Shown here: positions 1 through 64,000 of the stretch, in pieces
Layout of the letters: every line of letters starts with the position of its first letter
How positions within the stretch are numbered: position 1 is the first letter of the stretch
Assembly (NCBI GenBank): GCA_964372755.1
Contig: CAYJQX010000002.1
Coordinates: forward strand, 10,287-74,286
Direction of reading: 5' to 3'
Source of the DNA: an uncultured Candidatus Saccharibacteria bacterium
GTDB taxonomy: Bacteria > Patescibacteriota > Minisyncoccia > UBA9983
Length of the DNA stretch: 64,000 nucleotides
Translations under genes and position numbers: made by a program
Notes under the pieces: model-generated
What the model was told of the DNA's origin: nothing
The model's input: only the letters and a program-made list of their open reading frames with translations
Databases searched by the model: none

Positions 1-69
1 CGCTCAAACTCTTTCAGGCTTACTGGTTCGCCCTTCAAAAACAAAATAGCTTCACAGAGATTAGAAAGT

Positions 70-828
70 TTATCCATGATGAATGCTGAAATCCTCAAAA
101 GGAGTTTCTTGTTGTACCATCACTATACCTTGCTTAACCAATTCCAAGATAGCCAAAAAACTTACAATAATATGTGTTTTCTCTTCGTCAATAAGAGTTT
201 TATTTTTACGATGGCCGGATATTTGATGAAAGGATGAATGAATATTCTTGCTGATTCTTTCTGTGATATCCAATATTTTTTCTTCCAAACTTATCACTGT
301 TTTTACGCTTGCCTCAGGAATTTCTTCTTTTTTGGGAACGTTTACGATAATTTCTCTCATTGTGGCGGAAATATCAAAAAGAGAAATTGTTTTTTTTCTG
401 AATTCCGGCGTTCTAAACTTCACCTCGTACCCTTTGAACGGATCTTTCGGAAAAATTGGATTTTTGCCGAAAATCGTCTCTAATTTTTTTGCGATTTCTT
501 TGAACTTTACATAAAGGGCCAATCTTTCTTCAAGTTCATTTATATCTGTCTCTTCTTCTGTGGTCAGTTCTAAAGACGGCAAAAGCGCCCTGGATTTTAT
601 AAGCATCAAGGTCGATGCCACGACTATAAAATTGGCCATTTCTCCCAAGGGAAAATTTTGGATGGAGCGGACTCTTTCTAAAAATTGCCCCGCCACTTCT
701 TTTAGAGAGACCTCGTTGATAGAAAGTTTTTCTTTTTCTATCAATTCAAGCAGAAGTTCCAATGGTCCTTCAAATTTTTCTAACCGCAAATCGGTTATGG
801 AAGAATTGTGCATATGGTAAAAACCCAA
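70..828 (-). CDS. scpA: Segregation and condensation protein A (kleisin ScpA)
   Basis: The N-terminal motif LEKFEGPLELLLELIEKEKLSINEVSL is typical of ScpA. Length 252 aa. Confidence 0.75.
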   Translation of the reverse strand: MGFYHMHNSSITDLRLEKFEGPLELLLELIEKEKLSINEVSLKEVAGQFLERVRSIQNFPLGEMANFIVVASTLMLIKSRALLPSLELTTEEETDINELEERLALYVKFKEIAKKLETIFGKNPIFPKDPFKGYEVKFRTPEFRKKTISLFDISATMREIIVNVPKKEEIPEASVKTVISLEEKILDITERISKNIHSSFHQISGHRKNKTLIDEEKTHIIVSFLAILELVKQGIVMVQQETPFEDFSIHHG

Positions 829-838
829 TGAGGAATAT

Positions 839-2257
839 TTATTTCTTTTTTATTTCAATATTGAGTTCGTTTAATTGCTCTCTTGTGGCCGGACTTGGCG
901 CGTCCATCATCAAATCCCTCCCGTCACCGGTTTTGGGGAATGCCATCATTTCTCGTAAGCTTGGCTCTCCAAGCAAGGCCATAAAGAGTCTGTCTATGCC
1001 CGGAGCGATACCGCCGTGAGGAGGTACGCCGTAAGTAAAAGCGGTGAGCATGTGGCTAAATTGCGCCTTTTGGCTCTCGGAAAAGCCAATAAGATCAAAT
1101 ATTTTTTGTTGAATATCGGCTTGATGAATACGGATACTGCCACCGCCCACTTCAAAACCATTTAATATGAGATCGTGTTGAAGTCCGCGTACAGCCATCG
1201 GGTTGGAGTCTAGGAGCGAAATATCCTCGGGATGCGGAGCGGTAAACATATGGTGAGACGGCGCAAATTTGGCATTACCAGAACCATGATAATAATCTTC
1301 TTTGGACTGCTCAGTAAATAGAGGAAAATCTATCGTCCACGAAAAAGCCAGTTCGTTTAGATCGTCCTTGTTTTTTCTCAAATCCGGCTTGTCACTGCCA
1401 TATTTCTCTACTGCATCTTTATGAGAAATTCTCGGCCATGGTTTTTGAGATATTTGTTTTTCAGGGAAAAGACTCTCAACCATTTCGGTAAACATTTTTT
1501 CAATCAGTTGCATAATGTCTTCTTGGGAGACAAAACTCATTTCCATATCCAATTGAGTGAATTCACCAAAAGCTCTGTCGGCGCGGGAATCTTCATCTCG
1601 AAAGCATCTGGCGAACTGGAAGTAGCGCTCAAAACCGCCTATCATCAAAAGCTGTTTGTATTGCTGGGGCGATTGAGGCAGGGCGTAAAAATTTCCGGGA
1701 TGAAGTCGGGAGGGCACCAAAAAATCCCGCGCGCCTTCGGGAGAAGTTTTAGTGAGCATGGGCGTCTCAATTTCCACAAAACCTTCTTGGGTTAAATATT
1801 TACGGATAAACATTGCTCCCTCGTGGCGCTTTCTGATATTTTTTTGCATCCGAGGGGAGCGCAAATCCAGATAACGATATTTGAGGCGCACATCTTCCCC
1901 GATGGCTCTAGTGTCTTGATTTATTTCAAAAGGCAAAGTTTTTGCTTCCGAGAGTATTTTTAAACTTTCAATCTCCATTTCTAAATCCCCTGTGGGAGAA
2001 TCAGCGTTTATCATTTTTTCGGGTCGTTGCTTTACTGTACCGGTAATTGAAACAACCCACTCCGAGCGGAGCTTAGTTGCTTGCGCATAAACCTCGCTAT
2101 TTCCAGCATGAGTGACAGTTTGGACAATGCCAGATTTGTCGCGTATATCAAGAAAGATAAGTTTGCCGTGGTCGCGACGAACGTCCACCCAACCGGAGAT
2201 AGTTACGGCAGAGCCAATATGGTCGTGAAGAGAGGTAGCAAACACGCGTTTTTCCAT
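839..2257 (-). CDS. aspS: Aspartyl-tRNA synthetase, reduced form lacking the GAD insertion domain
   Basis: N-terminal anticodon-binding domain has RDHGKLIFLDIRDKSG. Class II motif 2 reads FERYFQFARCFRDED...EFTQLDMEMSF and motif 3 reads GGGSIRIHQ. At 472 aa it is shorter than typical bacterial AspRS. Confidence 0.85.
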   Translation of the reverse strand: MEKRVFATSLHDHIGSAVTISGWVDVRRDHGKLIFLDIRDKSGIVQTVTHAGNSEVYAQATKLRSEWVVSITGTVKQRPEKMINADSPTGDLEMEIESLKILSEAKTLPFEINQDTRAIGEDVRLKYRYLDLRSPRMQKNIRKRHEGAMFIRKYLTQEGFVEIETPMLTKTSPEGARDFLVPSRLHPGNFYALPQSPQQYKQLLMIGGFERYFQFARCFRDEDSRADRAFGEFTQLDMEMSFVSQEDIMQLIEKMFTEMVESLFPEKQISQKPWPRISHKDAVEKYGSDKPDLRKNKDDLNELAFSWTIDFPLFTEQSKEDYYHGSGNAKFAPSHHMFTAPHPEDISLLDSNPMAVRGLQHDLILNGFEVGGGSIRIHQADIQQKIFDLIGFSESQKAQFSHMLTAFTYGVPPHGGIAPGIDRLFMALLGEPSLREMMAFPKTGDGRDLMMDAPSPATREQLNELNIEIKKK

Positions 2258-2339
2258 ACGGAAATATTAGCACAAACAAGCTACATTTCCTAGAATTTTA
2301 ATGCTAACTTACCTAGTCATGGATTTGAAGCGAGAAAAG

Positions 2340-3290
2340 TTATTTTTTAAAAAACCGAGACAAAAAATTTGAAATAGTTTCTTTAATTCTTGACTGCACA
2401 TATTCAACTTTATTGCGAGTGTATGATTTTACCTCATTAATATTTTTTATGGGCTTGTCCTCGTTATTTTTTGCTGTTGAAGTGGTCAGATTTGTTTTAA
2501 TCGGTGATGTTTGTTTTGTTCCAGTAAAAATGTTTGTTATAGGTTTACTAACTGTTGAATTTTCTTTTTTAGATGGAACTTGAGGCGGTGATACAAGGAC
2601 AGGCTTATCTGCAATTTTTGGTTTTTGTCCGGAGAAATTTGTTGTGCCACCACTTCCTGAATTTTCATTTAACTGAATAATAATTGGTTTGATGTCTTGA
2701 GCCGTATTCTGAACTACGTCTGTTTTGCTTGGGGTGGTTGTAGTCTCCGGTTTTGCGGGGACGATTGGAGAAATTTTTTGCGTTCCGCCGTTTATAACAA
2801 TTTCTCCGTTTATCAGATCGGTTTTTATGGCTGTGCCAAGATTATTGCCAACTATTGACGGTCGTTCGGTAGAAAAATTAACTTTTATCGTCTTGCCATC
2901 TTTAGAAATTATTTTAAAACGCAAGGTTAAAAGCGTATCGTCTTCCTTGAATAATAATGGTTTTTGAGCGCTAGAGTCGTACCACAAAACAACTAATCCG
3001 GAAGCTGTGGAATTCATTGTGGCCGACGACAACTTCATAAACTCTAAATTTTGATATTGCAGAGCCTCGTTATCATATTCCAAATAAAGGGTCACGCTTC
3101 CCACGCTGGAATCGCCGAAATATTTTGCGTAAACGGGCAAAGTGGCAATTTCACCAAAATTACCCTTATCAGAAGCGATGGTAAGGGTGGGAATTTGTTC
3201 TCCCCTAACAGGGCTTGAGTAAGTTAGGTTAAACAAAAGAATTGATCCAACGCCAAAATAGATTATTTTTTTTGAATTTACCCTTCGCAT
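2340..3290 (-). CDS. Secreted protein with signal peptide and a Thr/Ser/Pro-rich C-terminal region
   Basis: Hydrophobic N-terminus, a low-complexity TTTPSKT... tail, no recognisable catalytic motif. Confidence 0.4.
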   Translation of the reverse strand: MRRVNSKKIIYFGVGSILLFNLTYSSPVRGEQIPTLTIASDKGNFGEIATLPVYAKYFGDSSVGSVTLYLEYDNEALQYQNLEFMKLSSATMNSTASGLVVLWYDSSAQKPLLFKEDDTLLTLRFKIISKDGKTIKVNFSTERPSIVGNNLGTAIKTDLINGEIVINGGTQKISPIVPAKPETTTTPSKTDVVQNTAQDIKPIIIQLNENSGSGGTTNFSGQKPKIADKPVLVSPPQVPSKKENSTVSKPITNIFTGTKQTSPIKTNLTTSTAKNNEDKPIKNINEVKSYTRNKVEYVQSRIKETISNFLSRFFKK

Positions 3291-3304
3291 TGTTTTAAAA
3301 CTGC

Positions 3305-6112
3305 CTAATTGTTATTCCAAGAATTGTTAACATCGCCTGTTTTCACTCCGATAAAATCTTGATTAGTTAAATCATCATTTAAATTCTCATAACGCCTTGC
3401 TTGTTCGGCATTGGTGTAATTGCTCGGGGTAAGAGTTAAATTCGAATCAAAGAATTTCCAATTACCGGCTGGGAAAAGAGTTGCGCTCCGCAATATATAC
3501 CTGACCATTGCGGTAATATCAAGGCCGACAATCGCGCCGTCGTTATCTGTATCAGCCGCTATTTTTTTGTAAATAGAATCAAAATCCTCTTTGCCCAAAA
3601 TATGGCGCACTGTTTTTACTATATCCAGTATGTTAACTTGGCTGTCGCCCCCGGACTTCTCGACCCTAACAGCGTAAGAGGCATTGCTTGGCAAGTCGTT
3701 AAATTGATAGAATCCATTTTGATCTGTTAGGACGTCTTTTAGGGCATTCCCCTGTTCATCCGTCAGAATTACTTTTGTATTTTTTATGGATTTGATTCCA
3801 TCATAATATTTGAGACGGCCGGAGATGGAATATTTCTCGACAATTGGTTCAACAACATTAAACGGTCCCCACTCTGTAAATGGCGATTCATTTCCTTGAT
3901 AATCTCGAGATGCCGTTTTTATTTTAAAACCATTTCCTTTTATGTCCTCTGAAATGTACCAAGGAAAAATTGCTTGATACGAATTGTTTATTTTAGTGCC
4001 GAGATATTGCCAAACAGATTCAAGGGCATTCCAGTACCAAAAATCAGATTCTTTTATGGCCACATTGTCGCTTCCTTCGGCGACAATATTAACCTCTCGT
4101 TGATTTTGCAACTCGTAATCTTCTTCACCGGAGATTTGGGTGAATGTGACTGTCGGCCTTATAACATCTGGTTTTAGACGGGTTAGGAGGCGGATATCAG
4201 TAGTGGTGGCGCCGATTGGCACATTGAATTTAGTGATCAAAGATTCATAGCCGGACGAGCTCACCCAGGCGGCATTTGAGCCGTTGCCCGTAGTGCTTTG
4301 GGAGATATTAAATCGGCCATCTTGATCGCTCTTGTCCCCATAACCATAAGCAAAAATACTCAAATTAGGACCAGGCTCATTGTTGACGGTTGTTTGCCCC
4401 GAAGCATAACCATTATATTTTGTCTGATCCGAGCTCATTGTAATGGTGGTATAGTCGGAAAGAAAAGTCACCGTGCCACCATCTAGAGACAACACGCCGG
4501 CTGTCACTTCATAAGTGGTATCCTCGGGAAATGAGGAAACAAAGGCGCCGTTCCAATCATTATTGATGCCAAGATAACTCCAATTAGTTGCGCCTACTGG
4601 ACGATATACGAAAACATAAAGAAGCCTTGCGGGATCGTCTTTTCGCGCCCAACGGATATTGACAGCGGGATTGCCGTTTATCTGGTATTTCTGCGCGACA
4701 TAATAAGTCGGCAGGCCGGGCAAGCCGTTTACGGAGGGAGTAAAATTAAACTCGCGTTCAATCCAGTTGTCATCATAATTTGCGTCATTGGGCTCTTCCA
4801 AATAAAACTTGATCTGCGTTGGCCCGACAAAACTCGAGGTATCAGACTGATTAAAATTAAGATTCACGCTTTGGCCTGGCGCAATAGCTCCCAATCCAAA
4901 AGTGGCCAGATTTTTTGACTCGCGCAAAAAATTATCAACAAAATGATAAAGAACGATGTTATCGGCTTGCTTGTAGCCTTTATTCATTACGGTCAAACGA
5001 AAAGTAGCTGTTTCCCTAGTTTGGGAAGCGCCGATGTTTTGCAAATCTTCAATAACAAGATTCGGTGTGGCGAAAGATTTAAGCGCTTCCGTAGTATGTA
5101 AAATAGAATTACCAAAACTTCCGTCAAAATTTCTCTGTCTTTTGATGGACGCAAGAAAGGTTTTTGCTTTAGCGCTTTCAAAATCGTAAAGATTGAAAAT
5201 ATTGACCAATCTAATGTTGGCAAACACGTCGCTAGATTCTTCTCCGACATTAAGCGCTTGTAAAATTTCATTAATTTTGCCCGACACTAAAATGGATTCA
5301 GTATCTGTTCCCGCTCTTATTTGAGAAAATGGTTTCAGTCCTTGCGCTATTTTGTAAGTTGAATAATTATTTCCAATTTCGGAGCTAATTCCTTTTAAAA
5401 CAAAGAAGAGGCTACCAGAGAAGGCGTTGCCGGAATTATAATTGCCGGCAGAGAAAGCAAGAACTGCTTCCATGGTGGTTTGCAAATCGCTTTCATGCCA
5501 AGTGTCGAATCCGATACCGCCCGAGTTATCTTGCGAGGCCTTAAGCTCATCCAGTAAGGGAGTGGCATTTTGCCCTTCGGCGATCAAAATCCTTGCCTTC
5601 AAAGCTTTTTCCCTGTTGTTTGCCGGGGCGGTGTTGAGCAGATATTGCAAAGCCGAATTAAATTGCCCGCTTTCAGTTTTGTTGTATTCAATTAATTGAA
5701 AAACCAAACCGGCAGTTGTCTCGTATTTATTAATTTCGCCAAAACTACCATCTTCGTTTTGATTTTGCGATAAATAATAAAGAATATAATCGGCCGTATT
5801 TTTTTCTATACCCGCGTAATTTGCAATCAGTGGCGTAAGTGACTCCCCGCTTAGTTGCCTATTTTGGCGAGCGGGCGCTTGTGTTTTTGATTCGAGCTCC
5901 ATTATTTGCACGGAGCTTTTTCCGTTCGTTTCCACCGAAATACTCTTTTTTACTTTCAACTTTGGTGCTGAATTTAAATCAATAACATTATCTATTTGCA
6001 TGCCTTGCTGATTTTCCTCTGCTCCGGCCGGCAAAGCTAAAACAGGGACGATTTGTGATAAAATCATTCCTACCAACACCACCCCTTTAATTTTTTTCTT
6101 GATGGCTAACAT
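3305..6112 (-). CDS. Large secreted surface protein (935 aa) with dockerin-like and carboxypeptidase-regulatory-like C-terminal modules
   Basis: Signal peptide. C-terminal DTDNDGAIVGLDITAMVRYIL is a dockerin-like Ca-binding repeat. SGRLKYYDG...VILTDEQGNALKDVLTDQNGFYQF is a Cna-B/CarbopepD_reg-like beta-sandwich. Confidence 0.5.
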   Translation of the reverse strand: MLAIKKKIKGVVLVGMILSQIVPVLALPAGAEENQQGMQIDNVIDLNSAPKLKVKKSISVETNGKSSVQIMELESKTQAPARQNRQLSGESLTPLIANYAGIEKNTADYILYYLSQNQNEDGSFGEINKYETTAGLVFQLIEYNKTESGQFNSALQYLLNTAPANNREKALKARILIAEGQNATPLLDELKASQDNSGGIGFDTWHESDLQTTMEAVLAFSAGNYNSGNAFSGSLFFVLKGISSEIGNNYSTYKIAQGLKPFSQIRAGTDTESILVSGKINEILQALNVGEESSDVFANIRLVNIFNLYDFESAKAKTFLASIKRQRNFDGSFGNSILHTTEALKSFATPNLVIEDLQNIGASQTRETATFRLTVMNKGYKQADNIVLYHFVDNFLRESKNLATFGLGAIAPGQSVNLNFNQSDTSSFVGPTQIKFYLEEPNDANYDDNWIEREFNFTPSVNGLPGLPTYYVAQKYQINGNPAVNIRWARKDDPARLLYVFVYRPVGATNWSYLGINNDWNGAFVSSFPEDTTYEVTAGVLSLDGGTVTFLSDYTTITMSSDQTKYNGYASGQTTVNNEPGPNLSIFAYGYGDKSDQDGRFNISQSTTGNGSNAAWVSSSGYESLITKFNVPIGATTTDIRLLTRLKPDVIRPTVTFTQISGEEDYELQNQREVNIVAEGSDNVAIKESDFWYWNALESVWQYLGTKINNSYQAIFPWYISEDIKGNGFKIKTASRDYQGNESPFTEWGPFNVVEPIVEKYSISGRLKYYDGIKSIKNTKVILTDEQGNALKDVLTDQNGFYQFNDLPSNASYAVRVEKSGGDSQVNILDIVKTVRHILGKEDFDSIYKKIAADTDNDGAIVGLDITAMVRYILRSATLFPAGNWKFFDSNLTLTPSNYTNAEQARRYENLNDDLTNQDFIGVKTGDVNNSWNNN

Positions 6113-6117
6113 AATTT

Positions 6118-6681
6118 CTAAATTGTTTTTAAATCAATCAATTTTCTCCTCTTTTTATCTTCCGGCAAAATAACAACTTTTGTATTGGCTATCATATCGT
6201 GAATAGTGCGGCGATCCTTGCGAAAAATAAAAATGCTGTCAACTATGGAATAAAACGGCTGGAAAAGTAATCCCAGGAAAGGGATAGAGCCAATCACAAA
6301 AGTTCTGCCCACAAACTCTCGCAATAGAGCGAAGCGCCAAAATCCAATTTTAACACCAGTCTTATTGTTAACAATGGCGATATTCAGCCAGTGCTTGCCG
6401 ATTGATTGTCCTCTTCTGATAATGAGAATAATATTTACCACCATTAGATAAATCACAAACGGCCCCAAGATTATTAGTTCCAGTCCTTCGCCAAGGTTGG
6501 CAATACTTCCAACGCCTGTTAGATAGACAATCACTCCGATTAAAGCTGCCGGTATCAGCCAGGTAGCCGCGTCAACCAGAGTGGCGTATATCCGTAGACT
6601 TACTGGGGCCGTAACCGCCGATGCCGATACGGCTATTGTTGCAAGCGGTTGTTCATTGTTCTGGTTTATAGATTCTTCCAT
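6118..6681 (-). CDS. RDD-family membrane protein
   Basis: Three TM segments with conserved R...D...D spacing (RIYATLVDA, RRGQSIGK, DRRTIHDMIANTKVV). Confidence 0.55.
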   Translation of the reverse strand: MEESINQNNEQPLATIAVSASAVTAPVSLRIYATLVDAATWLIPAALIGVIVYLTGVGSIANLGEGLELIILGPFVIYLMVVNIILIIRRGQSIGKHWLNIAIVNNKTGVKIGFWRFALLREFVGRTFVIGSIPFLGLLFQPFYSIVDSIFIFRKDRRTIHDMIANTKVVILPEDKKRRKLIDLKTI

Positions 6682-6710
6682 ATTTTTATTAATATTTAAT
6701 TATGTATCTA

Positions 6711-7493
6711 TTAGAATTTAGCTAAGTTATCAGATTCTTCCCCGTTTAATCCAATAATGAACTTGCCGCCGTTTTTGGCAATATCCGACAGGGTCTTAAT
6801 CCGGCGCAAGCTCAATAAAACCGGATGCTGTTCCAGTAGTTTTGCCTCATCAATTTCATCCTGAAACTGCATTTTACGCTTTTCCATCTCAGTCTGCGCT
6901 TCTAACAGTACTCGTTCTTTTACGGAGATAATGTTAATCCTAGCCGCTTCCGCTTCTTTTCTGGCTTTGATAAGTATGGCCTCCGATTCGCGCTCTACTT
7001 CCAGCACCCGATTCATAATCTCACGGAGGTTGCCTGGGAACACTAAATCTTTCACATCGGCGCGGATAATTTCTACTCCATAACTACTGGCTGAATTTTT
7101 GACATCGTCTCTCACGGCATCGGAAATTTCATTACGATCACTTAAAATATCGTCAAGGTTGCGATTAGCGAGGAAACGACGCGCCGCTAATTGTACATCT
7201 TCATAAATACGCTCTTCGTAGGAAACCACATTATGTATGGCCACCTCTGGATTTGTAATTTTGTAATACACGAGCAAGCTAATTCGAATAGCCACTTTAT
7301 CTTTGGTTAAAATCTCTTGCCCCTTGATAATTAATGACTGTTCGCGTCTATCAACAAGTTTTATTTCCCGCTCAACTTTATCAAAAAACATTCTACGAAT
7401 AATGTGTTTGCCGGGTTGTAAAACTTTCTTAAATTCACCATCTTCATAGAGCAAACCCACAAAAGAATGAGGAACAATTTTTTCGGTTTTCAT
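6711..7493 (-). CDS. SPFH/band-7 (stomatin/HflKC-like) domain protein
   Basis: Core KDKVAIRISLLVYYKITNPEVAIHNV...YGVEIIRADVKDLVFP, followed by a coiled-coil C-terminus. Confidence 0.7.
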   Translation of the reverse strand: MKTEKIVPHSFVGLLYEDGEFKKVLQPGKHIIRRMFFDKVEREIKLVDRREQSLIIKGQEILTKDKVAIRISLLVYYKITNPEVAIHNVVSYEERIYEDVQLAARRFLANRNLDDILSDRNEISDAVRDDVKNSASSYGVEIIRADVKDLVFPGNLREIMNRVLEVERESEAILIKARKEAEAARINIISVKERVLLEAQTEMEKRKMQFQDEIDEAKLLEQHPVLLSLRRIKTLSDIAKNGGKFIIGLNGEESDNLAKF

Positions 7494-7516
7494 ATTTTTA
7501 CAATTAATTGTTAATT

Positions 7517-7641
7517 ATTTGTCGGGTACCGACCGCTTGCCAAGTTGTGGGACGGAGAAAGCAGACGATCAGGCTTTAATCTAAATGAAAAGCTTGATTA
7601 ACTTTTCCCGCCACAGGTTTGCGTGGTACCCGACAAATAGC
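7517..7641. repeat. 125-bp element closed by a perfect 14-bp inverted repeat (ATTTGTCGGGTACC / GGTACCCGACAAAT) with internal helices. It is either a MITE-like repeat or a small structured RNA.
   Basis: Read directly. Outer 14-bp stem, inner GTGG..CGG/CCG..CCAC helix, apical ATCAGGC/GCTTGAT helix. It sits upstream of the SPFH gene. Confidence 0.3.
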
Positions 7642-7726
7642 TAATAAAATTATTTTAAAGACTTAATCCACTCTAAATCTTTGATTGATTTTGGTATTTC
7701 ACCTTTCTTTAAAGCGAATTTGTAGA

Positions 7727-7847
7727 AAAGGTGTCAGGAACCTTTTTTGGGACTTTCTCGTTTTTTGGTTAAAAATTCTTTTTACTTTTTCCATAAATAC
7801 TGTACTGATATATATTTACTTTAAAAAATGGTTCCTGATACCTTTAA
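7727..7847. mobile_element. MITE-like element copy A (~120 bp) with TIRs AAAGGTGTCAGGAACC / GGTTCCTGA(T/C)ACCTTT
   Basis: Near-identical full copy at 17105-17224. Solo TIR-like ends at 23218-23234 and 25572-25597. No coding capacity. Confidence 0.55.
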
Positions 7848-7891
7848 CTTCTGACACCTTTAATCCTTTAATCTTGATTTGGAACATAAAA

Positions 7892-8293
7892 TTATTTTAA
7901 AGACTTTATCCAGTCTAAATCTTTGATAGATTTTGGTATTTCACCTTTCTTTTTGGCAAATTTTCTTTTTAATTTATTAAACAGGCTTTTATGCTCTTTA
8001 TATTTTTTGTTATCTTTCTTGTCATAGGTATTACTTTTAATGACCCCTGGGGTACAATAATATCCTGGATAATTTATCCAGAGAACTGAGGCAGTAGAGC
8101 TGTAAGTCAATCCGAAATTGGTTTCAAATAGTTCTTTTATAAATGGAAATCTTATATACATATTGGTTCCTTTTATTACAAACTTACCATTAAGATTTGA
8201 TGAATCAAATTCTGTTTCATAACCCAACTGTTGAATATAATCAATAATATCCTTAGCTGAATATTGTTCGAAATTGTAACTAAATGTTCTCAT
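7892..8293 (-). CDS. Hypothetical protein (133 aa). Its 3' end is duplicated upstream of the MITE.
   Basis: ORF only. The last 65 bp of the gene (7888-7952) are repeated at 7646-7710. Confidence 0.35.
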   Translation of the reverse strand: MRTFSYNFEQYSAKDIIDYIQQLGYETEFDSSNLNGKFVIKGTNMYIRFPFIKELFETNFGLTYSSTASVLWINYPGYYCTPGVIKSNTYDKKDNKKYKEHKSLFNKLKRKFAKKKGEIPKSIKDLDWIKSLK

Positions 8294-8321
8294 AAATATA
8301 AATTATTCGATTATTTGTTAG

Positions 8322-9053
8322 GATAATGGGGTCAGTCACCATTTATCTTCTGGGTCTCCCCACTCTACGTAAAGACTGCTCTAGTTTAAATTTTTTCACT
8401 ATATTATTGCGCCACTCATCTACCCCAAAAGGAATATTTTTAATAATCGACCCTCTTATTATATCAATCTCCTCATCTTTTTGTGATTCGTTAAGGTAAT
8501 GTAAATAATCCGAGGGTTCATCAATAGGCCAAGAACTTAAAATTTTCTTTTGACTTGTGTTACCAAAAATCCTTCTCCACGCACTAGACCATTTCCATTT
8601 TTGCGCCTCATCTACTAATTTGGCTCGCTCTGGATTTCTTTCTACATATCTTACGAGAGAAAGAAAATAAAAATCTGCCTGACAAATAAATGATTTATAT
8701 CTTCCTTGATATAAATGGCCATGACCAATAGTTCCCTTTTTTGTGTGCCAGCGTCTGGTATGAGTATTGGTCAGCCAACTCATGAACAAAGATAAATCCT
8801 TGTCATTCCTAGGATACAAAATTAAATGCCAGTGATTAGGCATAATGCAGTATGCAAGAAGTCGCATATCAAATTTTTTAACAGCCTCTTCTAAAATAGT
8901 TTCAAAGTCTTTGTAATCTTGATCATCATAAAAAATCTTCAAGCGATCATTTGCTCTGTTGATAACGTGATAGATTTCATCACCAACATTTATTCTTTGC
9001 ACTCTCGACATATTTTTATTATATCCTAATCAATGGTGGCTGACCCCATTATC
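8322..9053. mobile_element. RAYT/IS200-like unit: transposase gene bracketed by inverted 21-bp repeats GATAATGGGGTCAG(T/C)CACCAT
   Basis: Read directly from both flanks. There are no DDE-type long TIRs, consistent with HuH-family hairpin ends. Confidence 0.5.
8343..9011 (-). CDS. IS200/IS605-family (Y1, HuH) tyrosine transposase, RAYT-like
   Basis: HuH motif MPNHWHLIL and a catalytic-Tyr region YQGRYKSFICQADFYFLSLVRYVERNP. Flanked by 21-bp inverted repeats (8322-8342 and 9033-9053, 20/21 match). Confidence 0.6.
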   Translation of the reverse strand: MSRVQRINVGDEIYHVINRANDRLKIFYDDQDYKDFETILEEAVKKFDMRLLAYCIMPNHWHLILYPRNDKDLSLFMSWLTNTHTRRWHTKKGTIGHGHLYQGRYKSFICQADFYFLSLVRYVERNPERAKLVDEAQKWKWSSAWRRIFGNTSQKKILSSWPIDEPSDYLHYLNESQKDEEIDIIRGSIIKNIPFGVDEWRNNIVKKFKLEQSLRRVGRPRR

Positions 9054-9102
9054 ATTATTCATCAAATACTTTTTTTATAAAGTCTCGACCTCCAATTTCT
9101 AT

Positions 9103-10155
9103 CTATATCAATATCACTGGCTCGCACAGAACATCAACCGGAGCAATGCTTTCCTTCTCAAAAAAATCATAAGCTTTTCTGGAAATAATAAGGTGGTTGT
9201 TGTCAGTTCTGAAAAAATCCAATCCTTCGGGAATATTTTTCTTTATTAGGTAAAGCTGGGAAGTAAGTAAGGGAAATTCTTTCCCAGTGATAGGACATTT
9301 CCTGTCTTTAGTTGTGTAAACACTTGCCTTCCTTAAGGAAAATCTGCCTTTTATCTCTTCTACACCCTTGATTTGCTCTACATCAATGGCCATCCATTTT
9401 GTTAGGTTTTGATCTGTTGGGGGTGTGAATTCACCTATCAAACGTGCGTCTCTTTCTGTATCGCCATGTTTCCTGTTCAAATTGTATAAACTTGACAACA
9501 GTCTTTCTCTTTTTCCTTGTTCCGCCTCATCTTTCGTCAAATAGAACATCGGATGATGTTCATCCAGTTCACAAACTAATTCTTTAGCAATATTTAATAA
9601 GTCTTCTCTTTTTCCTCTGTTGTAATATGAGTATAAATTGTTATCGGAAGAATAAATTCGGATAAACTCCAAACCTGGCAATCCACTATTCATGATTACT
9701 GAAGCTACTGAATGATGTGCATATAAAATACCGTCTAAGTCAAAACCTAATAGCATAAGAATTTTACCGGATTTTTTTCCTACATTAATTTGTGAATTGG
9801 GATCTGTTGTAAAATAAGACGAACAGGCTTCTTTTAAGTCACAGGGATTAAAAATCGCAGTACTATGCAAATATAATATGTAATAAGGGCTATTTTTTAA
9901 ATGAGGATTTCTGTATTCCTTAAATCTATAGTCCAACTGGGAATGATAAAATAATTTATATTGTAAATTATTGTAAGTGTTCTTTTTCTCATCTAAAAAC
10001 CCAATCATTTTAAAAAGTTTGTCAAAAGTGCTCTTTATAAATGAATAATTATAATCTGGTTCACGGGAGAGCAAAGCAGGATTAAACTGCATTAAATCAT
10101 TTAAAATTTTTGACCTGTCAGAGCCGTAAACACCGATATTGATTACATTAAGCAT
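9103..10155 (-). CDS. Hypothetical protein (350 aa) immediately downstream of the nuclease-tipped giant protein. It is a candidate immunity or partner protein.
   Basis: Position only (33-bp gap, same strand). No recognisable motif. Confidence 0.35.
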   Translation of the reverse strand: MLNVINIGVYGSDRSKILNDLMQFNPALLSREPDYNYSFIKSTFDKLFKMIGFLDEKKNTYNNLQYKLFYHSQLDYRFKEYRNPHLKNSPYYILYLHSTAIFNPCDLKEACSSYFTTDPNSQINVGKKSGKILMLLGFDLDGILYAHHSVASVIMNSGLPGLEFIRIYSSDNNLYSYYNRGKREDLLNIAKELVCELDEHHPMFYLTKDEAEQGKRERLLSSLYNLNRKHGDTERDARLIGEFTPPTDQNLTKWMAIDVEQIKGVEEIKGRFSLRKASVYTTKDRKCPITGKEFPLLTSQLYLIKKNIPEGLDFFRTDNNHLIISRKAYDFFEKESIAPVDVLCEPVILI

Positions 10156-10187
10156 ATTTTATTTACTGTTTATTTCCAATACTAAAC

Positions 10188-13100
10188 TCAATTACATGGG
10201 ACAAAATTAGCAAAACCAAATCTTGCCTTGATTGGTCCATCCACTGCATGCGCCCATTGGTGTGCGCCACACGGCAAGGGTAAAATGTTGTCCAGCTCTT
10301 TTTCGAATTCAGGCGCCTTTGATCTAGGTATTAAATGGTGTAAATGCATAGTATCGCCCGTACCTTGAAATTTGGGCGTAACGCCACTCAAATCCATTTT
10401 TAATATATCAGCATCACTAAATAATTCTCTTATTCTCGAATATCCAGCCGCCTTTTTCCAATAATCAGTTCTTAGGCTGTCAAAGTTGTTAAATTGCTTG
10501 CCTTCTCTACTGAATTCTTTAATTATCCATTGGTGCATGTCTTCAATTATTTCAAATTCCGGCTTGGTTAACTGGCCGCCCTTTACAAAATCATTTGAGA
10601 GAGCTATCCGACTAAACCCAAGCTTGGTGGCTGCCGCTTTAATAATGTTTTCTGGTCTAGAAAGCACAAAATTAATATCATCCTGGTTATGGTAAGGTTT
10701 TTGGACTGATTCGTAAAAATCTATTCGATTTTTAGGATTTGATATTATAGATCCTTTAACTCTTTTCCATAACGTGTCTCTGTCTAGATTTTTCTCAATC
10801 TCCTTAATCAACTTATTTTTCCCCAATTTAGAGGCTTGGGAAGAAGCGCCAAGACTATTCAATGCTTTAGTTCCGGCTAAGTTAATAACTATTCCGGAAG
10901 TTTCTAAAGCCAAGTTAGCCCCCAATTTCCCGCAGTAATAAGCCGGCGGTTTATTGTCTAGAAGTGTTTCGTCATCTGAAGCGCAGGCTTGGTAAACTGG
11001 CGCGTTGTTATAAGCGGCTAGGGATATTGTGCCGGCTGCAAATACCCAGCCCACAAAAGGGAAAAATTTAACTGATGTTTTTATGGCAATGGATTTACTT
11101 TTTTTTACTGCTACAAATTCCATTGCCTTTTTTATAACTTCGCCAATGGCTATACCAGACGCGAAGTCAACACCCATGCCAATGTAATCGCGTTCGCGAA
11201 AAACATCTAATACTCCCTCCACCACCTCATCGTGATTTTTTCCTTCAAATGCTTTCAATACAGCGAGAGTTTGGGAAATGTCATCTATTTGAACCACGTC
11301 ACTTCCGAGCGTATTTCGTAATTTTTTTCCGTTTTCAAAATTTTGGAAAACAGCCCCAGAAACAGTTCCCGAAATTTGTGGGTCATCATCGGGAAAGCCC
11401 ATGCCACTTGTCCCACCCAATTCATTGTGTTTTTCGTAAATTTTCCCGAACACAACATAGGCGTCGTCAGGCCACAAAAATCTGTCTATCTTGTATATTG
11501 CGCCGTTTGTAAAACGTTGAGAATCACCATCCGTGCCGGTCAGAGTGTATGTCGCTGTCGGGACCATACTACTAGTTGGGTATCCTAAAAGCGCAGGTGT
11601 ATATTGGTTGGTTATTTTGTCGCTACTGACGTATTTGTCATAAATTTTACCCTCAATAACTTGCGCCACTGTTTGTTGTGGATTATAAACAACTAATTTC
11701 TTCTCTCTGCTATTTTCATAAACATAAGTCCCCCAATACGGAAATATTTTCCGTATTGTTACATTGGTGCCGGATACTTTGCTGGCTATTTGAGCGCTAA
11801 TAAAGTTGTCTCTTTGCCAATAATTGTAATTATCGCTACTACTCTTAAAATAAGCACCGTTGGTGGCAACAATAAAAGAATGGTCGTGTGAGCCAAATTG
11901 ATATGGCCCGCTTTCGTTGTCGTTCATGCATGGCTTGCCGTGTTGAGCTAGATTCCATCCTGGCGCGATATTACCACCAACGATCTGATTGTAAGTGGTA
12001 ATTTTAATACTACAGAGGATATTTTTATCCGAATTATCCTTGTAAATAAATTTACTTGGCCCGTTGTTAAATTCGTAAGCCAATTGCGGTTTACTTACGC
12101 TATTGTTCCATGTGGACAACGTATATTGATTAGTCGTCCACCCGCCATTTTGCTGGGTCTGCTCCCCGATGGCGTAGGTGCCCGTCCACACAGGGTCCAA
12201 AGAGACGTAGAAGATGCCTGTCCAGCTTCCGTTTGTTACAAATTTGTTGGGAGTAACAACGGTGTTGCCAGCTTCCACGTCTGCGCGCATATTTTGTTTG
12301 GTGTTTTCGGAGAGCGCCAAAGTATCAATCAAGCCCGCATTGGCTGAAGTGATTTTGTGGACAGTGTAGTCCTCTGGGTGAGCGTAAGCGTATTGCAGGC
12401 CACGAACGGTGGAAATACCATCCAGCCCGGCAATATCCGTAAATATTTGAGCTTCTTGGTATGAGGCATTTAGGGCGAAAAGCAAGCGATAATCTTTTCG
12501 GTGATCTTTGTAATTACCACGATTGGAATAATCGTTTATCAAAGTCGCGGCGTCTAGGCTCAAACCCTTGAAATCAAATGTGGTGGGCACGCCACCAATA
12601 CTATTTAAAATGCGATTTTGCGTTACCACGGCGCGGGAAAAACTGTTGATCACTTTATGATCTAACGATTTTTCCAGCAAAGAGCCGGAGGTTTCGATAT
12701 TAGTTAAATAAGTTCGCGCCAAACCAACATTTCCCTTGAGCAGTATTTTGGAAGGAGTGTCAGATTGCGTATCAGGTATCGTTTTACCCAAAGAAACAAT
12801 AATGCCCTCGTCGTTGCCGGCAATGGAAAATTTTTCACTAATATATTTTTGCACTTCGCCTTGCTTTAAGGTAAACCGCAAGATCAGGTCTTTACCGACA
12901 GATAAAGGCGAACTTTCCGCCAAAACAGAATTGTCGGCTTCTAAAACCGCCTTGATATCAACCAATGTCGCGGGCGTGTAAGCCAGTCCGCCGAATGATT
13001 CAATAGTAGCTTTGTCGGTATCGCTCGCGCCGACATAAAAAAGGTTTATGTCCTTGTTGTTAATTTCGTTGCTCCAAAGAGCGCGCTGTAAAACAGGCGT

Positions 13101-14804
13101 TTGATCGTCTAGAAGCTCAATGACGACTTGCCTACGCTTATTGTTCGGCAAAGTTGACCAGTTTTCCGGATGGATAGTGGCGGAATTGCCAAAAATATAA
13201 GGCAATTTTGGCGGGAGAATGTCGTAATTTTTTGCGGTGATGGATCGAGTGGATTGATAAGTTGAGTTTCTAATGTCCTTGCCTGTGGTGCCAAACAAAT
13301 CTGTTGCGTACTTATCAATTGGATTTAAAGTGCCGTTGTATTGCAAATAATTATACCAAAAACTCTCTGTATCAAAGTTGACTGTGTCGGAGACAATTTC
13401 TTTTGGCTCGTAGTCGTATGGTTGTAAAATCGGGTCAAAGAAAATCCATTTCTTCTCTGGAAAGGCCGACAGTATATTTTCTAAATCTTGATCAGACTGG
13501 GCGACGGATAAGTTAAGATTATTGGGAACATTCGCGCCACGCTCATCGTATTCGTAGAAAATTTGCGGTATTACCCATTCCAAAACCAAATCGTTGACTT
13601 GGCTGAAGTCAGCATCGTCTAAACTTCCTCCTAAATTTTCTCCGGTAAGAAAAATAGGAATGTCGTTACTGGCTAGCGCGGCATAAACTATTTTGCTGTC
13701 ACTCACTCCCAGCAAATCTTTTAATCGTGTCATGGAAACAAGCGCTAGTTGTTTGTGGTAGCGAGCTGGTATGCCGGCTGAGCGCAGGAGAGCGATAGTT
13801 AAAGAGGATATATCAACGTCGTTGCAAACACGTTCGGCGAGACATCCAACGCTTCCTTTTTTCGCGTCATAGTATGGTTCGTAAGCAATATTGTTGCGGA
13901 TATAGTTGTAAATTTTAACCGGATTATTGTCTAAAGTTTTAGCCAAATCGGCAATGGTATCGTTTATGATAATTTCCCCATTGTCTTGATTTAAATCAGT
14001 CAATTTAGGGTAATCGATTAAGGCGGGAGAGGACGGTATAGGCGGTTGATTTACGGATAGCGGAGTTTTGCCAGAGTTTGAAGAAAAGGCAGGTTGTGTG
14101 GTTGTTTTTGGCGTAAATGTGAAATTATCCAAACTTTGCACGTTTATATCATTTTTTACAAAATCAAAACTGCCGGGATTTACGGGTTTAGCCAAATCGC
14201 TATCGGAATTAGAAGATGGTTCTTCGCTCGGGCTTAACGAGCTTGGGGAAAGGTTTTTATCTTTTAAGGTGGAAGGCTCTTCAGCAACTAGGAGGCTGTA
14301 GTAGCTATTTAAAGTCTCAAAATATAAATTTCTTTTGCTTCCCGATATCCCTAAATCATCTAGTTGTTTATTTTGGGAAACAATAAAAGCGTCCCATTTG
14401 GTCAGAATTCCAGCTTTGATTTTATCTCTGGCCTCCGAACTCAAGATTTCATTGTTGTCATCAAGGCCCAAGCGAAAAGCATTAAATTCTCGAATAAATT
14501 CGCTATAGGACATTGTATTGGACACACTATCGGACATTGGTGAGCTGGTCGTAGCAGGTGCTGTTTCTAGGCTAATTTCCGGTGTAGGTAAAGATTCGGG
14601 ATTTTTGCCATCATCAACAAAAATACCCGTTTGCGCGGGTATTTTAGGATCGTTATCAATAAGCGTGTCAGATTCGGTCGAAATCGAACCGCTAGATTCG
14701 GATTGGGCTAAAACTATAGCTAAGGGGTAAAAACTTGAGAAAACCAAAGACAGAGATAGGTAGAATGCAATAAATCCCTTTGTTTTTCCTCTAAGAATAA
14801 GCAT
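10188..14804 (-). CDS. Giant secreted protein (1538 aa) with a transglutaminase-like cysteine-protease core and a C-terminal HNH/EndoVII-fold nuclease of the LHH type, in a polymorphic-toxin-like architecture
   Basis: Signal peptide/TM at the N-terminus. Transglutaminase-core motif GSVGCLAERVCNDVDISSLTIALLRSAGIPARY. C-terminal MHLHHLIPRS...ELDNILPLPCGAHQWAH follows the HH...N...HxxxH pattern of HNH nucleases. Confidence 0.55.
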   Translation of the reverse strand: MLILRGKTKGFIAFYLSLSLVFSSFYPLAIVLAQSESSGSISTESDTLIDNDPKIPAQTGIFVDDGKNPESLPTPEISLETAPATTSSPMSDSVSNTMSYSEFIREFNAFRLGLDDNNEILSSEARDKIKAGILTKWDAFIVSQNKQLDDLGISGSKRNLYFETLNSYYSLLVAEEPSTLKDKNLSPSSLSPSEEPSSNSDSDLAKPVNPGSFDFVKNDINVQSLDNFTFTPKTTTQPAFSSNSGKTPLSVNQPPIPSSPALIDYPKLTDLNQDNGEIIINDTIADLAKTLDNNPVKIYNYIRNNIAYEPYYDAKKGSVGCLAERVCNDVDISSLTIALLRSAGIPARYHKQLALVSMTRLKDLLGVSDSKIVYAALASNDIPIFLTGENLGGSLDDADFSQVNDLVLEWVIPQIFYEYDERGANVPNNLNLSVAQSDQDLENILSAFPEKKWIFFDPILQPYDYEPKEIVSDTVNFDTESFWYNYLQYNGTLNPIDKYATDLFGTTGKDIRNSTYQSTRSITAKNYDILPPKLPYIFGNSATIHPENWSTLPNNKRRQVVIELLDDQTPVLQRALWSNEINNKDINLFYVGASDTDKATIESFGGLAYTPATLVDIKAVLEADNSVLAESSPLSVGKDLILRFTLKQGEVQKYISEKFSIAGNDEGIIVSLGKTIPDTQSDTPSKILLKGNVGLARTYLTNIETSGSLLEKSLDHKVINSFSRAVVTQNRILNSIGGVPTTFDFKGLSLDAATLINDYSNRGNYKDHRKDYRLLFALNASYQEAQIFTDIAGLDGISTVRGLQYAYAHPEDYTVHKITSANAGLIDTLALSENTKQNMRADVEAGNTVVTPNKFVTNGSWTGIFYVSLDPVWTGTYAIGEQTQQNGGWTTNQYTLSTWNNSVSKPQLAYEFNNGPSKFIYKDNSDKNILCSIKITTYNQIVGGNIAPGWNLAQHGKPCMNDNESGPYQFGSHDHSFIVATNGAYFKSSSDNYNYWQRDNFISAQIASKVSGTNVTIRKIFPYWGTYVYENSREKKLVVYNPQQTVAQVIEGKIYDKYVSSDKITNQYTPALLGYPTSSMVPTATYTLTGTDGDSQRFTNGAIYKIDRFLWPDDAYVVFGKIYEKHNELGGTSGMGFPDDDPQISGTVSGAVFQNFENGKKLRNTLGSDVVQIDDISQTLAVLKAFEGKNHDEVVEGVLDVFRERDYIGMGVDFASGIAIGEVIKKAMEFVAVKKSKSIAIKTSVKFFPFVGWVFAAGTISLAAYNNAPVYQACASDDETLLDNKPPAYYCGKLGANLALETSGIVINLAGTKALNSLGASSQASKLGKNKLIKEIEKNLDRDTLWKRVKGSIISNPKNRIDFYESVQKPYHNQDDINFVLSRPENIIKAAATKLGFSRIALSNDFVKGGQLTKPEFEIIEDMHQWIIKEFSREGKQFNNFDSLRTDYWKKAAGYSRIRELFSDADILKMDLSGVTPKFQGTGDTMHLHHLIPRSKAPEFEKELDNILPLPCGAHQWAHAVDGPIKARFGFANFVPCN

Positions 14805-14933
14805 AAAATAGCCTTGTCTGACTTTGCGCCCATCCTAGCATCAGGGAAAAACTTGTCAATAAGATGATACGGGAAGCTATTACATGATTATTGTGTGGTG
14901 ACACTATCCCGGCCTCTAGCTCTGCGACTGTTT

Positions 14934-15194
14934 TTATTTTTTATAAACATCGTGATCTCCTACTGCCAAAAGAACAACGGTTTGCTTTGAGAGATAGTTA
15001 AAAACTATGCGTGTTTTGTAATTTACAGAGAAACTATATCTACCTTTTAATCTGCCTTTAAGTTTGTGGACTTTGAGTAATTTGTGATTTTTAACTTCTT
15101 TAAATAAACCAATTTTCTCAATAACCTCATCTTGCAAATCTTTTCCCAAAACATTAAGTTGTCTAATAAAACTGGGCTTATACGTAACGTCCAT
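14934..15194 (-). CDS. RelE/ParE-family type II toxin
   Basis: 86 aa. ...LKGRLKGRYSFSVNYKTRIVF...VLLAVGDHDVY is the RelE/ParE signature. Paired with the upstream RHH gene. Confidence 0.7.
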   Translation of the reverse strand: MDVTYKPSFIRQLNVLGKDLQDEVIEKIGLFKEVKNHKLLKVHKLKGRLKGRYSFSVNYKTRIVFNYLSKQTVVLLAVGDHDVYKK

Positions 15195-15205
15195 AGTAGA
15201 AAAAA

Positions 15206-15409
15206 CTAGAATTTCTTCATTAGTTTTTTTAGATCTCCGCGAATATTTGGCTCTTGCTCCGCTTTTATCACTGCCATAACAGCTTCTTCTTCAGCCAGCA
15301 TTTTTAGGGCATGACGAACCACCTGGGCCTTGTTGGAACCATTTTTTTTGGCAAGTCTTTCTACTAATTCTACCAAATCAGAGGTAAGCGGAACAGATAA
15401 TGTGGTCAT
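15206..15409 (-). CDS. Ribbon-helix-helix (CopG/ParD-like) antitoxin
   Basis: 67 aa, with an N-terminal RHH-like segment. 11-bp gap to the RelE-like gene. Confidence 0.65.
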   Translation of the reverse strand: MTTLSVPLTSDLVELVERLAKKNGSNKAQVVRHALKMLAEEEAVMAVIKAEQEPNIRGDLKKLMKKF

Positions 15410-15863
15410 ATGGTAAAATCATATTACATTATCATATAAAAAGTCAAGGCGGACATATTATACAATATCCTTTGTAGCTTTCATGTTTGCTAATACTAGC
15501 ATTTTACAAAAAGAGAAGCAACTGCAATACTTTTGCTTCAATTTAATTTTGATTTGCTTCTTTCTTCCCTAATTCCCCTATTGGTAGCTCTATAAAGGAA
15601 GCACTTTCTTCGTAGAACTGCCCACAGGACAAACGACTCAAAAAACCCTTGTCAAAGAAAAAAAGGCTTGAAAAACTAGAACCATTGTCCTCAAGACAGA
15701 ATTGTGGTTAAATAGTAGCCGGAGAAAGAAACCACTGTGGTTTCTTTTGATCCAATGGCTCTTTAGCAAAACGAAAAGGAAGCGCTAAGCTATGGCAAGA
15801 TCGCCAGAAGAAATCAAGCCACGCCAGTAACGACAAGGCACAAACAGAAAAGGAGAGAAACTC

Positions 15864-16186
15864 ATGAAAATTAAATTGGCAATCGTTGGCGTTGGAAATT
15901 GTGCCAGCTCGTTCATCCAAGGCCTCGAATACTACAAGCACGTTGACGAAACGTGGCCATCTGTATCGGGACGGGACTCATGCACAACAACTTCGGCGGA
16001 TACATCATTCGTGATATCGGCGTGGTTGCCGCCTTTGACGTGAATGGCAACAAAATCGGCAAAGATGTATCCGAAGCGATCTGGACACTGCCGACCAACT
16101 CGCGTAAGTCCGCCGACGTTCTTCACAAGGACGTTGCGGTAAGCGCGGGGTTCCTCGGTGACGGCATCGCTCCGCACATGCGGTGA
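15864..16186 (+). pseudogene. myo-inositol-1-phosphate synthase fragment, frameshifted near codon 30 and truncated at ~107 codons
   Basis: Frame 1 gives MKIKLAIVGVGNCASSFIQGLEYYKHVDET (canonical MIPS N-terminus). The protein continues in another frame as GLMHNNFGGYIIRDIGVVAAFDVNGNKIGKDVSEAIW.... There is an AGGAG Shine-Dalgarno 8 nt upstream. The region is GC-rich relative to the flanks. Confidence 0.6.
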
Positions 16187-16335
16187 ACCTTTTCCTCTCG
16201 CTCCTCCCATCCACTCGCGACACGCGGTCCGTACGAAACTGGCATTCTCTCCGTTAGCCATTTGGCAATCGTTGTTTTACCGGCGTAGCTTACGCCTTCA
16301 AGACAAATCAAAGTATTCACGGCTCACCTCCACTT

Positions 16336-17007
16336 TTAAAGCTTGGTCGAGCAATTGGGGCCCACCGTGTCCGCCTTACCGTCTCGAATGATTACCACCG
16401 GCTCCGTACCGTATTTTGTGAACGTTCCGTCGGTAACATAACCGCCAGCTTTCTCTGGGATAGCTATAACGCGCTTCCGTAGATCGTCGGAGAGTTTCAT
16501 TACGGATTCAAGATCTTCTGCTCTGTAATGACAAAAGATTGAGTAACCATTAATGATTCTCAAACCTACGGCTTCCGTCTCGCCAAGTTGATTTGCCTCC
16601 GGTGCCGTACGAATATCCTCGCCGAGAATGATCGCTCCGGCGCTTCCTCCGTAGAGCGGAATGCCTTTCAGCGCCATCTCACGGAGATAGCCATCAAACC
16701 CGGCCGTGCGTATTTCCCGAAACAGTTTTACCATATCGCCGCCGCCGATATAGACCCCTGCGATCTCGTCAGTCGAACGACGAGGACGCAAGTCGTCCCA
16801 CATTTCAATGGCGACGACGCCAAGCGGCTCCATGACCGAGCGAAACCACTCCAGGCATGCATGGTACGGCTTTGAACGCATGGCGTTCGGGATGTAGACG
16901 AGCGGTTTTGCAAGATCGAGCAGTCTGACAAACTGCTCGTCGAGCGGTCTTGACTCTTCTGCGTTCCCGCCGCCTGCGAGAAAGATGTGGTTGGTTGCTG
17001 TGTTCAT
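16336..17007 (-). CDS. Peptidase S51 family (dipeptidase E/cyanophycinase-like) protein
   Basis: IFLAGGG...VYIGGGDMVKLF...LYGGSAGAIILG motifs. About 50% GC, versus ~36% for the surrounding genome. Confidence 0.5.
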   Translation of the reverse strand: MNTATNHIFLAGGGNAEESRPLDEQFVRLLDLAKPLVYIPNAMRSKPYHACLEWFRSVMEPLGVVAIEMWDDLRPRRSTDEIAGVYIGGGDMVKLFREIRTAGFDGYLREMALKGIPLYGGSAGAIILGEDIRTAPEANQLGETEAVGLRIINGYSIFCHYRAEDLESVMKLSDDLRKRVIAIPEKAGGYVTDGTFTKYGTEPVVIIRDGKADTVGPNCSTKL

Positions 17008-17104
17008 GGGTTTCTTCTTTTGATGTCCCAGAGCCGCATGATGGGGATAGTTCGTTTCCTAACTACTCCGCGCAGGAACTCTTCGTGCAGAAAAGGTGTG
17101 CAGA

Positions 17105-17224
17105 AAAGGTGTCAGGAACCTTTTTTTGGGCTTTCTCGTTTTTTGATTAAAAATTCTTTTTGCTTTTTCCATAAATACTGTACTGATATATATTTACTTA
17201 AAAAATGGTTCCTGACACCTTTAA
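17105..17224. mobile_element. MITE-like element copy B
   Basis: Near-identical to 7727-7847. Its right TIR supplies the stop codon of the CYTH-like ORF. Confidence 0.55.
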
Positions 17225-17526
17225 TTCTCAATAGCATCTAAAAGAGATATTGTTTTATCAAAATCCTCAACTTCAAAGCAAATTTCCTTCTGCCTGTCTA
17301 TACCGTCTTGATCCCAGTCTACCACTTTCAAACTCAGCGTGATTTTATCGCCTTCATTGCGCACTCTAAGGCGTCCTCCTTTTATTTCATGTCCGCCGGG
17401 CAAATTCAAAACAACGCGTTTTTGTAAAAAAGAGGGGCGCAGAAGGACGGCGCCTTTTTCTTTTAACTTGGCGCGTAGTCTGTCTTTGTTTATGTTCAGA
17501 TACTTTGCTTCAAATTCGGTGGGCAT
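17221..17526 (-). CDS. CYTH-like (class IV adenylate cyclase/triphosphatase) domain protein, apparently truncated by the MITE insertion
   Basis: N-terminal EFEAKY motif typical of CYTH. Only 101 aa. The ORF terminates inside the MITE TIR. Confidence 0.4.
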   Translation of the reverse strand: MPTEFEAKYLNINKDRLRAKLKEKGAVLLRPSFLQKRVVLNLPGGHEIKGGRLRVRNEGDKITLSLKVVDWDQDGIDRQKEICFEVEDFDKTISLLDAIEN

Positions 17527-17535
17527 AATAATTTT

Positions 17536-17766
17536 CTAAATCAAGGAAATAAAATCTTCAGGCGCAATATTAATTTCTCGCAAAATCTGGCGAAGCAGAC
17601 CACGTCCAATATCTTCACTTGCATGACTGGGTACCAAGGTTGTACGTCCGTCTTTATGACGAAAGAATATATGAGAGCCTTTTTGTCTTACTTCCACAAA
17701 ACCCAAAAGAGATAAGGCTTTTATAACTTGCCTTGATTTTAACATAGGTAATTTATTGGGAGACAT
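17536..17766 (-). CDS. hicA: HicA-family mRNA interferase toxin
   Basis: LKSRQVIKALSLLGFVEVRQKGSHIFFRHKDGRTTLVPSH is the HicA signature. Confidence 0.75.
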   Translation of the reverse strand: MSPNKLPMLKSRQVIKALSLLGFVEVRQKGSHIFFRHKDGRTTLVPSHASEDIGRGLLRQILREINIAPEDFISLI

Positions 17767-17767
17767 T

Positions 17768-18013
17768 TTACACAGTCATTACCTCCAAACCAACAAAAGA
17801 TGGGTTGTAGGCAAAACTTTTTATTCTTGCTTGATATTTTTTATCAATTAAAGCCACCTCCAGACAAAGACGAATGGCATCTTTAGTTTTTTCAGCCAAC
17901 CCTTGCATAGTTTTAGCTTGGGTGTGACAACCTGGCAAAGCAGGCACGGAAGCAACAAAAAAACCATCCTCGTCCCGTTCTATTATTACTTTGAATTCTT
18001 TTTTAGCTTTCAT
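17768..18013 (-). CDS. hicB: HicB-family antitoxin
   Basis: IERDEDGFFVASVPALPGCHTQAKT is typical HicB (UPF0150). 1-bp gap to hicA. Confidence 0.7.
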   Translation of the reverse strand: MKAKKEFKVIIERDEDGFFVASVPALPGCHTQAKTMQGLAEKTKDAIRLCLEVALIDKKYQARIKSFAYNPSFVGLEVMTV

Positions 18014-18168
18014 ATATATGTTGAAATTATTTTTTTTTCCGGCATTTTTTTTATAAGCTGTACTAAGTCAGAGATGTGCGGGAGAGATAACGCGACTTTA
18101 TAATATCACAATAGTATCGTAATATATATTCATACAAAAAGCTAATTATGAAAAAAGACAGATTAGAT

Positions 18169-19836
18169 TTAACTCACCTCTTTACCTCCTAACTCCCCCA
18201 CCGGAAGTTCTATGAAGAAAGTGCTTCCTTTGCCAACTCCCTCGGATTCTACCCAAACATTGCCTTTGTGTTCTTTGACGATTTCTTTGGCTACATAGAG
18301 GCCCAAACCAGAGCCGGAAGAATGGACGCTGGAGAGGCCATTGGCGCGGGTGAATTTTTGGAAAAGAGTGGGAATAACTTTCTTCGGGATGCCAATGCCG
18401 GTATCTTTTATTTTGATCAAAAAAGTTTTTTTGACGTTGTCTCTGGAGAGAAAAACTTCTATTTTCCCTTCTTTGGTGTATTTCATGGCGTTATCTATAA
18501 GATTGGAAAAGACCTGCTGGATTTTGTTTGGATCGCCATGGATTTTATAATCCTTGCCCGGCTCCGGCTCAAAAGATATTTCCATAACTTTGGCTCGTGT
18601 CGGTGATTTTTTTATGATTACGGCTGTTTCTTCAGTGACTGTTTTGACCATCTCCGCCAAATCAAAATCGCCGAATTCATACTGCATTTTTCCAAGTTCT
18701 ATGCGAGAAACATCTAAAAAGTTTCCGATGATAAGAACCAGTTTTTGGCTGGAATCAAAAATTTTCTGCACCACATCCTGCACTTTCTTGGTTGTCCCCC
18801 CAAAAGAACCTTCTATGATCATAGACGAATAGCCTTTGATAGCCGTAAGCGGAGTGCGAAGCTGATGAGACGCGATGGAAATAAACTCCGTTTTAGCCTG
18901 ATCCACCAGCTTGAGTTTCTCATTGGCGGCGGCTAATTGCTCCGAAATGACTTCCAATTCCTCTCGCGTCCGAACTTCTTTCCAGACACTGCGGATCAGG
19001 AGGAGACTAAATATAAAAATAGCTATAAACATTCCTATGTTTAATAACATTTCTTCTGCGGATACAGAAAGAAAAATTCTTATAAGAAGAAGAATATTAA
19101 CAAGAAAAGCAAATAGTTCTGTGGTTATTACTCTTATATCCAAAAGATTATGTTTAAGAATCGCATAAGTAGTAAAAGTCACCATTATCACGGTAAAAAT
19201 TTGCCCTATCCAGTTGAATGAAAAATAGTTTAATGTAGGCAATACTAGATTAGAAAACATGGCCAAATTAGCGGCCACAAAATAACCAATGAAGACATAT
19301 CTAATTTGAATTTTCTCAATGTCTTGTGAAGTGCGGTAGTTTTTAAAAAGATTATAAAAACCAAGAGAAAAAATAACAACGGTGTAAAGAAAGTAGATAT
19401 AATATAAATCACCGAAAATTATTAATTTCTCGGCCCCTTCCTTCGAAAATATTACTTGTTTTATTATCTTGTTTTCGTAAAGAGATATTATTATTAAGAA
19501 CAAATTGAAAACAAGCAGGGCAACTTTTTTCCAGGTTTGAAAAGAGAGTTTGTTGTTTGGGAAAACAAAAGAAAAATATAAAAAACCAGCAGCAGTTAAG
19601 GTGGCCGAGGCGTAGAGTATTTTTGCCCAAATTATACTTAGGTCGATAGATGAACTAGACCTGTATCCAATCATTGTTATACACCACAAAAGGATAGAAA
19701 AAATAACAAAAAGATAAGCTTTACTACCTTTAGTATGTCCACCTTTGAGGTAGATAAAAACAGCAAGAATAGCATTTATAAATATTGTTATTGAAATAAG
19801 AATATTTATAAGATCAAAAGTGAAAGGTAAAATCAT
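18169..19836 (-). CDS. Sensor histidine kinase (multi-TM sensor, HisKA, HATPase_c)
   Basis: H-box ISIASHQLRTPLTAIKGY. N and G boxes NLIDNAMKYT...DTGIGIP...GSGLGLYVAKEIV. No response-regulator gene adjacent. Confidence 0.8.
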   Translation of the reverse strand: MILPFTFDLINILISITIFINAILAVFIYLKGGHTKGSKAYLFVIFSILLWCITMIGYRSSSSIDLSIIWAKILYASATLTAAGFLYFSFVFPNNKLSFQTWKKVALLVFNLFLIIISLYENKIIKQVIFSKEGAEKLIIFGDLYYIYFLYTVVIFSLGFYNLFKNYRTSQDIEKIQIRYVFIGYFVAANLAMFSNLVLPTLNYFSFNWIGQIFTVIMVTFTTYAILKHNLLDIRVITTELFAFLVNILLLIRIFLSVSAEEMLLNIGMFIAIFIFSLLLIRSVWKEVRTREELEVISEQLAAANEKLKLVDQAKTEFISIASHQLRTPLTAIKGYSSMIIEGSFGGTTKKVQDVVQKIFDSSQKLVLIIGNFLDVSRIELGKMQYEFGDFDLAEMVKTVTEETAVIIKKSPTRAKVMEISFEPEPGKDYKIHGDPNKIQQVFSNLIDNAMKYTKEGKIEVFLSRDNVKKTFLIKIKDTGIGIPKKVIPTLFQKFTRANGLSSVHSSGSGLGLYVAKEIVKEHKGNVWVESEGVGKGSTFFIELPVGELGGKEVS

Positions 19837-19837
19837 T

Positions 19838-20971
19838 TCAAGTATTTTTTTCTAAAACACGTTTTATATCTTCTATAATATAAGTTTTATGGAAATTTTG
19901 GTATTCCGCTATGCGTATATCTAATTTTTGAGCCAAAGACCATATTTCTTCTACTTTTTGAGCTTCAAGCCAACCCAAACTAAAACTTTCTATTTTATCA
20001 AAAGCTGATAGGGTAATTATCTCTCCTAAACATGAAAAAACATCTTCTTTGTGTTTTAAACCAAAATCAAATTTATACTTGATATTTGGCACATGTAAAG
20101 TTCCTGCTTCTATGACTACGATATCTTCTCTTTCTTTAATTATTTCCGTAGATATGTCTGAGGGTTGAGCGTCATCTATTATAATACTTCCTGAAGAAAG
20201 GTGTATGGATTTTATAACTGCATCTGGAGCATTAGTAGCCGTTATTATAAAACGCGCCCCTTTTATTTTATCGGTATTGTTTGATATATCAATATTTATA
20301 TCTCGGAATTTATTTCTTGCTTCTGTCGCTATTTTTTCCAATCTTTCGTTTTTATGTTTTAAATCTATCAAAACAAAAAAACGCGCTCCTTTTTCGGCTA
20401 ATCTTTTGAAACTGGTGGAGCCCACTGATCCAGCGGCGCCAACGATCGCTATCTTTTCTTTTGATATATCAAGATTTAATTTGGAAACGATAGAGAATAT
20501 GTTTTCAGTAACTGTTGCTACCGTTAGGGCGTGGCCCGTTGTGACTATAACTTCTGTTTTCCCAACTAAATCCAGCCCACCTCTTGTTAGAGAGGAAGTA
20601 AGTGCACCAAGACCTGCTATTTTTACTCCTAATTTTTCCGCGTATTTTAAACAATCTACTATTTTTTTTTGAGCCAATTCTCTATCATTCATCATTTGTT
20701 TCGCTGTCATAGCAAAACCAATCACTACTCCTTCTATTTCTTCACCATTGATTTTTTTTACACCGTTGATTTTTGTGACGACTACTGGAGGAAATTTTTT
20801 GATTATAAAATGATTGAACCACTCAGGGAAATATTTCATTAGGGGAAATTTCCTATAAACATCTTTGAGATATCTAGCATGTACCAAAAAAGCAAATTCC
20901 GGCTTTTTTTTAAAGATAGTTTTTTTATTTCTACTGGCTCCTGAAATATAAGAAAGGAAAAAATCTAACAT
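19838..20971 (-). CDS. NAD(P)-binding Rossmann-fold dehydrogenase-like protein (shikimate/amino-acid dehydrogenase-like)
   Basis: GxGxxG segment IAIVGAAGSVGSTSF. No firm family assignment. Confidence 0.3.
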   Translation of the reverse strand: MLDFFLSYISGASRNKKTIFKKKPEFAFLVHARYLKDVYRKFPLMKYFPEWFNHFIIKKFPPVVVTKINGVKKINGEEIEGVVIGFAMTAKQMMNDRELAQKKIVDCLKYAEKLGVKIAGLGALTSSLTRGGLDLVGKTEVIVTTGHALTVATVTENIFSIVSKLNLDISKEKIAIVGAAGSVGSTSFKRLAEKGARFFVLIDLKHKNERLEKIATEARNKFRDINIDISNNTDKIKGARFIITATNAPDAVIKSIHLSSGSIIIDDAQPSDISTEIIKEREDIVVIEAGTLHVPNIKYKFDFGLKHKEDVFSCLGEIITLSAFDKIESFSLGWLEAQKVEEIWSLAQKLDIRIAEYQNFHKTYIIEDIKRVLEKNT

Positions 20972-21061
20972 TGACTTATTATATCATAAGTGATATAATA
21001 TAGCAAGGTTTTATTGTTCATTTACTCATTTCTATTCTCATCTCAAAAAAGGAGAATTTAG

Positions 21062-21784
21062 GTGCAGAACCAGAATGTTCCTATTCTTGTGATATTAGGA
21101 ATGTGGGAAGATGTTTCTGTTTTCCACCAATGGGAAGATCTTTTAAGAAAGGACACTGGTAGAGATATTTTATACTGGTCATATAGAGAAGGTTTTTCGT
21201 CTATTTCAGAAAGAGATTTTGGCAAGTTATCTCTTCTTGAAATAGAGAAAAAGCTCATGGGAGCGATCAAAAAAATTGGCCCGGTTATTCTGTTGGGTCA
21301 TTCAACTGGTGGATTACTGTCTCAACTCGTTAGTGCTAAAACAGAGTTAGTCAAAGCTTCTGTTTTAGTAGCCAGCGCTCCTCCAAAAGGAATAAGCGCT
21401 TTGGATTGGCCCACTATTTCTCGCATGTGGCGATATCAATTAGCCATGTGGAAGAATCAAAGAGTGTGGGTGAGGAGGGAAGACCTTCTAGCAACTCAAT
21501 ATTACTGTTGTCCAGAAATGTGCCCAGCTAAAATTCTTCCGGAATCCGGGAGGATGATTCAAGAAGTTGCATGGTCAAAGATTTCTACCAGTTTCATCTC
21601 TTCTCCCGTCTTGGTTATCGCTGGCGAAAAAGATAGAATCGTTTCTTTTTCTTCCCAAAATAAGATTGCAAAGAAATATGGAGCCAAGATCATATCCTTT
21701 CCAGAAATGGGTCATATGCTTATGATTGAAAAAGATAGCATATTAGTTGCAAGAACCATTTCCGATTGGATAAATAGCCTCTAA
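21062..21784 (+). CDS. Alpha/beta-hydrolase fold protein
   Basis: Nucleophile elbow VILLGHSTGG. GTG start as given by the ORF track. Confidence 0.55.
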   Translation: MQNQNVPILVILGMWEDVSVFHQWEDLLRKDTGRDILYWSYREGFSSISERDFGKLSLLEIEKKLMGAIKKIGPVILLGHSTGGLLSQLVSAKTELVKASVLVASAPPKGISALDWPTISRMWRYQLAMWKNQRVWVRREDLLATQYYCCPEMCPAKILPESGRMIQEVAWSKISTSFISSPVLVIAGEKDRIVSFSSQNKIAKKYGAKIISFPEMGHMLMIEKDSILVARTISDWINSL

Positions 21785-21820
21785 CCCGACTGCAAATTAA
21801 CGCAGTCGGGTTTTTCTTTT
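21785..21820 (+). terminator. Rho-independent terminator
   Basis: CCCGACTGC-aaattaa-GCAGTCGGG followed by TTTTTCTTTT. Confidence 0.6.
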
Positions 21821-22460
21821 AGTTATTTAAAAACGATAAATCAGCTTTTTTCCGAGGATTATAAGTTTTAACATATTTGCCATACGCAACTTTAAAATAT
21901 CGCATCCAGTTGTTCGGATGATCATCCGAAAGATAATTCTTACCGAATTTTTTCTTTTCTCTGGTTATGCGTCTTTTGTCTGCTTTTATAAAGTCGGTAT
22001 CAAGATAAATGTTTTTGTGGATATATTTCGTAATGGTATGTTCTGGATGCAAAAGAAATATACCCTCTATTACCAAGACTTTTTTGGAGAGGTCAAATAC
22101 TTGCTTGGGACCAAATTTATTTTTATCATAGTCATAGGTTTTGAGCTTAATTGATTTTCTCCCATTTAAAAATGCTTTAATAAGTCGTTCTAGATCATCA
22201 TAACGATACCAGTGATACTCAAATACTCTTGATTTGTCTTTTGCTTTTTCTATCATTTCTTTACGTACTTTCCAATGATTGATGAAATCGTCGAGATGCA
22301 CGGATAACACATCTTTGTTGTGTTTCGCAATGAAGTTGACAACCGTGCTTTTGCCTGAGCCTGCGTAGCCATCAACAGCTATAATTAACTTGGCATGGTC
22401 TTTCTTCCATACCTTAATTTCTTGGCATATTTTTTTGGCGATACGTTCTGATTTGATCAT
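21819..22460 (-). CDS. P-loop kinase, uridine kinase/PRK-family-like
   Basis: Walker A IAVDGYAGSGKSTV. Confidence 0.45.
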   Translation of the reverse strand: MIKSERIAKKICQEIKVWKKDHAKLIIAVDGYAGSGKSTVVNFIAKHNKDVLSVHLDDFINHWKVRKEMIEKAKDKSRVFEYHWYRYDDLERLIKAFLNGRKSIKLKTYDYDKNKFGPKQVFDLSKKVLVIEGIFLLHPEHTITKYIHKNIYLDTDFIKADKRRITREKKKFGKNYLSDDHPNNWMRYFKVAYGKYVKTYNPRKKADLSFLNN

Positions 22461-22523
22461 GGTTAAAAAAGAACCCGGAATCGGTTTAGACGTGGAAAAT
22501 TATAATTGTTTTTTATGAATGTC

Positions 22524-23228
22524 CTACTCCCTCCCCATAAAATATTTTTTAAAAATTCTTTCGTTATTTTTTATTTGAAGAGCTAAAGGTTCAAGACCCA
22601 TTATTTTTCTTCGTTTTTCCACTCCCATAATATTTTTTATGGGTATTGGCTTAGTCACACACTTACCGCTTACTATCTTTGTCTCTACGACAGTGCCGTA
22701 GACTTGTTTCTTTTTTTCCGAAACCAAGATTTTATCCGTGAGGTAGGCGATGTTTTTCTTGTCTATATTATTTATATTCCTTTTCATTTCTGCCAAACAT
22801 TTTTTCGCGAAAACTAAGTCCCCAGTATGCTGGATTATTACCCATGCATTATAGGAAGCCATTTTTCCTACTTTGGAAATCGTTGGCCAACCAATTTCCT
22901 TGACGATAGTTTTTAATTTCCGCGTGGACTCCTTGTCAATTTTGCGTAGTTTTTTTAAGGACACATTTTTATTTTTCCTCGCTAACTGGTCCTTTTTGTA
23001 TAGATTATTTATTTTTTTAGAAATTTGTGTGCTTATCATATTTTTTGTTTTTTTATTTAAAAATACTAGAGTTACTTTCGTAACCCCAGTGTAGCATTTT
23101 ATAACAATTTTGATTATTAAACCCGCAAGAGATCTGCCATTGTTCTTGCGAGAGGTTATTCCGTATTCTTCTCGACAAAAACCCATGAACCCGTGGGGTT
23201 TATCTCGAGAAAGAAAAGTTCCTGACAC
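22524..23228 (-). CDS. Hypothetical protein. The N-terminal extension is probably spurious and overlaps a solo MITE TIR.
   Basis: ORF only. The likely start is at an internal Met. Confidence 0.25.
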   Translation of the reverse strand: MSGTFLSRDKPHGFMGFCREEYGITSRKNNGRSLAGLIIKIVIKCYTGVTKVTLVFLNKKTKNMISTQISKKINNLYKKDQLARKNKNVSLKKLRKIDKESTRKLKTIVKEIGWPTISKVGKMASYNAWVIIQHTGDLVFAKKCLAEMKRNINNIDKKNIAYLTDKILVSEKKKQVYGTVVETKIVSGKCVTKPIPIKNIMGVEKRRKIMGLEPLALQIKNNERIFKKYFMGRE

Positions 23229-23293
23229 CTTTAATTCACTTTTCCCTTAGAAACTTACTTGCTTCTATTAATCTTGTGCCTTAAAGTTTAGAA

Positions 23294-23875
23294 ATGGCAT
23301 CAAGTTTTTTGTTTTTAATTATTTTTTTTATCTTTATTGTTAACATAACGCTGTTTTTTTTAGTACTTATTTTTTTTCTGTCATTTCTTATTTCTGCAAC
23401 GTTTGGCGCACCCTATGTCTCAATTCCCAGAAAATCTATAATGAAAATACTATCGTTTGGCAATCTTTCCTCCAATGACATTTTTTATGATCTTGGTTGT
23501 GGAGACGGTCGCGTTTTGATGTCTGGTTTATCTAATTTTAACGTATTAAAAGGCGTGGGTTATGAAATATCACCGTGGCCATATTTAAAAACCCTGTTTT
23601 TAATAAAACTTAATCGAATAAAAAAAATTGAATTATTCAGAAAAAACTGCTTAAAAGCAAACATAAATCAAGCGACATTTATTTATTTTTATCTATTACC
23701 TAAATTGACTGACAGTTTAGCCGACAAAATAGCCAGAGAGGGAAAACCAAAAACAAAAATATTATGTGTTGCATTTCCAATAAATACAGATAGGTATGTT
23801 GAATTTCAGCTTTTAAAATCAACCAAAATTGATAACTTGATGGTGTACTTGTATGAATTAAAAATCCCTGCGTGA
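23294..23875 (+). CDS. Small membrane-anchored class I SAM-dependent methyltransferase
   Basis: N-terminal TM, then motif I DLGCGDGRVLMS. Confidence 0.5.
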   Translation: MASSFLFLIIFFIFIVNITLFFLVLIFFLSFLISATFGAPYVSIPRKSIMKILSFGNLSSNDIFYDLGCGDGRVLMSGLSNFNVLKGVGYEISPWPYLKTLFLIKLNRIKKIELFRKNCLKANINQATFIYFYLLPKLTDSLADKIAREGKPKTKILCVAFPINTDRYVEFQLLKSTKIDNLMVYLYELKIPA

Positions 23876-23910
23876 TTATTATCACGCAGGGATTTTATTC
23901 TATATCACTC
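23873..23910. terminator. Bidirectional intrinsic terminator
   Basis: CCCTGCGTGAT-tat-TATCACGCAGGG, flanked by A-tract and T-tract, between convergent genes. Confidence 0.55.
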
Positions 23911-24109
23911 AATCCTCCCATTGACCTTGAGCGATTGCTTCACCAATAGACTGGCCAGGCTTTACGCGAACCTGGCGTTCTTCATCCGTCTCGGTGTTTC
24001 TAACCTTATAAATGTGGGTTTGCCAGCTCAATGGCAGAATCCAATTTAGAGATTCATTCTCTAAACCCTCCCATGTGGCCAGTCCCTCATTTTCCCATTT
24101 GTCGCTCAT
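23909..24109 (-). CDS. Small hypothetical protein (66 aa)
   Basis: ORF only. Confidence 0.25.
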   Translation of the reverse strand: MSDKWENEGLATWEGLENESLNWILPLSWQTHIYKVRNTETDEERQVRVKPGQSIGEAIAQGQWED

Positions 24110-24281
24110 GGATACTCCCTTTCTTGGTTTATAGGGTTTGTTTTGATTTACCTTGCTACGGTAATTTCAAAAGAAGAAGGTAAATCCCATCTCGCTGTCT
24201 GTTGCAGAGCCTATCACCACTACCTCCCCCGTTGTCAATATGTATGGCTAAATTGTTATAAATATGTTATAATTTTAATGT

Positions 24282-24803
24282 ATGGATGCTTACCTAAGAA
24301 ACATTATGCTTATCGGAGGAATAAATTCTGTCCTGGATTTAGGTGCAGGCAAAGGATTTAACAGTCTTTATTGCGCTAGTTTTGGGGCAAGCATCATTGC
24401 TGTTGATAAAAAAGAATTTCCTGAATATCTAAAAAATCACCCGAAAATAAAACTTGTTAATAAGCAAATAGAGAACTTCGCTTGGCCTGAAATAAAATAC
24501 GATCTTATAATTTTAAATAACGTTTTACCGTTTTTGACGAAAGAATTCTTGAAAGAAAAACTTGTGCCTAAAATTATAGAAAACCTAAATAGTAAGGGCG
24601 TAATTTATTTATCCACTTTTTCGCTAAACGACCCCGTGTTTTCAAAAGATTCGAAAAAAAGCCTGTATACATTAAATGAACTTCTTGGTATTTTCTCTTT
24701 ACTCTCTGTAATGATAAAGGTAGAGGAAACGGTAAAAGATAATCATGAGCCTCTTGGCTCACATGAACACAGTATGATAAAAATTGTTTTAAGAAAAAAA
24801 TAG
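24282..24803 (+). CDS. Class I SAM-dependent methyltransferase (TehB-like)
   Basis: Motif I VLDLGAGKGFNSLYCA. Post-I acidic residue IIAVD. Confidence 0.55.
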   Translation: MDAYLRNIMLIGGINSVLDLGAGKGFNSLYCASFGASIIAVDKKEFPEYLKNHPKIKLVNKQIENFAWPEIKYDLIILNNVLPFLTKEFLKEKLVPKIIENLNSKGVIYLSTFSLNDPVFSKDSKKSLYTLNELLGIFSLLSVMIKVEETVKDNHEPLGSHEHSMIKIVLRKK

Positions 24804-24830
24804 CGGTGGAGATTTAGTTTCTCCACCGCT
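24791..24830 (-). terminator. Intrinsic terminator (U-tract on the minus strand)
   Basis: AGCGGTGGAG-atttagttt-CTCCACCGCT, preceded on the plus strand by an A-tract. Confidence 0.5.
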
Positions 24831-24857
24831 GGGTGTATATGATCTGAGTGATTTAAT

Positions 24858-25475
24858 TTACTCATCACCTGCACATGAACTATTGCAATTTCCTTGGCCA
24901 CAGTCACCACCTGGACCAGAATCGCAACTCCCACAGCTTCCGCCTTCGCACTTTTCTGCAACGATACCTGGCTTATTTTTTCGGGGCCAGTTTGCCTCAT
25001 GGTAGGGGAAGCCAATGGTGTCCATGAATTTCACAGTATCCAGAGCAGTCTTTTCGAGAGATTCTCCTTCTTTGTCGTTCGGTTCATGGTGAACAAAACA
25101 ACCGAAAGATTTCCTGCAGAAATTCTGGTAATCTCTGGTATACATAAGAAATACATGCCAGCCCAAGTCAACATTTTCCGATGGGACCATCCCAATTTCC
25201 GCGTATTCGCCACAGAGTTTCAGGAAGCCAATCGTGTCGTCGAGAATCATCTGAATTTCTTGCTCTGACAATTCAGAATTCTCTTTTGCCAACCTGCCGA
25301 AAAGTCTTTTCCAGAGAACATCAGAAATCATGTCCTTGTGGAAAAGAATCTCAATTCCTTCAGTCACAGTGAAGTCCATGACTGATTTTTCTGCAGTAAC
25401 CATTGAATCCTCCAATAAGAAATTAAACGTGGAAACGAAATGAGAAAGAAAGTAATAGCTGAGCGAAACCTTCAC
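24858..25475 (-). CDS. Hypothetical protein with a Cys/Gly-rich C-terminal tail (CEGGSCGSCDSGPGGDCGQGNCNSSCAGDE). GC-richer than its surroundings.
   Basis: ORF and composition only. The true start is possibly an internal Met (MVTAEKS...). Confidence 0.3.
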   Translation of the reverse strand: MKVSLSYYFLSHFVSTFNFLLEDSMVTAEKSVMDFTVTEGIEILFHKDMISDVLWKRLFGRLAKENSELSEQEIQMILDDTIGFLKLCGEYAEIGMVPSENVDLGWHVFLMYTRDYQNFCRKSFGCFVHHEPNDKEGESLEKTALDTVKFMDTIGFPYHEANWPRKNKPGIVAEKCEGGSCGSCDSGPGGDCGQGNCNSSCAGDE

Positions 25476-25645
25476 GCACCAATTTTTTAATGTTCTAATT
25501 TAGCTAGGAGTTTATCACCACTACCCCCCCCTCTGTCAATGTAGACAAAGTTTGTAAATCGTGTTTTATTGTTTCAGGGGAGAAAGTGTCAGGAACCTTT
25601 TTTGGGTCATTTTTACAAACTTTGTTTTCTTACTATCGTAATTTT

Positions 25646-25888
25646 TTATCTGCCTCTGTAATACCTATAGCAGACAAAAGGAAAATCCGAAGAATCACTT
25701 GATTTTCCGATACTTTCGCAATAATTTCTTAAACTTGTCTGTTCTTCAATCTGTTCTTCTTTTAGTTGCCCGTCTTCCCTTACAAGAGGAATAAAAAGAT
25801 TGACAACAAAGATTGTAAAAAGAACGCCAATAATAAGCACGGATAAATATATTTTTTCCTCACCGGTGGCTTTGTCTAGAACGCTCAT
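25646..25888 (-). CDS. Small membrane protein
   Basis: Single TM. ORF only. Confidence 0.25.
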   Translation of the reverse strand: MSVLDKATGEEKIYLSVLIIGVLFTIFVVNLFIPLVREDGQLKEEQIEEQTSLRNYCESIGKSSDSSDFPFVCYRYYRGR

Positions 25889-25905
25889 GAAATAAATTTA
25901 ATTTT

Positions 25906-26556
25906 TTATCTTCTTAATTCGCTGATTTTCCGGACAACATATTCGGCTTTTTCTTCTAAATTTTCGCCTTCCAGCTTATATAAAGGCTCGCCAAAACGCA
26001 CGCGCAAATATTTTTTTCTGAATAGTGTTTTAAACGAGAAAAAATCAAAATTCCCCCAAATGCCCACCGGCACGACAGGAGCGCCGGTAATTTCCTGAAG
26101 ATAAGCCACTCCGCGCTTGGCTTTTTTTGTTCTGCCGTCCGGACTTCGTCTGCCTTCCGGGTATATCCATATTTTACCTTTTTTACTTAAAACTTCCACG
26201 ACTTCGGCCAAGATTACCGGTAAATCTCCCTTTGGTTCTTTCTTGATTTTTATACATCCGTTTAGCCTGACATAAAGAGCGATGAACAAAAAACGCCAAC
26301 GAAAAAAACCTTCGTGGGTAAGCCAACGCAGAGGAAAAAATTGCCTTGGATACCAATTGTCTCCTCTGGGTAACGCCACTCCGGATATGGGGCCATCCGC
26401 TAAACTGCCGTGATTAGCGGCAAAAATAATTGCTCCTTTTTCTAAATTTAAAAGGTTTTCTTCACCATAGACTTTATAATGCACCAGAAAACTTAGGATA
26501 AAACGTGTCGGCCAGTAGGAAAGCGCTTGAACAATGCGGGGAATAAAGTCTTTCAT
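25906..26556 (-). CDS. plsC: 1-acyl-sn-glycerol-3-phosphate acyltransferase (PlsC family)
   Basis: HX4D-type motif FAANHGSLAD and PEGRRS. Confidence 0.65.
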   Translation of the reverse strand: MKDFIPRIVQALSYWPTRFILSFLVHYKVYGEENLLNLEKGAIIFAANHGSLADGPISGVALPRGDNWYPRQFFPLRWLTHEGFFRWRFLFIALYVRLNGCIKIKKEPKGDLPVILAEVVEVLSKKGKIWIYPEGRRSPDGRTKKAKRGVAYLQEITGAPVVPVGIWGNFDFFSFKTLFRKKYLRVRFGEPLYKLEGENLEEKAEYVVRKISELRR

Positions 26557-26566
26557 ATTCTCTTTT

Positions 26567-27661
26567 TTATATTCCCTCCTCTTTCAGTTCTTCAATAAGC
26601 TTGCGCGCCTTGCTCGAAATCTTTTTCGGCGCCCTGACTTTAATTTTTATCAAAAGATCGCCGGAGGAATTTTTGTTTATTGGAATTCCTTTGCCACGCA
26701 CTCTTAAGATCTCGCCATATTCTATTCCTGCTGGGATTTTCACTGTAAGAGTTTTTCCGTCGAGAGTCTTTATTTCTTTCTCTGTTCCCACTAAAGCATC
26801 GGTAATTTTTATATCCATATCCATAAGAAGACTGGAGCCTTCTCTTCGATAGACAGGATGTCTTAAAACATGGATTTTGGCGTAGAGATCGCCTTGTGTC
26901 CCGTAAGAAAGCGCTTCCCCTAAACCGGTCATTTTTATCATTTCCCCATTCTCTATGCCTGATGGCACTTGGATGGTAATTTCTTCATTCTTCATGCGCG
27001 TTCCTTCGCCGTGACAAGCAGAGCATTTCTTAGTGGGGATGGTTCCTTTTCCGTGACAAGCAGAGCATTCTCTTAAACTGGTAAAAGAACCCAGAAAAGA
27101 TTTTCTGGTCTCATGCAATTTCCCCGCGCCTCCGCAAGACTCGCATTTTTTGCTTTCCGTGCCCGGTTCGGCACCTTTTCCCGAACATTTTTCGCAAACG
27201 GAATTTTTGTTTAAAAGAACCGTTCTTTTTGTTCCAAAAACAGAATCTTCAAAAGATATTTCCAAGTCAATAAAAATATCTCTTCCCCTTTTTGCTTGCT
27301 TTCCACCTCCTTGTCTCCCGCCAAAAAATCCTTCAAAAATATCTCCTAGATCAAAATTGAATTGTTCGCCTCCTTGGCCTCCGAAATTGTTGAAATCAAA
27401 TCCCGAAAAATTAAATCCCCCACTGTTGCCTCCCGATGCCCCTCCTTGCCCATCGGAAAATACTCGCCCATATGTGTCGTATTCTTGGCGTTTTTGATCG
27501 TTGGACAATACCTGATAAGCCTCGTTTATTTCTTTAAACTTCGAATCGTCCCCTCCAGATTTATCTGGATGGTGTTTTAAAGCTAACTTGCGATAAGCTT
27601 TCTTGATTTCCTCTTTATCGGCATTTTTTGCAATACCGAGTATTTCGTAGTAATTTTTCAT
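26567..27661 (-). CDS. dnaJ: Chaperone DnaJ
   Basis: J-domain [31 protein letters not shown], a G-rich linker, four CxxCxGxG zinc-finger repeats. Confidence 0.9.
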
Positions 27662-27771
27662 AATAACGACGCCAATACACGAATGATACGCGCGAATGAC
27701 ACGAATTTAAAGAAATTAAGACTTGGTATTACATTAGCGTCATTCGAGAACATTTGCGTATTAGTATCGAG

Positions 27772-29673
27772 TTAATCTTCTTTAATTTCCGCGTCTCTTG
27801 GCTCACCACTCCCATTATCTTTCTTTTCGTTTTCCCCATTGTTCTTTTTCTCTTCCGCTTCTTTTTCTTGGGTAGCTTTATAAAGAATTTCGCCTATTTT
27901 TTGAATAGCCAAAGACAATTCCTCCGTCGCTTTTTTTAGCGATTCAATATCATCGCCATCCTTTATCTTTTTAAGGGCTTCAATTTTACCCTCTATTTCT
28001 GTTTTGAGGTCAGAGGGCACTTTGTCCCCAGCGTCCCGCAAGGATTTTTCTGAAGTATAAATAAGAGCATCGGCATTATTTCTGATTTCTATCGCTTCTC
28101 TTTTCTTTTTGTCTTCCTCGGCGTGCGCTTCCGCGTCCTTGGTCATTTTTTCTATATCTTCTTTGGTTAATCCAGAAGAAGCTTCTATCCTAATTGTCTG
28201 GACTTTATTTGTGGCCTTATCTTTGGCGGTAACGCTTAATATGCCGTTTACATCTATATCAAAAGAAACTTCTACTTGAGGCATGCCTCGAGGAGCGGGC
28301 GGAATACCGTCCAAAATAAACCGGCCTAAAGTCTTGTTATCTTGCGCCATTTCTCTTTCTCCTTGCAAAACGTGAATCTCTACAGACGGCTGATTGTCCG
28401 CGGCCGTGGAAAAAATCTGGGATTTGGTTGCGGGGATAGTGGTGTTTTTTGCAATAACTTTGGTCATCACGCCTCCCAAGGTTTCTATTCCCAGAGAAAG
28501 CGGGGTGACATCCAATAAAAGAACATCTTTGACATCTCCTTGCATAATTCCCGCCTGAACAGCCGCGCCCAAAGCCACCACTTCATCTGGATTGATGGTT
28601 TTGTTTGGTTCTTTTCCAAAAAGCTCTTTAACAGCTTGCACAATGGCCGGCATGCGAGTCTGGCCTCCCACCAAGATGACTTCGTCCATTTCAGAGATTT
28701 TAAAACCGGCATGCTCCACTGCTCTTTTTGTAATTTGAATAGAAGAAGAAATATAATCACTCACAAGTTCTTCCAGTTTTGAGCGTGATAATTTTAGGAG
28801 CAAATGCACAGGGCCGGAATTATCCGAAGTGATAAAAGGAATATTTATTTCTGTTTCTACCGTTGTGGAAAGTTCGTGTTTAGCTTTTTCGGCGGCTTCT
28901 TTCAACCTTTGGAGAGCGATATTGTCTTTGGACACGTCTATCCCGCTTTCTTTTTTGAATTCGGAAACAATCCACATAATGATTTTCTGATCAAAATCGT
29001 CTCCTCCCAAGTGGGTATCTCCATCCGTTCCTTTTACTTCTATAACATCATCCCCGACCTCAAGCACGGAAACGTCAAAAGTACCGCCACCTAAGTCGTA
29101 GACGACAATCTTCTCATTCTTTTTTTTGTTGAATCCGTAAGCCAAAGCGGCCGCTGTCGGCTCGTTTATAATGCGGCGAACTTTAAAGCCGGCAATCTCT
29201 CCCGCGTCTTTAGTGGCTCTTCTTTGAGCGTCATCAAAATAGGCTGGCACGGTGATAATAGCCTCCTCTATTTTTTCTCCCAGTTGAGCTTCGGCATCAT
29301 GTTTTAGCTTCTGAAGAATCATCGCTGAAATTTCTTCCGGACGATAAGTTTTGTCATTAAGTTTTATTTTTACCCCGTCGGCTTCGGCGGAAACCACTTC
29401 ATAAGGAAGCAAAGTTTTGTCCTTAGAAACTTCTTTGTCACTCCATTTTCTCCCGATAAGGCGCTTAACCGAATAAATCGTGTTTTTAGGATTTGTAACG
29501 GCCTGACGTTTGGCCAAAAGACCAACCAGTCTTTCGTTAGATTTGGAAATAGCTACTACTGAAGGAGTGGTACGGACACCCTCGGTGTTTTCAATTATTT
29601 TTGGTTGTCCGCCTTCAACAACAGCCATTGCTGAATTTGTAGTACCGAGATCAATGCCTAAAATTTTTGCCAT
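27772..29673 (-). CDS. dnaK: Chaperone DnaK (Hsp70)
   Basis: [41 protein letters not shown]. Confidence 0.95.
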
Positions 29674-29741
29674 AGTTTTAATTAATTAATTTAGAATTTT
29701 GTAATATCTAATTTTGAGAATAGACAATTTTAAAATTTAAA

Positions 29742-30320
29742 TTATTTTTTCTCATATTTCCCAACCTTCACTTGCGCTGGGCGTATAACAGAGTTATGAA
29801 GCGCATAACCCTTCACAACCTCTTCTATTATTATACCTTCTTTCTCGTTTGTGTCAATAGGCACTTCTCCTACGGATTCATGCCTTACGGGATCCAACTT
29901 TTCCCCGAGGGAGGAATAAGGTTCCACGCCTTGATTCTTTAATATTTCCAGCAATTTCAAGCGAATATTTTCTATCCCTAAACGCCAATTTTTGTCTACC
30001 GATTCCCAAGCTGTCTTGTTTGACATGGCTCTGTCAAAGCTATCAGCTACTTCTAAAAATTGTAACACCAGAGAACGATTTGAAAACTTAATAAAATCAA
30101 CTCTTCGGTTTTCTTCTTCCTTTCTGGCGTTTATAAAGTCAGCCTTTGCTCTTTGCCAGCCGTCTAAATATTCGCGTTTTTCAGACTCACAGATCTTTAG
30201 TTTTTCTTTGAGTTTTTTTATTTCATCCAAGGCGTCTTTTTCGGGAAAATCGTCATCTGCCTTAAAGTCTTCTAGTTCAATTTCTTCTTGATCTTGATTT
30301 TTATTTTGATCTTGTTGCAT
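29742..30320 (-). CDS. grpE: Nucleotide exchange factor GrpE
   Basis: Coiled-coil N-terminus and GrpE C-terminal domain. Sits in a grpE-dnaK-dnaJ arrangement. Confidence 0.8.
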   Translation of the reverse strand: MQQDQNKNQDQEEIELEDFKADDDFPEKDALDEIKKLKEKLKICESEKREYLDGWQRAKADFINARKEEENRRVDFIKFSNRSLVLQFLEVADSFDRAMSNKTAWESVDKNWRLGIENIRLKLLEILKNQGVEPYSSLGEKLDPVRHESVGEVPIDTNEKEGIIIEEVVKGYALHNSVIRPAQVKVGKYEKK

Positions 30321-30475
30321 TTCTTTATGTAGATTATAACATGCTGAAAAAATTTAATTTTCTTAGTCTTTAAGAGATCAACAAAAGAACATGGTGGTTC
30401 AAAATCTGCTAATTTTGAACCGATTTTTACGCTTAAAAATCGCCTGATACCTTTCCTCTCCTTAATTCCGTAAGC

Positions 30476-30895
30476 TTAACGCTTACTCCACTGCGGAGCT
30501 TTGCGGGCTTTTTTCAAACCAAACTTGCGTCTTTCTTTCATTCGCGCGTCGCGAGTGAGCAATCCTAATTTTTTAACCGGGGATTTAAAGGTCGCGGGTT
30601 CTTTTTTGGCCAAGGCTCTTGCAAGACCGTGGATCAAAGCCTCTGCTTGAGAGTGAATTCCACCTCCTTTGACATGAACGCTTATGGAAAAATCTGTCGG
30701 AACATTCACATTTTTCATGTTGGAATCAATCAAATGCTGAAGTTCTCTAGTGACAAAATAGTCTTTAAGTTTCTTATTGTTTACGGTAATCCCACTTGAA
30801 CCTTCTTTTAAGATCCGGACCCGAGCGGTGGAAGTTTTTCTCCTGCCTACCGCTTCAATATATAATTTTCCGATTTTTGTTTTTGTTTCTGACAT
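30476..30895 (-). CDS. rpsI: Ribosomal protein S9 (start probably at MSETKTK, the internal Met of the track ORF)
   Basis: GGGIHSQAEALIHGLARAL...KARKAPQWSKR. The track ORF overlaps rplM by 23 nt, so the shorter start is preferred. Confidence 0.8.
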   Translation of the reverse strand: MSETKTKIGKLYIEAVGRRKTSTARVRILKEGSSGITVNNKKLKDYFVTRELQHLIDSNMKNVNVPTDFSISVHVKGGGIHSQAEALIHGLARALAKKEPATFKSPVKKLGLLTRDARMKERRKFGLKKARKAPQWSKR

Positions 30896-30896
30896 G

Positions 30897-31262
30897 TTAT
30901 TTAAATTGAATTTTACCAATAAGAATATCCGCTAATTTATTTTTCGGGAGCATGCCTTTTACGGTTTTTATGAAAACATATTTATTTCCTTTGTCGGCCA
31001 AAGTTCTTTTCAGGCTTGTCATTTTTAGTCCGCTTGGATATCCTGAATATCTTAAATAGCCGGTAGTTTCCAGTTTTTTCAGGTCTATTTTTATCTTATC
31101 TATATTCTTGATATGAAGAACTATGTCCGGAGCCTTGTAAGGGGCAAAAGAAGGTTCTTCTTTCCCGCGCACCATGGATGCCGCCCTTGACGCCGCTCTC
31201 CCCAATGGCTTGTGGGCCACATCAAGAGTTATTATTTTTGTTTCCGTTGAAGTTTTTTTCAT
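30897..31262 (-). CDS. rplM: Ribosomal protein L13
   Basis: IITLDVAHKPLGRAASRAASMVRGK. Confidence 0.8.
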   Translation of the reverse strand: MKKTSTETKIITLDVAHKPLGRAASRAASMVRGKEEPSFAPYKAPDIVLHIKNIDKIKIDLKKLETTGYLRYSGYPSGLKMTSLKRTLADKGNKYVFIKTVKGMLPKNKLADILIGKIQFK

Positions 31263-31290
31263 ATTCTGGTTTAGGACTTAGTGAAAAGTA

Positions 31291-31638
31291 TTAGACAAAT
31301 TCAATGATTGCCATAGGGCTGGCATCTCGAACCCTTACAGGGAGCTTAACAACTCTGGTGTATCCTCCGGCTCTTTCTTTGAATTTCGGAGCGTGAGTAT
31401 CAAAAAGAGTTTTGGCTGGTAAATAACCAACCTCTGCTTCTATTGCCCTTCTCTTGGCTATGGTTCCTGTTTTTGCGCCGGAGATCATTTTTTCTATATA
31501 CGGTCTTAACTCTTTGGCTTTGGCTTCGGTTGTTTTAATTTTACCAGTCTTAATTAAGCCAACAGCCAAGGAGCGCATAAGAGCTTTTCTTACGCCGGCT
31601 TTTCTGCCAAATTTTCTGCCTTTTTTTGAGTGTCTCAT
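31291..31638 (-). CDS. rplQ: Ribosomal protein L17
   Basis: MRHSKKGRKFGRKAGVRKALMRSL. Confidence 0.85.
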   Translation of the reverse strand: MRHSKKGRKFGRKAGVRKALMRSLAVGLIKTGKIKTTEAKAKELRPYIEKMISGAKTGTIAKRRAIEAEVGYLPAKTLFDTHAPKFKERAGGYTRVVKLPVRVRDASPMAIIEFV

Positions 31639-31659
31639 ACGCTTCCTTTTTAATAAATA

Positions 31660-32631
31660 TTATTTTAAATCTAAGCCGTAGCCTGTCAAAGCTACTTTGA
31701 CTTCATCTATCGCTTTTTTGCCAATGCCTTCCATTTTTAATAAATCGGCTTCCTTCTTTCTTACCAACCCGCCTATTGTTCGAATACCGGCTTTGGCAAA
31801 AGAATTCATTGTTCTGGATGAAAGATTCAGGTCTTCGATTCTGGTTTTAAGAACTTCTGAATTGTCTTCAGATTCGCTATTTTCCGAGAAAGACATTTCA
31901 TTGGAGAGTTCTTCTCCAGAGACTTCCTCGCTTCTTCTTTCTTCAAAACCCAAAATCGACTTTAGATGTTCTACCATAATAGAGATGGAGTTTTCCAAAG
32001 CTTCTCTTGGGGAAACTATGCCATCCGTTTCTATAATGATACGCAAGCGGTTATAGTCTGTTCGATCGCCCACGCGCATGTTTTCCACTTCGTAAGTCAC
32101 CCTTCTTATGGGCGTGAATATAGCATCTAGGAAAATTGTTCCGATCTCTACTTTGCTTCTTGCTTGCAGAACATCTCGAGAAATATAACCCAAACCCTTT
32201 TCTATAGTGAATTCTGCTTCAAAAGAAGCATCTTTGCTGGTCAAAGTGGCAATTTCTGCGTCTTCATTTAAAACTTCCAACTGAGAAGGCGCTTTTATAT
32301 CGCCTGCTGTAACATTCTTTATTCCCTTTACTGAAATGCTCGCCTTTTGAGGTTCGTCGGTAAGCATTTTAAAACGAATTTTTTTAAGGCGCAAAAGAAT
32401 AGTGATAATATCTTCTTTTACATTCGGTAAAGTAGAAAATTCATGGGGCACCCCCTCTATTTTTAAACTAGTGATAGCGGCTCCCGGCATGGAAGACAGA
32501 ATAATTCGACGAAGAGAGTTTCCTAAAGTATGGCCATAACCAGCATAAAGACCATCTATTTCGTAGATTCCTTTTGTTTCGTTCTCCTCAATTACTCGAG
32601 GTTTTGATGGCATACTGATGAGATATTCCAT
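31660..32631 (-). CDS. rpoA: DNA-directed RNA polymerase subunit alpha
   Basis: N-terminal dimerisation domain plus C-terminal alpha-CTD (LNLSSRTMNSFAKAGIRTIGGL). Gene context rpsD-rpoA-rplQ. Confidence 0.9.
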   Translation of the reverse strand: MEYLISMPSKPRVIEENETKGIYEIDGLYAGYGHTLGNSLRRIILSSMPGAAITSLKIEGVPHEFSTLPNVKEDIITILLRLKKIRFKMLTDEPQKASISVKGIKNVTAGDIKAPSQLEVLNEDAEIATLTSKDASFEAEFTIEKGLGYISRDVLQARSKVEIGTIFLDAIFTPIRRVTYEVENMRVGDRTDYNRLRIIIETDGIVSPREALENSISIMVEHLKSILGFEERRSEEVSGEELSNEMSFSENSESEDNSEVLKTRIEDLNLSSRTMNSFAKAGIRTIGGLVRKKEADLLKMEGIGKKAIDEVKVALTGYGLDLK

Positions 32632-32669
32632 AAGACTTTTTCTTTAAGTTAACTATTAATTTTTTGTCT

Positions 32670-33275
32670 CTAACGACTATAAAATTCCAAAATAATGTCC
32701 AGTGTTCCGCGAATGCCCTCATCGTCGACATTGGGCACGCCTTTAATTTCGGCAATCTTTTTTTCTCTATCCAAATCTATCCAGTTGGGCACGTTGCGTT
32801 TTTTTAAAAGAATATCTATGTCTTTGAAAAAACCTTTGTCTACAGATTGAGGCCTGATAGATAGTTTATCGCCAATCCTCAAAGCGTATGAAGGAATATT
32901 TACTCTTCTGCCGTTTACCATAATATGGCCATGCGAAACCATCTGCCTAGCCACGGATCGCTTATCTGTAAAACCCGCTCGAAAAACGGCGCTATCCAGT
33001 CTGCTCTCAAGCAAAGCATAAAGTTTTACCGAAGAATCACCTTTTATGGCGGAGGCCTTTTCGATTAAGGCGCTGAATTGTTTTTCTCTCAGGCCGTAAT
33101 TGATTTTCATTTTTTGCTTTTCTCTAAGTTGCAGGCCATAGTCGGTAGTTTTTTTGGCGTGTTTTTTGCGTGGAGCAGGCGCTCCGCCTGCCGCGCCACG
33201 GCCTTTAACCTTATCTCTTGCAATATTTCGATAAGTCTTAGGATAAGTAAATCTTGTCTTGGCTTTAGTTGTCAT
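32670..33275 (-). CDS. rpsD: Ribosomal protein S4
   Basis: S4 domain ARQMVSHGHIMVNGRRVNIPSYALRIGD. Confidence 0.85.
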   Translation of the reverse strand: MTTKAKTRFTYPKTYRNIARDKVKGRGAAGGAPAPRKKHAKKTTDYGLQLREKQKMKINYGLREKQFSALIEKASAIKGDSSVKLYALLESRLDSAVFRAGFTDKRSVARQMVSHGHIMVNGRRVNIPSYALRIGDKLSIRPQSVDKGFFKDIDILLKKRNVPNWIDLDREKKIAEIKGVPNVDDEGIRGTLDIILEFYSR

Positions 33276-33286
33276 TTTTGTATTTT

Positions 33287-33718
33287 TTAAACTCTTCTAG
33301 GCTTAGGCGGTTTTGGTCCGTTATGTGGCACGGGGGTCATATCGCGAATAGTATTTATTACAACGCCTTTGGCTGCTAAGGCGCGCACAGAAGCTTCTCT
33401 TCCAGAACCCACACCCTTGATAACTACATCAACTTCCTGTAGGCCTATCATCTGCCCTTTATCTATTACTAGTTCCATTACTTTACTGGCCGCATATGGG
33501 GTGCCCTTTTTGGCTCCTTTAAAACCAAGTGATCCGCTTGAGGACCAAGCAATAACATGGCCTTCTGGATCGGTAAGGTTGATAAGGGTGTTATTATAGG
33601 TGGCATTTATACATACCACGCCACTTGCGATTTTTTTCTTTGGAATTTTTTCCATTGACCTTGCCTTCTGCCCTTGGTCAACTGTTCCTCCACCTTTTAC
33701 TATGCGTTTTTTCCCCAT
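33287..33718 (-). CDS. rpsK: Ribosomal protein S11 (start may be the internal Met at 33655)
   Basis: GVVCINATYNNTLINLTDPEGHVIAWSSSGSLGFKGAKKGTPYAA. Confidence 0.85.
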   Translation of the reverse strand: MGKKRIVKGGGTVDQGQKARSMEKIPKKKIASGVVCINATYNNTLINLTDPEGHVIAWSSSGSLGFKGAKKGTPYAASKVMELVIDKGQMIGLQEVDVVIKGVGSGREASVRALAAKGVVINTIRDMTPVPHNGPKPPKPRRV

Positions 33719-33777
33719 ACTAATTTTTGTTTAAAAGTTTTACTTTGATGTTCCTGATTAAATGACCTTCCTGACGA

Positions 33778-34158
33778 TTATGTTTTCTCAAGTTTTCTTC
33801 TACCGCTTCCCATGGTAACTCTCACATTTCCTCTGATTGTTCGGGTGTTAGTTTTGGTGCGCTGACCTCTTGAAGGAAGTCTTCTGGAATGACGGGTTCC
33901 GCGATAACTTTTTATATCTTTGAGTCTTTTAATGTTTGAACTGATCTCTCTTCTTAGGTCGCCTTCTATTTTAAATTTGGCGATAGCGTCTCTTAAGGCA
34001 CCTGATTCCACACTGGTTAGGTCTTGGATTTTTTTTGTAGGTGCAATATTGAGATTACCCAGAATTTTTTTAGCCAGAGAAGTTCCTATCCCATATACAT
34101 AGGAAAGAGAAATATCCGCTCTTTTATTGTCTGGTATGTTTGTGCCGGCTATACGCAT
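33778..34158 (-). CDS. rpsM: Ribosomal protein S13
   Basis: MRIAGTNIPDNKRADISLSYVYGIG. Confidence 0.85.
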   Translation of the reverse strand: MRIAGTNIPDNKRADISLSYVYGIGTSLAKKILGNLNIAPTKKIQDLTSVESGALRDAIAKFKIEGDLRREISSNIKRLKDIKSYRGTRHSRRLPSRGQRTKTNTRTIRGNVRVTMGSGRRKLEKT

Positions 34159-34184
34159 AGATACAATGTTTTGATTTTTATAAA

Positions 34185-34301
34185 TTATCCTTGTCTTTGT
34201 TTGTGTTTCGGGTTTTTTCTACAGATAACATGGACTCGGCCTTTCCGTCGAACCATCTTGCAATTCATACAAATTTTTTTTACTGAAGCTCTGATTTTCA
34301 T
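34185..34301 (-). CDS. rpmJ: Ribosomal protein L36 (not in the ORF track, translated by hand)
   Basis: Minus-strand translation gives [38 protein letters not shown], the canonical L36 zinc ribbon. Confidence 0.8.
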
Positions 34302-34378
34302 ATTCTAATTCTTATTTTAGCGCCATAATAAACATGCCGATTTTGGATATTTAATCCTGCAAAACACATTGCAGAGAC

Positions 34379-34597
34379 TTATATTCTCTGCACAATCCTC
34401 CCTTTGGTGTTGTCGTATGGAGTCATCTCCACCTTGACGCGGTCACCGATTAACACTTTTATTCTAAATTTCCGCATTTTTCCGGAAAGATGTCCGAGAA
34501 TTTCTCGTCCATCCTGCTCAAGGCGCACACGAAAAGTGGCATTTGGTAACGCTTCAACCGCTTCACCTATGAGTATTATTTCGGACCTTTCTGCCAT
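34379..34597 (-). CDS. infA: Translation initiation factor IF-1
   Basis: 72 aa S1-like fold. [38 protein letters not shown]. Confidence 0.85.
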
Positions 34598-34655
34598 TAA
34601 TTTGAGCTGTTTTCCATTCTAGCAGAAATTAGCTATTTTAGTCAAGAGGCTTGGG

Positions 34656-35649
34656 TAATATCCAAACACTTTTGGCACTTTTTACTAGAGTTAACTAATG
34701 AGTGTAAAAATGCCTAGAAACATACTAGAGGAGCGTTTAAGATGGGTTCTCCCCGTCATAAACCGGGAGGTTAGATTAAAGGATATAATCACAGTCTGCC
34801 CACACAGTGAGCGGAGTGTGAAAAGATGGCTTTCTGTCTTCCGCAAAGGCGGAGCAGAAGCTCTAAAGGCAAAAAGTACCAGGCCAAAGACACAGCCAAA
34901 CGAAACACCGATACGGATTAAGGAAAGGGTGATTGATCTGCGGAAAGAAACCAGCCTTTGCGCCAAGAAGCTCCACTGGAAACTCAAAAAACAGGGACTC
35001 CTTGTTCCAGTGAGCACTATTGGCAAGATACTCAAAGATGAAAACTTGGTCAGAAAATACCGAGTACGGAAAATTAAATACAGATATATTAAAGCAGAGA
35101 GACAACCGGGTGAATTGGTGGAGATTGACGTGAAATATGTACCTGAAAGCATTGAGGGAAAAGAGTATTTTCAATACACGGCCATTGATACTGCCAGTAA
35201 ATGGCGACATCTAAACGCCTACGATGAGCAATCAAGTTACCATAGCATCTGCTTCTTGGAAGAAGTCATCGCTAAATTTCCTCACAAAATCCAAGCCATC
35301 AAAACGGACAATGGATCAATCTTCACCAACTACTATGTTGGTTCAACCAGAAGAAGCGACCTGACCGTGAAAACAATACACGCCCTCGACCGATTCTGCG
35401 GGAAGAGAAATATCATCCACTACCTGATTGATCCCGGCAAACCAGCCCAGAATGGAACGGTAGAACGAAGTCATCGGGAAGATCAAGAGAAATTCTACGA
35501 CCAAAACAAATTCAAAACATTTAAAGACTTAAAAGCCAAACTAGCAGTTTGGAACAACTACTACAACAACCTAGAGCATTGCTCGCTTAATGGGAAAACA
35601 CCCAACGAAATGATAGAATCTTTAGTGCCAGAAGAGGTTAGTTAAAACA
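34656..35649 (+). mobile_element. IS481-family insertion sequence, copy 1 (994 bp) with 6-bp target-site duplication CTTGGG
   Basis: 100% identical to 43967-44960. CTTGGG occurs at 34650-34655 and 35650-35655. Imperfect TIRs share an inner ...CTTT(T/C)TGGCAC. Confidence 0.8.
34698..35645 (+). CDS. IS481-family DDE transposase (N-terminal HTH, rve integrase core)
   Basis: 315 aa. TDNGSIF...NGTVERSHRE DDE region and an HTH N-terminus. Confidence 0.8.
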   Translation: MSVKMPRNILEERLRWVLPVINREVRLKDIITVCPHSERSVKRWLSVFRKGGAEALKAKSTRPKTQPNETPIRIKERVIDLRKETSLCAKKLHWKLKKQGLLVPVSTIGKILKDENLVRKYRVRKIKYRYIKAERQPGELVEIDVKYVPESIEGKEYFQYTAIDTASKWRHLNAYDEQSSYHSICFLEEVIAKFPHKIQAIKTDNGSIFTNYYVGSTRRSDLTVKTIHALDRFCGKRNIIHYLIDPGKPAQNGTVERSHREDQEKFYDQNKFKTFKDLKAKLAVWNNYYNNLEHCSLNGKTPNEMIESLVPEEVS

Positions 35650-35697
35650 CTTGGGTTAAATAGAAATAAAACCTTCATAATTTGCTCTTTTGCCGGA

Positions 35698-37005
35698 TTA
35701 TTGGGAAATTTCCTCTTCAAAAAATATTCTACTATGGTCTTTTGGCGGGGTTTTCCACCAAGAGGGGCGGTAGACAATGCTAGCTTTGTCGATATTTGAA
35801 TATTTTTTAAAAATTTGAGCTGGCTCTTCTTTATTTTCAATAAGATCTTTGGATAAACTTTCTTTGTCTATATTCCAAACTATATGCGGTTGCCCTGTAA
35901 GAGAAAAAAATATTTTCTTGTTTTCCTTATCTATCGATAGAAATGAAAACTCAAGCGACTCCATATTGGAAACTGTCACCTCGGAAGAATTTATTTCTCC
36001 TTTTGAGTTAATTTTTCCAACAATGGCATCCGATAAGGATTTTTTTGGCAACAAGTAAGCATCAATGCTGGCTACACCTTTGAGAACAAATGATTCCTTG
36101 GGAGAAGAAGATTCCGTGCCTATTTTGGTTCCTAGATCGGGATTGGATTCTTCTTCGTTGATTTCTATTTTATAGGCTGTTTTATATAAAATAAAATCGT
36201 CCGGTATTTCTTTGACAATTGAATTAACGGCTTCCCTTTCTAGTTTAGATACCAATTCTTTTTTAGCCTTATCGTAATCTTCTTTGGAGATAAAAACAGC
36301 TTTACCCACAAATCCTCCTTGAATAGAATCGACGGATCTTGCGTAAACATTGTCGTATTGCGGAGTGCCTTTAAGGCCGGGAATCTTAAAATCCACTCTT
36401 CCCACGTTGTATTCTTCGCCTTCTTCTTCGGCATAGATAGTCGCTTCCGCCGAACCTGGCGTTGCTCCCCTCCTGGCTGGCACCCGAACTGTTTCTCTGA
36501 TTCTAAATATTTTTCCCTCCGGTGTTTCAAAACGAGTTTGCCTTTTAATATCGGTGGGATGTCCGACAAGATTTTGCGCTGAGGAAGAATTATTAAAAAT
36601 CATTATCTTACCGCTAGCTTTTCCTCCGGAATCTCTGGTTTCTGTTGCAAAGCCCTCAACACTCATTGAATTTGTTGTTTTTTTTGCTGTTTTATAGGCA
36701 AGGACAGAATTAAGTTTAGACTCTGTGATATCAAATTTTCCTTCAAGGAAAAAAGTTTTTTGGACAGGGGTAATATGAACGGTCATGGAAGAAAGTTTGC
36801 TTGTGATATAGAAGCCTCCTCCTAAAACAACGGCTATGGCAAGAAACAAAAAATATTTAATTTTTCTACCGTAAGAAATTTTTGGTCTGAGAAAAAGCAA
36901 ATTTTCTTTATTTATTTTTTCCGGCTCAATCGTCTCTTCCTTTTTTTGAAAGAGATTGAATGTTTTTTTGCGGACTATTATATCGTCTATTTTTTTTCTG
37001 TTCAT
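35698..37005 (-). CDS. Hypothetical bitopic membrane protein (short cytoplasmic N-terminus, one TM, large extracytoplasmic domain), PilN/PilO-like in topology only
   Basis: TM at KYFLFLAIAVVLGGGFYITSKL. 4-bp overlap with the upstream actin-like ATPase gene. Confidence 0.3.
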   Translation of the reverse strand: MNRKKIDDIIVRKKTFNLFQKKEETIEPEKINKENLLFLRPKISYGRKIKYFLFLAIAVVLGGGFYITSKLSSMTVHITPVQKTFFLEGKFDITESKLNSVLAYKTAKKTTNSMSVEGFATETRDSGGKASGKIMIFNNSSSAQNLVGHPTDIKRQTRFETPEGKIFRIRETVRVPARRGATPGSAEATIYAEEEGEEYNVGRVDFKIPGLKGTPQYDNVYARSVDSIQGGFVGKAVFISKEDYDKAKKELVSKLEREAVNSIVKEIPDDFILYKTAYKIEINEEESNPDLGTKIGTESSSPKESFVLKGVASIDAYLLPKKSLSDAIVGKINSKGEINSSEVTVSNMESLEFSFLSIDKENKKIFFSLTGQPHIVWNIDKESLSKDLIENKEEPAQIFKKYSNIDKASIVYRPSWWKTPPKDHSRIFFEEEISQ

Positions 37006-38231
37006 TGTAAATGTTTTTTAGCGTAAAGGCTTTCTACTGCCAAGAAGGGATCGCTTATTTTTTGACGTGATTCGGTTTGATTAAAAAAACTGCTGAAACT
37101 ATTCACATTGATGGAGCGAAGATTAAAAGGTTTGCCAAGAATCGTAAAAGAAGAAAAATAACTATCTTCAAGGCAGGAAATAAATTTCTTGGAAACCCCA
37201 TCGCTTCCAAGAATAAAAAAATCTTGTGGCAGAGGCGTTTTTTCTTTTATCAGTTCAAAGATTTTTCTGAATTCAGCACACCATTCGGATTGGGCTTCCT
37301 CAATAGCTTTTATCATTTTGTCTTGATCATTTCCGTCCAAGTGCCCTTTCATGTAAGCCTCCAGTAGGGAATGGGTTTCCTTCGGTGAAGAGTTGAATCC
37401 AGAAGATATTTTTCTTAAAAGAACGTTTTTCCCTTTTGGAAAAGACAGATATTCTTCAATGGACTCGTCTTTAACTAAAATAAAATCCGTAGTTTCTCCG
37501 CTTATTTCTGTTAACAAAAATCCGTCTGAAGAATTAAAAAAACTCTTAATAATGCTAAAAATTACGTAGGGGAAAGTCCGAAAGGCTATTTCTTCGGTGC
37601 CAAAATTTTTGAAAATGTAGGAAGTAATTTTTTCCATCACTTCTTTTGCGCCAACACTCAAATATATTTCGGACTCCACTTCTTTGGCTTTTTTACCAAT
37701 AGGAGATTCTGTATGGTAACCGTTTAATTTTGTCTTAAGGAATTTTGATTCTATTATTGACGGGTTTTGATTGCCGAATTTTGAATAACCATAACCAAGC
37801 ACGCGAAATTTTTCGTTTAGTGCGTTGGTCTCGTCTCTTAAAATATCTTTGAAGAAACCGTTGGTGATTTCAAAAGGTAAATCTCTCTTTACTCTTATAA
37901 TCTTTGTTTCTGCGATAAACCAAGGAGAACCAAAAACACAAAGAACCCCGTCGATCTTTACGGGAAATTCTTTTTTTATTTTATCACTCACTTTCGTAAG
38001 AGCGTTTTCAGTGGCTCGAAAAAATGCTTCAAAATCTACGTCCGGCAAGAAATTGGAATGGTATCGATGCTTGGATAGTATTTTGATGGCTTTATCTCCT
38101 TGAATTTCAACCAAAGCTCCCCCTACGGATGCGCTTGAGACATCCAGAACAAAAAGTCTTCTTAATGAAGATTCATCTTTCTTAAAACCAAAAATGCGAG
38201 AAAGTTCTTTGATGAACGCCACGAGATACAT
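37002..38231 (-). CDS. Actin-like (ASKHA) ATPase-domain protein, PilM/FtsA-like or Ppx/GppA-like
   Basis: N-terminal LFVLDVSSASVGGALVE resembles the phosphate-1 motif of ASKHA ATPases. Weak. Confidence 0.3.
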   Translation of the reverse strand: MYLVAFIKELSRIFGFKKDESSLRRLFVLDVSSASVGGALVEIQGDKAIKILSKHRYHSNFLPDVDFEAFFRATENALTKVSDKIKKEFPVKIDGVLCVFGSPWFIAETKIIRVKRDLPFEITNGFFKDILRDETNALNEKFRVLGYGYSKFGNQNPSIIESKFLKTKLNGYHTESPIGKKAKEVESEIYLSVGAKEVMEKITSYIFKNFGTEEIAFRTFPYVIFSIIKSFFNSSDGFLLTEISGETTDFILVKDESIEEYLSFPKGKNVLLRKISSGFNSSPKETHSLLEAYMKGHLDGNDQDKMIKAIEEAQSEWCAEFRKIFELIKEKTPLPQDFFILGSDGVSKKFISCLEDSYFSSFTILGKPFNLRSINVNSFSSFFNQTESRQKISDPFLAVESLYAKKHLQ

Positions 38232-38294
38232 TGTATCATAATAGTTTGATAGCTCTAAAGACTTATCTAGTGGATATTTTGTTTTTTAGAAAAA

Positions 38295-40058
38295 TTATAT
38301 AAGAATGGCTTTTATTCTCCTTACGCCAGATGAAGAAGCTTCTTCTTTAACTATTTTAAATATTCCTATTTCCTTGGTGTTTGAAACATGAGGACCTCCG
38401 CAAAATTCTTTGCTCCATGCGTTTGCGAGAGTTTCGCCAGTGTAATAAACATCCACAGGATCAGGATATTTGCCTTTAAAAAAATAAAGGGCGCCGGTTT
38501 TTTCTGCCTCGGAGCGAGAAAGAGTTTCTTTTTTTACCTCCAGACCATCCGTTATTTTGTGGTTGACTATTTTTTCCACCTTTAATATTTCCTCTTCCGT
38601 TATTTTGCGAGGAAAAGTAAAGTCAAAACGTAATCTCTCTGGAGTGATATCCGAACCGGCTTGGGTTACTTCGTTGCCCAAAACGTCGCGAAGCGCTTGT
38701 TGTAGAAGATGCGTCGCCGTATGAAGACGGATGACTTTTTTCAGTTCTTCTTCGTTTCCCGCTTTAAGCTCGCCCGTGTCTAAAACAAGCCCATGCCCGC
38801 CAAACTTCTTTTCCTGCCCGCCTTTTGAGACCTCTTGATGACGGGAGAATTCTTTTTCAAAATCTTCACGAGTTAGGTGGGCTCCTTTTTCGTGATCTTT
38901 CATCACTTCAAAAGGCAAACCAAAGCTCTCATAAAACGTGAAGGCCGTTTTAGCATCTAAGTTATCTATTCGAGACAATTCTTTTAATCCGGAAGAAAGG
39001 GTCTTGCTAAACTTTTCATATTCCTCCTTAATAAAAGAAATTATTTCATTTCTATTTTTTTCCAAATCTGGATAAGTTGATTTATATAGCTCGATTACTT
39101 TTTCGTACAACTTTTCTCCATCCCCTGATTCCAGATTAATCACTCGTCTTATGAGGCGTCGCAGGATATACCCCGCTCCTTTATTTGACGGCCTAACGCC
39201 GTCAGAGAGCAAGAAAACTACCGCGCGGGAATGGTCAGCCAATATTTTACTGGTTCTACTATCAGTTGTTTTTATTATTTCAAAAATCGGGGCAAACAAA
39301 TCGGTTTCAAAAATATTATTAGTTTTTTGAGATACCATTGCCAAACGTTCCAACCCCATACCGGTGTCCACGCCCGGCTTTGCAAGCGGAGTTAAAATTT
39401 TACCCGAATTACCAGCAAGCAATTCTTCCCTACTGCCGGGAAAATAAAATTGGTTGAAAACAAGGTTCCAGATTTCAATGTCTTGCCCGGCGCCATTTTT
39501 GCAATAAATTTCCGTTGTCGGGCCACAAGGACCGGAGACCCCTGTTGGACCCCAAAAAACATCCTCTATTCCCTCTTCGCGGATATCTGAAACCCCCAAA
39601 GACTCCCAGATTTTTTTTGATTCTTCATCCTTCGGCACCCCTATTTCAGGTGAGCCTTTAAAAATAGTCACGTATGAAATTTCCAAGCCCATAGCATGGG
39701 TGATAAACTCGTGAGCGTATTTAATTGCCTCTTCTTTAAAATAAGCCCCTTCGCCAAAACTAAAATTACCGAGCATTTCAAAAAATGTCAGATGGCGCTC
39801 ATCTCCTACTTCGTCAATATCCGAAGTACGAAAAGATTTTTGAATAGAGACGGCACTATGGCCGATAGGTTTTTCTAAAGATGGATGTATTGCTGTTGCA
39901 GGGTCAAGTTCATTGTAATACGGCTTGAATTGCTGCATGCCTGCGGTTGTAAGAAGAACGGAAGGATCGTCTGGAATAAGCGAAGAGGAAGGAACGATAG
40001 TATGCCCCTTTGAGGCGAAGAATTCCAAAAATTTTCGGCGAATTTCCGTTGACGTCAT
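38295..40058 (-). CDS. alaS: Alanyl-tRNA synthetase, minimal form (587 aa, catalytic plus editing region, no C-terminal C-Ala domain)
   Basis: N-terminal MTSTEIRRKFLEFFASKGHTIVPSSSLIPDDPSVLLTTAGMQQFKPYY. Editing-site HTATHLL. Confidence 0.85.
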   Translation of the reverse strand: MTSTEIRRKFLEFFASKGHTIVPSSSLIPDDPSVLLTTAGMQQFKPYYNELDPATAIHPSLEKPIGHSAVSIQKSFRTSDIDEVGDERHLTFFEMLGNFSFGEGAYFKEEAIKYAHEFITHAMGLEISYVTIFKGSPEIGVPKDEESKKIWESLGVSDIREEGIEDVFWGPTGVSGPCGPTTEIYCKNGAGQDIEIWNLVFNQFYFPGSREELLAGNSGKILTPLAKPGVDTGMGLERLAMVSQKTNNIFETDLFAPIFEIIKTTDSRTSKILADHSRAVVFLLSDGVRPSNKGAGYILRRLIRRVINLESGDGEKLYEKVIELYKSTYPDLEKNRNEIISFIKEEYEKFSKTLSSGLKELSRIDNLDAKTAFTFYESFGLPFEVMKDHEKGAHLTREDFEKEFSRHQEVSKGGQEKKFGGHGLVLDTGELKAGNEEELKKVIRLHTATHLLQQALRDVLGNEVTQAGSDITPERLRFDFTFPRKITEEEILKVEKIVNHKITDGLEVKKETLSRSEAEKTGALYFFKGKYPDPVDVYYTGETLANAWSKEFCGGPHVSNTKEIGIFKIVKEEASSSGVRRIKAILI

Positions 40059-40143
40059 AAGTTATATAAGTATATCTAACACAGCGAAAAAAAACAGCCA
40101 TACTCTACGATTTTTTATAAATTGGAGAGCCCGTCTTGTCGAA

Positions 40144-42936
40144 TTATCTCGCTTTTTTTAGAAGAGGCGGGATAAAAACAATGAGAAGAATAATAAAAAT
40201 TGAACCGCCTATCACAGCCAAAATGGTAAGAAGAGTTTTTGACCAGCCAGAGAGAATACCTGAAGAGAAAACAGAAGCGGACTGTTCTTGATTTTTATTT
40301 TCTTTGCCTGTGACGACACTGGAAGAATCGGAAGTAATTGTTTGAATTTTATCGTCTGTATCGCGATAAGTCATGGTGGTGATAAATGGTATCACTTCAC
40401 CTAAAGCAGTCCCTTCCCGAACCGCGAAAACAGCGCTTACTTGTCCTTGGGTGTGGCCGTCCAAACGATTTTGTTTAAACAATAATTGTTGGTTTGAAGT
40501 GGAAATCAAATTAGCATCCGCTCGCACAAATAGAACATTGTTCGGATAATCTGTTTTTATGTTTATGTCCGTAATAGGCCCGTTGGCATCATTTCTAAAA
40601 ACAAATTGATAAGTTAATTCGTCATACTGCACTGTTTGAGTGGCATTAACATTGGAGGTAAGAAAAACTATAGCTGGTTGAGCAGAAGGCGCACTGATCC
40701 TTGCTGGAATAACGACAGGATTGATTGTTGCAACAGGTCTTTGTTCTGCAATTGGTGTTGACTGCGTGGTGAAAGATTGAATATTGCCAATACGAGTGCC
40801 GTAGCTATTTTGAGCCACAGCTTTGTAATAATAGGTTGTATTTGGTTTTAGGCCTTCAATTGTGACTGAATAAGTTAAATTATCTCCCGTAGAGCCAATA
40901 GCTTGGGTAGCTGTTTTTAATCCCAGAGATTGCGTTGTGCCGTATTCAAACCAGATATTAGTAGGGCTATTTTTCGGACTAAACAAGCCTCGCGCTACTC
41001 CGCTGTTTGGAGAAATACCCGAACCAATCTGAGTGGAAACAAACGGCGCCTCTGGCGTTACTCCCAAATAAGATTGAGTTCCTCCAAAAGTGGAAAAAGA
41101 GTAAATGCTTCCTTGAGAAGTGCCGTAAGAATTTTGCACTACCACGCGATAATAATAAACGGTGTTTTGTTGAAGGGCCGGAAGATTGGTGCTGATGTTA
41201 ACAGAGCTGTTGCTACTGCCAACCGATTGCTGGCCTTGAGTAGAACCAAGTGATTGCGTTGTGCCGTATTCAAACCAAGCGGTAGCATTATTTCCGTTTG
41301 GATTTACAGTTCCTGAAATAGAGGCGGATGTTTGGGAAACTGACGTAGCCGGTCCGGTTACAGCAGATGGAGCAGAACCCGTTTGTTGTTGATAATAATC
41401 ATAAGAAGATTGCGTGGTAAAACTCATGATGCTTCCCCTTGCGGTTCCATAAGAATTATTTGCTACCGCTCTGTAGTAATAAGTGGTGTTTGGCTGAAGA
41501 GCTCCAAAAGAGCTATTTAAAGTAAACTGATTTATGCCATTACCAGCCGATTGCTGGCTACTGGTATATCCCAAAGAAAGATTCGTGCCGTACTCAAACC
41601 AAGCGTTGGTATAATCCCCGTTTGGATGAATAGTTCCAAAAACGGAAGCGTATGTTTGACCAACAGCGGTTGTCCCTCCGGTTGTGGCGGAAGGCGCCGA
41701 ACCTGTTTGCTGGCTTGGCGGAGGATTATTAGCGTTTGTGGTGAAGCTCAAAATGTTGCCGTTGGTTGTGCCATAATTGTTTTGAGCCACTATTCTATAG
41801 TAGTAAATAGTATTTGCCTGAAGACCAGAAACAAAAGCGTTGATGTTTATATTTCCCGAACCACTAGCCGAACCAGTATTTATTGTTTGAGTGATCGTAT
41901 TACTGCCAAGGGATTGCGTTGTGCCGTATTCAAACCAAGCGGTGGTGGTGTAGCCATTCGGGTTAACAATTCCAGAAATAGTCGCCGATGTTTGAGTGAT
42001 GGAAGAGGCAGAGGTCGTGTTTACAGTCGGAGCTGAACCCGATGGCGGAGGATTATTAGCGTTTGTGGTGAAGCTCAAAATGTTGCCGTTGGTTACACCA
42101 GCGCTGTTTTGGCCAACCATTCTGTAATAATAAGTGGTGTTTGGCGTGAGGTTAGTTAAAAAATATGTTTGGCTGACAGAACTATTTCCGCCACCAATGG
42201 AGTTGGTGCCGACTTTTATGCCAAGGGATTGCGTTGTGCCGTATTCAAACCAAGCGGTAGCATTATTTCCGTTCGGGTTAACATTGCCGTTTATAGAAGC
42301 TGAAGTTTGAGTGATAGAAGAAGCGGAAATTGTTACGGCATTGGGAACTACAACTGGCGGTGGAGGAGTATTGTTGCTGATTTGGGCTCGAAAAATAAGA
42401 ATCCCCCATTTATTGGGTTCAACATCTCCAAGATTTATGCCTGAAGAAAAAATTTCAGCGCCTGTTTGGTTATTTGGGAGATTTTGAAGGGTGTTGTTGC
42501 TAGAGGACTTTTGCGGATACCACCTCGTGGAACCCGGGATAAAAGTAATTGTTTGGAGTGAGCTGATGTTTACATTAACCGAACCGCTTACAGAAGAAGC
42601 GTTGTCGGCGGAAATTGTCCCAGGCACAGAGACGATATTTACCGATCCGCTTGGCAGGGTGGTTCTTATGCGGACGTTTTTTGCCGTCTCGTTTGAGGTA
42701 TTGTGATAAAAATATTCAAAACTAATAGTGTCGCCGGCGTTTACAGAAACAAAGTTTGCCCAACAGCTATCGCAGTTTAAAGTTTTGGAAACTTCAATAA
42801 CGGGAAAATCCCCGGGCGCGCCGTTAAAGGAAGCGGCGGCTTGAACGAATGAAAACAACCCAAAAAACCCGACGACAAAAAATCCTGTCGCCATTAAAAA
42901 ATTGATATATGTATAAGATTGTTTTTTTTGAAACAT
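40144..42936 (-). CDS. Large surface protein (930 aa) with a signal peptide, at least six tandem FN3-like repeats and a C-terminal TM anchor
   Basis: The unit ...ITQTSA.ISG.VNPNG..T.AWFEYGTTQSLG...NT.YYYR.VAQNSYGT..G.I.SFTT repeats at ~95-aa period. C-terminal hydrophobic segment plus KKAR. Confidence 0.55.
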   Translation of the reverse strand: MFQKKQSYTYINFLMATGFFVVGFFGLFSFVQAAASFNGAPGDFPVIEVSKTLNCDSCWANFVSVNAGDTISFEYFYHNTSNETAKNVRIRTTLPSGSVNIVSVPGTISADNASSVSGSVNVNISSLQTITFIPGSTRWYPQKSSSNNTLQNLPNNQTGAEIFSSGINLGDVEPNKWGILIFRAQISNNTPPPPVVVPNAVTISASSITQTSASINGNVNPNGNNATAWFEYGTTQSLGIKVGTNSIGGGNSSVSQTYFLTNLTPNTTYYYRMVGQNSAGVTNGNILSFTTNANNPPPSGSAPTVNTTSASSITQTSATISGIVNPNGYTTTAWFEYGTTQSLGSNTITQTINTGSASGSGNININAFVSGLQANTIYYYRIVAQNNYGTTNGNILSFTTNANNPPPSQQTGSAPSATTGGTTAVGQTYASVFGTIHPNGDYTNAWFEYGTNLSLGYTSSQQSAGNGINQFTLNSSFGALQPNTTYYYRAVANNSYGTARGSIMSFTTQSSYDYYQQQTGSAPSAVTGPATSVSQTSASISGTVNPNGNNATAWFEYGTTQSLGSTQGQQSVGSSNSSVNISTNLPALQQNTVYYYRVVVQNSYGTSQGSIYSFSTFGGTQSYLGVTPEAPFVSTQIGSGISPNSGVARGLFSPKNSPTNIWFEYGTTQSLGLKTATQAIGSTGDNLTYSVTIEGLKPNTTYYYKAVAQNSYGTRIGNIQSFTTQSTPIAEQRPVATINPVVIPARISAPSAQPAIVFLTSNVNATQTVQYDELTYQFVFRNDANGPITDINIKTDYPNNVLFVRADANLISTSNQQLLFKQNRLDGHTQGQVSAVFAVREGTALGEVIPFITTMTYRDTDDKIQTITSDSSSVVTGKENKNQEQSASVFSSGILSGWSKTLLTILAVIGGSIFIILLIVFIPPLLKKAR
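40750..42400. repeat. In-frame tandem DNA repeats (~285-bp period) encoding the FN3-like modules
   Basis: Recurrent ccaagggattgcgttgtgccgtattcaaaccaagcggt-type segments at ~41250, ~41925 and ~42225. Confidence 0.5.
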
Positions 42937-43048
42937 TTTTTAATTTTTATTCTTGTGAATTTTAAAAACTTGTTTTAGCAAATAAATTTTGTATGAAAAT
43001 GATGTGAATCGGAACGGTTGGTTTAAAATGCCAACCGTTCCGATTTTT

Positions 43049-43870
43049 TTAGAATTTCAGGATCGTAAATTGCATCCTGAAGTCCCACGTTAAGCTTCCC
43101 CCTTCCGAGGATCTGAAAAAAAACGGAGGTGGTATTTTTGGACCTGGAAAAACAATTTTGGCGTTTCCTCTGCCGGGCCCATCTTCATCGTTGTTTGCCG
43201 GACCCGGAGTCGGAGTGGGAGTTGGGTTGGCCGGTGGCGGATTGTTGACCACCACTGAGATTCGCGGATCTCGTGAGAGAGATCTCTGAAGTATCAAGAG
43301 ACTACCTCCCAAAATCCCTGTTCCCAGCCCCACCACAACGGCATTTCTCCAGAAATGCGATTCCCCTCCTTTCGCCAAGTTTATTTCCACTTTTGCTGGA
43401 GGAGGTGGGGGCATTTCAAAACGAACAATAGTAGAAAATTCCTTGGGCAGGACATCTTCCACCATCATTTTCGCCCCCGTTTTTGTCATCGGTATTTTGC
43501 CAGGAATGACAGGGGGTTTCTTTTTTTGAGCCACTCTGATATAAATCGGCTCTTTATCTACCCCTAGGACCGGATTTCCGCAAGAGAAAATCCAATCCGC
43601 TCTGACACAGGTGCTGTCTGGAGTGTAAAACCCAGCAAGCACCTCTCCTTTTTTAAGCCATCCTCTGGCCCATTTCCCGCTTCGATCTTGAGACAAAACT
43701 TCTATCTCTTGATCGATAGCGACGCGGACCCGTCCGTTCAAAGGACGATTCGCGTTTACCGGGTTTTGGCCGATGGATAAAAATTTTTTATTTTCCTGTG
43801 GCCATACTTCAGATGTAGGCGCAAGGAAAATAAAGAAAACCGCAAAAATGAAAAAGTTGATTTTGTTCAT
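43049..43870 (-). CDS. Secreted Pro-rich hypothetical protein
   Basis: Signal peptide. PPPPPAKV and PPPANPTPTPTPGP low-complexity. Confidence 0.35.
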   Translation of the reverse strand: MNKINFFIFAVFFIFLAPTSEVWPQENKKFLSIGQNPVNANRPLNGRVRVAIDQEIEVLSQDRSGKWARGWLKKGEVLAGFYTPDSTCVRADWIFSCGNPVLGVDKEPIYIRVAQKKKPPVIPGKIPMTKTGAKMMVEDVLPKEFSTIVRFEMPPPPPAKVEINLAKGGESHFWRNAVVVGLGTGILGGSLLILQRSLSRDPRISVVVNNPPPANPTPTPTPGPANNDEDGPGRGNAKIVFPGPKIPPPFFFRSSEGGSLTWDFRMQFTILKF

Positions 43871-43966
43871 TTTCTCACCCCCTGTTTTCTTTTTTTTAAA
43901 CTTTTTTTGTGTGCGAAACTGTTGGATAAGCTAGCACGAAGAACTATATTTGTCAATGTTTTTTGG

Positions 43967-44960
43967 TAATATCCAAACACTTTTGGCACTTTTTACTAGA
44001 GTTAACTAATGAGTGTAAAAATGCCTAGAAACATACTAGAGGAGCGTTTAAGATGGGTTCTCCCCGTCATAAACCGGGAGGTTAGATTAAAGGATATAAT
44101 CACAGTCTGCCCACACAGTGAGCGGAGTGTGAAAAGATGGCTTTCTGTCTTCCGCAAAGGCGGAGCAGAAGCTCTAAAGGCAAAAAGTACCAGGCCAAAG
44201 ACACAGCCAAACGAAACACCGATACGGATTAAGGAAAGGGTGATTGATCTGCGGAAAGAAACCAGCCTTTGCGCCAAGAAGCTCCACTGGAAACTCAAAA
44301 AACAGGGACTCCTTGTTCCAGTGAGCACTATTGGCAAGATACTCAAAGATGAAAACTTGGTCAGAAAATACCGAGTACGGAAAATTAAATACAGATATAT
44401 TAAAGCAGAGAGACAACCGGGTGAATTGGTGGAGATTGACGTGAAATATGTACCTGAAAGCATTGAGGGAAAAGAGTATTTTCAATACACGGCCATTGAT
44501 ACTGCCAGTAAATGGCGACATCTAAACGCCTACGATGAGCAATCAAGTTACCATAGCATCTGCTTCTTGGAAGAAGTCATCGCTAAATTTCCTCACAAAA
44601 TCCAAGCCATCAAAACGGACAATGGATCAATCTTCACCAACTACTATGTTGGTTCAACCAGAAGAAGCGACCTGACCGTGAAAACAATACACGCCCTCGA
44701 CCGATTCTGCGGGAAGAGAAATATCATCCACTACCTGATTGATCCCGGCAAACCAGCCCAGAATGGAACGGTAGAACGAAGTCATCGGGAAGATCAAGAG
44801 AAATTCTACGACCAAAACAAATTCAAAACATTTAAAGACTTAAAAGCCAAACTAGCAGTTTGGAACAACTACTACAACAACCTAGAGCATTGCTCGCTTA
44901 ATGGGAAAACACCCAACGAAATGATAGAATCTTTAGTGCCAGAAGAGGTTAGTTAAAACA
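43967..44960 (+). mobile_element. IS481-family insertion sequence, copy 2, with target-site duplication TTTTGG/TTTTGT
   Basis: Identical to copy 1 over the full 994 bp. Direct orientation, 9311 bp downstream. Confidence 0.8.
44009..44956 (+). CDS. IS481-family DDE transposase (second copy)
   Basis: Protein identical to the 34698..35645 product. Confidence 0.8.
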   Translation: MSVKMPRNILEERLRWVLPVINREVRLKDIITVCPHSERSVKRWLSVFRKGGAEALKAKSTRPKTQPNETPIRIKERVIDLRKETSLCAKKLHWKLKKQGLLVPVSTIGKILKDENLVRKYRVRKIKYRYIKAERQPGELVEIDVKYVPESIEGKEYFQYTAIDTASKWRHLNAYDEQSSYHSICFLEEVIAKFPHKIQAIKTDNGSIFTNYYVGSTRRSDLTVKTIHALDRFCGKRNIIHYLIDPGKPAQNGTVERSHREDQEKFYDQNKFKTFKDLKAKLAVWNNYYNNLEHCSLNGKTPNEMIESLVPEEVS

Positions 44961-45076
44961 TTTTGTATAGGGTGATTAGACTTTCCACCCAAAAACAATG
45001 GACGTCGTCAGAAACACTGAACGTCGAAACAATGAACGACGTCTGGCGTCGTTCATTGTTCATTGTTTTTTCAATC

Positions 45077-45132
45077 CCCTATCCCCAGTGAGTAATATTG
45101 ACATATGTCAATATTACTCACTGGGGATAGGG
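45077..45132. repeat. 56-bp perfect palindrome (28-bp arms, no spacer)
   Basis: CCCTATCCCCAGTGAGTAATATTGACAT|ATGTCAATATTACTCACTGGGGATAGGG, read directly. Confidence 0.7.
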
Positions 45133-45187
45133 ACGGGGCAGAGAAATTAACAAACATTTTACCACGTGGAAAAAGTTACTGTCATAC

Positions 45188-46300
45188 TTAAGCAATCACT
45201 CCTCCGCCGAGCATGGTTTTACCACTGTAGACAACTAACGATTGTCCGGCAGTCACCGCCCGTTGAGCTTTTAGAAAATGTATTATGTAGCAGGTATTTT
45301 TTATTTTGTTTTTTTCTGTCCCATAATATTTAATACCTGATACATGCTTCGTGACTCTGCATGTTTGGAGTGGTTGGCGATACCTTACTCTGGCTTTATA
45401 AATCTTATTTGGTCTTGGTGGCTCGCTTATCCAATTCACATCTCTTATCAAAATTTCTTTGCGATAAGATTTTTTCTCATCAGCTTTATCAGAGACAATA
45501 AGTATATTTTTTTTGACATTTTTACCAACGATATAATATGGCACCCTTCCGCCATAAGATATGCCGTGTCTTTGGCCTATGGTATAAAATATTGCGCCGT
45601 CGTGTTCTCCCACTACATTCCCTTCAAGATCCATAATTTTTCCTTTTTTTGGTTTTATGTATTTTTTGAGAAAATCAATCATTTCAAATTCGCCGATAAA
45701 GCAAACTCCTTGGCTGTCTTTTTTTTCGGCAGTGGATAACCCGTTTTGGCGCGCAATTTCGCGAACTTCCGATTTTCTTAAATTTCCAAGTGGAAACAAA
45801 CAATGTTTCAACTGCGCTTGCGTCAATGTCCATAAAAAATAAGATTGATCTTTGTTTGTATCTAAAGCCGTATGTAGTGTGTGGTATATAGTATGTGACC
45901 TAGATTCTCCTTTCTTAATATAATGCCCAGTGGCCACATAATCCGCGCCTTGTTTTATGGCCCAGTTAAGAAAAGCGCCGAATTTTACATGTTTGTTGCA
46001 CATAATATCGGGGTTGGGTGTTTCTCCTTTCCTGAAAGAACGAAGCATGTAATCTACCACTTCTTTTTTGTATTCTTTTTCCAAATCCAGAGTGTAAAAA
46101 GGAATGCCGATTTTTCCTGCCACTCTCATGGCGTCTCGTCTGTCTTCCTGCCAAGAGCACAAAAAATCTTCCGGGTACCAGCCTTTGATAAAACATCCCG
46201 AAACATCATAACCTTCTCTTTTGAGAAGCATTGCCGTAACAGAGCTATCTACTCCGCCGGACATGCCAACATAAACTTTTTTGTTTAAAACATTTTTCAC
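45188..46300 (-). CDS. mnmA: tRNA-specific 2-thiouridylase MnmA
   Basis: PP-loop VGMSGGVDSSV. C-terminal MnmA domain. Confidence 0.85.
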   Translation of the reverse strand: MKNVLNKKVYVGMSGGVDSSVTAMLLKREGYDVSGCFIKGWYPEDFLCSWQEDRRDAMRVAGKIGIPFYTLDLEKEYKKEVVDYMLRSFRKGETPNPDIMCNKHVKFGAFLNWAIKQGADYVATGHYIKKGESRSHTIYHTLHTALDTNKDQSYFLWTLTQAQLKHCLFPLGNLRKSEVREIARQNGLSTAEKKDSQGVCFIGEFEMIDFLKKYIKPKKGKIMDLEGNVVGEHDGAIFYTIGQRHGISYGGRVPYYIVGKNVKKNILIVSDKADEKKSYRKEILIRDVNWISEPPRPNKIYKARVRYRQPLQTCRVTKHVSGIKYYGTEKNKIKNTCYIIHFLKAQRAVTAGQSLVVYSGKTMLGGGVIA

Positions 46301-46330
46301 AGTTGTAATTTATTACAATAAATTTTTTAT

Positions 46331-46365
46331 TAAAAAAACTCCATTTTTTTAAATGGAGTTTTTTT
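46331..46365. terminator. Bidirectional intrinsic terminator
   Basis: AAAAAAACTCCAT-ttttttaa-ATGGAGTTTTTTT. Confidence 0.55.
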
Positions 46366-46539
46366 AGGATTCGGACAGGGTCATCGCAGCAGCTCCCCGG
46401 CCCAAGTTTGGGATTTTCGGTGGTTCATAGTACGGAGATGTATTAGCTCTCCTTCCTATAGATGACTCCTACTCGCCCAAGTGAGAGGGTGCTCGGGATA
46501 CTTTTTCAAATTTAAGCTCCGCTCGCCCATCCGAATCCT
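46365..46539. ncRNA. GC-rich (~55%) 175-nt structured element closed by a 10-bp terminal helix (AGGATTCGGA/TCCGAATCCT). A candidate small ncRNA, class unassigned.
   Basis: GC spike in an AT-rich intergenic region between mnmA and mltG. Terminal and internal complementarity. No ORF. Confidence 0.3.
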
Positions 46540-46589
46540 GTTAATTTGTATCCGTAGAGGATTATACATAGCTCATTTTATTTGTCAAC

Positions 46590-47471
46590 CTATCGTAAAT
46601 ACTTTGCCTTATTCTTCTTGTGTTCCTCAAAAGTCTCAGCGTAATGTGTGGTGCCGTCTCGCCCTGAAAGATAAAACCAGTAAGAAGACTCCCGTGGGTT
46701 CTTGGCCGCTTCTATGGACTCAAGCCCCGGATTGGAAATAGGTTTTTCTGGCAGACCTTCTCTGTCATAAGTTTCTGGCGCGGCGTCCACTTGAAGTCTC
46801 ATATTGTCTTTCAATCTTTTCCATAAAATTCCCGCCACCATTTTTTTTTCCTCCAGCGTTCGCACTTCTTTTTCCAAAACAGAAGCCATTATCAGGATGT
46901 CTTTTTCCACTCTTCCCGCTTGATTGTCAAAGTTTTCGGCAAAAGTTTTGACAATTTCTTCTTCTGAGGAAGCGGGAGAAACAAAATATGTATCGGGATA
47001 AAGCTTGCCTTCATACGCCAAAGCCGTTTCTATGAATTTTTTCGGATTGAAAGAAAAAAAAGATTCTTTCTGTAGGAGATTTAAAATATCCTTGGCTGTA
47101 TAGCCCTCTGGAATAGTAACTTTTATAGGGACAAAGCCATAGTCTCCTTTGACGGTGCGATAGATAACTCTTGCCAAAGAAGAAGGTTTTTGAAACTCAT
47201 AAACTCCAGATTTAATGTTGTCTCCCTGGCCCAAGATTAAAATAATTGCTCGATAAAATTTGGGAGACTCTATCACGGAAGATTTATAAAGTTTCTCGCT
47301 TGTCTCGCGCGCGGTAGCTCCTTTTTCCACTCTGAAGATTACCGGGTAGGCAATTTTCTCTTCGGGAATATCAAAAAAAAGACCGTTAATAAGCGTTCCC
47401 GAAATCAATAAAAAGAATAAAATTCCGGCAAGAAAAAAATGTTTTTTGTATTTATCTTCAATTTTACGCAT
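46590..47471 (-). CDS. mltG: Endolytic murein transglycosylase MltG (YceG-like)
   Basis: N-terminal TM. YceG-like core ...KLYPDTYFV...GLPEKPISNPGLESIEAA. Confidence 0.7.
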   Translation of the reverse strand: MRKIEDKYKKHFFLAGILFFLLISGTLINGLFFDIPEEKIAYPVIFRVEKGATARETSEKLYKSSVIESPKFYRAIILILGQGDNIKSGVYEFQKPSSLARVIYRTVKGDYGFVPIKVTIPEGYTAKDILNLLQKESFFSFNPKKFIETALAYEGKLYPDTYFVSPASSEEEIVKTFAENFDNQAGRVEKDILIMASVLEKEVRTLEEKKMVAGILWKRLKDNMRLQVDAAPETYDREGLPEKPISNPGLESIEAAKNPRESSYWFYLSGRDGTTHYAETFEEHKKNKAKYLR

Positions 47472-47477
47472 ATTTTT

Positions 47478-48653
47478 CTATAAAGGCAGATTGGTCGGCG
47501 GTTCGCTTTTCTTGGCTTCAATCCTTCCCAGAGTCGGCGTTTCAGAGACACCGCCCGGAAAGTGGAAAATTGTGGCCAGTTCTTCCGTATTTAAAATAAA
47601 ATGTTGTCTTTCTTCGGGCGGATAAAAGGAAGAACGATTGATATAGCCATTTAAAATTTTTCTTTTGAGTCTTGGCTCGTAAATAGATTGAAAATATTCC
47701 GAAGCCGCTCTGTTTATGCCTTTAAAACCGTTCATGTTTAAAGCGCTAAACTGCTTTATGGCGCTTGCCATAGAAGCGATGTTGATGGAATTAAATTTAT
47801 CCTTTCTTGCGATATAACAAAATCTTATGCTGACATCGTAGGCTACCTTGGAAACATTCCTTTCTATGGCTTCTATGATTTGTCTTTCCCCGGGGGAAAG
47901 AAGCAGGGCGCCAAAATTCAAAACTTCCGTTTTGGCAATATCTCTTTTCATCAGTTGATCAATCAATGCTTTGGCTTCTGTTTTCCATTTTTTGTTTTTG
48001 GTCGTTCTTATCATTATTTGAAACCACGCATGTTCTCCGGCTTTCATAGAGCCAAAAAATTCTATCAAGGAGGTGATGGGATCCGTTTTTTGTTCTTCTT
48101 TGGTTGCCAAATTATCCAAGCCGTAATCAATATAAGTTTTTATTGGATACACGTCCTGTTCGTTCAAAATAAACTCCATTCCGTCGATGTTGTAATCCGG
48201 ATGAAGCTTGCCGTCTTTGATGAAAGGTTTGGTGTAATCTTCCACTTCATTTATTTCTATGTCTGGGTATTGACCATAAAATTGAGCAACTACCAACCTT
48301 ACCAGAGGTTTTACCACCCTAACGTAGAAATGAACATGGCCTTCAAAGGAGACAATTTCCAAACTATACCAGGAACGAAGAAAACCGTCGCGGTACCTTT
48401 CTAAAAAATTTCCGTCTTTGGCGACGCTGATGCCATTTAGGACCACTTCCATAGCTTGAGGTCCTTTAAAAATTTCTCTGGGAATTTTTACCTCAAGCGT
48501 TACCCAGGGCGCTTTTGCAACAAATTTATAACGAACGTAATATATCCAGAATCTCCAAGCCACATAACCCAAAATTATCGGCAACCAAAAATAAGCCGTG
48601 TTTAAAACTGCGTTAGACAAAAAAATTTCAAAAAAGGCCGAAGCCGGAGTCAT
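47478..48653 (-). CDS. Hypothetical membrane protein (391 aa)
   Basis: Two N-terminal TM segments. No motif recognised. Translationally coupled to the upstream sigma-r4-like gene. Confidence 0.3.
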   Translation of the reverse strand: MTPASAFFEIFLSNAVLNTAYFWLPIILGYVAWRFWIYYVRYKFVAKAPWVTLEVKIPREIFKGPQAMEVVLNGISVAKDGNFLERYRDGFLRSWYSLEIVSFEGHVHFYVRVVKPLVRLVVAQFYGQYPDIEINEVEDYTKPFIKDGKLHPDYNIDGMEFILNEQDVYPIKTYIDYGLDNLATKEEQKTDPITSLIEFFGSMKAGEHAWFQIMIRTTKNKKWKTEAKALIDQLMKRDIAKTEVLNFGALLLSPGERQIIEAIERNVSKVAYDVSIRFCYIARKDKFNSINIASMASAIKQFSALNMNGFKGINRAASEYFQSIYEPRLKRKILNGYINRSSFYPPEERQHFILNTEELATIFHFPGGVSETPTLGRIEAKKSEPPTNLPL

Positions 48654-49684
48654 TAACCTATATTATACCTTCTGTTGGCATCTCGTCTAAAAAAATCCTT
48701 GTTTTGGAGATTTACAAGGATGGTATTTTCCTTTACATAGCGTTCTTTTAACACGCGCTTTATTATTTCTTCTTTTGTCAGAGGACCGCTTAACTTAATA
48801 ATTTCCTTAATGACATCTCTTATTACTCCGGGCTTGTAACCCCACTCATTTAAGGCATAAAGACCGCGACCAACAAGTACAAAGCGCTTATCTTTTATAA
48901 GCTCGTTGTGCACGGTTTCCGAGTGTGCCTTGCGAGAAAAAAGATTTTTAATGTAATTGGCGACTTCGGAAAAATGAAGCGGAGAGCCGTGTTTTTTTAA
49001 CACTAAATAGGCCAGATCTTTCATGCCTTTTGGTCGGATAATCGGAGAATTTACGCTTCCCCATTCACCCAGAATATTTTTATCCACAGCTTTAGAAATG
49101 TGTAGCCACGAACGAAGGTTTTCTTCTTCCGGAACACTATTATATTTATCGGTAATATTTTTCTTCAAGAAATTAAAGAGCTCTTCTTCCGAAATTATCT
49201 CTTCTTTTTCTATCTTTTTATGCAAAGCCTGAAGTATGTTATGGATAGTCAGAGCTTTCTCTTTTTCCGTTGTCCAAGTATGGTGAAGGTCGTCTTCTTC
49301 TTTTATTTTTACAAAAGGTTCACCCAAAACCAACAAAAAGTGGATATGATTTTTCGTTTGCTTGTCATCGGCCAATGACCCTAGAAAATGATGCTCCGCC
49401 GCCACGGCGCCGTTTTCTTCCTCAAGAATATCTTTTAATTCATCAAAGACAGGGCGGGAGAGTTCGAAAACAGAGTGCTTTCTAATGGCGTCTATGGATG
49501 AATTTTCTATCTGGCGAACGCGCTCACGAGTGATTCCGTAAAGATCCCCTATGGATTCCAAGGTTTTTCTTTCCGGGGAATCTCCAATACCAAAGCGAGA
49601 CTGAATTACAATGCGGGCTCTTTCGTCTAGGGGGAGTATTAATTTTCTTGAAATACCGGCTGGTTTAAAACTAAGCGTAACCAT
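48653..49684 (-). CDS. Protein with an N-terminal sigma-70 region-4-like HTH domain and an uncharacterised C-terminal domain
   Basis: LDERARIVIQSRFGIGDSPERKTLESIGDLYGITRERVRQIENSSIDAIRK matches the region-4.2 pattern. Confidence 0.45.
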   Translation of the reverse strand: MVTLSFKPAGISRKLILPLDERARIVIQSRFGIGDSPERKTLESIGDLYGITRERVRQIENSSIDAIRKHSVFELSRPVFDELKDILEEENGAVAAEHHFLGSLADDKQTKNHIHFLLVLGEPFVKIKEEDDLHHTWTTEKEKALTIHNILQALHKKIEKEEIISEEELFNFLKKNITDKYNSVPEEENLRSWLHISKAVDKNILGEWGSVNSPIIRPKGMKDLAYLVLKKHGSPLHFSEVANYIKNLFSRKAHSETVHNELIKDKRFVLVGRGLYALNEWGYKPGVIRDVIKEIIKLSGPLTKEEIIKRVLKERYVKENTILVNLQNKDFFRRDANRRYNIG

Positions 49685-49798
49685 GTTTTTATTTTATTAC
49701 TGAATCAATTAAAATTTAATAATTAAGTTTTTTCTGTACAAACAATTATTGGTGAGAGAATAACATATAAGAATAAAATAGTCAACACGAAAACAAAA

Positions 49799-52201
49799 CT
49801 AGAGGACAAAACTTATCGCTCGTCCTTCCGCATAAAAAATCTTTTTTATTTGTTTATTTCGAAACAACACAGAAAATCTCGGGTTTGTTTTTACGAGATT
49901 GACAATATCTTCCTCAGAAATTTTCTTGTCTGCAAAAACAGTTCCCTTTACTTTTCCGTTTATCTGCACCACAACAGAAACCTCTCCTTTTTCTAATTTA
50001 TCCGCTTCATATTTTGGCCAGAGTTCTCGCGACAAGGTTTTTTTGTTTCCAAGATTCTCCCAAATTTCCTCCGTTATATGCGGAGCAAATGGAGAAAGTA
50101 ATAGCAGAAATTTCTCAAAACTATTTCTTGAGAGAGATTTTTCTTTTTCAAAAGTATTTACCAAAATCATAAGCACGGAAATAGCTGTATTGAATTTCAT
50201 GAATTCAATATCCTCCCCCACTTTTTTAATTGCTTGGTCTAGATCCACCGCTGATACTTCCATTTTTGATTTTTTCTCCACTTTCTCTTGAAGTTTCCAT
50301 ACCCTGTCTAGAAATCTTCTCGCCCCCATAAGGCTCTCCGTACTCCAAGCAATAGCTTGTCCGAATGGACCCATGAACATTTCGTAAACACGGAGCGTAT
50401 CGGCCCCGTAATTTTTTACAATTTCGTCAGGATTAACAACATTGCCTTTGGATTTGGACATCTTCTCCCCTTTGCCTGCCAATATCAGGCCGTGCGAAGT
50501 GCGTTTGGCATAAGGCTCGGAGGTGGACAAAACACCGATGTCGAATAAAAATTTATGCCAAAAGCGCGAATACAGGAGGTGCAAAGTAGTGTGCTCCATT
50601 CCCCCATTGTACCAATCTACCGGAAGCCACTTCTTTACAACATTTTTAAATTTTGAACTTTTGACTTGTTTGGAAATCAAAGCCGATGATTTTAGATCTT
50701 TTGCTATTAAGTACCCCCAATAATACCAGCTGGAACCAGCCCAGTTTGGCATAGTATCGGTCTCTCTTCTTGCTTTGCCTCCGCAAACGGGACATGGAAC
50801 ATTCAGCCATTTATTGAGGTGAGCAAGAGGAGAATCTCCATTTTCTGTCGGTCTGTATTCTTTTACCTCTGGTAATTTGAGTGGCAAATCTTGTTCATTG
50901 ATCGGCACCCAACCTTGCCCTGTTTTTTCGGCGCAATTTTTACAATAAACCATCGGAATCGGCTCTCCCCAATATCTCTGACGGGAAAAAACCCAATCGC
51001 GGAGTTTGTATTGAGTAATCGGCCTGCCAAAATCTCTCGTAATTTTTTTTGAGGCTTCTTCGCTTGATAAGCCGGAATAATTTTGAGAATTAACAAGCTT
51101 GTTGTCTTTTATCACCTCAACTATTGGCAGATTAAATTTTTTAGCAAAGTCAAAATCGCGATCATCATGAGCTGGCACGCCCATGATGGCTCCTGTGCCC
51201 ACATTTCCCAAAACATAGTTTGTAATCCAAACAGGCGTTTCTTTGCCGTTTGACGGATTTATCGCGACAATACCCGAATCAATTCCTTTTTTCTCCGGAT
51301 CCTCTTTTAAAGTTTCCTTATCTTTCAATTGAAGAGTTTTGGCAATAAATTTTTTGACATCTGCGCTGGCCTGCCAACCAACATCAAGCCATTTTTTTGC
51401 AAGTTCCGGCGAGATAGCCACAAAAGTTGCCCCGAAGATAGTTTCCGGGCGAGTAGTAAAAATTTCCACCTTGTGCTTATTCGGCTGGTTTGGTACTTTA
51501 AGTGGCCAAAAAATAGACGCTCCTTCGCTTTTCCCGATCCAGTTTTTTTGTTGTTGCCCAATGTGTTCTTGGAAATCAACATTATTTAAGTCTTTATCTA
51601 ATCTGTCGGCGTATTTGGTGATAGCCAGCATCCACTGGTCTTTTTCTCTTTTTTCTGTCTCTCCTCCGCAACGCTCGCATTTATCGCCTATTACTTCCTC
51701 ATTAGCCAAACCGATTTTGCAAGATAAGCACCAATTAATGCTCATCTTGGCCTTATAAGCCAGACCATGTTTAAAAAGTTGGATAAAGATCCACTGTGTC
51801 CATTTGTAATAACTCGGATCGGTGGTGTTTATTTCTCTGGACCAATCGAAAGAAACTCCAAGGGATTGGATTTGCCTTCTGAAATTGTCCGTATTTTTTT
51901 TGGTAACAATTTTGGGATGGATGCCTGTTTTTACCGCGTAGTTTTCTGTCGGCAAGCCAAAAGCGTCCCATCCGATCGGATACAAAACATTAAATCCCTC
52001 CATCCGTCGCTTGCGGGCGATCACATCCAAAGCTATATAAGGGCGGGGATGCCCAACATGCAAACCCTCTCCCGATGGATATGGAAATTCAATCAATCCG
52101 TAGAATTTCTTTTTCTTTGAATTGAGATTCGGTTCAAAGGTTTTTTGCTCTTTCCATCTTTTTTGCCACTTTTTTTCTATCTTTTGATGATCGTATTTCA
52201 T
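49799..52201 (-). CDS. leuS: Leucyl-tRNA synthetase
   Basis: HIGH-type motif (HVGHPRPY), the CP1 editing domain, and KMSKS (KMSKSKGN). Confidence 0.9.
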   Translation of the reverse strand: MKYDHQKIEKKWQKRWKEQKTFEPNLNSKKKKFYGLIEFPYPSGEGLHVGHPRPYIALDVIARKRRMEGFNVLYPIGWDAFGLPTENYAVKTGIHPKIVTKKNTDNFRRQIQSLGVSFDWSREINTTDPSYYKWTQWIFIQLFKHGLAYKAKMSINWCLSCKIGLANEEVIGDKCERCGGETEKREKDQWMLAITKYADRLDKDLNNVDFQEHIGQQQKNWIGKSEGASIFWPLKVPNQPNKHKVEIFTTRPETIFGATFVAISPELAKKWLDVGWQASADVKKFIAKTLQLKDKETLKEDPEKKGIDSGIVAINPSNGKETPVWITNYVLGNVGTGAIMGVPAHDDRDFDFAKKFNLPIVEVIKDNKLVNSQNYSGLSSEEASKKITRDFGRPITQYKLRDWVFSRQRYWGEPIPMVYCKNCAEKTGQGWVPINEQDLPLKLPEVKEYRPTENGDSPLAHLNKWLNVPCPVCGGKARRETDTMPNWAGSSWYYWGYLIAKDLKSSALISKQVKSSKFKNVVKKWLPVDWYNGGMEHTTLHLLYSRFWHKFLFDIGVLSTSEPYAKRTSHGLILAGKGEKMSKSKGNVVNPDEIVKNYGADTLRVYEMFMGPFGQAIAWSTESLMGARRFLDRVWKLQEKVEKKSKMEVSAVDLDQAIKKVGEDIEFMKFNTAISVLMILVNTFEKEKSLSRNSFEKFLLLLSPFAPHITEEIWENLGNKKTLSRELWPKYEADKLEKGEVSVVVQINGKVKGTVFADKKISEEDIVNLVKTNPRFSVLFRNKQIKKIFYAEGRAISFVL

Positions 52202-52278
52202 TCTGTATTTATCCCCTCTCCAATGATAGACGTCCGACGTCTATCATTGGATTTATTTGAAAATTTTTTAATTTAATC

Positions 52279-52866
52279 CTAGTCTTTCATTTTTTTTACG
52301 CCAAACCAAATGAGTATAGCAAGAGCTACTCCCAAAACAATAAAACGCAAATATTCGTCCATGGCCGACCAGTATCTCATGGTGCCCACTACAAGCGACA
52401 AAAGACCGCCAAAAGAAAGTCCTAGAGACACCGCCTCAGCGCTTATCAAAAGAAAACCGGCGATTATGGATATAACGCCCAAAGAAACAAGAACAATAAA
52501 AACATTTCTGTTGTAGAGATCGCGCACGGCAGTGTATTCGTCCGAACACTCTTTTTGTTTTTTTGCTATCTCCGTTTGCTCTTTTTCATAAGCTTCAATG
52601 GCCACTTTGTCCTTGGGATCTGCGGGATATGGTTTTGGCGCGAAACGGTAGTAATCATCCGTGCAAAAATCATTGTATTTAGGTTCGCTATAAAAAGCTC
52701 TCACCCCGAAATTAAAAAAAAGATTCAAAACCACGATAATCCCGACAACAAGAATAAATTTTCTATAATTCCTTGATGTTTTTTTGATGTTTTCCATGCC
52801 TTTCATTATGGCACAAGTAATCTTAAAAGACAAAATAAGCGTAATATCCCAATAGCTTGGAATCAC
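52279..52866 (-). CDS. Hypothetical membrane protein. The N-terminal ~20 codons overlap a 53-bp repeat, so the likely start is the internal MKGMEN.
   Basis: Two or three TM segments. ORF only. Confidence 0.3.
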   Translation of the reverse strand: MIPSYWDITLILSFKITCAIMKGMENIKKTSRNYRKFILVVGIIVVLNLFFNFGVRAFYSEPKYNDFCTDDYYRFAPKPYPADPKDKVAIEAYEKEQTEIAKKQKECSDEYTAVRDLYNRNVFIVLVSLGVISIIAGFLLISAEAVSLGLSFGGLLSLVVGTMRYWSAMDEYLRFIVLGVALAILIWFGVKKMKD

Positions 52867-53115
52867 TCTTATGAAGTCCGACTTCGTTAGACTTCGTTAG
52901 ACAAACTATCTGTATCCATCCACCGCATTCGAAAAGAACTCTCGGGAAGTCGGACTTCCCGAGAGTTCTTTTGCAATACACAAAGGGTGAGTTTATTTTC
53001 TTGTATTTCCTTATATCCGCATCTCACCATACTTTTTTGGAAAATAAAAAACCGGACGCAAGTTTTGAGACAAAATAATCTCAATAATTCACGTCCGGTA
53101 AAACTCAATCCGATC

Positions 53116-53703
53116 CTACTCTTCTAACTCTTCTCTAATATCCAGAAGTCGCAAAAATCGATCTACACGACCTCTGTAGCTACGAAGAAGAGGTGTTCCT
53201 TCCTTTTCTTCCATTCGCTGCCTATACCAGTCTCCCCTATTAACGGTCGTATGGACATACCTATCTATTGAATGTCGCCGATAGGCCGCCGCCTTGCAGG
53301 CGTTTGGCTCAAAAATCACATACTCCAGCTCTCTATCTGTCCGTTCCCGCAAGACAAAGTCGAGCTCGAGATTTGCGACGATTTCCTTAACAATAAATAG
53401 AGCTTCCTCACATTCTTTGTCCGTTATATGATTACAAATATGAACCTCAATATGGCTTCCAACCATTCTAGTGGAAACAGTCTTCCGTTTTGGATCGCCT
53501 TGACGCCATCGCCGATTGAGAGACAAAATAATATCTCCCTCTTTCAATAAATACAGATGGCCCATCCATCTATTACGGTGGACTGAAAACCTGTCCCACA
53601 TAATCGTGATGAATGAAAGTTTTTTCTCTTGCTCTGACATAACGGATCTCCCTTCAAGGAGTAACGCATGCAAAAAACAAACAATGAATGAAGGGCGTTT
53701 CAA
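53116..53703 (-). CDS. Hypothetical protein (195 aa) carried on a ~1.1-kb segment bracketed by 53-bp direct repeats
   Basis: ORF only. GC-richer than the flanks. Conserved His/Asp/Glu residues but no confident family. Confidence 0.3.
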   Translation of the reverse strand: MKRPSFIVCFLHALLLEGRSVMSEQEKKLSFITIMWDRFSVHRNRWMGHLYLLKEGDIILSLNRRWRQGDPKRKTVSTRMVGSHIEVHICNHITDKECEEALFIVKEIVANLELDFVLRERTDRELEYVIFEPNACKAAAYRRHSIDRYVHTTVNRGDWYRQRMEEKEGTPLLRSYRGRVDRFLRLLDIREELEE

Positions 53704-54110
53704 TCCGTTGCCGGAATCTTTTTACCAAACATGTTCAATGCTCTGTAATCCGTTTCCGAAAGGTGTTAGCGAGCATTTATAGTCTGTTTGGATACTGCGC
53801 GTCCGTTGCCGGAATCAGTGTTTATTGGTGTTCCGCAAAAAAGAGAGCTTATGATACCTCCTTATGTTAATGTTAGATTTTTGCGATTTAGAAAGAGCGA
53901 TTGCCTAGTCATGAATGTATCACACCCCGAAGAATCTGTCAATTTTCGCGTAATATCCCAATAGCTTGGAATCACTCTTATGAAGTCCGACTTCGTTAGA
54001 TGAGCTGAAAAAAGATACAGAAGTCAGAGAGCTAATATCAAAAATAAAAAATCCAATACGTGAAATACCTAAATGAACGACGTCGGACGTCTCTCATTGA
54101 TTAATCATTG

Positions 54111-55205
54111 TTAAATCTTAAACTCTATAACATCGCCGTCTTTGACGATATAGTCTTTGCCTTCAAGTCGGAGGAGGCCGAGTTCTCGGGCTTTGGCATA
54201 TGAGCCGGCTTCAATTAACTTTTGCCAATTTATCACTTCGGCGCGGATAAATTTATCTTTAAAATCCGTGTGAATGGCCATGCCGGCAACGGGCGCGGTG
54301 GAATTTTCCTTTATCGTCCACGCCCGCGTCTCCCCGCCCGAACGTGCCGAATCACGTTCGGTACGGGCGGGATCTTCACCGGTTGTAAAATATGTCATGA
54401 GCCCAAGCAATTTATAACTTTCACGAATTAAATCATCTACGCCATCATTGATGTTAAGTTCATCTCTCATTGTTTTCGCTTCCTCCGGAGAAAGTTCCAT
54501 TAAATCTTCTTCAGTTTTAATATCCAAAAAAACATGGTTTTTGCTTTTAAGGCCTTCAAGGATCTCAGCATTATTACTGGAGATATTGTAAATATAGATT
54601 ACCGGCTTCATTGTAATTAAATGGAGCTCGCGCGCTAAAGCTTTTTCTTCAGTTGTTAGGTTAACATCTCTTGCCGACATTCCTTTTTCCAGAACCTCTT
54701 TCAATTTCACGAAAACGTCATTTTTGGCTTGAGCTTCTTTCTCTCCTCCCCTTATTTCCCGTGTCATATTCGCCAAGCGTTTTGTAACCGTATCCAAATC
54801 TGCCAAAATTAATTCCGTTTCAATTATGGAGACATCGTTTTGTGGATCTATAGTGTTGTGCACGTGAATAACATCGCCATTTTTGAAAACTCGCACCACT
54901 TCGGCGATAGCATCCACTTCGCGGATATGGCTTAAAAATTTATTACCCAATCCTTCACCTTCCGAGGCACCTTTTACCAGCCCCGCGATATCCACAAACT
55001 CCACCACGGCCGGAATTCTTTTTTTGGAGTGCGAAAAATCCGCGAGCTTGCCCACCCGCTCATCCGGCACAACAACCACACCCACATTCGGATCGATGGT
55101 GCAGAAAGGGTAATTTTGGATATCTACCTGTTTTTTGGTCAAAACTTTGAATAAACTGGATTTCCCCACATTTGGCAGGCCGACTATGCCGATTGAAAGA
55201 GACAT
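54111..55205 (-). CDS. ychF: Ribosome-binding ATPase YchF (Obg-family GTPase/ATPase with TGS domain)
   Basis: G1 motif GIVGLPNVGKSSLF. 364 aa. C-terminal TGS domain ...DGDVIEFKI. Confidence 0.85.
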   Translation of the reverse strand: MSLSIGIVGLPNVGKSSLFKVLTKKQVDIQNYPFCTIDPNVGVVVVPDERVGKLADFSHSKKRIPAVVEFVDIAGLVKGASEGEGLGNKFLSHIREVDAIAEVVRVFKNGDVIHVHNTIDPQNDVSIIETELILADLDTVTKRLANMTREIRGGEKEAQAKNDVFVKLKEVLEKGMSARDVNLTTEEKALARELHLITMKPVIYIYNISSNNAEILEGLKSKNHVFLDIKTEEDLMELSPEEAKTMRDELNINDGVDDLIRESYKLLGLMTYFTTGEDPARTERDSARSGGETRAWTIKENSTAPVAGMAIHTDFKDKFIRAEVINWQKLIEAGSYAKARELGLLRLEGKDYIVKDGDVIEFKI

Positions 55206-55272
55206 AATAATCAGTATTACGCATCAAGAATTAAGTAGCAAGGGTCATATAAATAGCGTATAATCTGGACAT

Positions 55273-56106
55273 ATGACAAAAATCGGCTGTCACGTATCAA
55301 TTGCCGGCGGAGTGGACAAAGCACCCGAGAGGGCCAAGGTTTTGGGCTGTGAGGTAATGCAGATCTTCACCCGATCGCCCCAAGGGGGACCGGCGCCAAA
55401 ACTTACTCCTGAAATTTTGGCAAATTTCAAATCACAAATATCAAAAAACAAAATTAGCGATACTTACATCCACACGCCTTATTACATAAACTTTGCCTCC
55501 AGCAATCCGCGGATAAAATTTGGTTCGGCAAGTGTAATCCGCGACGAGCTTGAACGCGGATCTTTACTTGGTGCGAAATATGTTATGACCCATCTGGGGA
55601 GCGCCAAAGAATCCGGCGCGGAGGAAGGATCAAAAATGGTCATTGAGGGAATTAGAAAAGCTCTTGACGGCTACAAGGGCACAACAAAGCTATTGCTAGA
55701 AAACAGCGCCGGTTCGGGAGATGTTATCGGCTCAAATTTTATTGATTTAGCCAAAATTTTGAAAGCTCTGAAAACGGAAAAGGCTTTAGCTGGAATTTGT
55801 ATGGACACACAGCACGCTTGGGCAAGCGGATATGATTGGGTGAATGACTTTCAAAACACATTAAAGAGAATAGATAAAGAAATTGGGATTAAAAACATAA
55901 AATTAATTCACGCCAACGACAGCAAGCCCGAATTTAACGAGCGGAAAGATAGACACGAACACATTGGCAAAGGCACGATAGGGCTCAAAGGTTTCAAAGA
56001 TATTATGACTTTTGTGCAAAAACTAAATATAGACATGCTCCTCGAGACCGAGCATCCGGAAGTAGAGACAGATATAAAGATTCTTAAAAAGTTGAGAGGG
56101 AAATAA
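55273..56106 (+). CDS. nfo: Endonuclease IV (AP endonuclease family 2)
   Basis: MTKIGCHVSIAGG, LLENSAG, CMDTQHAWASGYD, HEHIGKGTIG metal-binding motifs. Confidence 0.85.
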   Translation: MTKIGCHVSIAGGVDKAPERAKVLGCEVMQIFTRSPQGGPAPKLTPEILANFKSQISKNKISDTYIHTPYYINFASSNPRIKFGSASVIRDELERGSLLGAKYVMTHLGSAKESGAEEGSKMVIEGIRKALDGYKGTTKLLLENSAGSGDVIGSNFIDLAKILKALKTEKALAGICMDTQHAWASGYDWVNDFQNTLKRIDKEIGIKNIKLIHANDSKPEFNERKDRHEHIGKGTIGLKGFKDIMTFVQKLNIDMLLETEHPEVETDIKILKKLRGK

Positions 56107-56107
56107 A

Positions 56108-56157
56108 AAAACCGTCCGTGCTTATATGAAAACACACGAACGGTTTTGTTTTTTATT
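56108..56157 (+). terminator. Rho-independent terminator of nfo
   Basis: AAACCGTCCGTG...CACGAACGGTTT followed by TGTTTTTT. Confidence 0.6.
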
Positions 56158-56193
56158 GGTCTCTATGAGAGACGTCCGACGTCTCTCATACGT

Positions 56194-56739
56194 CTATTGA
56201 TCATTAAGACCGAAAACTTCGCGGATTCCAGGGATCATTGCAACCGCGCAACGCTCCCCTCTCGCCGGACAGATCATATCCGGATTTAATCCGTCCAGCG
56301 CCGAGCATTGGCACGAGAACATCCTCGGCTCAAGCTCTCCTTCTCGAAGAAAAGCATTCGTAAATACTCGAACGCCTTCCTTTTCCTGTAAAATAGTTGT
56401 AGAGGGAGCGGGAGGGATTTTCCTCGAAGCTTCCATAAGTTTCTGGAAGTTTCTGGGAAAATTCCTGTTATCTTCAAACTTTAAACGGCACACCCTACCC
56501 ACTGTCTCCTCGCCATTTTTCAGGTAGATAGCCATCTCTATCCCTGAATTTTTCGCTCGAGACATTCTCTCGGGTATCGCTACCCGAACATGAGAAGGGA
56601 TACCGCCGAAAGTTTGAATCTCCCTTCTGACAGAAAAACTACGGACATCGCTTACCGGAATATCCGCCTCAGCCAAAAAATTGGACGCGGCAATCCCTAT
56701 CCGGTCTTTCAGAGAGCTGTAAGGAACAGAGCTCCGCAT
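56194..56739 (-). CDS. Hypothetical protein (181 aa) with a Cys-rich C-terminus (CQC...CPARGERC). GC-rich.
   Basis: ORF and composition only. Confidence 0.3.
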   Translation of the reverse strand: MRSSVPYSSLKDRIGIAASNFLAEADIPVSDVRSFSVRREIQTFGGIPSHVRVAIPERMSRAKNSGIEMAIYLKNGEETVGRVCRLKFEDNRNFPRNFQKLMEASRKIPPAPSTTILQEKEGVRVFTNAFLREGELEPRMFSCQCSALDGLNPDMICPARGERCAVAMIPGIREVFGLNDQ

Positions 56740-56848
56740 AGTGCGACCTCCTTGCTTAAAAAAGTTATTGGTTAAAAAAAAATAAAGAACACAAAACGCT
56801 GTTTAAGAGAATACTACTAGCAAGAAAAAAGTCAACCTAGATAAACAT

Positions 56849-57520
56849 GTGGAAAACTTTCAAAGTTTGTGGTATAAAGCACTTATGGGAAATAACTTGT
56901 TGAAAAAATCTTTAGAGAAGAAATACTTTAACCTCTACGACAAATTTATCAAAAAAGAATTAGAAAAGAAATCCTTGCTTCATTGTTTTTACGGCCATAC
57001 TCACATTTCAAGATCGGGAGACTTTTTTACCAACATTGGAAGTTACAAGGATGGATACTTCGCAAAAACGGAAAGCGGACTTGTTCTTTCCGATGTTCAC
57101 TTAGGCCTCTTCCCTTACTCAAAAAAAGAACTCTCGGAATTAAAAAGAATAATATCCGCAGAAGAAAAAATTATTCTTCTTGGAGATTTTTTTGATCTTT
57201 TCTATGATAGGCCTTCAGACATAGCCCTTCGTTTTGCCGATATAATAAAAATTATCCGGCAGAAAATCAAAAGAGATTCTCTTGTCTACATCAGAGGCAA
57301 CCACGACTGGCACGCAAAAAAACATTTAGATTTGGAAACTGTGGACTGGTACTCTGAAAAAAATAATCTTTTTATCCATGGCCACAAACAAGATCCGCTG
57401 ATGAGTGTTTTCCCTCTTAAAATGTTTTATTCGGCAAGAATGAGCCTCGGATATAAATGGCCTGTCCACACAAAGAAGATATATTCTCGCTATCTTTCTT
57501 CCCAAAAAATAAATAGTTAG
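56849..57520 (+). CDS. Calcineurin-like metallophosphoesterase
   Basis: GHTH, LLGDFFD and RGNHD motifs. Confidence 0.55.
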   Translation: MENFQSLWYKALMGNNLLKKSLEKKYFNLYDKFIKKELEKKSLLHCFYGHTHISRSGDFFTNIGSYKDGYFAKTESGLVLSDVHLGLFPYSKKELSELKRIISAEEKIILLGDFFDLFYDRPSDIALRFADIIKIIRQKIKRDSLVYIRGNHDWHAKKHLDLETVDWYSEKNNLFIHGHKQDPLMSVFPLKMFYSARMSLGYKWPVHTKKIYSRYLSSQKINS

Positions 57521-58095
57521 TTTTTTCTAAGACAAAAATTTCGTCGGAAACATTTCTCCATATGGTCATTTACCGAACCTGTTGCTTGCATATGGGCGTA
57601 AGCGATAGTGGGACCGAAAAACTTAAATCCCCTTCTCTTCATATCGGCCGACAAAGCCTCGGCTTCTTTGATTGTCACCTTATAATCTTTTTTGGTTTTT
57701 ATCTTATGAACAATTTGTTTATTCTTCAGAAACCCCCACATGTATTTAGAAAAACTGCCGAACTCTTTTTGGATTTTTAGGAAAGCCCGCGCGTTTGAAA
57801 TAGTAGCTTTTATTTTGAGGCGGTTTCGGATTATCTGCTCATTTTTCATTAACCTCTCTACATCATGTTCATTCATTTTCGCTACTTTTACCACGTCAAA
57901 ATTTTTAAAGGCTTTTTTGTATCCTTCTCTTTTTTTTAAAATTGTCTCCCATGAAAGTCCCGCTTGTGCGCTTTCTAACACGATAAATTCAAAAAGTTTT
58001 GTGTTGTCATAAACAGGTACACCCCACTCCGTATCATGGTACTTTTCGTATAATGCATTACCCTTCGGCACCCAGCCACAACGCTTTTTTTCCAT
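57517..58095 (-). CDS. tag: DNA-3-methyladenine glycosylase I
   Basis: CGWVPKGNALYEKYHDTEWGVPVYDNTKLFEFIVLESAQAGLSWETIL is a close match to the Tag N-terminus. Confidence 0.8.
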   Translation of the reverse strand: MEKKRCGWVPKGNALYEKYHDTEWGVPVYDNTKLFEFIVLESAQAGLSWETILKKREGYKKAFKNFDVVKVAKMNEHDVERLMKNEQIIRNRLKIKATISNARAFLKIQKEFGSFSKYMWGFLKNKQIVHKIKTKKDYKVTIKEAEALSADMKRRGFKFFGPTIAYAHMQATGSVNDHMEKCFRRNFCLRKN

Positions 58096-58112
58096 ACACG
58101 GATTTTATCATT

Positions 58113-58448
58113 TTAATATACCCACCACAAAACAATTTCTCCGAGTCGATGGATGGTCACAAATCCATAACCCCAAATAAGAGGCAACCAGTATGGTACT
58201 CCTAAAAAGGAGGCATTTTCCCAGTGTTGTGTTCGCAATACTAGACCTAACCCGACCTCAATTATGATTCCCAAAAGAAGCCCAATCATAAGTAGTAAAC
58301 TCTCTCCAAGAATATTAGTGGACTGGTATAAAGCAAATCCTATAAACGCCAAGACAATCATGGCTAGGGGTATTTCTCTATTGACAGCGACCTGAACAAT
58401 AAAAAATATAAGGAACGGAAGAATTATTAAAATAATAGATAGTATCAT
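58113..58448 (-). CDS. Small membrane protein (3 TM)
   Basis: ORF and hydrophobicity only. Confidence 0.25.
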   Translation of the reverse strand: MILSIILIILPFLIFFIVQVAVNREIPLAMIVLAFIGFALYQSTNILGESLLLMIGLLLGIIIEVGLGLVLRTQHWENASFLGVPYWLPLIWGYGFVTIHRLGEIVLWWVY

Positions 58449-58514
58449 AGACCATAATTTAATTATGTAGTTATCATACTAGACATTATTAATTTTTGCT
58501 CTATTATAAATCTG

Positions 58515-58702
58515 CCAATCACGGCAACCGATTGGGTGAACCGCCACCCAACGGGCGACGAGGAAGCGAAAGCCCCTAACTAGCCTCGCGCGAGCAAAAA
58601 AATGGGGCCGTCCAGCTTATTCTGTCCCGACGCAAGCTGGGCAAAGAAAGTCGGGATTTCAAAGAGGGTTTGCTGTTTATAAACACAAACCCTCTCTTTT
58701 TT
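58515..58702 (+). ncRNA. GC-rich multi-hairpin region ending in a strong intrinsic terminator (58663-58702). A candidate independent small RNA on the plus strand.
   Basis: Hairpins GGGTG/CACCC, GCGACGAGG/CCTCGCGC, CCAGCTT/AAGCTGG and TCCCGAC/GTCGGGA. Terminator AGAGGGTTTG...CAAACCCTCT plus a T6 run. No ORF. No downstream plus-strand gene. Confidence 0.35.
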
Positions 58703-59002
58703 GTCTGATAAATTTAGTGGAGACTGATGAATGACATTAGAACCTATATCTTGGAACCAGATATGTGTTCTTCCCTTAAGATCGTTCAATCGTGGTAATG
58801 GTTGAGGGACACTAGAATCCTCTCAGTGGATAGTTTACTCCCTTGGTTGGTATTTCCACCACTTTGAATAGAACCATCCTTACACCCCATTCTCCAGGAT
58901 GTTAACGAAGTTAATGATGTTCACTAACTCAATAAAAAAAAGAGGCCTGAAAAAGTGCCTATGGGGTGGCGGATACTTTTCGCGAAAAAAGCCCAGAATC
59001 TA

Positions 59003-61357
59003 CTAACCCTCAAGCTCTAAATCGCCCAACGATGCAATCATGGGGAGTAGTGTAGGTGAGATTGCCTTTGAGAAGTTAAGAATCTTTTCGTAAATCGATG
59101 AGTCGTCATTGGAAGTTGCGTGCTTCTCTTTCTTTTTCCTCTCCTCAAAATCGAGCAAAGATATACCGAGTAATACCATACCGTATTTGAAGCGAGCCTC
59201 AAGCAGTCTCGGGTCTATTTTGGTGTTTTCTTTAATTTCCATCTGGAGAAACACATTATCCATATTGATGAAGAAGTCGTAACCAGTATCTTCTCCAGCA
59301 TCAACCACTTTTAATGCGCTTTTTTCGTCGAAGTCGTACCTACTCCATTCAGTTCGTCTCACTTCTATAGCGTTAGGAATATCAAGATAGGATGGTTTTT
59401 GTCGCGTCGCACCTTTTTCCTTGCTTGGTGGTTCTTTTCGTTCTCCTTTTTTATGTCCATCAGTTTTGGTTTCTGGCTCTTCAACTTTAATACAGAATTC
59501 ACTCACAATAGCTTCTACACGAGTGTGGTCAACCACATTCGTTTGGAAGGATAAAACATCCCCAGTTTTTGTATTGCTTGGTAGTCCAACGGTTAGCGTC
59601 GCTAAACCATTCCAAAGATTAAGAGAGTAGTCTTCAATCGGTGTGCCGTTTACTGTTAGCGTGAGCTCTCCCGGTTCCTTGTCGCGATTAAAGTAGTCAT
59701 TGTTGGCATCTGTCTCATATTGTATTCGGAATTTTCTATTGATAGGGCAAGCTTTTGGCTTTTCCTTCGGGTATTCTTTTGTTGGGGTGAAGTATGTCGG
59801 GAAAGTCTTGCCTTTAAATTCTCCAAGTTCAGTAGTTCCCATCAGGTTGAATGGGTTTTTGATTCTTACACCCTGCATAAAAAGGCTGGAGAGCGAGGGA
59901 GATTTTTTGATTATGTTTTCAAGAACATCAGCTAATGGTTTTGAGTCTTGTAGTTTATTTTCAATATCCTCCCTTCGGCGTCTTTCACGGAGAGCTTTTA
60001 GACCAGGATGATTTTTAATTACATCCTCCAGTTGGCTTTCTATCTCATCTTGTAAGGGTCCTCCCGCGAGACGATCTCGGCTATTCATAAATAGTTTCTC
60101 TTGCATTCCTCGGTCCAGTCTCGTGCAGTCTACTAGGACTAAGATACTATCGGATAAATAGGACATACCCACAGCTTTTCGTTCAAAGAAACTTTTCGCT
60201 ATAGAGCCGTGCACCTGACCATTTACTGTAAAAATAACGCCTTCGTTTCGTGCGTATTTTTCCCTCTGTCCTTTCTGAAAAGCATAAATCAAAAAGTCCA
60301 TTTTCTGGCCTCTAACAGTTAGTTCTCCAGAACTCGGAAAATTCTCCTCAAGATTTTCACTTTTATCTTCATCTAGTCGTACACTCAACCCTGAAAGGAC
60401 AATATGATGTGTCGCCCCCTTATATCCCTCCCTTCTTTCAAAAAGAGTCACCGGGAGAGCAATGTTTGGCATCAATAAAGAAAGACGGTAGTACAAATCA
60501 AACTTTACATTTGTTTTTAGCCCCGTGAGTTCATACTCATATATTTTTATAAAAGTTCCGTGCTCAAGCGCCCCCTGATACATTTTAGGATAATCACCTG
60601 GTAGTAGTGGAAGAGATTGAGCAGAAAATGAAAGGACTTTACCGTTGGGGGCAAGGTATCTCAAAACAGAGCTTCGCATGCTTCCAGTAGGGGGTACTCG
60701 CTTAATAACAGTGACACCCCATTGGTCACCATTGTTTCCCATTGTAATCTTCGGGTCCCTCTTTGAAATTATTAGTTGTAAGTTATGTTCAGGACTACCA
60801 AATCTAAATATACCCGTGCCACCCATCCCGAACTTACCTTGCACAAACTGTACGCGAGCTTTATTTGATTTCGTAAGTGAAAGAAATGTGTTTGAAAAAT
60901 GGTCGGGGTTTTGTCCCTCACCTAAGTCAATGATGGAATATGAGGGGTTTACCCCATAACCTTTTCCACCTGTTGCAACTAAATATATATTTTCAGCGAG
61001 CCGAGTCCTTTCTCTAGCATCGACACTTGAAAGTTTTCCATTATAGATGCCAAAATATTTCTTTTGTGCTTCCGCAATGCTTTTGGGCGCATCAATGCTG
61101 TCTGGCTCAAAACCCTCTCTGCGGCACTCTCGCATTAGCACAGCGTCGACGGAATTGATTATCTTTTCAACCAGTGCAGAGTCAGCGCCACTCTGTTGGT
61201 TCCCACCAACAGACCAGTTTCCATCGTTATTGTCCAAATCTTTCCATGAATCTGAGTCTGCCCACAGATGAGCTTTTTCTAGAATATTAACTACCTCTTT
61301 TTCAGTCTCTGCTTTTGCAAGAGACAAGGCCAGTTTTTTTGTTTCTTCATTACTCAT
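59003..61357 (-). CDS. GHKL-superfamily (Bergerat-fold, MORC/paraMORC-like) ATPase, 784 aa
   Basis: N-box EKIINSVDA, G1 box IIDLGEGQNPD, G2 box GKFGMGGTGIF, in canonical order. The long C-terminal region is unassigned. Confidence 0.55.
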   Translation of the reverse strand: MSNEETKKLALSLAKAETEKEVVNILEKAHLWADSDSWKDLDNNDGNWSVGGNQQSGADSALVEKIINSVDAVLMRECRREGFEPDSIDAPKSIAEAQKKYFGIYNGKLSSVDARERTRLAENIYLVATGGKGYGVNPSYSIIDLGEGQNPDHFSNTFLSLTKSNKARVQFVQGKFGMGGTGIFRFGSPEHNLQLIISKRDPKITMGNNGDQWGVTVIKRVPPTGSMRSSVLRYLAPNGKVLSFSAQSLPLLPGDYPKMYQGALEHGTFIKIYEYELTGLKTNVKFDLYYRLSLLMPNIALPVTLFERREGYKGATHHIVLSGLSVRLDEDKSENLEENFPSSGELTVRGQKMDFLIYAFQKGQREKYARNEGVIFTVNGQVHGSIAKSFFERKAVGMSYLSDSILVLVDCTRLDRGMQEKLFMNSRDRLAGGPLQDEIESQLEDVIKNHPGLKALRERRRREDIENKLQDSKPLADVLENIIKKSPSLSSLFMQGVRIKNPFNLMGTTELGEFKGKTFPTYFTPTKEYPKEKPKACPINRKFRIQYETDANNDYFNRDKEPGELTLTVNGTPIEDYSLNLWNGLATLTVGLPSNTKTGDVLSFQTNVVDHTRVEAIVSEFCIKVEEPETKTDGHKKGERKEPPSKEKGATRQKPSYLDIPNAIEVRRTEWSRYDFDEKSALKVVDAGEDTGYDFFINMDNVFLQMEIKENTKIDPRLLEARFKYGMVLLGISLLDFEERKKKEKHATSNDDSSIYEKILNFSKAISPTLLPMIASLGDLELEG

Positions 61358-61575
61358 AGTTTAAAGTCGCGTCTCTTAGGGAAGTGGAACTTTGCCTTAG
61401 TGTTTTTAACAGCTCTCTCTATCTCGGAGAATATTTTGTTGATGTCTTCTTCTGTGTAGTCATAAGCACTTCGATTCGAGCAGTTGCCAAGGACTTTTAG
61501 GCGTTTTAGCACGACATTAGTCCGGAGTGTGCCTAATCTGATAAAACGGTCTCTTTTTGTCTCTTTTTCTTTCAT
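61354..61575 (-). CDS. Small hypothetical protein (73 aa), translationally coupled (ATGA overlap) to the GHKL ATPase gene
   Basis: ORF and coupling only. Confidence 0.3.
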   Translation of the reverse strand: MKEKETKRDRFIRLGTLRTNVVLKRLKVLGNCSNRSAYDYTEEDINKIFSEIERAVKNTKAKFHFPKRRDFKL

Positions 61576-61596
61576 ATTGATCTATGTATACAAGGA

Positions 61597-63537
61597 TTGA
61601 CTTATTTTTGCAAGGGTGTATCGTATTTATGTAGGGTAGCGTATACTGATGCAAAAGTAAAGTCAATAGATATGAAAATCAAAAATATCACAATAGAAAA
61701 CTACAGAAGTATTAAAGACACTGTTGTGTTGGATGTTGCGCCAATAGGTGGAAAGCAGACTTTTATGCTTCTTGGCATAAATGAGAGCGGTAAGAGCAAT
61801 ATTCTAGAAGCCATAGCGTTGCTAGATGAAGACAGAGAGTTTGACTACAGTAGAGATTGTCACTCAAAAAATGAAGATGAGAACAAAGATATCTCCGTAT
61901 CGTACGAGTTAGATATTGCTCCAGCGATAGACTTCTACAGAGAAGAGTTTTCTAAAGAAAAGATGCCCAAAAATCTTTCGGGTATCATTGATATAACTAA
62001 AATTGAACGAAAAGTATCTATAGATTCGGATGATGAAAGAAGTGATTTTTTTCATGTGTGGGTAAAAGATAAGAAAAAAGATTTTTCTAAATATGTTGTT
62101 GTCTCAGAACCAGTCACTCAAAATGGAGTCGCGAAGGAGATTAAGAAAATAGCGGAAAAAACAGCTGAAAATACCAAAACCGATACTGACGGTAACGAAA
62201 CTAATGTTCTGGACAAGGAGAAATTAGAGGAGTTTTTACAAGACGAATTTTACGATCTATTTGATAACAATGTGCCAGAAGTGATTTTTTGGAAATATGA
62301 AGACACTTACCTCATCAAAGACAAAATTAACCTTGAGGAATTTAAGAAAAAAACAAGCATATCGACTCCCTTAAAAAATTGTTTTGCTATCGCCGGTATT
62401 AAAGATGAGAATATCGAAAACAGAATCACTTCTATTATTGGAAATTCCACAAAGAAATCCAAACTAACTAAACTGCTTGGGGACAAGGTAACGGAACACA
62501 TTAATAAAATCTGGAAAGAACACAAAGTAAAGATAGAATTCGACATAGACAATATGCAACTATCTTTTCACGTTAAAGATATCGGGGATGAGTCTGAAAG
62601 TTACGGTGTAATACAAAGAAGTGATGGGTTTAAGCACTTCGTTTCAATTTTGTTGAATCTTTCGGCGGAAAATGAAACTGGCTACTTAACTAATAAGCTC
62701 ATTATTTTAGATGAGCCGGAAGTGCATTTGCACCCAAGCGGTGAGAAGTATCTTAGGGACGAGTTACTCAACATATCCAAAAAGAATCTTGTTGTCTTAG
62801 CCACTCACTCGATTTTCATTGTAGATAAGCGTTCGCTGGACAGGCACTTCAGCGTCGAGAAAACTGGAGTCGAAACTAGTGCACATCAAATTGAAAGAGA
62901 TAATCCTTTCAGAGAAGAAGTGCTTTACGAAGCGCTGGGCACATCCATCTTGGAACATGTTGAAAATAAAGTCCTTCTTTTTGAGGGAAAGACTGACAGA
63001 GATATATTTGATCTCTTCAAAAAGAAATTCAAAAAGGAAATTAAACTCCCCAACATTTCTCTAATATCAGCAGATGGTGTAGAAAATATCATTAAATATA
63101 CGAAGTTTTTTAACAACAAACTAGTTGCAGGGTTTGTTCTTGTTGATTCAGATAATGACGGTGTCGCACAGAAAACGAAAATCTTGAGTGAGGATACTTA
63201 TGACAAAAACAACACTTTTGAAATAAACGAGCTGTTGAATACCAAGAAACAATCGACTTTGGAAGATTTGTTTGATAAAAAATATTTAGTCGAATCTGTC
63301 ACTGAAGTATTTGAGGGGATGTCTATAACCCTTGATGACAGCAAACCTTACATGGAACAAATTATCCAGTTTTGTAAAGACAACGGAAAATATGTGAACA
63401 ACAAAACATACCAAGAAAAGGAGAAGGCTATGAAGAAAAGTTTCTTTCAGAAAGTCAGCAGGTTGAAAAAGGAAGATCTGCAAAAAGAAAAGTACTACAA
63501 ATTTTTTGAGCAAATACAGAAAAAATTGTCAGCGTAG
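61597..63537 (+). CDS. OLD-family ATP-dependent endonuclease (AAA_15/21 ABC-type ATPase plus C-terminal Toprim). The likely start is the internal Met at ~61672.
   Basis: Walker A LGINESGKSNILEAI. ABC signature/Walker B ILDEPEVHLHP...LVVLATHS. Toprim acidic motif LLFEGKTDRDIFDLF. Confidence 0.7.
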   Translation: MTYFCKGVSYLCRVAYTDAKVKSIDMKIKNITIENYRSIKDTVVLDVAPIGGKQTFMLLGINESGKSNILEAIALLDEDREFDYSRDCHSKNEDENKDISVSYELDIAPAIDFYREEFSKEKMPKNLSGIIDITKIERKVSIDSDDERSDFFHVWVKDKKKDFSKYVVVSEPVTQNGVAKEIKKIAEKTAENTKTDTDGNETNVLDKEKLEEFLQDEFYDLFDNNVPEVIFWKYEDTYLIKDKINLEEFKKKTSISTPLKNCFAIAGIKDENIENRITSIIGNSTKKSKLTKLLGDKVTEHINKIWKEHKVKIEFDIDNMQLSFHVKDIGDESESYGVIQRSDGFKHFVSILLNLSAENETGYLTNKLIILDEPEVHLHPSGEKYLRDELLNISKKNLVVLATHSIFIVDKRSLDRHFSVEKTGVETSAHQIERDNPFREEVLYEALGTSILEHVENKVLLFEGKTDRDIFDLFKKKFKKEIKLPNISLISADGVENIIKYTKFFNNKLVAGFVLVDSDNDGVAQKTKILSEDTYDKNNTFEINELLNTKKQSTLEDLFDKKYLVESVTEVFEGMSITLDDSKPYMEQIIQFCKDNGKYVNNKTYQEKEKAMKKSFFQKVSRLKKEDLQKEKYYKFFEQIQKKLSA

Positions 63538-63544
63538 TAGTTTA

Positions 63545-63760
63545 CTTTTCGGGGGTCAGGTAATACCATGTAAATACAACTGAATAAGTTGGATGGCCTA
63601 AACCAATAGCATTTGCTGTTGGCATGGTCTGAAATCGTAAGCCATAGAAAACCCGTCATTCAGGGCGTGGCTTACGTTATAGGGGGAAACTCCTATAGAG
63701 GCCGCAAGGCCTTCCTGGTGGCGGGTTTTGTGTATCCCACCAGGAAGTGCATTAAGTTCA
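63545..63760 (+). ncRNA. GC-rich multi-hairpin element (includes a GGCC-GCAA-GGCC GNRA hairpin and an 11-bp stem CTTCCTGGTGG/CCACCAGGAAG). Candidate cis-regulatory RNA or small ncRNA.
   Basis: Read directly. Lies between the OLD gene stop and the next plus-strand ORF start (63771). Confidence 0.25.
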
Positions 63761-63770
63761 CTTCATTCAT

Positions 63771-64000
63771 TATGAAAAAAATAATCTGGTGGGGCATAGA
63801 AGCATTTTTAGTATTTATGATAGGGGTATATTTTTTCGGGTGGTGGAAAGATATACCTGGTCTTGAATTCCTTGGGAATAAAGAGGAGCGTATGAATTGC
63901 CCGGAAGAAGTGACGGGTCTGACTACTCCTCAAACGAATAGCTCGAAGCAGTTGCAGTTAGTCGGAATTAAAATGAATCGAGTGTCGTATCCCCTCAACA
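63771..64000 (+). CDS. Membrane protein, 5' part only (runs off the window end)
   Basis: MKKIIWWGIEAFLVFMIGVYFFGWW has a hydrophobic N-terminus. No stop in this frame before the window end. Confidence 0.3.

Follow-up and report, generated by a model that had tools for sequence, protein, structure and literature searches.

Short inverted-repeat elements in a Candidatus Saccharibacteria genome are probably internally deleted, non-autonomous TIRtrons

What kind of element are the short repeats that recur in a 64-kb window (the whole stretch of DNA that was analysed) from an uncultured Candidatus Saccharibacteria bacterium, and what could have spread them? A first-pass annotation had described them as a previously unannotated, MITE-like family of two full copies and two solo ends, bounded by terminal inverted repeats (TIRs). 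Judging from the sequence, the ~125-bp repeats are very probably internally deleted, non-autonomous copies of a TIRtron, and the solo ends broken remnants of more such copies. A TIRtron is a ~750-bp element with one Y1/HUH gene (TIRYT, TnpA-Y1 subclass 2.1-like) inside 16-19-bp TIRs with the core GG(T/G)GTCAG..ACC, and in the family found here the stop codon sits inside the 3' TIR. As such, the family is not new in kind: the TIRYT/TIRtron class and its TIR repeat families have already been described (Di Nocera et al. 2013, PMC3733652; subclass 2.1 of Quentin et al. 2018), and the window copies match it.

The repeats reported earlier were all recovered when the sequences were checked. The 16-mer AAAGGTGTCAGGAACC, common to both copies and both solo ends, occurs with up to three mismatches at 6 sites in the 64-kb window against 0.53 expected, a count that none of 100 shuffles reached, and an nhmmer profile built from copies A and B finds four loci only, which bears out the description as a family of short elements that are dispersed and non-coding, have TIRs at their boundaries and are accompanied by solo ends. 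Copy A (7722-7852, minus strand; nhmmer E = 4e-42) has its TIRs at 7727-7742 (+) and 7830-7845 (-, 1 mismatch) in the 16-mer search, and copy B (17098-17229, minus strand; E = 6e-42) at 17105-17120 (+) and 17207-17222 (-), a perfect inverted repeat that pairs into a stem as single-stranded DNA (z = -6.6). The similarity survives alignment, as the two copies are 95% identical over 124 nt, and it ends at the element ends, the flanks being unrelated; the internal deletion junction is identical in both. The solo right end (23209-23237, minus strand), which is the 5' TIR in the sense of the gene, carries the 16-mer at 23217 on the minus strand (1 mismatch; blastn 20/20; nhmmer E = 0.009) and is placed between the divergent ORFs 22524-23228 and 23294-23875. 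The solo left end (25580-25611, plus strand; 16-mer at 25582 on the plus strand, 2 mismatches; nhmmer E = 1e-4) consists of the 3' TIR and a remnant of the transposase C-terminus, CCC AAA AAA GGT TCC TGA. No empty site was recovered, the sole related contig stopping ~100 nt short of this left end, and a 20-mer from the element body has only two matches, both by chance, in the metagenome collection.

What the copies have kept between their TIRs points to their origin. The deleted transposase gene of copy A is in sense on the minus strand, and the reverse complement of this copy reads 5' TIR, 35 nt, ATGG ... CCC AAA AAA GGT TCC TGA (P K K G S stop), 3' TIR. Both copies retain the 5' leader, a remnant of the start (ATGG) and the final codons P-K-K-G-S-stop, whose TGA falls within the TIR, and CC(N) AAA AAA GGT TCC TGA is retained in copies A and B and in the solo left end; the 87-nt spacer of the window doublet is derived from the ends of the transposase gene itself.

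The intact counterparts were found in other genomes, where a genome scan with the 16-mer returned at least 120 loci. There the 16-mer is the TIR of ~750-bp elements, each with one Y1/HUH transposase gene of 222-232 aa; among the matches listed, the exact 16-mer flanks Y1 genes in MAGs of Planctomycetota, Nitrospirota, NC10, NPL-UPA2 and Vicinamibacteria, is followed by TTT or GTT in 124 of 170 occurrences, and forms at least 33 convergent pairs (25 spanning 41-140 bp and 6 spanning 721-886 bp), with doublets of 41-140 bp in many genomes and tandem arrays at loci L005, L029 and L106. At L057, L079, L082, L089 and L102, complete elements have as their ends the exact 16-mer found in the miniature copies. 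In the complete elements the gene starts 23-45 nt past the 5' TIR and ends in ...GRPKK..KGS-stop, with the TGA inside GGTTCCTGACACC, and the window copies, read on the minus strand, have their gene remnants in this same layout. The autonomous partner with matching TIRs that had been proposed as a check exists, in other genomes, as a Y1/HUH tyrosine transposase of the TIRYT type. Transposases of this type are common, with 2807 homologues at E ≤ 1e-10. A hallmark of the family is that flank and outer TIR are partly copied in tandem: among the matches listed, a perfect tandem duplication is seen at 23 of 174 TIRs, and within 40 nt beyond the TIR AAGGTG occurs in 26 of 167 instances, its reverse complement in 0 of 167. 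Both window copies carry this hallmark, namely a partial extra outer TIR, or 'stutter', outside the right end of copy A (CTGACACCTTTAAT, 7851-7864, plus strand; 14/14 identical to the end of copy B) and a tandem duplicate of flank and outer TIR outside the left end of copy B (GTGCAGAAAAGGT, 17085-17097, plus strand; period 13, run 15).

A complete TIRtron also resides in the window itself (8322-9053, minus strand). Its Y1/HUH gene at 8343-9011 (222 aa; Pfam Y1_Tnp 5e-19) lies 500 bp from copy A and is flanked by inverted AATGGGGTCAG(T/C)CACCATT at 8325-8343 and 9032-9050 (2 matches against 0.02 expected), and all five elements in the window are co-oriented. The TIR of this resident element is the clade-specific ATAATGGGGTCAGCCACCATT, unlike that of the miniature copies, and relatives at 62-77% identity bear the same TIR type as the resident. 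In the window we found no TIRYT gene with the TIR type of the miniature copies, the only one there having the other TIR; the resident transposase is therefore not their obvious partner or mobiliser, and, as a member of a sister clade, it may or may not cross-mobilise them. Its protein shares 43-52% identity over the full length with genes inside 16-mer pairs at L057, L079, L082, L089, L096 (two copies), L102 and L104. The best NCBIfam match is the REP-associated tyrosine transposase model (REP_Tyr_transpos), although at 63.3 bits against a cutoff of 80, and with the IS200 model NF033573 the protein reaches 20.4 bits, where 55 are required. The protein contains the motifs NHWH, YVERNP and WKWSS. 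For four family members, Pfam searched up to E = 10 gave no helix-turn-helix match near the C-terminus, and its sole signal was an AT-hook over the GRPKK tail, which was weak (E = 0.51).

These features agree for the most part with what is known of TIRtrons. Di Nocera et al. (2013, PMC3733652) describe TIRYT genes (TIR-associated tyrosine transposases) flanked by TIRs that share GGGGWSAS, and TIR families that occur as singles, dimers and clusters. TIRtrons and their TIRYTs correspond to TnpA-Y1 subclass 2.1 (Quentin et al. 2018, PMC6006769) and to RAYT Group 1 (Bertels et al. 2017, PMC5581495). According to PMC6006769, subclass 2.1 has an HUH motif NHVH or NH[YF]H, a Y motif Y[IV]ELNP or Y[IV]HLNP (class 2: Y...NP), an SS motif in the tail, a median length of 238 aa and a C-terminal extension resembling the helix-turn-helix domains Bac_DnaA_C, HTH_23 and HTH_28; transposases of the TIRYT type are not classed as insertion sequences by the ISfinder curators. 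The resident element at 8322-9053 likewise has a RAYT-like Y1 gene in the range of ~220-240 aa that is tightly flanked by TIRs and not by GTAG REPs, its TIR contains GGGGTCAG, an exact fit to GGGGWSAS, and the window has TIR copies in the form of two dimers and two single ends. In a comparison by eye against Table 1 of PMC6006769, NHWH, YVERNP and WKWSS of the 222-aa protein are subclass 2.1-like. On the other hand, the retention of gene coding remnants in the window copies is not mentioned in the available text of PMC3733652, PMC6006769 and PMC5581495, nor does the published text, as far as it was available, mention cross-phylum identity of the 16-mer or tandem partial TIR copies. The TIR of the miniature copies, with GGTGTCAG, is also one base off the published GGGGWSAS, Pfam detects no helix-turn-helix-like C-terminal domain in the four members examined, and the host here is a Patescibacteria MAG.

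The identical deletion junction in copies A and B implies that the miniature itself multiplied. A TIRYT recognising TIRs of this type, whose gene may lie elsewhere in the genome or have since been lost, would have copied the whole miniature in trans. Presumably this enzyme would cut and rejoin single strands, as HUH/Y1 enzymes typically do, while the two TIRs form a stem with each other. One TIR by itself folds into a weak hairpin (-4.5 kcal/mol, z = -1.9) whose outer pairs are not conserved across loci, so the idea that the enzyme recognises a small hairpin, as for IS608 or REP, is unsupported. The target-site duplications expected of a MITE were sought at the ends of both copies, and none was found at copy A (...TTTGTAG / CTTCTGA...) or copy B (...GTGCAG / TTCTCAA...), which fits Y1 elements and not DDE elements. 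To our knowledge, no TIRYT has been experimentally shown to transpose. If these copies are read as deleted TIRtrons, the occurrence of one and the same junction in two miniatures at unrelated places is direct evidence, from sequence, for past mobilisation of this type of element in trans, here in a candidate-phyla-radiation bacterium with a small genome.

The term MITE-like is apt insofar as it denotes a miniature, non-autonomous element; it fails for a classical MITE, because the partner is a Y1/HUH transposase and no target-site duplication was found. Classical bacterial MITEs (Nezha, RUP, Correia/NEMIS) rely on DDE transposases and leave target-site duplications, neither of which applies to the window copies. 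The copies do look like them, being ~125 bp long, AT-rich and non-coding, with 16-bp TIRs; like them they would have arisen from an autonomous element that lost its interior, and they lie in or beside genes. The window also holds a DDE insertion sequence in two copies (rve-domain ORFs). A deletion derivative of such a DDE element, spread by cut-and-paste, is nevertheless highly improbable: none of the six 16-mer sites lies in the rve element, and the idea is contradicted by the exact TIR flanking Y1 genes in many genomes, where the partners found encode Y1_Tnp proteins, and by the remnants of a Y1 gene in the element body. The four loci lie within 18 kb, amid many gene fragments and in a window that has no cognate transposase, as would suit inert relics, that is, two or more full elements decayed in place, or copies A and B produced by segmental duplication, with no mobile 125-bp unit at any time. 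We consider this very unlikely, since independent decay would not produce identical junctions and segmental duplication would have brought flanking DNA along, whereas the A/B similarity stops exactly at the ends. That the element is not mobile DNA but serves as a structured RNA or as a signal in transcription (a terminator, an attenuator or a small RNA) is scarcely credible. The whole element does form a long stem (z = -4.4 and -6.6), but this is merely the TIR pair, no Rfam family matches (best E = 2.5, a plant microRNA model), promoter- and terminator-like sites are no commoner than in shuffled sequence, and coding remnants together with the Y1 association account for the sequence.

Among Y1 elements, IS200/IS605 members have subterminal hairpins at ends that differ, without terminal inverted repeats, and a TnpA of ~150 aa with a Y...Q motif; their miniature derivatives are known as palindrome-associated transposable elements. 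The window family resembles them in the small size (~700 bp) of its Y1/HUH element, in having deletion derivatives that are non-autonomous, in its strand-biased orientation and in the lack of target-site duplications, and differs in its true TIRs, 222-aa protein and Y...NP motif. The REPIN/RAYT system (Bertels & Rainey 2011, PMC3116915) and E. coli TnpA-REP with REP/BIME (PMC3333891) belong to the same transposase superfamily as the window family, and in them a repeat flanks the gene thought to spread it, inverted doublets form a hairpin and target-site duplications are likewise missing. A strict REP/REPIN reading, in which a domesticated RAYT, present in single copy and inherited vertically, spreads and maintains hairpin repeats in the service of the host and not as a selfish element, would draw on the best NCBIfam match of the protein, the REPtron-like layout of inverted repeats around a gene, and the REPIN-like TIR doublets of 41-77 bp in other genomes. 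It is unlikely, however, given that the NCBIfam score is below its cutoff and that there is neither a stable hairpin within one repeat nor a GTAG-tagged palindrome, no GT[AG]G being conserved at the foot (GTAG beside copy A only, GCAG at copy B, GGAG at the solo left end). The family also looks like an insertion sequence, with multicopy genes (L096 has two transposase gene copies in tandem), one protein that has three different upstream flanks diverging at the TIR, and a 16-mer that is identical in several phyla. The 87-nt doublet spacer comes from the gene's own ends, and the window copies, bearing pieces of the transposase gene, thus derive from the element itself.

The repeats also help to explain their surroundings. 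As first annotated, copy B supplies the stop codon of a truncated CYTH gene: the TAA at 17221-17223 of a CYTH/CyaB-like ORF (17221-17526, minus strand, 101 aa; TIGR00318 E = 0.0015, a weak match to positions 5-96 of a 174-position profile) lies within the element end. The adjoining GC-rich foreign island was likewise found; it spans 15676-17087, ends at copy B and aligns with metagenome contig L162 at 88-91% identity in three collinear blocks, with internal deletions. The island holds a Peptidase_S51 gene (16336-17007, minus strand) and a fragment of inositol-1-phosphate synthase, and GC is 0.46-0.585 across 15800-17000 against 0.395 for the whole window. The GTGCAGAAAAGGT duplicate makes the junction of copy B with the foreign DNA (...CTTCGTG/CAGAAAAGGT). 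The segment between the solo ends does contain two ORFs that resemble methyltransferases and another whose tail is Cys-rich; the GC of the segment, said to be raised, is 0.365, below the window mean. The suggestion that it is a decayed composite element is unsupported, because the solo ends face apart, the interior is not GC-richer and nothing marks a unit. For annotation, the repeats explain the truncated CYTH gene and mark the boundary of an acquired island.

Several phyla share the 16-mer end without change, whereas the transposases have drifted apart to 46-77% identity, and in this reduced Patescibacteria genome copy B is fused directly to a decaying island from a GC-richer donor. We speculate, with considerable doubt, that TIRYT elements might be a currently active, horizontally spreading insertion-sequence family that has gone unrecognised, that the tandem copies of the outer TIR might be scars of cleavage inside the TIR near GTCAG, and that the elements might mark or create junctions of foreign-DNA capture. 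The cross-phylum identical 16-mer end, the TIR-embedded stop, the AT-hook-like GRPKK tail and the tandem partial TIR copies offer starting points for biochemistry.

Gene fragments abound in the region, including an orphan gene 3' end, a histidine-kinase fragment, the truncated CYTH gene and foreign DNA. By repeat search and translation, the last 23 codons and the stop of ORF 7892-8293 (KFALKKGEIPKSIKDLEWIKSLK-stop) have an orphan duplicate at 7644-7721 (minus strand), and 7644-7721 and 7886-7963 form a 78-nt direct repeat, 91% identical, that surrounds copy A. The two copies of the DDE insertion sequence in the window carry the rve-domain ORFs 34698-35645 and 44009-44956.

The 16-mer AAAGGTGTCAGGAACC occurs, with at most three mismatches, at six sites in the window against 0.53 expected, and no shuffle gets to six. 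Inverted pairs of it bound the miniature copies A (7727-7847) and B (17105-17224), and single sites mark the broken ends of further copies at 23217-23232 (solo right end, minus strand) and 25582-25597 (solo left end, plus strand). Across 124 nt, copies A and B share 95% identity, a likeness that stops at the element boundaries, and a profile built from both found no loci beyond the known ones in the 64-kb window. Together, the 16-mer excess, the A/B identity ending at the boundaries and the profile search therefore show that the repeat family claimed by the first-pass annotation is real and non-random, and its sequences lie where that annotation placed them. An Rfam E-value scan of 7600-9200 gave chance-level matches only, a literature search with 13-mers found neither strand in the papers it covered, and a metagenome collection scanned with a 20-mer from the element body returned two unrelated chance matches, with no parent and no further copy. 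The related contig L133 (DnaK 89% identical), examined for an empty site, stops ~100 nt short of the solo left end and yielded none.

Read on the minus strand, A and B each comprise a 5' repeat, a 35-nt leader, ATGG, a short stretch without an intact frame, a coding remnant and a 3' repeat. The remnant, CC(N) AAA AAA GGT TCC TGA, translates to P-K-K-G-S-stop, is carried by the solo left end as well, and agrees at 22 of 26 nt past the repeat (counted by eye) with the true gene end in locus L057 and the repeat-adjacent sequence in locus L025. Since the internal junction is identical in A and B and their flanks are unrelated, a single deletion event was followed by copying of the miniature to a new site. 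The target-site duplications that the first-pass annotation had suggested looking for did not appear, as inspection of the ends of A and B revealed no direct duplication, which fits HUH/Y1 elements and counts against a DDE-type MITE. Thus, the earlier description as a miniature family bounded by terminal inverted repeats (TIRs) stands, but its MITE-like class needs revising: the miniature retains remnants of a Y1 gene and is derived from a Y1/TIRYT element, a kind already known and poorly studied.

The proposed autonomous partner with matching TIRs does exist in other genomes, where exact pairs of the 16-mer enclose Y1 genes. An exact scan of one genome per species (596 Gb) gave at least 120 loci; by our own arithmetic, chance would yield a few hundred matches in a collection of this size. 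Judged by their sequence features, the loci listed are nevertheless not chance matches. Among the matches listed, TTT or GTT directly follows the 16-mer in 124 of 170 occurrences, and there are 33 convergent pairs, 25 of which span 41-140 bp and six 721-886 bp; in contrast, chance matches on viral contigs have none of these features. Hosts among the matches listed are mostly Planctomycetota MAGs, with Nitrospirota, NC10, NPL-UPA2, Vicinamibacteria, Proteobacteria, Bacteroidota and two Patescibacteria also represented. The ~750-bp pairs contain a gene, with which the window ORF at 8343-9011 aligns end to end at 43-52% identity. In these complete elements the gene starts 23-45 nt past the 5' repeat, often right after a TTGAC, and ends in ...GRPKK..KGS*, its TGA stop lying within the 3' repeat GGTTCCTGACACC. 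Spread by viruses was considered and rejected, as a true element is present in just one (L145) of the 15 viral contigs that carry the 16-mer; likewise, none of five viral contigs with the repeat type of the window's own Y1 gene was a true element.

Several variants were observed among these loci. A 65-69-bp doublet, AAAGGTGTCAGGAACC-TTTTGTGCGAAGCACCCGCAGGGCCGTTCCGGCAAAA-GGTTCCTGACACCTTT, with a nearly constant spacer, is common to several different Planctomycetota MAGs (L052, L075, L081, L099, L117 and L026) and is a separate, widely shared miniature family. In a Kiloniellales MAG with a GC content of 0.64-0.67, AT-rich miniatures of the same element type (L007 1406-1500 and L014 1269) also retain a remnant of the ...EKGS* gene end; their composition in a GC-rich genome would be consistent with recent horizontal arrival. 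The gene for one transposase protein, P0029, is found in three contigs (L157, L158 and L159) with identical protein and three different upstream flanks that diverge exactly at the 5' repeat, and with a downstream flank in common for at least 70 nt, a pattern that could be due to one-ended movement or to recombination at the repeat.

The window itself carries a Y1 gene (8343-9011, minus strand, 222 aa; Pfam Y1_Tnp, 5e-19), bracketed by an inverted repeat of another type, AATGGGGTCAG(T/C)CACCATT, at 8325-8343 and 9032-9050 (two matches of this type in the window against 0.02 expected). Its nearest relatives are Patescibacteria and Omnitrophota proteins with 62-77% identity to it; every one is associated with the AATGGGGTCAG-type repeat, again usually with the TGA stop inside it. 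The proteins between AAAGGTGTCAGGAACC-type repeats form a separate set, with 46-77% mutual identity and 43-53% identity to the Patescibacteria set. Each clade therefore has a repeat type of its own, and the gene 500 bp away is not the cognate partner of the miniature copies. What mobilises them is either the resident enzyme acting across types, or an enzyme that is encoded elsewhere than in the window or has been lost. The window DnaK falls within Patescibacteria, nearest to Paceibacterota at 77-80% identity; the contig that holds the window is 140,085 bp long. A PDB sequence search gave no match at E <= 0.01, and Pfam detected no HTH domain in the tail of the Y1 protein, where an AT-hook-like GRPKK is the sole hint.

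Genes resembling RAYTs that lie between long inverted repeats, many of which have GGGGWSAS in common, were named TIRYTs, and the elements TIRtrons, by Di Nocera et al., who describe the repeat families as moderately abundant and occurring as singles, dimers and clusters (PMC3733652). According to Quentin et al., most TIRYTs belong to TnpA-Y1 subclass 2.1, with a median of 238 aa, NHVH or NH[YF]H, Y[IV]ELNP, an SS motif and an HTH-like tail (PMC6006769), and this subclass is equivalent to the Group 1 defined by Bertels et al. (PMC5581495). Within its 222 aa, the window protein carries NHWH, YVERNP and WKWSS, and its repeat contains GGGGTCAG, which fits GGGGWSAS; from these protein motifs and from GGGGTCAG we therefore classed the resident element among the TIRtrons, and the window repeats as a TIRtron-derived miniature family. 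Placement as a strict REP/RAYT system was rejected, as the Y1 protein scores 63 bits on the NCBIfam equivalog (cutoff 80), a GTAG foot is not conserved among the repeats and a single repeat forms no stable hairpin. Placement in IS200 was likewise rejected, with 20 bits on the IS200 model against a cutoff of 55.

HUH/Y1 enzymes such as those of IS608 and TnpA-REP cut and rejoin single-stranded DNA at sites set by end structures, with a strand bias and without leaving a duplication. Folded as single-stranded DNA, the whole miniature forms a stem from its two repeats (z = -4.4 and -6.6). The alternative of a small hairpin formed inside a single TIR, like those of REP or IS608, was rejected because its fold is weak and its outer pairs are not conserved, and pairing between the TIRs is preferred for the same reasons. 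Here we propose that a TIRYT would recognise paired or sequence-specific repeats and move whatever is between them. All five window elements are co-oriented, with the gene sense on the G-rich strand, which at n=5 is no more than suggestive. The window repeats offer sequence-level evidence for the mobilisation of TIRYT elements, with family-wide features that are open to testing. One such feature is that a few flanking bases and the outer half of the repeat are often tandemly copied just outside it. Among the matches listed, 23 of 174 repeats show a perfect tandem duplication, and AAGGTG is found outside the repeat, no more than 40 nt away, in 26 of 167 cases (its reverse complement in 0 of 167). 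Both window miniatures have such partial copies, at 7851-7864 (A) and 17085-17097 (B), as do elements of the Patescibacteria type. Here we speculate that they are scars, left either by a cut inside the repeat or by slippage at the stem. In three loci (L005 3774-3887, L029 5527-5590 and L106 1009-1094) the 16-mer and its flank form tandem direct arrays with periods of 48-70 nt, a longer-period form of this stutter of partial copies. The idea that a promoter surviving in the miniature drives the downstream Band_7 and Peptidase_S51 genes was also considered and rejected, since a promoter scan found no site on the appropriate strand and none that exceeded the shuffles.

The first-pass annotation had read the solo ends as the inner ends of a decayed composite element around a GC-richer segment. 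We rejected this composite-transposon reading on orientation and GC: the solo ends point away from each other, the intervening DNA has no marks of a unit, and its GC is 0.365 against 0.395 for the window. The surroundings of copy B turned out as described, in that the copy gives the stop codon to a CYTH/CyaB-like ORF spanning only the first half of the profile, and a GC-rich foreign island adjoins it. Copy A is flanked on both sides by units of a 78-nt direct repeat, in which the 3' end of the ORF at 7892-8293 is duplicated; with the CYTH fragment at B, both full copies therefore adjoin gene fragments. The island (15676-17087) matches positions 2345-5188 of the JGI metagenome contig L162 (GC 0.507) in three collinear blocks of 88-91% identity with two internal deletions, and the match stops after the first three bases of the duplicated unit that adjoins copy B. 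That contig carries genes for an archaeal-type SAM synthetase, Peptidase_S51, thymidylate kinase and inositol-1-phosphate synthase; the island has lost the thymidylate kinase gene and keeps the inositol-1-phosphate synthase gene in truncated form. By this comparison the island is a decaying foreign fragment, and a chimeric assembly is unlikely because of the two internal deletions and just 88-91% identity to the closest relative.

A 29-nt inverted repeat (93% complementary; 15594-15622 and 18203-18231) encloses the island, copy B, the truncated CYTH gene and HicAB. Its right arm codes for the C-terminus of the histidine kinase whose gene lies at 18169-19836 (KGSTFFIELP), and its left arm is an orphan inverted copy of that coding end (KGSTFFVELP), an arrangement that suggests inversion or duplication. 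Two toxin-antitoxin pairs, HigB-like/RHH (14934-15409) and HicA/HicB (17536-18013), lie amid the rearranged segments, and mobile and defence-type genes give the whole 7.6-18.2-kb stretch the look of a junkyard. Elsewhere in the window, a DDE (rve-domain) insertion sequence has two copies (34698-35645 and 44009-44956) with an identical 315-aa ORF and a repeat at 34633-34932 and 43944-44243; the copy at 34.7 kb is missing from the syntenic position of L133. A second repeat family consists of intergenic palindromes ATGAnnGACGTCnGACGTCnnTCAT, with four copies (45038-45050, 52229-52241, 54079-54091 and 56171-56183) against 0.03 expected, resembling the CGTC-tagged palindromic repeats described in PMC3733652. 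An Rfam gathering scan of the window returned only LOOT RNA (RF03000; 63595-63713; 82.6 bits against a gathering score of 46.4), directly downstream of an OLD-family AAA/TOPRIM ORF (61597-63537).

Follow-up and report, generated by a model that had tools for sequence, protein, structure and literature searches.

A probable Sec-dependent polymorphic toxin-immunity locus with a colicin-like DNase tip in a Candidatus Saccharibacteria genome

Does a giant protein which ends in an HNH-like motif, encoded in the genome of a CPR bacterium, act as a polymorphic toxin, and does the gene behind it encode the antidote? The question is raised by a locus in a 64,000 nucleotide stretch of DNA from an uncultured Candidatus Saccharibacteria bacterium (the whole of which is referred to here as the window), where an earlier note had described an ORF of 1538 aa followed by one of 350 aa. 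Both ORFs are real and both are on the minus strand, the larger one, by ORF call, at 10188..14804, and every motif string quoted in that note was found in the 1538-aa protein, whose features exceed what chance would give. In our view the locus likely encodes a polymorphic toxin-immunity system, dependent on Sec, in which a DNase tip is paired with a cognate 350-aa immunity candidate; the bacterium belongs to the CPR (Patescibacteria).

A conserved scaffold with a variable C-terminal tail

Three tiers can be distinguished in the 1538-aa protein: a family-wide scaffold, an interchangeable pre-toxin linker and an interchangeable C-terminal toxin. Its first ~1160 residues are conserved and the last ~300-400 are swapped among relatives; in an alignment with sixteen full-length homologues (32-46% identity) the last invariant column is P1138, and past residue 1138 the tails of the homologues are unrelated. 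A nuclease-tipped giant protein had been thought unusual for the CPR. This is not the case, as the architecture is common and the scaffold family was found at 33 further genome loci, nearly all of them in CPR lineages. From its N-terminus the scaffold consists of a predicted signal peptide, a stalk rich in Ser and Pro, the transglutaminase-like domain, a conserved core and, last, the LGFP repeats.

Residues 1-33 (14706..14804, minus strand) are predicted, from hydropathy and family consensus, to serve as a Sec signal peptide or as an anchor at the N-terminus. A basic n-region (R5, K7, K9) precedes residues 10-35, which are the most hydrophobic stretch of the whole protein (Kyte-Doolittle 1.83) and include a hydrophobic core of 20 residues, after which the residues V-L-A followed by Q are kept in the family consensus and suggest a putative cleavage between VLA and QS. 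The signal or transmembrane N-terminus described earlier thus appears to be a signal peptide or signal-anchor. The following stalk (residues 34-279; 13968..14705, minus strand) was delimited by composition and poor conservation; it is acidic (pI 4.2) and Ser/Pro/Asp-rich (Ser 16%, Pro 8.5%), and its mean identity to the homologues is 10-21%.

The transglutaminase-like domain was placed at residues ~280-480 (13365..13967, minus strand) by Pfam and alignments. Transglut_core (PF01841) matches residues 293-350 with 35.4 bits (cut-off 23) over profile positions 16-75 of 108, a region that includes GSVGCLAERVCND...LLRSAGIPARY (residues 317-349), which had been read as a catalytic-Cys motif. The domain itself stands, but the quoted Cys residues are off the catalytic position: the Cys of PDB 3isr ('GVCRDFA') aligns with the invariant D329. 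Likewise W410, which is invariant, takes the place of the His found in distant homologues ('EHIW'), and the homologue alignment showed no conserved His in the region of the domain; the Asp position of the Cys-His-Asp triad is mostly retained. Judged from these alignments the domain has neither the canonical Cys nor the canonical His and is probably non-catalytic, and with D329 and W410 at these positions it resembles the 'inactive transglutaminase' of polymorphic toxins (PMC3482391, section 19).

The conserved core (residues ~481-1054; 11643..13364, minus strand), delimited by homologue identity, has no Pfam match, and a PDB search with its AlphaFold2 model (pLDDT 62) gave no fold match. Residues 751-900 are the most conserved of the core, with a mean identity of 58-68%. 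Conservation is much stronger in the scaffold than in the tip, with a mean identity of 68% in residues 751-800, and the family, whose neighbours are conserved too, resembles a core gene in many CPR genomes. Both observations would suit an adhesin or enzyme of the cell envelope whose transglutaminase/protease domain remodels the wall, and in which the HNH-like motif would be a degenerate and non-toxic remnant. We regard this as highly improbable, given the missing canonical Cys and His, the colicin DNase catalytic and metal-binding positions, which are all kept and are invariant among the tip homologues (see below), and the tips of the relatives, which include bona fide toxin domains scoring past the Pfam cut-offs.

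At the end of the scaffold lie the LGFP repeats (residues ~1055-1165; 11310..11642, minus strand), a putative cell-wall-binding module identified by Pfam (LGFP, PF08310, 32.1 bits at residues 1073-1134, cut-off 22) and by a scaffold profile which matches the LGFP region of Corynebacterium PS1 (6swz/6sx4) with an E-value of 2.4e-9 and three repeat matches. A Pfam scan of the full 1538-aa protein at E<=1 returned Transglut_core, LGFP and Col-Pyo_DNase only. The scaffolds of CdiA/CdiB, Rhs/YD, T7SS LXG/WXG and MafB were considered and rejected, as the scan gave no TPS domain, FHA repeats, RHS repeats, LXG or DUF1020; genes for these scaffolds were also not found among the scanned neighbours.

The pre-toxin linker and the DNase tip

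Between scaffold and tip lies a pre-toxin linker of 'class a' (residues 1166-1394; 10623..11309, minus strand), recognised as a segment shared by loci with differing tips and belonging to no Pfam family. It contains a hydrophobic helix (residues 1244-1265, window 11010-11075, hydropathy 1.53) and conserved cysteines in the motifs AC..D and YYCGK. This linker is common to nine loci with three tip types; one linker class carries differing tips, and the same tips are found on both linker classes.

The tip (residues 1395-1538; 10191..10622, minus strand) was identified by profile and homologues as a colicin/pyocin-type HNH (beta-beta-alpha-Me) DNase. The segment MHLHHLIPRS...ELDNILPLPCGAHQWAH (residues 1486-1519) holds the catalytic motif at window 10248-10343 (minus strand), read from sequence and alignment, with the key residues L1488-H1489-H1490, N1506, H1515 and H1519; the LHH...N...H...H pattern is invariant across three aligned tips and its N-x8-H-x3-H spacing, as read from the alignment, is that of colicin E7. 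Searched alone against HMMs, as had been suggested earlier, the window tip stays below threshold, with Col-Pyo_DNase (PF21431) at 17-20.6 bits (E 5e-4, cut-off 27), HNH at 14.2 bits and LHH (PF14411) at 14.9 bits (cut-off 23.3), the LHH-model match covering query positions 30-59 upstream of the LHH motif. With the window tip under every Pfam cut-off, the family assignment rests on a profile of three sequences (the window tip and two homologues) and on a homologue which scores higher, both of which are significant. All 30 PDB matches of the profile are colicin, pyocin or klebicin DNases, the best being ColE7 (35.9 bits, E 7.5e-8), and profile positions 18-112 align with ColE7 residues 17-114, i.e., nearly the whole DNase domain. 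The homologous tip of locus L011, 44% identical to that of the window, scores 37.2 bits with Col-Pyo_DNase and 28.3 bits with LHH, past both cut-offs, and the tip of L012 gives 23.5 bits with Col-Pyo_DNase (cut-off 27). By transitive and profile evidence the window tip is thus a predicted divergent relative of the colicin/pyocin DNases, of the colicin E7/E9 HNH type, in which, as far as can be read from sequence, the metal-binding and general-base positions are all intact. The equivalents of E9 R96 and E100 are by alignment reading not conserved in the tip.

The HNH/EndoVII-fold C-terminus proposed earlier is therefore borne out by the HH, N, H and H residues and by the profile match to colicin DNases. 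As to the more specific proposal of Tox-LHH, an affinity exists through L011, but Col-Pyo_DNase fits the window tip better; since the window tip is sub-threshold for LHH and L011 passes, the tip family appears to lie between the ColE7-type and LHH-type models. The tip is homologous to the DNases of colicin E7/E9 and pyocin S2/S8/AP41 ('Tox-ColE7', PMC3482391) across nearly the whole DNase domain, and shares with them the metal-binding motif LHH...N-x8-H-x3-H as well as a helix of the pattern F-x-x-F-D-x-x-R-x-x-[FY]-W. It differs in having one extra residue between HH and DN (alignment reading) and in being carried on a CPR surface protein, not on a colicin translocation/receptor-binding scaffold.

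Comparison of C-termini among orthologues, also suggested in the earlier note, showed them to be polymorphic, with at least 11 BLAST clusters of tips in the scaffold family; the types found include AHH, EndoU, NAGPA, barnase-type ribonuclease and Col-Pyo DNase.

The downstream gene and its association with the tip

The 350-aa gene (9103..10155, minus strand) is, by position and tip association, the candidate cognate immunity gene. The gap from the toxin stop is 32 nt, so that its ATG is at the 33rd base past the stop, in agreement with the 33 bp and the shared strand given earlier. The protein is predicted to be cytoplasmic, with no hydrophobic, signal or transmembrane segment found. It is large for an immunity protein. 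Only three homologues were detectable among 1.8 billion representative proteins, and two of the three sit directly 3' of the same DNase tip, so that the family follows this tip in the window, L011 and L012; the third (P0027) is on a 1.5-kb contig, with no upstream ORF within 194 nt. Conservation of the 350-aa gene independently of the tip, which would have spoken against the earlier proposal, was thus not seen in the two homologues with an assessable context. At L046 a tip of the same family (45% identity) is followed by an unrelated ORF of ~108 aa.

Across the scaffold family the type of the downstream gene tracks the type of the tip. In all 33 assessable loci a same-strand ORF starts between -17 and +80 nt from the toxin stop, and comparison of tip clusters with downstream-gene clusters gave 25 same/same pairs, where 20000 label shuffles averaged 3.1 and never exceeded 13 (Fisher odds ratio 154). 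In scaffold residues 886-1156 the nearest relatives of the window are L016 (42%), L018 (37%) and L015 (35%), all with other tips, and L011, which has the same tip, shows 31% identity in this region against 44% in the tip. As the closest scaffolds bear other tips and L011 is distant in its scaffold, the co-variation does not simply reflect shared ancestry. Every locus with a tip of this type shares the one scaffold family, and the cassette was thus unseen on any other scaffold. A conserved scaffold, swapped tips and a downstream gene which tracks the tip support the polymorphic-toxin reading, as had been proposed.

Family searches with the downstream protein gave a lead. Gmx_para_CXXCG (PF09535) matches the C-terminal ~100 aa of all four family members (19.8-23.7 bits, E 3.5e-5 to 5.6e-4, cut-off 25), and a single member also matches Imm43 (PF15570; 17.5 bits, E 0.0036, cut-off 25) and Imm11/DUF1629 (PF07791; 12.3 bits, E 0.1, cut-off 22.1); these matches are consistent but sub-threshold and fall short of membership. 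The N-terminal ~240 residues of the family gave no match in the family search, and the AlphaFold2 model of the protein (pLDDT 68) gave no fold match in a PDB search. Imm11 and Imm43 are immunity families for HNH-fold toxins, both for Tox-AHH and Imm11 also for Tox-HNH and Tox-SHH (PMC3482391), and a protein 3' of an AHH toxin matches Imm43, Gmx_para_CXXCG and DUF1629 together (PMC8163844); PMC3482391 does not list any of them together with a ColE7-type tip. SUKH or SuFu types also serve as immunity for Tox-ColE7 (PMC3482391). The 350-aa protein had no match to Im7/Im9, Imm-SUKH or SuFu among Pfam and PDB sequences, and is in this respect dissimilar to the colicin/pyocin immunity proteins.

Another reading gives this protein an accessory role specific to the tip, for example as a chaperone for export, as an adaptor or as a second subunit of the toxin, with the true immunity encoded elsewhere or unneeded. 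Its 350 aa, against ~85 aa for Im7/Im9, would fit such a role, as would the lack of a significant family or fold match and the unrelated small ORF behind the same tip family at L046. We nevertheless find it distinctly unlikely: a position directly after the toxin gene combined with co-variation with the tip is the defining context of immunity genes, the protein carries no signal or transmembrane segment, and the resemblances to Gmx_para_CXXCG in four of four members and to Imm43/Imm11 in one fall in the same C-terminal region. Moreover, several unrelated immunity families for one toxin family are documented (PMC3482391; PMC13392607). The 350-aa gene thus probably encodes the antidote to the DNase tip.

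Orphan modules, known systems and mode of action

A gene for an IS200/REP-associated (Y1) tyrosine transposase-like protein is inserted at 8343..9011 (minus strand) in the cassette region (Y1_Tnp 69 bits; REP_Tyr_transpos 63 bits, under the NCBIfam cut-off of 80), and an orphan-cassette array at L009 holds a Y1 gene 35% identical to it. Further along, at 7892..8293 (minus strand), is an orphan immunity-like gene of 133 aa, identified by tblastn homology to genes directly 3' of 'cluster 2' tips, which are restriction-endonuclease-like (L036, E 2.8e-13; L034, E 1.8e-5); no tip matching this gene was found anywhere within the window. Orphan modules were also seen at other loci, with two orphan EndoU modules at L009 and an orphan tip-immunity ORF at L003. 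The scaffold family has as conserved neighbours a HisKA_7TM kinase gene upstream and a Band_7 gene downstream.

These orphans bear on the target of the toxin. An episymbiotic CPR cell might use the surface protein to inject the bacterium that hosts it with the DNase, either for killing or as a way of scavenging nucleotides, in which case the downstream protein would only prevent self-intoxication prior to export. The reduced genomes and host dependence of the CPR (PMC13622651), the combination of wall-binding modules with a nuclease tip, and the spread of the family across many CPR lineages all agree with such an effector. Cassette-like diversification into at least 11 types of tip, with a downstream gene that changes along with each, does not agree with it, and neither does the immunity-like gene without its cognate toxin in the window; tip diversification together with an orphan immunity-like gene is the expected signature of kin or competitor conflict between toxin-carrying cells, and immunity to a toxin which the cell does not make would have no role if the system were purely host-directed. 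We therefore consider a host-directed effector unlikely, noting that host-directed and inter-bacterial uses are not mutually exclusive.

Among described systems, the window protein resembles the polymorphic toxins which carry an inactive transglutaminase domain at the N-terminus (Zhang, de Souza, Anantharaman, Iyer & Aravind 2012, PMC3482391; section 19, and 'T2SS/Sec-dependent' in Table 1). In these a signal peptide, which in the window protein is a prediction, precedes a transglutaminase-like domain which has lost catalytic residues; a variable C-terminal toxin and a downstream immunity gene, in the window a candidate, complete the likeness, and in both, export is predicted via Sec alone. 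In the classical type RHS repeats follow the domain, as they appear to do in three weak homologues with RHS repeats and Transglut_core (P0019, P0021 and P0024). The window protein lacks RHS or YD repeats and has instead the ~570-aa core, the LGFP repeats and family-specific pre-toxin linkers, and its scaffold family is, unlike the classical type, essentially restricted to CPR lineages.

The closest functional analogue of the window system is WapA/WapI of Bacillus subtilis. This monoderm exports WapA, a polymorphic toxin associated with the wall, via Sec. The long scaffold of WapA includes RHS repeats and CWB2 wall-binding domains, its C-terminus is a variable nuclease, and an immunity gene lies downstream. 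The window protein is similar in its predicted signal peptide, its putative wall-binding repeats, its long scaffold and its nuclease tip, and presumably in needing no specialised secretion system. WapA, a tRNase toxin (PMC5566331), differs in its CWB2 domains, RHS repeats and tRNase tips, and the two scaffolds share no sequence homology.

On this basis a mode of action may be proposed for the toxin-immunity system. The 1538-aa protein would be exported via Sec, and the LGFP repeats and the presumably non-catalytic transglutaminase-like domain would hold it on, or bind it to, a cell wall. Upon contact with a neighbour the pre-toxin linker, which has a hydrophobic helix and perhaps a disulfide, may aid the DNase tip across the target membrane, where the tip would then degrade the DNA of the target cell. 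In the cytoplasm of the producer, and of kin with the same cassette, the 350-aa protein would bind and block the tip; the orphan 133-aa gene could guard against the restriction-endonuclease-like tip of neighbours.

The locus likely carries a known design of bacterial weapon over to a new family of proteins, which is common across CPR lineages: a giant, presumably exported surface protein with a swappable, colicin-like DNA-cutting tip, in a CPR bacterium with a reduced genome.

Domain content of the giant protein

The two open reading frames on which the earlier note had based its claim of a polymorphic toxin are both present on the minus strand, one of 1538 aa (10188..14804) and one of 350 aa (9103..10155). 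The second lies, as claimed, downstream of the first on the same strand, after a spacer of 32 nt in which scans for promoter- or terminator-like sites found none and stayed at chance level. Every motif quoted from the 1538-aa ORF was found there, including L1488-H1489-H1490, N1506, H1515 and H1519. The N-terminus of this giant protein has a basic n-region, and residues 10-35 are the most strongly hydrophobic segment found anywhere in it; VLA-Q, which comes next, is kept in the family consensus; we read this as a putative Sec signal peptide, possibly a signal-anchor. A Pfam scan of the whole giant protein gave three matches in all, namely Transglut_core (35.4 bits, residues 293-350; cut-off 23), LGFP (32.1 bits, residues 1073-1134; cut-off 22), and Col-Pyo_DNase at residues 1434-1490 with 17 bits, under its cut-off of 27. 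NCBIfam yielded no match for either the giant protein or the 350-aa protein. A profile of scaffold residues 545-1165 matches the LGFP region of Corynebacterium PS1 (6swz/6sx4; E 2.4e-9), while PDB matches of an AlphaFold2 model of the same segment (pLDDT 62, pTM 0.46) were meaningless, with TM about 0.1.

For the transglutaminase-like domain the earlier note had proposed a catalytic-Cys motif, and this part of its reading has to be withdrawn. In a HMMER alignment the Cys of the 'GVCRDFA' motif of the transglutaminase-like structure 3isr falls on D329, which is invariant in the family, and hhalign against two distant homologues gave the same register and placed their 'EHIW' His opposite the invariant W410; the family alignment shows no conserved His near the region. 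The domain is thus without the canonical Cys and His. Both C321 and C327 were considered as the catalytic Cys and ruled out, since two independent alignments put the canonical position at D329; C327 is further ruled out as it occupies the canonical Gly position, where 3 of 16 homologues do have Gly. In the inactive-transglutaminase toxins of Zhang et al. (2012) the domain is followed by RHS repeats, whereas in the giant protein it is followed by a different, CPR-specific core.

This core, residues ~481-1054 (11643-13364, minus strand), matched no family. Within it, conservation across the whole family peaks at residues ~751-900 (mean identity 58-68%), above most of the transglutaminase-like region; neither a Pfam family nor a matching PDB fold was found for this part. 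Its motifs include RAVVTQNRILN and YAIGEQxQQNGGWTTN.

Interchangeable tails, linkers and the probable DNase tip

A homologue search with the giant protein identified 15 full-length relatives of 1248-1633 aa with a query coverage of only 52-86%, and their precomputed C-terminal Pfam domains differ. Comparison of the C-termini, as proposed in the earlier note, confirmed that they are polymorphic: invariant alignment columns end at P1138, and mean identity is 40-76% in residues 301-900 against 5-19% past residue 1150. The relatives' tails include AHH (43.6 bits), EndoU (30.5 bits), NAGPA (47.8 bits) and barnase-type ribonuclease (32.2 bits) domains, and for several others no family is known. Scanning one genome per species added 33 more loci of the scaffold family, none of them from the window's own genome. 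Their titles name Magasanik-, Komeili-, Uhr-, Peregrini-, Peri- or Gracilibacteria or simply "Patescibacteria group"; the label "uncultured Gammaproteobacteria", which some records bear, was treated as unreliable. The closest relatives of the window scaffold are Magasanikbacteria-like.

BLAST clustering sorted 36 tips into 11 clusters. The pre-toxin linker between scaffold and tip, for which there is no Pfam family, falls into two main classes, with nine loci fitting neither. The window carries the "class a" linker, characterized by a hydrophobic helix (residues 1244-1265) and conserved AC..D and YYCGK motifs; it is found in nine loci in combination with three different tip clusters, and each of the two linker classes also carries tips of clusters 0 and 1. 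The protein is therefore modular at three levels.

The earlier note had assigned the C-terminus to the HNH fold with a Tox-LHH-like start and had proposed a HMMER search as the check. Taken alone, the last 144 residues remain under the Pfam cut-offs (Col-Pyo_DNase 20.6 bits, E 5e-4; LHH 14.9 bits; HNH 13 bits), so that by curated cut-off alone the window tip is not a Col-Pyo_DNase member; its best PDB sequence matches are the DNases of colicin E9, colicin E7 and pyocin S8, at E about 0.2, and a word-indexed homologue search with the 144-aa tip gave no match. An exhaustive search with the 350-aa protein led to two related loci, L011 and L012, in which the upstream gene ends in a tip homologue with 44% and 31% identity to the window tip, respectively; L046, the only locus from a JGI metagenome scan with the tip alignment, has one at 45% identity. 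A profile built from three tip sequences matched 30 PDB sequences, all of them colicin E2/E7/E9, pyocin S2/S8/AP41 or klebicin DNases, with colicin E7 as the best (35.9 bits, E 7.5e-8; profile positions 18-112 against chain residues 17-114). The L011 tip passes the Pfam cut-offs on its own, both for Col-Pyo_DNase (37.2 bits, profile positions 30-119/124) and for LHH (28.3 bits). The L-H-H, N, H and H residues are invariant across the three aligned tips, and in the profile alignment the N-x8-H-x3-H spacing is the same as in ColE7. In colicins E7 and E9 the His residues are metal ligands, the second His being the general base, and the Asn braces the loop. We conclude that the tip is probably a divergent HNH DNase of the colicin/pyocin type, catalytically intact and with affinities also to Tox-LHH; the fold proposed in the earlier note is thereby upheld by the profile and the L011 tip.

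Linkage of the downstream gene to the tip

The 350-aa protein has no hydrophobic segment and no significant family match in Pfam or NCBIfam; a PDB sequence search returned only noise, and its AlphaFold2 model (pLDDT 67.7) had no Foldseek match in the PDB (best E 0.37). A word-indexed search found only the protein itself, a JGI metagenome scan with the family alignment found no match, and an exhaustive HMMER search of 1.84 billion representative proteins found only three homologues, with 42%, 39% and 33% identity. One of these, P0028, begins 5 nt past a gene that has this DNase tip at its end, and a second, P0029, shows a one-base overlap with another such gene, while the third, P0027, has 194 nt of non-coding sequence upstream on a 1.5-kb contig and is either an orphan or cannot be judged. 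Conservation of the gene apart from the tip, which the earlier note had named as grounds against its reading, was thus not seen in the two homologues that can be judged.

Across the scaffold family, a same-strand ORF starts between -17 and +80 nt from the toxin stop in all 33 assessable loci, and the clusters of these downstream ORFs track the tip clusters. Comparing loci in pairs, 25 share both tip and downstream gene, 40 share only the tip, two share only the downstream gene, and 494 share neither (Fisher odds ratio 154, phylogeny ignored). With L046 added, and again ignoring phylogeny, none of 20000 label shuffles reached 25 pairs sharing both (shuffled mean 3.1, maximum 13). The window allows phylogeny to be checked directly. 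Its nearest relatives in scaffold residues 886-1156, L016 (42%), L018 (37%) and L015 (35%), all carry other tips and other downstream genes, whereas L011, which has the window's tip and downstream family, is 31% identical in this part of the scaffold and 44% in the tip. It follows that tip and downstream gene behave as a unit whose exchange does not depend on the scaffold.

In each of the four members of the 350-aa family, the C-terminal ~100 residues match Gmx_para_CXXCG with 19.8-23.7 bits (cut-off 25), and one member also matches Imm43 (E 0.0036) and Imm11 (E 0.1). Both Imm11 and Imm43 are listed among the immunity families that go with Tox-AHH, the former with Tox-HNH and Tox-SHH as well (PMC3482391); a gene downstream of an AHH toxin has been reported to match Imm43, Gmx_para_CXXCG and DUF1629 together (PMC8163844). 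This similarity, all of it sub-threshold, is independent evidence for an immunity role of the 350-aa protein. In L046 (JGI contig Ga0210019_1033518, 1-3040) scaffold and DNase tip family are those of the window, but the next gene is an unrelated ORF of ~108 aa without a Pfam match, and no 350-aa homologue is present. This ORF, together with the sub-threshold level of the Imm-family scores, counts against a strict pairing of tip and 350-aa protein; it may represent a different immunity family that serves this toxin fold, and several immunity families per toxin fold are usual in polymorphic toxin systems (PMC3482391, tables).

Locus surroundings and proposed mode of action

Downstream of the 350-aa gene lie a gene for a Y1 (IS200/REP-associated-like) tyrosine transposase (8343-9011, minus strand) and then an ORF of 133 aa (7892-8293, minus strand) homologous to genes that follow restriction-endonuclease-like tips, namely the downstream genes of L036 (E 2.8e-13) and L034 (E 1.8e-5). 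The window has no restriction-endonuclease-like tip to match it, which makes this ORF an orphan immunity-like gene. Further downstream, a 23-aa fragment match (E 0.008) at 7653-7721 may be the remnant of another copy. The cassette is followed by a Band_7 gene and preceded by a HisKA_7TM kinase, as in L005, and Band_7 also follows in L001; the chromosomal site is thus conserved while the cassette content changes. The main rival reading, that the giant protein is a host-directed effector, keeps a small probability, but offers no explanation either for the orphan immunity-like gene or for the diversification of cassettes.

Other loci hold comparable modules. In the independent locus L009 a Y1 gene (6232-7173) 35% identical to that of the window is located between orphan EndoU cassettes, the two stand-alone EndoU ORFs being at 4651-5226 and 7222-7803. 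Y1 transposases, being confined to 2 of about 45 loci, were rejected as a general feature, and any role of theirs in cassette turnover is therefore speculative. Locus L003 contains a 344-aa fusion ORF, with an N-terminus like the tip of the main toxin and a C-terminus like the adjacent immunity protein, and a 51-aa remnant of an EndoU-type immunity gene (orphan modules at 11657-11812 and 11997-13031). Just upstream of the giant gene are two type II toxin-antitoxin pairs, a RelE/HigB-like (sub-threshold) and RHH pair and a HicA and HicB pair (14934-15194/15206-15409 and 17536-17766/17768-18013, minus strand), and a GC-rich island at ~15400-17200 (0.46 against 0.33-0.40 in its neighbours) with many overlapping spurious ORFs and an S51 peptidase gene (16336-17007); the island may be foreign DNA that was inserted between the toxin locus and the gene for the kinase. 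Two adjacent genes for surface proteins (2340-3290 and 3305-6112, minus strand) encode, one, a cohesin domain (39.5 bits) and, the other, CarboxypepD_reg with a type I dockerin (24.3 bits, just above cut-off), a pair which is unusual in a CPR genome.

The best-supported model is that of a toxin. The sequences themselves show the domain homologies, the modular build in three tiers and the linkage of tip and downstream gene, while export, delivery, toxicity and immunity are all steps that we infer. The giant protein would be exported by the Sec pathway and held on, or bind to, a cell wall through its LGFP repeats and inactive transglutaminase-like domain; entry of the tip would depend on contact and be aided by the hydrophobic pre-toxin segment; the HNH DNase tip would then degrade target DNA, and the 350-aa protein would neutralise the tip in producer and kin cells. 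To our knowledge, CPR bacteria have no T5SS, T6SS or T7SS. A more far-reaching reading, to which we would give only a small chance, takes the scaffold family as the main lineage-wide contact weapon of CPR bacteria with an undescribed delivery route: a Sec-exported, wall-tethered protein whose own pre-toxin module (hydrophobic helix and cysteine pair) would carry interchangeable nucleases across the membrane of a neighbour, which could be a host cell as well as a rival CPR cell. In that case the Y1 (IS200/RAYT-like) transposases inside two independent cassette arrays might help cassette turnover, and the 350-aa protein would be the founding member of a new family of two-domain immunity proteins against colicin-type DNases.

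The CPR, or Patescibacteria, are ultra-small and mostly uncultured, and little is known of how they fight each other or attack hosts. Of the systems described so far, those that come nearest are the polymorphic toxins of the inactive-transglutaminase/RHS type (Zhang et al., 2012), the colicin and pyocin DNases and, by function, WapA/WapI of Bacillus. WapA, the tRNase toxin of which is treated in PMC5566331, is Sec-exported and wall-associated. An RHS-type toxin in one Saccharibacteria genome has been mentioned in passing (PMC6031116), and no description of the scaffold family was found in the searchable literature. Judged by its sequence, the window locus belongs to a well-delimited, apparently Sec-only polymorphic toxin family, which spans Magasanik-, Uhr-, Komeili-, Peregrini-, Peri- and Gracilibacteria and has at least 11 swappable tips with matched downstream genes. 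Polymorphic toxins that combine an inactive transglutaminase domain with an HNH tip and an immunity gene are an established concept, and the advance therefore lies in scope and in new parts, not in principle. New are the scaffold, its linkers, several of the tips and the candidate immunity protein of 350 aa, in a lineage with poorly known antagonistic biology. The family can serve as a ready list of new candidate families of toxins and immunity proteins, as a marker of kin discrimination and of conflict between strains within CPR populations, and as a testable model of toxin delivery without a specialised secretion system.

Follow-up and report, generated by a model that had tools for sequence, protein, structure and literature searches.

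Near the end of the window (the whole stretch of DNA analysed, 64 kb) lie a GHKL ATPase gene with a coupled 73-aa ORF, a divergent OLD-family gene and a structured RNA, and the locus raises the question whether these neighbours are parts of one defence system. All four features, as listed by the first-pass annotation, were found to be real. The account favoured here reads the region as three independent adjacent things: a cassette of the small ORF and the GHKL gene, an OLD gene and a LOOT RNA gene. The cassette would be a self-contained, horizontally mobile two-gene unit, acting as an autonomous, DNA-directed ATPase clamp module that probably serves defence or addiction. For this account as a whole, our confidence is evenly balanced. 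The features are as follows.

58935..59002 (-): 3' flank of the cassette, T-rich terminator-like stretch (weak call; sequence reading and blastn end-points)
59003..61357 (-): GHKL ATPase, 784 aa, core of the cassette (ORF list)
61354..61575 (-): 73-aa basic protein, upstream partner translationally coupled to the GHKL gene (ORF list; 779 homologues)
61576..61671 (no strand): divergent intergenic region of 96 bp from the small ORF to the OLD gene, with presumed promoters for both (coordinates)
61672..63537 (+): predicted OLD-family nuclease, 621 aa, ABC-type ATPase fused to Toprim (Pfam, PADLOC, motifs)
63595..63733 (+): LOOT RNA (RF03000) including its 3' extension (Rfam match 63595-63713; consensus fold)
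63772..64000 (+): first part of an ORF encoding a small protein whose N-terminus has a hydrophobic segment, leaving the window (ORF; compared with 28 other LOOT loci)

Cassette homology with loci L091 and L007 stops at about 58930-59025 (blastn); a consensus terminator scan flagged nothing at 58935-59002. A single sigma-70-like match was obtained in the divergent intergenic region (61597-61624, +). Over the locus, promoter and terminator consensus scans gave match counts no higher than in shuffled sequence.

The Bergerat motifs reported for the 784-aa protein were found in place and in canonical order (E64-KIINSVDA, D144-LGEG, G174-KFGMGGTG and HGTF266). The key residues (E64/N68/D71, D144-x-G-x-G and G174-KFGMGG) and G267 of the HGTF266 motif are invariant in an alignment of 30 diverse family members. 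A match to Pfam HATPase_c_3, proposed earlier as a check, does exist, but its score remains below the curated cut-off (17.9 vs 25 bits), so HMM searches alone are insufficient to confirm the assignment. A few relatives exceed this cut-off (P0048, P0101, L098 (26.1 bits)), and no significant PADLOC or NCBIfam match was found for the family. Membership of a housekeeping GHKL family was not borne out, since Pfam and NCBIfam gave no HSP90/HtpG, MutL or gyrase match for the 784-aa protein. Single-sequence and profile searches of PDB sequences returned nothing meaningful for the family; an AriB match (E=0.73) was discarded as noise, as were haemagglutinin matches (E of 0.01 or more) in the PDB searches for the family and its partners.

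An AF2 model of the protein (pLDDT 76.8) starts with N-terminal helices, followed by a Bergerat ATP-binding domain (~55-300) with the three-dimensional Bergerat fold and an S5/transducer-like domain (~300-430). Further along are a helical arm (434-494), an Ig-like beta-sandwich (~520-626), a disordered linker rich in K and E (631-660) and, at the C-terminus, an alpha/beta unit that carries a long helical hairpin (663-779). MORC3 was among the best structural matches. Judged by its model, the protein is a true GHKL ATPase, structurally of the MORC/MutL/Hsp90 type, with a predicted GHKL+S5 module. No nuclease fold was found in the model, and neither the model nor its fold matches contained a Toprim or 5Y-CAP domain. 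A C-terminal DUF4263 PD-(D/E)xK nuclease domain and a MutL C-terminal dimerisation/endonuclease domain are likewise absent from the protein. The C-terminal domain modelled alone (pLDDT 85) had no nuclease-like or other significant structural neighbour that would point to an effector activity.

The TGA of the 73-aa ORF overlaps the ATG of the GHKL gene in the tetranucleotide ATGA, as read directly from the sequence and as previously annotated. The encoded protein is basic (pI 10.2, net charge about +10), and in the alignment of its family F11, R18, N34, Y38, Y40, F63 and an LGNC motif are conserved. Wherever it is found, the small ORF lies immediately upstream of the GHKL gene and is always co-oriented with it, also in unrelated backgrounds. 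By a profile-HMM tally, it is present in 14/17 loci of the window's clade (GHKL protein at least 55% identical to that of the window) and in 24/74 GHKL loci overall. The coupling suggested by the overlap is thus matched by tight and wide co-conservation. As many as 32/74 loci have no recognised partner at all, so the GHKL family as a whole does not require the small protein. Searches of Pfam, NCBIfam and PADLOC with the 73-aa protein gave no meaningful match; closest were PADLOC NDT_II-A, matched partially over a short stretch (E=0.005), and an NCBIfam model (E=0.057) whose cut-off lay about 350 bits higher. Best matches among PDB sequences were coiled-coil noise (E>=0.012). At some loci the GHKL gene has an alternative partner of ~340 aa. 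Homology of the two partners was considered and rejected (hhalign probability 0.1%), and single-sequence and profile searches with the ~340-aa partner found nothing meaningful among PDB sequences. A search for fusions of the small protein to the GHKL protein (Rosetta-stone) found none; the N-terminal extensions of longer GHKL members are without any small-protein motif.

The divergent gene had been taken for an OLD-family ATPase/Toprim gene, and this identification holds. Pfam matches were obtained to AAA_15 (2.3e-19), AAA_21 (1.5e-13) and OLD-like_TOPRIM (3.5e-9), and Walker A (GINESGKS, residue 35), Walker B (IILDEP, residue 344) and both Toprim motifs (EGKTD, residue 438; DSDNDG, residue 492) are present. 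The listed ORF spans 61597-63537 (+) with a TTG at 61597, which is probably not the start of the gene. Homologues down to ~77% identity are 621-622 aa long with the same Pfam set (family range 589-641 aa), and the ATG at 61672 is therefore favoured as the most likely true start (621 aa). The best PADLOC model was 'Old' (4.3e-31), and the PADLOC ATPase models of GajA and AriA were matched at 7.9e-18 and 1.8e-23, respectively; no PDB sequence matched at E<=0.01. As had been noted, neither a GajB nor a DUF4435/AriB partner adjoins the gene in the window. It has no adjacent helicase gene there, and no UvrD-type helicase was found in the contexts of four orthologues. Two of these contexts do have other helicases nearby: in L095/L096 a helicase gene of R-M type (ResIII/SWI2-SNF2) stops 2 bp short of the OLD gene, and in L095 an SNF2 gene lies 2.4 kb downstream of it. 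By sequence, the gene encodes a single-gene, P2-Old-like (class 1 type) predicted ATP-dependent Toprim nuclease. OLD-family nucleases are a known kind of anti-phage gene.

Whether OLD is the missing nuclease effector of one new defence system that also includes the GHKL ATPase and its 73-aa partner was judged by genomic context. Such a system would suit a GHKL protein that has no nuclease of its own, and the trio does form a block of 4.86 kb with 85% nucleotide identity common to the window and loci L087-L090, the homology ending at most 17 bp from the OLD stop codon and ~300 bp beyond the GHKL stop codon. At L091 (GHKL 84% identical), another AAA_15/AAA_21 ATPase of OLD-like size adjoins the pair. 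This ATPase, however, is ~30% identical to OLD over the ABC motifs, is without a Pfam Toprim match, and sits on the other side of the pair in opposite orientation. Co-conservation of the trio, which had been put forward as a check, was observed in the window's own lineage (GHKL 94% identical) but not elsewhere: in 80 GHKL loci from as many species, OLD homologues are absent to a distance of 6 kb, and the single configuration earlier described as unreported is not upheld. Conversely, OLD orthologues at 88, 70, 59 and 52% identity have no GHKL neighbour and lie in other defence islands of differing content (Type III R-M and GmrSD; MmeI-like R-M and a reverse transcriptase; HinfI R-M; transporter genes). 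At L007 and L091, cassette and LOOT are direct neighbours; in the window, OLD occupies precisely the place between the two, as expected of a later insertion. Insertion of OLD beside the cassette in the window's lineage is the best explanation of this arrangement. The OLD module is independent of the GHKL cassette, and the one-system reading is largely refuted by the context survey and has become very improbable. That two defence-like genes stand side by side in one genome was here no evidence of a system.

The RNA was described earlier as a GC-rich multi-hairpin element of the locus. That it is a structured RNA was confirmed, but it is a member of the known independent family LOOT (RF03000; Rfam match 63595-63713 (+), 82.6 bits vs a gathering score of 46.4, model positions 1-121 of 121) and not part of the locus. 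It might alternatively serve the cassette as a non-coding RNA, much as retron or type III toxin-antitoxin RNAs serve their systems, so that LOOT, small ORF and GHKL gene were ancestrally one unit. At L007 and L091 (GHKL 80% and 84% identical), LOOT is found divergent, 140-175 bp upstream of the small ORF, in the window OLD alone separates the two, and the flanks beyond LOOT are without detectable DNA homology. Against this, the Rfam model detected no LOOT in 13 further small-ORF + GHKL loci or in L001, L005 and L087-L090, a custom covariance model found none in ~100 loci beyond the window, L007 and L091, and 0/26 independent metagenome copies of LOOT have a GHKL or small-ORF homologue nearby. 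A consistent tie exists instead to the ORF on the opposite, 3' side of LOOT, as seen by comparison with 28 other LOOT loci. A role within the cassette is thus extremely improbable; LOOT is a host-backbone RNA gene and belongs to neither protein module.

With OLD and LOOT set apart, the cassette is widespread and unnamed; no named system matching the GHKL family was found in the literature. Clustering of the family at 90% identity gives at least 3,865 clusters, and clustering at 50% gives 2,301. It occurs patchily in at least 511 of 185,579 GTDB species of Bacteria and Archaea at 43-80% identity, a spread that indicates horizontal transfer. Among CPR bacteria and DPANN archaea, with their very small genomes, the cassette is common, and its genomic position varies among loci. 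Among viral sequences, the family was found in 0/50,697 phage records and in 6 of 2.9 million IMG/VR contigs. Mean column identity across phyla is 65% (alignment), which is unusually high for an immune gene.

Partners of the GHKL gene come in several versions, namely the small basic protein, the ~340-aa RHH/winged-helix-like protein and a DNA methyltransferase, and distant relatives lie beside phosphorothioation genes. In sister clades, the same full-length GHKL protein forms tight conserved pairs with N6/N4 DNA methyltransferases. An N6_N4 methyltransferase directly adjoins the GHKL gene in 12/80 loci (14/80 within 2.5 kb), mostly in convergent orientation with a median gap of 55 bp. Methyltransferases also adjoin haloarchaeal relatives. 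Distant relatives are found in methylase-helicase-nuclease operons as well, and relatives at ~30% identity adjoin the SspBCD phosphorothioation genes (SspB 1.5e-112, SspD 1.9e-116). Such R-M neighbours (methylase, helicase, nuclease) were found in sister and distant clades; in the window's clade, the sole conserved neighbour is the 73-aa gene, and no DNA methyltransferase that might act in trans was found in the 64-kb window. Neighbours in the window's clade are mostly housekeeping genes with few defence-like ones, so defence-island enrichment is not demonstrated for the window-type cassette. The earlier description as a defence locus stays plausible for the cassette, but lacks support for the trio as a unit. 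Because its relatives pair with DNA-modification genes, the cassette can reasonably be put forward as a candidate for a new defence module directed at DNA.

GHKL+S5 ATPase modules (Hsp90, MutL, MORC, type II topoisomerase) work as dimers whose N-terminal domains close on ATP. By analogy, the GHKL protein may be a homodimer held at its C-terminus, with N-termini closing on ATP as an ATP-driven clamp. The methyltransferase and Ssp context of relatives suggests that its substrate would be DNA and that unmarked DNA would be harmed. In the window's clade, which is without a modification gene, the small basic partner would take the controlling role, whether by binding DNA as an adaptor or sensor or by restraining the ATPase in the manner of an antitoxin. 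The cassette might then trap, compact or otherwise disable incoming DNA, possibly by recruiting a host nuclease, and so serve defence or addiction. A more specific version is put forward tentatively, as possible and well short of probable: a nuclease-free immune or silencing module, in which ATP binding makes a MORC-like dimeric clamp entrap incoming DNA topologically or compact it, the small partner guides or restrains the clamp, and sister clades mark self by methylation or phosphorothioation.

Two readings dispense with an antiviral role. The cassette may be a toxin-antitoxin-like addiction module or selfish element, in which the small protein neutralises a toxic GHKL protein and stabilises the carrier DNA. 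Its layout is classical for type II toxin-antitoxin modules (small basic upstream gene, ATGA overlap, large downstream gene), it is seen as an isolated two-gene insertion among housekeeping genes, often near tRNA, tmRNA or rRNA genes or recombinases, and in several loci a VapBC pair directly precedes the GHKL gene. The loci without recognised partner are however unexpected if the GHKL protein were lethal without an antitoxin, and the methyltransferase and Ssp links of relatives suggest discrimination of modified from unmodified DNA, as in restriction. Addiction alone is therefore considered doubtful; addiction and defence roles are not mutually exclusive. Alternatively, the GHKL protein could be a housekeeping or stress protein (Hsp90-like chaperone or MutL-like repair factor) that works with a small co-factor outside genetic conflict. 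This is improbable, given the missing matches to Hsp90/HtpG, MutL and gyrase (even with a profile among PDB sequences), the patchy distribution across Bacteria and Archaea, which points to transfer and not to vertical descent, the varying genomic positions, and the links of relatives to methyltransferases, Ssp genes and R-M operons.

Among known systems, prokaryotic MORC/paraMORC GHKL ATPases belong to restriction-modification operons (Iyer, Abhiman and Aravind 2008, PMC2292703). The window protein resembles them in the order of its domains (GHKL with intact ATP motifs, then S5/transducer, then a C-terminal extension particular to the family), in the sporadic, laterally mobile occurrence of its family across Bacteria and Archaea, and in the DNA methylases, helicases and nucleases that adjoin its relatives. 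It differs in staying below the HATPase_c_3 threshold, in a clade without helicase, nuclease or methylase, and in its 73-aa basic partner, which is described for no paraMORC family (compared by published description). GHKL-Shedu (paraMORC3/VcSduA), with a proven anti-phage role (PMC12137116), shares the N-terminal GHKL ATPase, a clamp-like middle domain, stand-alone occurrence and comparable length; the window protein is without the C-terminal DUF4263 PD-(D/E)xK nuclease domain of Shedu type I-D. From Hsp90/HtpG, the family is set apart by lack of sequence membership and by a patchy instead of a near-universal vertical distribution, and from the type IIB topoisomerase B subunit and Topo VIII by the lack of Toprim and 5Y-CAP and by its conserved neighbour, the 73-aa protein.

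Relatives at ~30% identity adjoin SspB, SspC and SspD at the position expected of a restriction partner such as SspE or SspFGH (PMC8092258). SspF is described with a Walker A motif and SspH as FtsK-like, neither as GHKL (PMC8092258). Three genes that adjoin SspBCD in Ensifer and Devosia were considered as a possible SspFGH, but this was rejected, as these published features misfit and PADLOC and NCBIfam showed no match to an Ssp restriction protein. The window cassette differs in having no ssp genes nearby and low identity to the Ssp-linked relatives. The neighbouring OLD gene shares with P2 Old and class 1 OLD proteins the ABC-type ATPase fused to Toprim, the catalytic E and DxD motifs, the single-gene state without helicase partner and the best PADLOC model; to solved OLD proteins it is only distantly related in sequence, and it stems from a genome of Patescibacteria type and is known here from sequence. 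It resembles Gabija and PARIS through its matches to the GajA and AriA ATPase models, but differs from Gabija in having no UvrD-like GajB and from PARIS in that Toprim is fused within the 621-aa protein, with no separate AriB/DUF4435 gene; unlike in both, its neighbours are the GHKL cassette and LOOT. With type II toxin-antitoxin modules, the cassette shares the gene layout.

To our knowledge, almost no MORC-type GHKL ATPases have been tested, and the one tested type carries its own nuclease. Their membership in restriction-like systems was predicted in 2008 (PMC2292703). The present family stands out as large, strongly conserved, without recognisable nuclease and with interchangeable partner versions. 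If the cassette is a defence system, it adds a compact and mechanistically distinct module and offers a way to learn by experiment how bacterial MORC-like clamps act on DNA. Its relevance would be particularly high for Patescibacteria, for which we know of few defences. Should the silencing reading be true, the cassette would be a prokaryotic counterpart, and possibly an antecedent, of eukaryotic MORC-mediated silencing, and as a means of defence it would fit the very small genomes of CPR and DPANN organisms well.

For the LOOT gene, the OD1/Patescibacteria type of the organism fits what we take to be the distribution of the motif. The window RNA is a full-length member without difference in membership (LOOT motif, RF03000; Weinberg et al. 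2017, PMC5737381). The ORF at 63772 begins 59 nt past the end of the Rfam match. In the copies studied here, a 3' extension of ~20 nt (TCCTGGTGGCGGGTTTTGTGT) beyond the Rfam model is conserved and closes a long helix in the consensus fold.

The locus very probably comprises two independent protein modules beside a host RNA gene. The following features were identified, in window coordinates:

59003-61357, minus strand: GHKL ATPase ORF, 784 aa (ORF call)
61354-61575, minus strand: small ORF, 73 aa (ORF call; the stop codon overlaps the GHKL start in ATGA, read directly)
61597-63537, plus strand: OLD ORF as called, divergent from the cassette formed by the small ORF and the GHKL gene
63595-63713, plus strand: LOOT RNA (RF03000), full-length (Rfam covariance match of 82.6 bits; gathering score 46.4)

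The 784-aa ORF, the 73-aa ORF with its ATGA overlap and the divergent ORF described in the first-pass annotation were all present, and the Bergerat motifs (E64-KIINSVDA, D144-LGEG, G174-KFGMGGTG, HGTF266) were located where it had placed them. Its assignment of the divergent gene to the OLD family was borne out by Pfam (AAA_15 2.3e-19, AAA_21 1.5e-13, OLD-like_TOPRIM 3.5e-9), by PADLOC, where 'Old' was the top model (4.3e-31) and AriA and GajA ranked behind, and by Walker A (GINESGKS), Walker B (IILDEP) and Toprim (EGKTD and DSDNDG) motifs. The gene thus encodes an OLD-family nuclease of predicted activity. Since close homologues (down to ~77% identity) are 621–622 aa long, the gene most likely begins at the ATG at 61672. 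OLD was the only one of the three proteins recognised by the HMM libraries. The 784-aa protein gave a sub-threshold Pfam match to HATPase_c_3 (17.9 bits against a cut-off of 25) and no match in the PADLOC or NCBIfam model libraries; the 73-aa protein had no Pfam match, and what it matched in PADLOC (E = 0.005) and NCBIfam (E = 0.057) was weak and below threshold. Separately, positions 16001–17000 form a 1-kb bin with a GC content of 0.54 compared to ~0.39 elsewhere in the window, in which no Rfam family and no tRNA was detected.

The GHKL and OLD genes had been proposed to form a new joint configuration. This was not upheld, as no OLD homologue was found within 6 kb of the GHKL gene in any of the best 80 GTDB loci, and OLD and cassette co-occurred only in the immediate lineage of the window. 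Contigs with a 94%-identical GHKL protein share a 4.86-kb block (window 58696–63554) at 85% nucleotide identity, with differing flanks. On three unrelated long contigs, a 72–76-aa ORF lies directly 5' of the GHKL gene and no OLD gene is present. Conversely, the cassette was absent from the loci of OLD orthologues at 88, 70, 59 and 52% identity, which were found after a Type III R-M pair beside GmrSD, after an MmeI-like enzyme beside a reverse transcriptase, near a HinfI R-M system and among transporter genes. At L091, a comparison locus with an 84%-identical GHKL protein, a different, OLD-sized AAA_15 ATPase is located on the other side of the cassette; its ~30% identity to the window OLD is confined to the ABC motifs, and no Toprim match was given by Pfam. 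This pattern is one of co-location in defence or mobile islands, not of a conserved operon.

Tight same-strand R-M neighbours were observed at three OLD orthologue loci (L095 1969–7866, L096 1754–7651 and L093 3269–7848). Here, the OLD orthologue starts 2 bp past Type III-like Mod and Res (ResIII/SWI2-SNF2) genes, or 14 bp past an MmeI-like R-M fusion, and with distances this short, class 1-type OLD genes seem to be coupled to R-M systems at the level of the operon. The L091 cassette itself (3–5509) looks like part of an integrative element, with a large serine recombinase (Resolvase, Recombinase and zinc ribbon), a primase-like gene with a DnaG-type zinc ribbon and DUF4177 to one side, and the OLD-sized ATPase, within the same element, to the other.

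The GHKL protein is a member of a large, highly conserved family without a name. A word-indexed search (E≤1e-3) retrieved at least 3,865 clusters at 90% identity, the best 120 of which are all ~785 aa long, 55–94% identical over their full length and, where annotated at all, labelled 'hypothetical'. When 1.84 billion representatives were scanned exhaustively with HMMER, 2,301 clusters at 50% identity were obtained, of which 732 scored below 1e-30. In GTDB, with one genome per species, at least 511 loci encode a relative at 43–80% identity, in hosts including Patescibacteria, Hydrogenedentota, Bacteroidota, Planctomycetota, Chloroflexota, Bacillota, methanogens, and Micrarchaeota and Nanobdellati archaea. 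Conservation across domains together with this patchy distribution indicates horizontal transfer. The family was found in none of 50,697 phage records, in 6 of 2.9 million IMG/VR contigs (several at contig ends) and in 8 of 72,556 plasmids, all distant relatives. In an alignment of 30 sequences the mean column identity was 65% and ATP-site residues were invariant. The literature search retrieved no paper naming the cassette family.

An AlphaFold2 model was built from the family alignment (mean pLDDT 76.8). It shows, in order, N-terminal helices, the Bergerat domain, an S5/transducer-like domain, a helical arm (434–494), a beta-sandwich (~520–626), a disordered K/E-rich linker (631–660) and a C-terminal alpha/beta unit that includes a pair of long helices. 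Nothing recognisable as a catalytic effector domain was seen. From this domain set, a dimeric GHKL clamp architecture is deduced. By analogy with Hsp90 and MutL, the long, hydrophobic and nearly invariant C-terminal helices are likely a constitutive dimer interface.

Upstream partners were tallied by profile HMM at 74 loci with enough upstream sequence. The small partner was present at 24 (2 of these also with a methyltransferase), and an unrelated partner of ~340–430 aa occupied the same abutting position at 12, 6 of them with a methyltransferase. Six further loci had a methyltransferase and no recognised partner, and 32 had neither. Within the clade of the window (GHKL ≥55% identical), the small partner was found at 14/17 loci. 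The larger protein is conserved and was observed in place of the small ORF upstream of the GHKL gene at L036, L037, L056, L064, L024, L032, L034, L044, L071, L073, L079 and L085, in methanogens, Bacteroidota, Acidobacteriota and Planctomycetota. Its N-terminus is RHH-like (MKILVEV..NFILIAxENQI), its C-terminus gives a weak winged-helix match, and no family assignment was found for it. Homology between the two partners was ruled out (hhalign probability 0.1%). The small-protein family has 779 members with conserved residues F11, R18, N34, Y38, Y40 and F63 and an LGNC motif, and the window protein is strongly basic (pI 10.2). Because the genes around window-type cassettes are mainly of the housekeeping kind, a few being defence-like, and none recurs as a third member, the small ORF and GHKL gene are regarded as a self-contained cassette.

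As a third recurrent type of upstream neighbour, a co-oriented PIN-domain-like ORF (VapC-like by sequence) was observed 6–82 bp upstream of the GHKL gene at six loci from different phyla (L017, L031, L038, L052, L070, L082), four of which have an AbrB-type antitoxin-like ORF a further ~430 bp upstream. Small-ORF cassettes were also often located a few hundred bases to ~2.7 kb from tRNA, tmRNA or 5S/23S rRNA genes (L018 5417–5498, L026 5529–5610, L012 715–824, L087 4586–5057, L089 896–1367, L022 3735–4075, L009 10013–12932), as expected if the cassette rides elements that integrate beside structural RNA genes.

At 12/80 loci an N6_N4 DNA methyltransferase adjoins a full-length GHKL relative, mostly convergently and separated from it by a median of 55 bp. 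This methyltransferase-paired clade (43–46% identity) occurs in Acidobacteriota, Planctomycetota and Chloroflexota, often with the ~340-aa partner upstream. On plasmids, genuine SspB (1.5e-112) and SspD (1.9e-116) genes adjoin relatives of ~30% identity, a Hymenobacter relative neighbours SIR2, DUF262 and a PAPS-reductase-family gene, and haloarchaeal relatives are either divergent from a site-specific methyltransferase or part of a C5-methylase/GHKL/helicase/PLD-nuclease operon. The same kinds of context were given for MORC and paraMORC ATPases by Iyer et al. (PMC2292703). Such modification contexts imply a DNA-directed activity that needs to be kept off self DNA. In the clade of the window no methyltransferase adjoins the cassette, and none was found anywhere in the 64-kb window. 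Beside SspB, SspC and SspD on an Ensifer adhaerens plasmid (pC; L097 1333–8421) and a Devosia neptuniae plasmid (L099 5974–13017), a trio was observed of a ~805-aa distant GHKL relative, an uncharacterised 635–680-aa protein and a ~780-aa paraMORC-HEF_HK 'sensor histidine kinase'. None of the three matches SspE or the published SspFGH, and the trio may be a phosphorothioate-linked restriction module of undescribed type.

Both OLD and LOOT belong to kinds already known. The cassette is a distinct family among MORC/paraMORC-like GHKL ATPases of conflict systems, and is new in lacking both a PADLOC/NCBIfam model and a nuclease and in having an undescribed small partner. An intact ATP site, a modelled GHKL and S5 fold, mobility, non-viral origin, strict coupling to the small basic protein in the clade of the window and the link of relatives to DNA modification were taken as established. 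The GHKL protein would act on DNA as a homodimeric ATP-driven clamp harmful to unmarked DNA, and the small partner could either bind DNA as an adaptor or sensor or act as a brake in the manner of an antitoxin; the outcome would be defence against incoming DNA, or addiction. For the cassette, defence by a DNA clamp is put forward tentatively, at slightly below even chances; the organisation of the locus combined with this reading is the best overall explanation, and was judged about evenly balanced. The GHKL family is worth testing for a specialist, with no mechanistic surprise so far.

The 'GC-rich multi-hairpin element' of the first-pass annotation is indeed a structured RNA, but a known one, the full-length LOOT, and a host gene. 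At L007 and L091, which have no OLD gene, LOOT is located just upstream of the small ORF and divergent from it; in the window OLD lies exactly between the two. This comparison supports insertion of OLD between two pre-existing neighbours. A covariance model from three LOOT copies found no further copy in ~100 loci, and the curated Rfam model none in 13 more small-ORF cassette loci nor in L001, L005 and L087–L090. Of 26 independent LOOT copies taken from metagenomes by pattern scan, none had a GHKL or small-ORF homologue nearby. LOOT as a cassette component was rejected on these scans and the reverse survey; its adjacency to the cassette is lineage-specific, since each is missing at other loci of the other.

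In ~24/29 LOOT loci (by eye; window 63595–63800, L007 778–1000, L091 5334–5556 and L100–L125), a co-oriented ORF follows ~50–60 nt past the Rfam 3' end at near-fixed distance. These ORFs are unrelated in sequence, nearly all with a hydrophobic TM-like or signal-like start, and LOOT seems closer to a cis-acting 5' leader of membrane/secreted-protein genes than to the free sRNA of its Rfam label. The conserved RNA runs ~20 nt past the Rfam model (window 63713–63733 and 25 other loci; LOOT alignment A8). In this extension, the nearly invariant TCCTGGTGGCGGGYTTTGTGT pairs with the upstream invariant AAAACCCGYCA-TCAGG, closing a multi-branched structure. Two base pairs of the closing helix show compensatory changes (UG to GU in 2 sequences, CG to UA in 3), and the helix ends in a U-rich, terminator- or attenuator-like tail.
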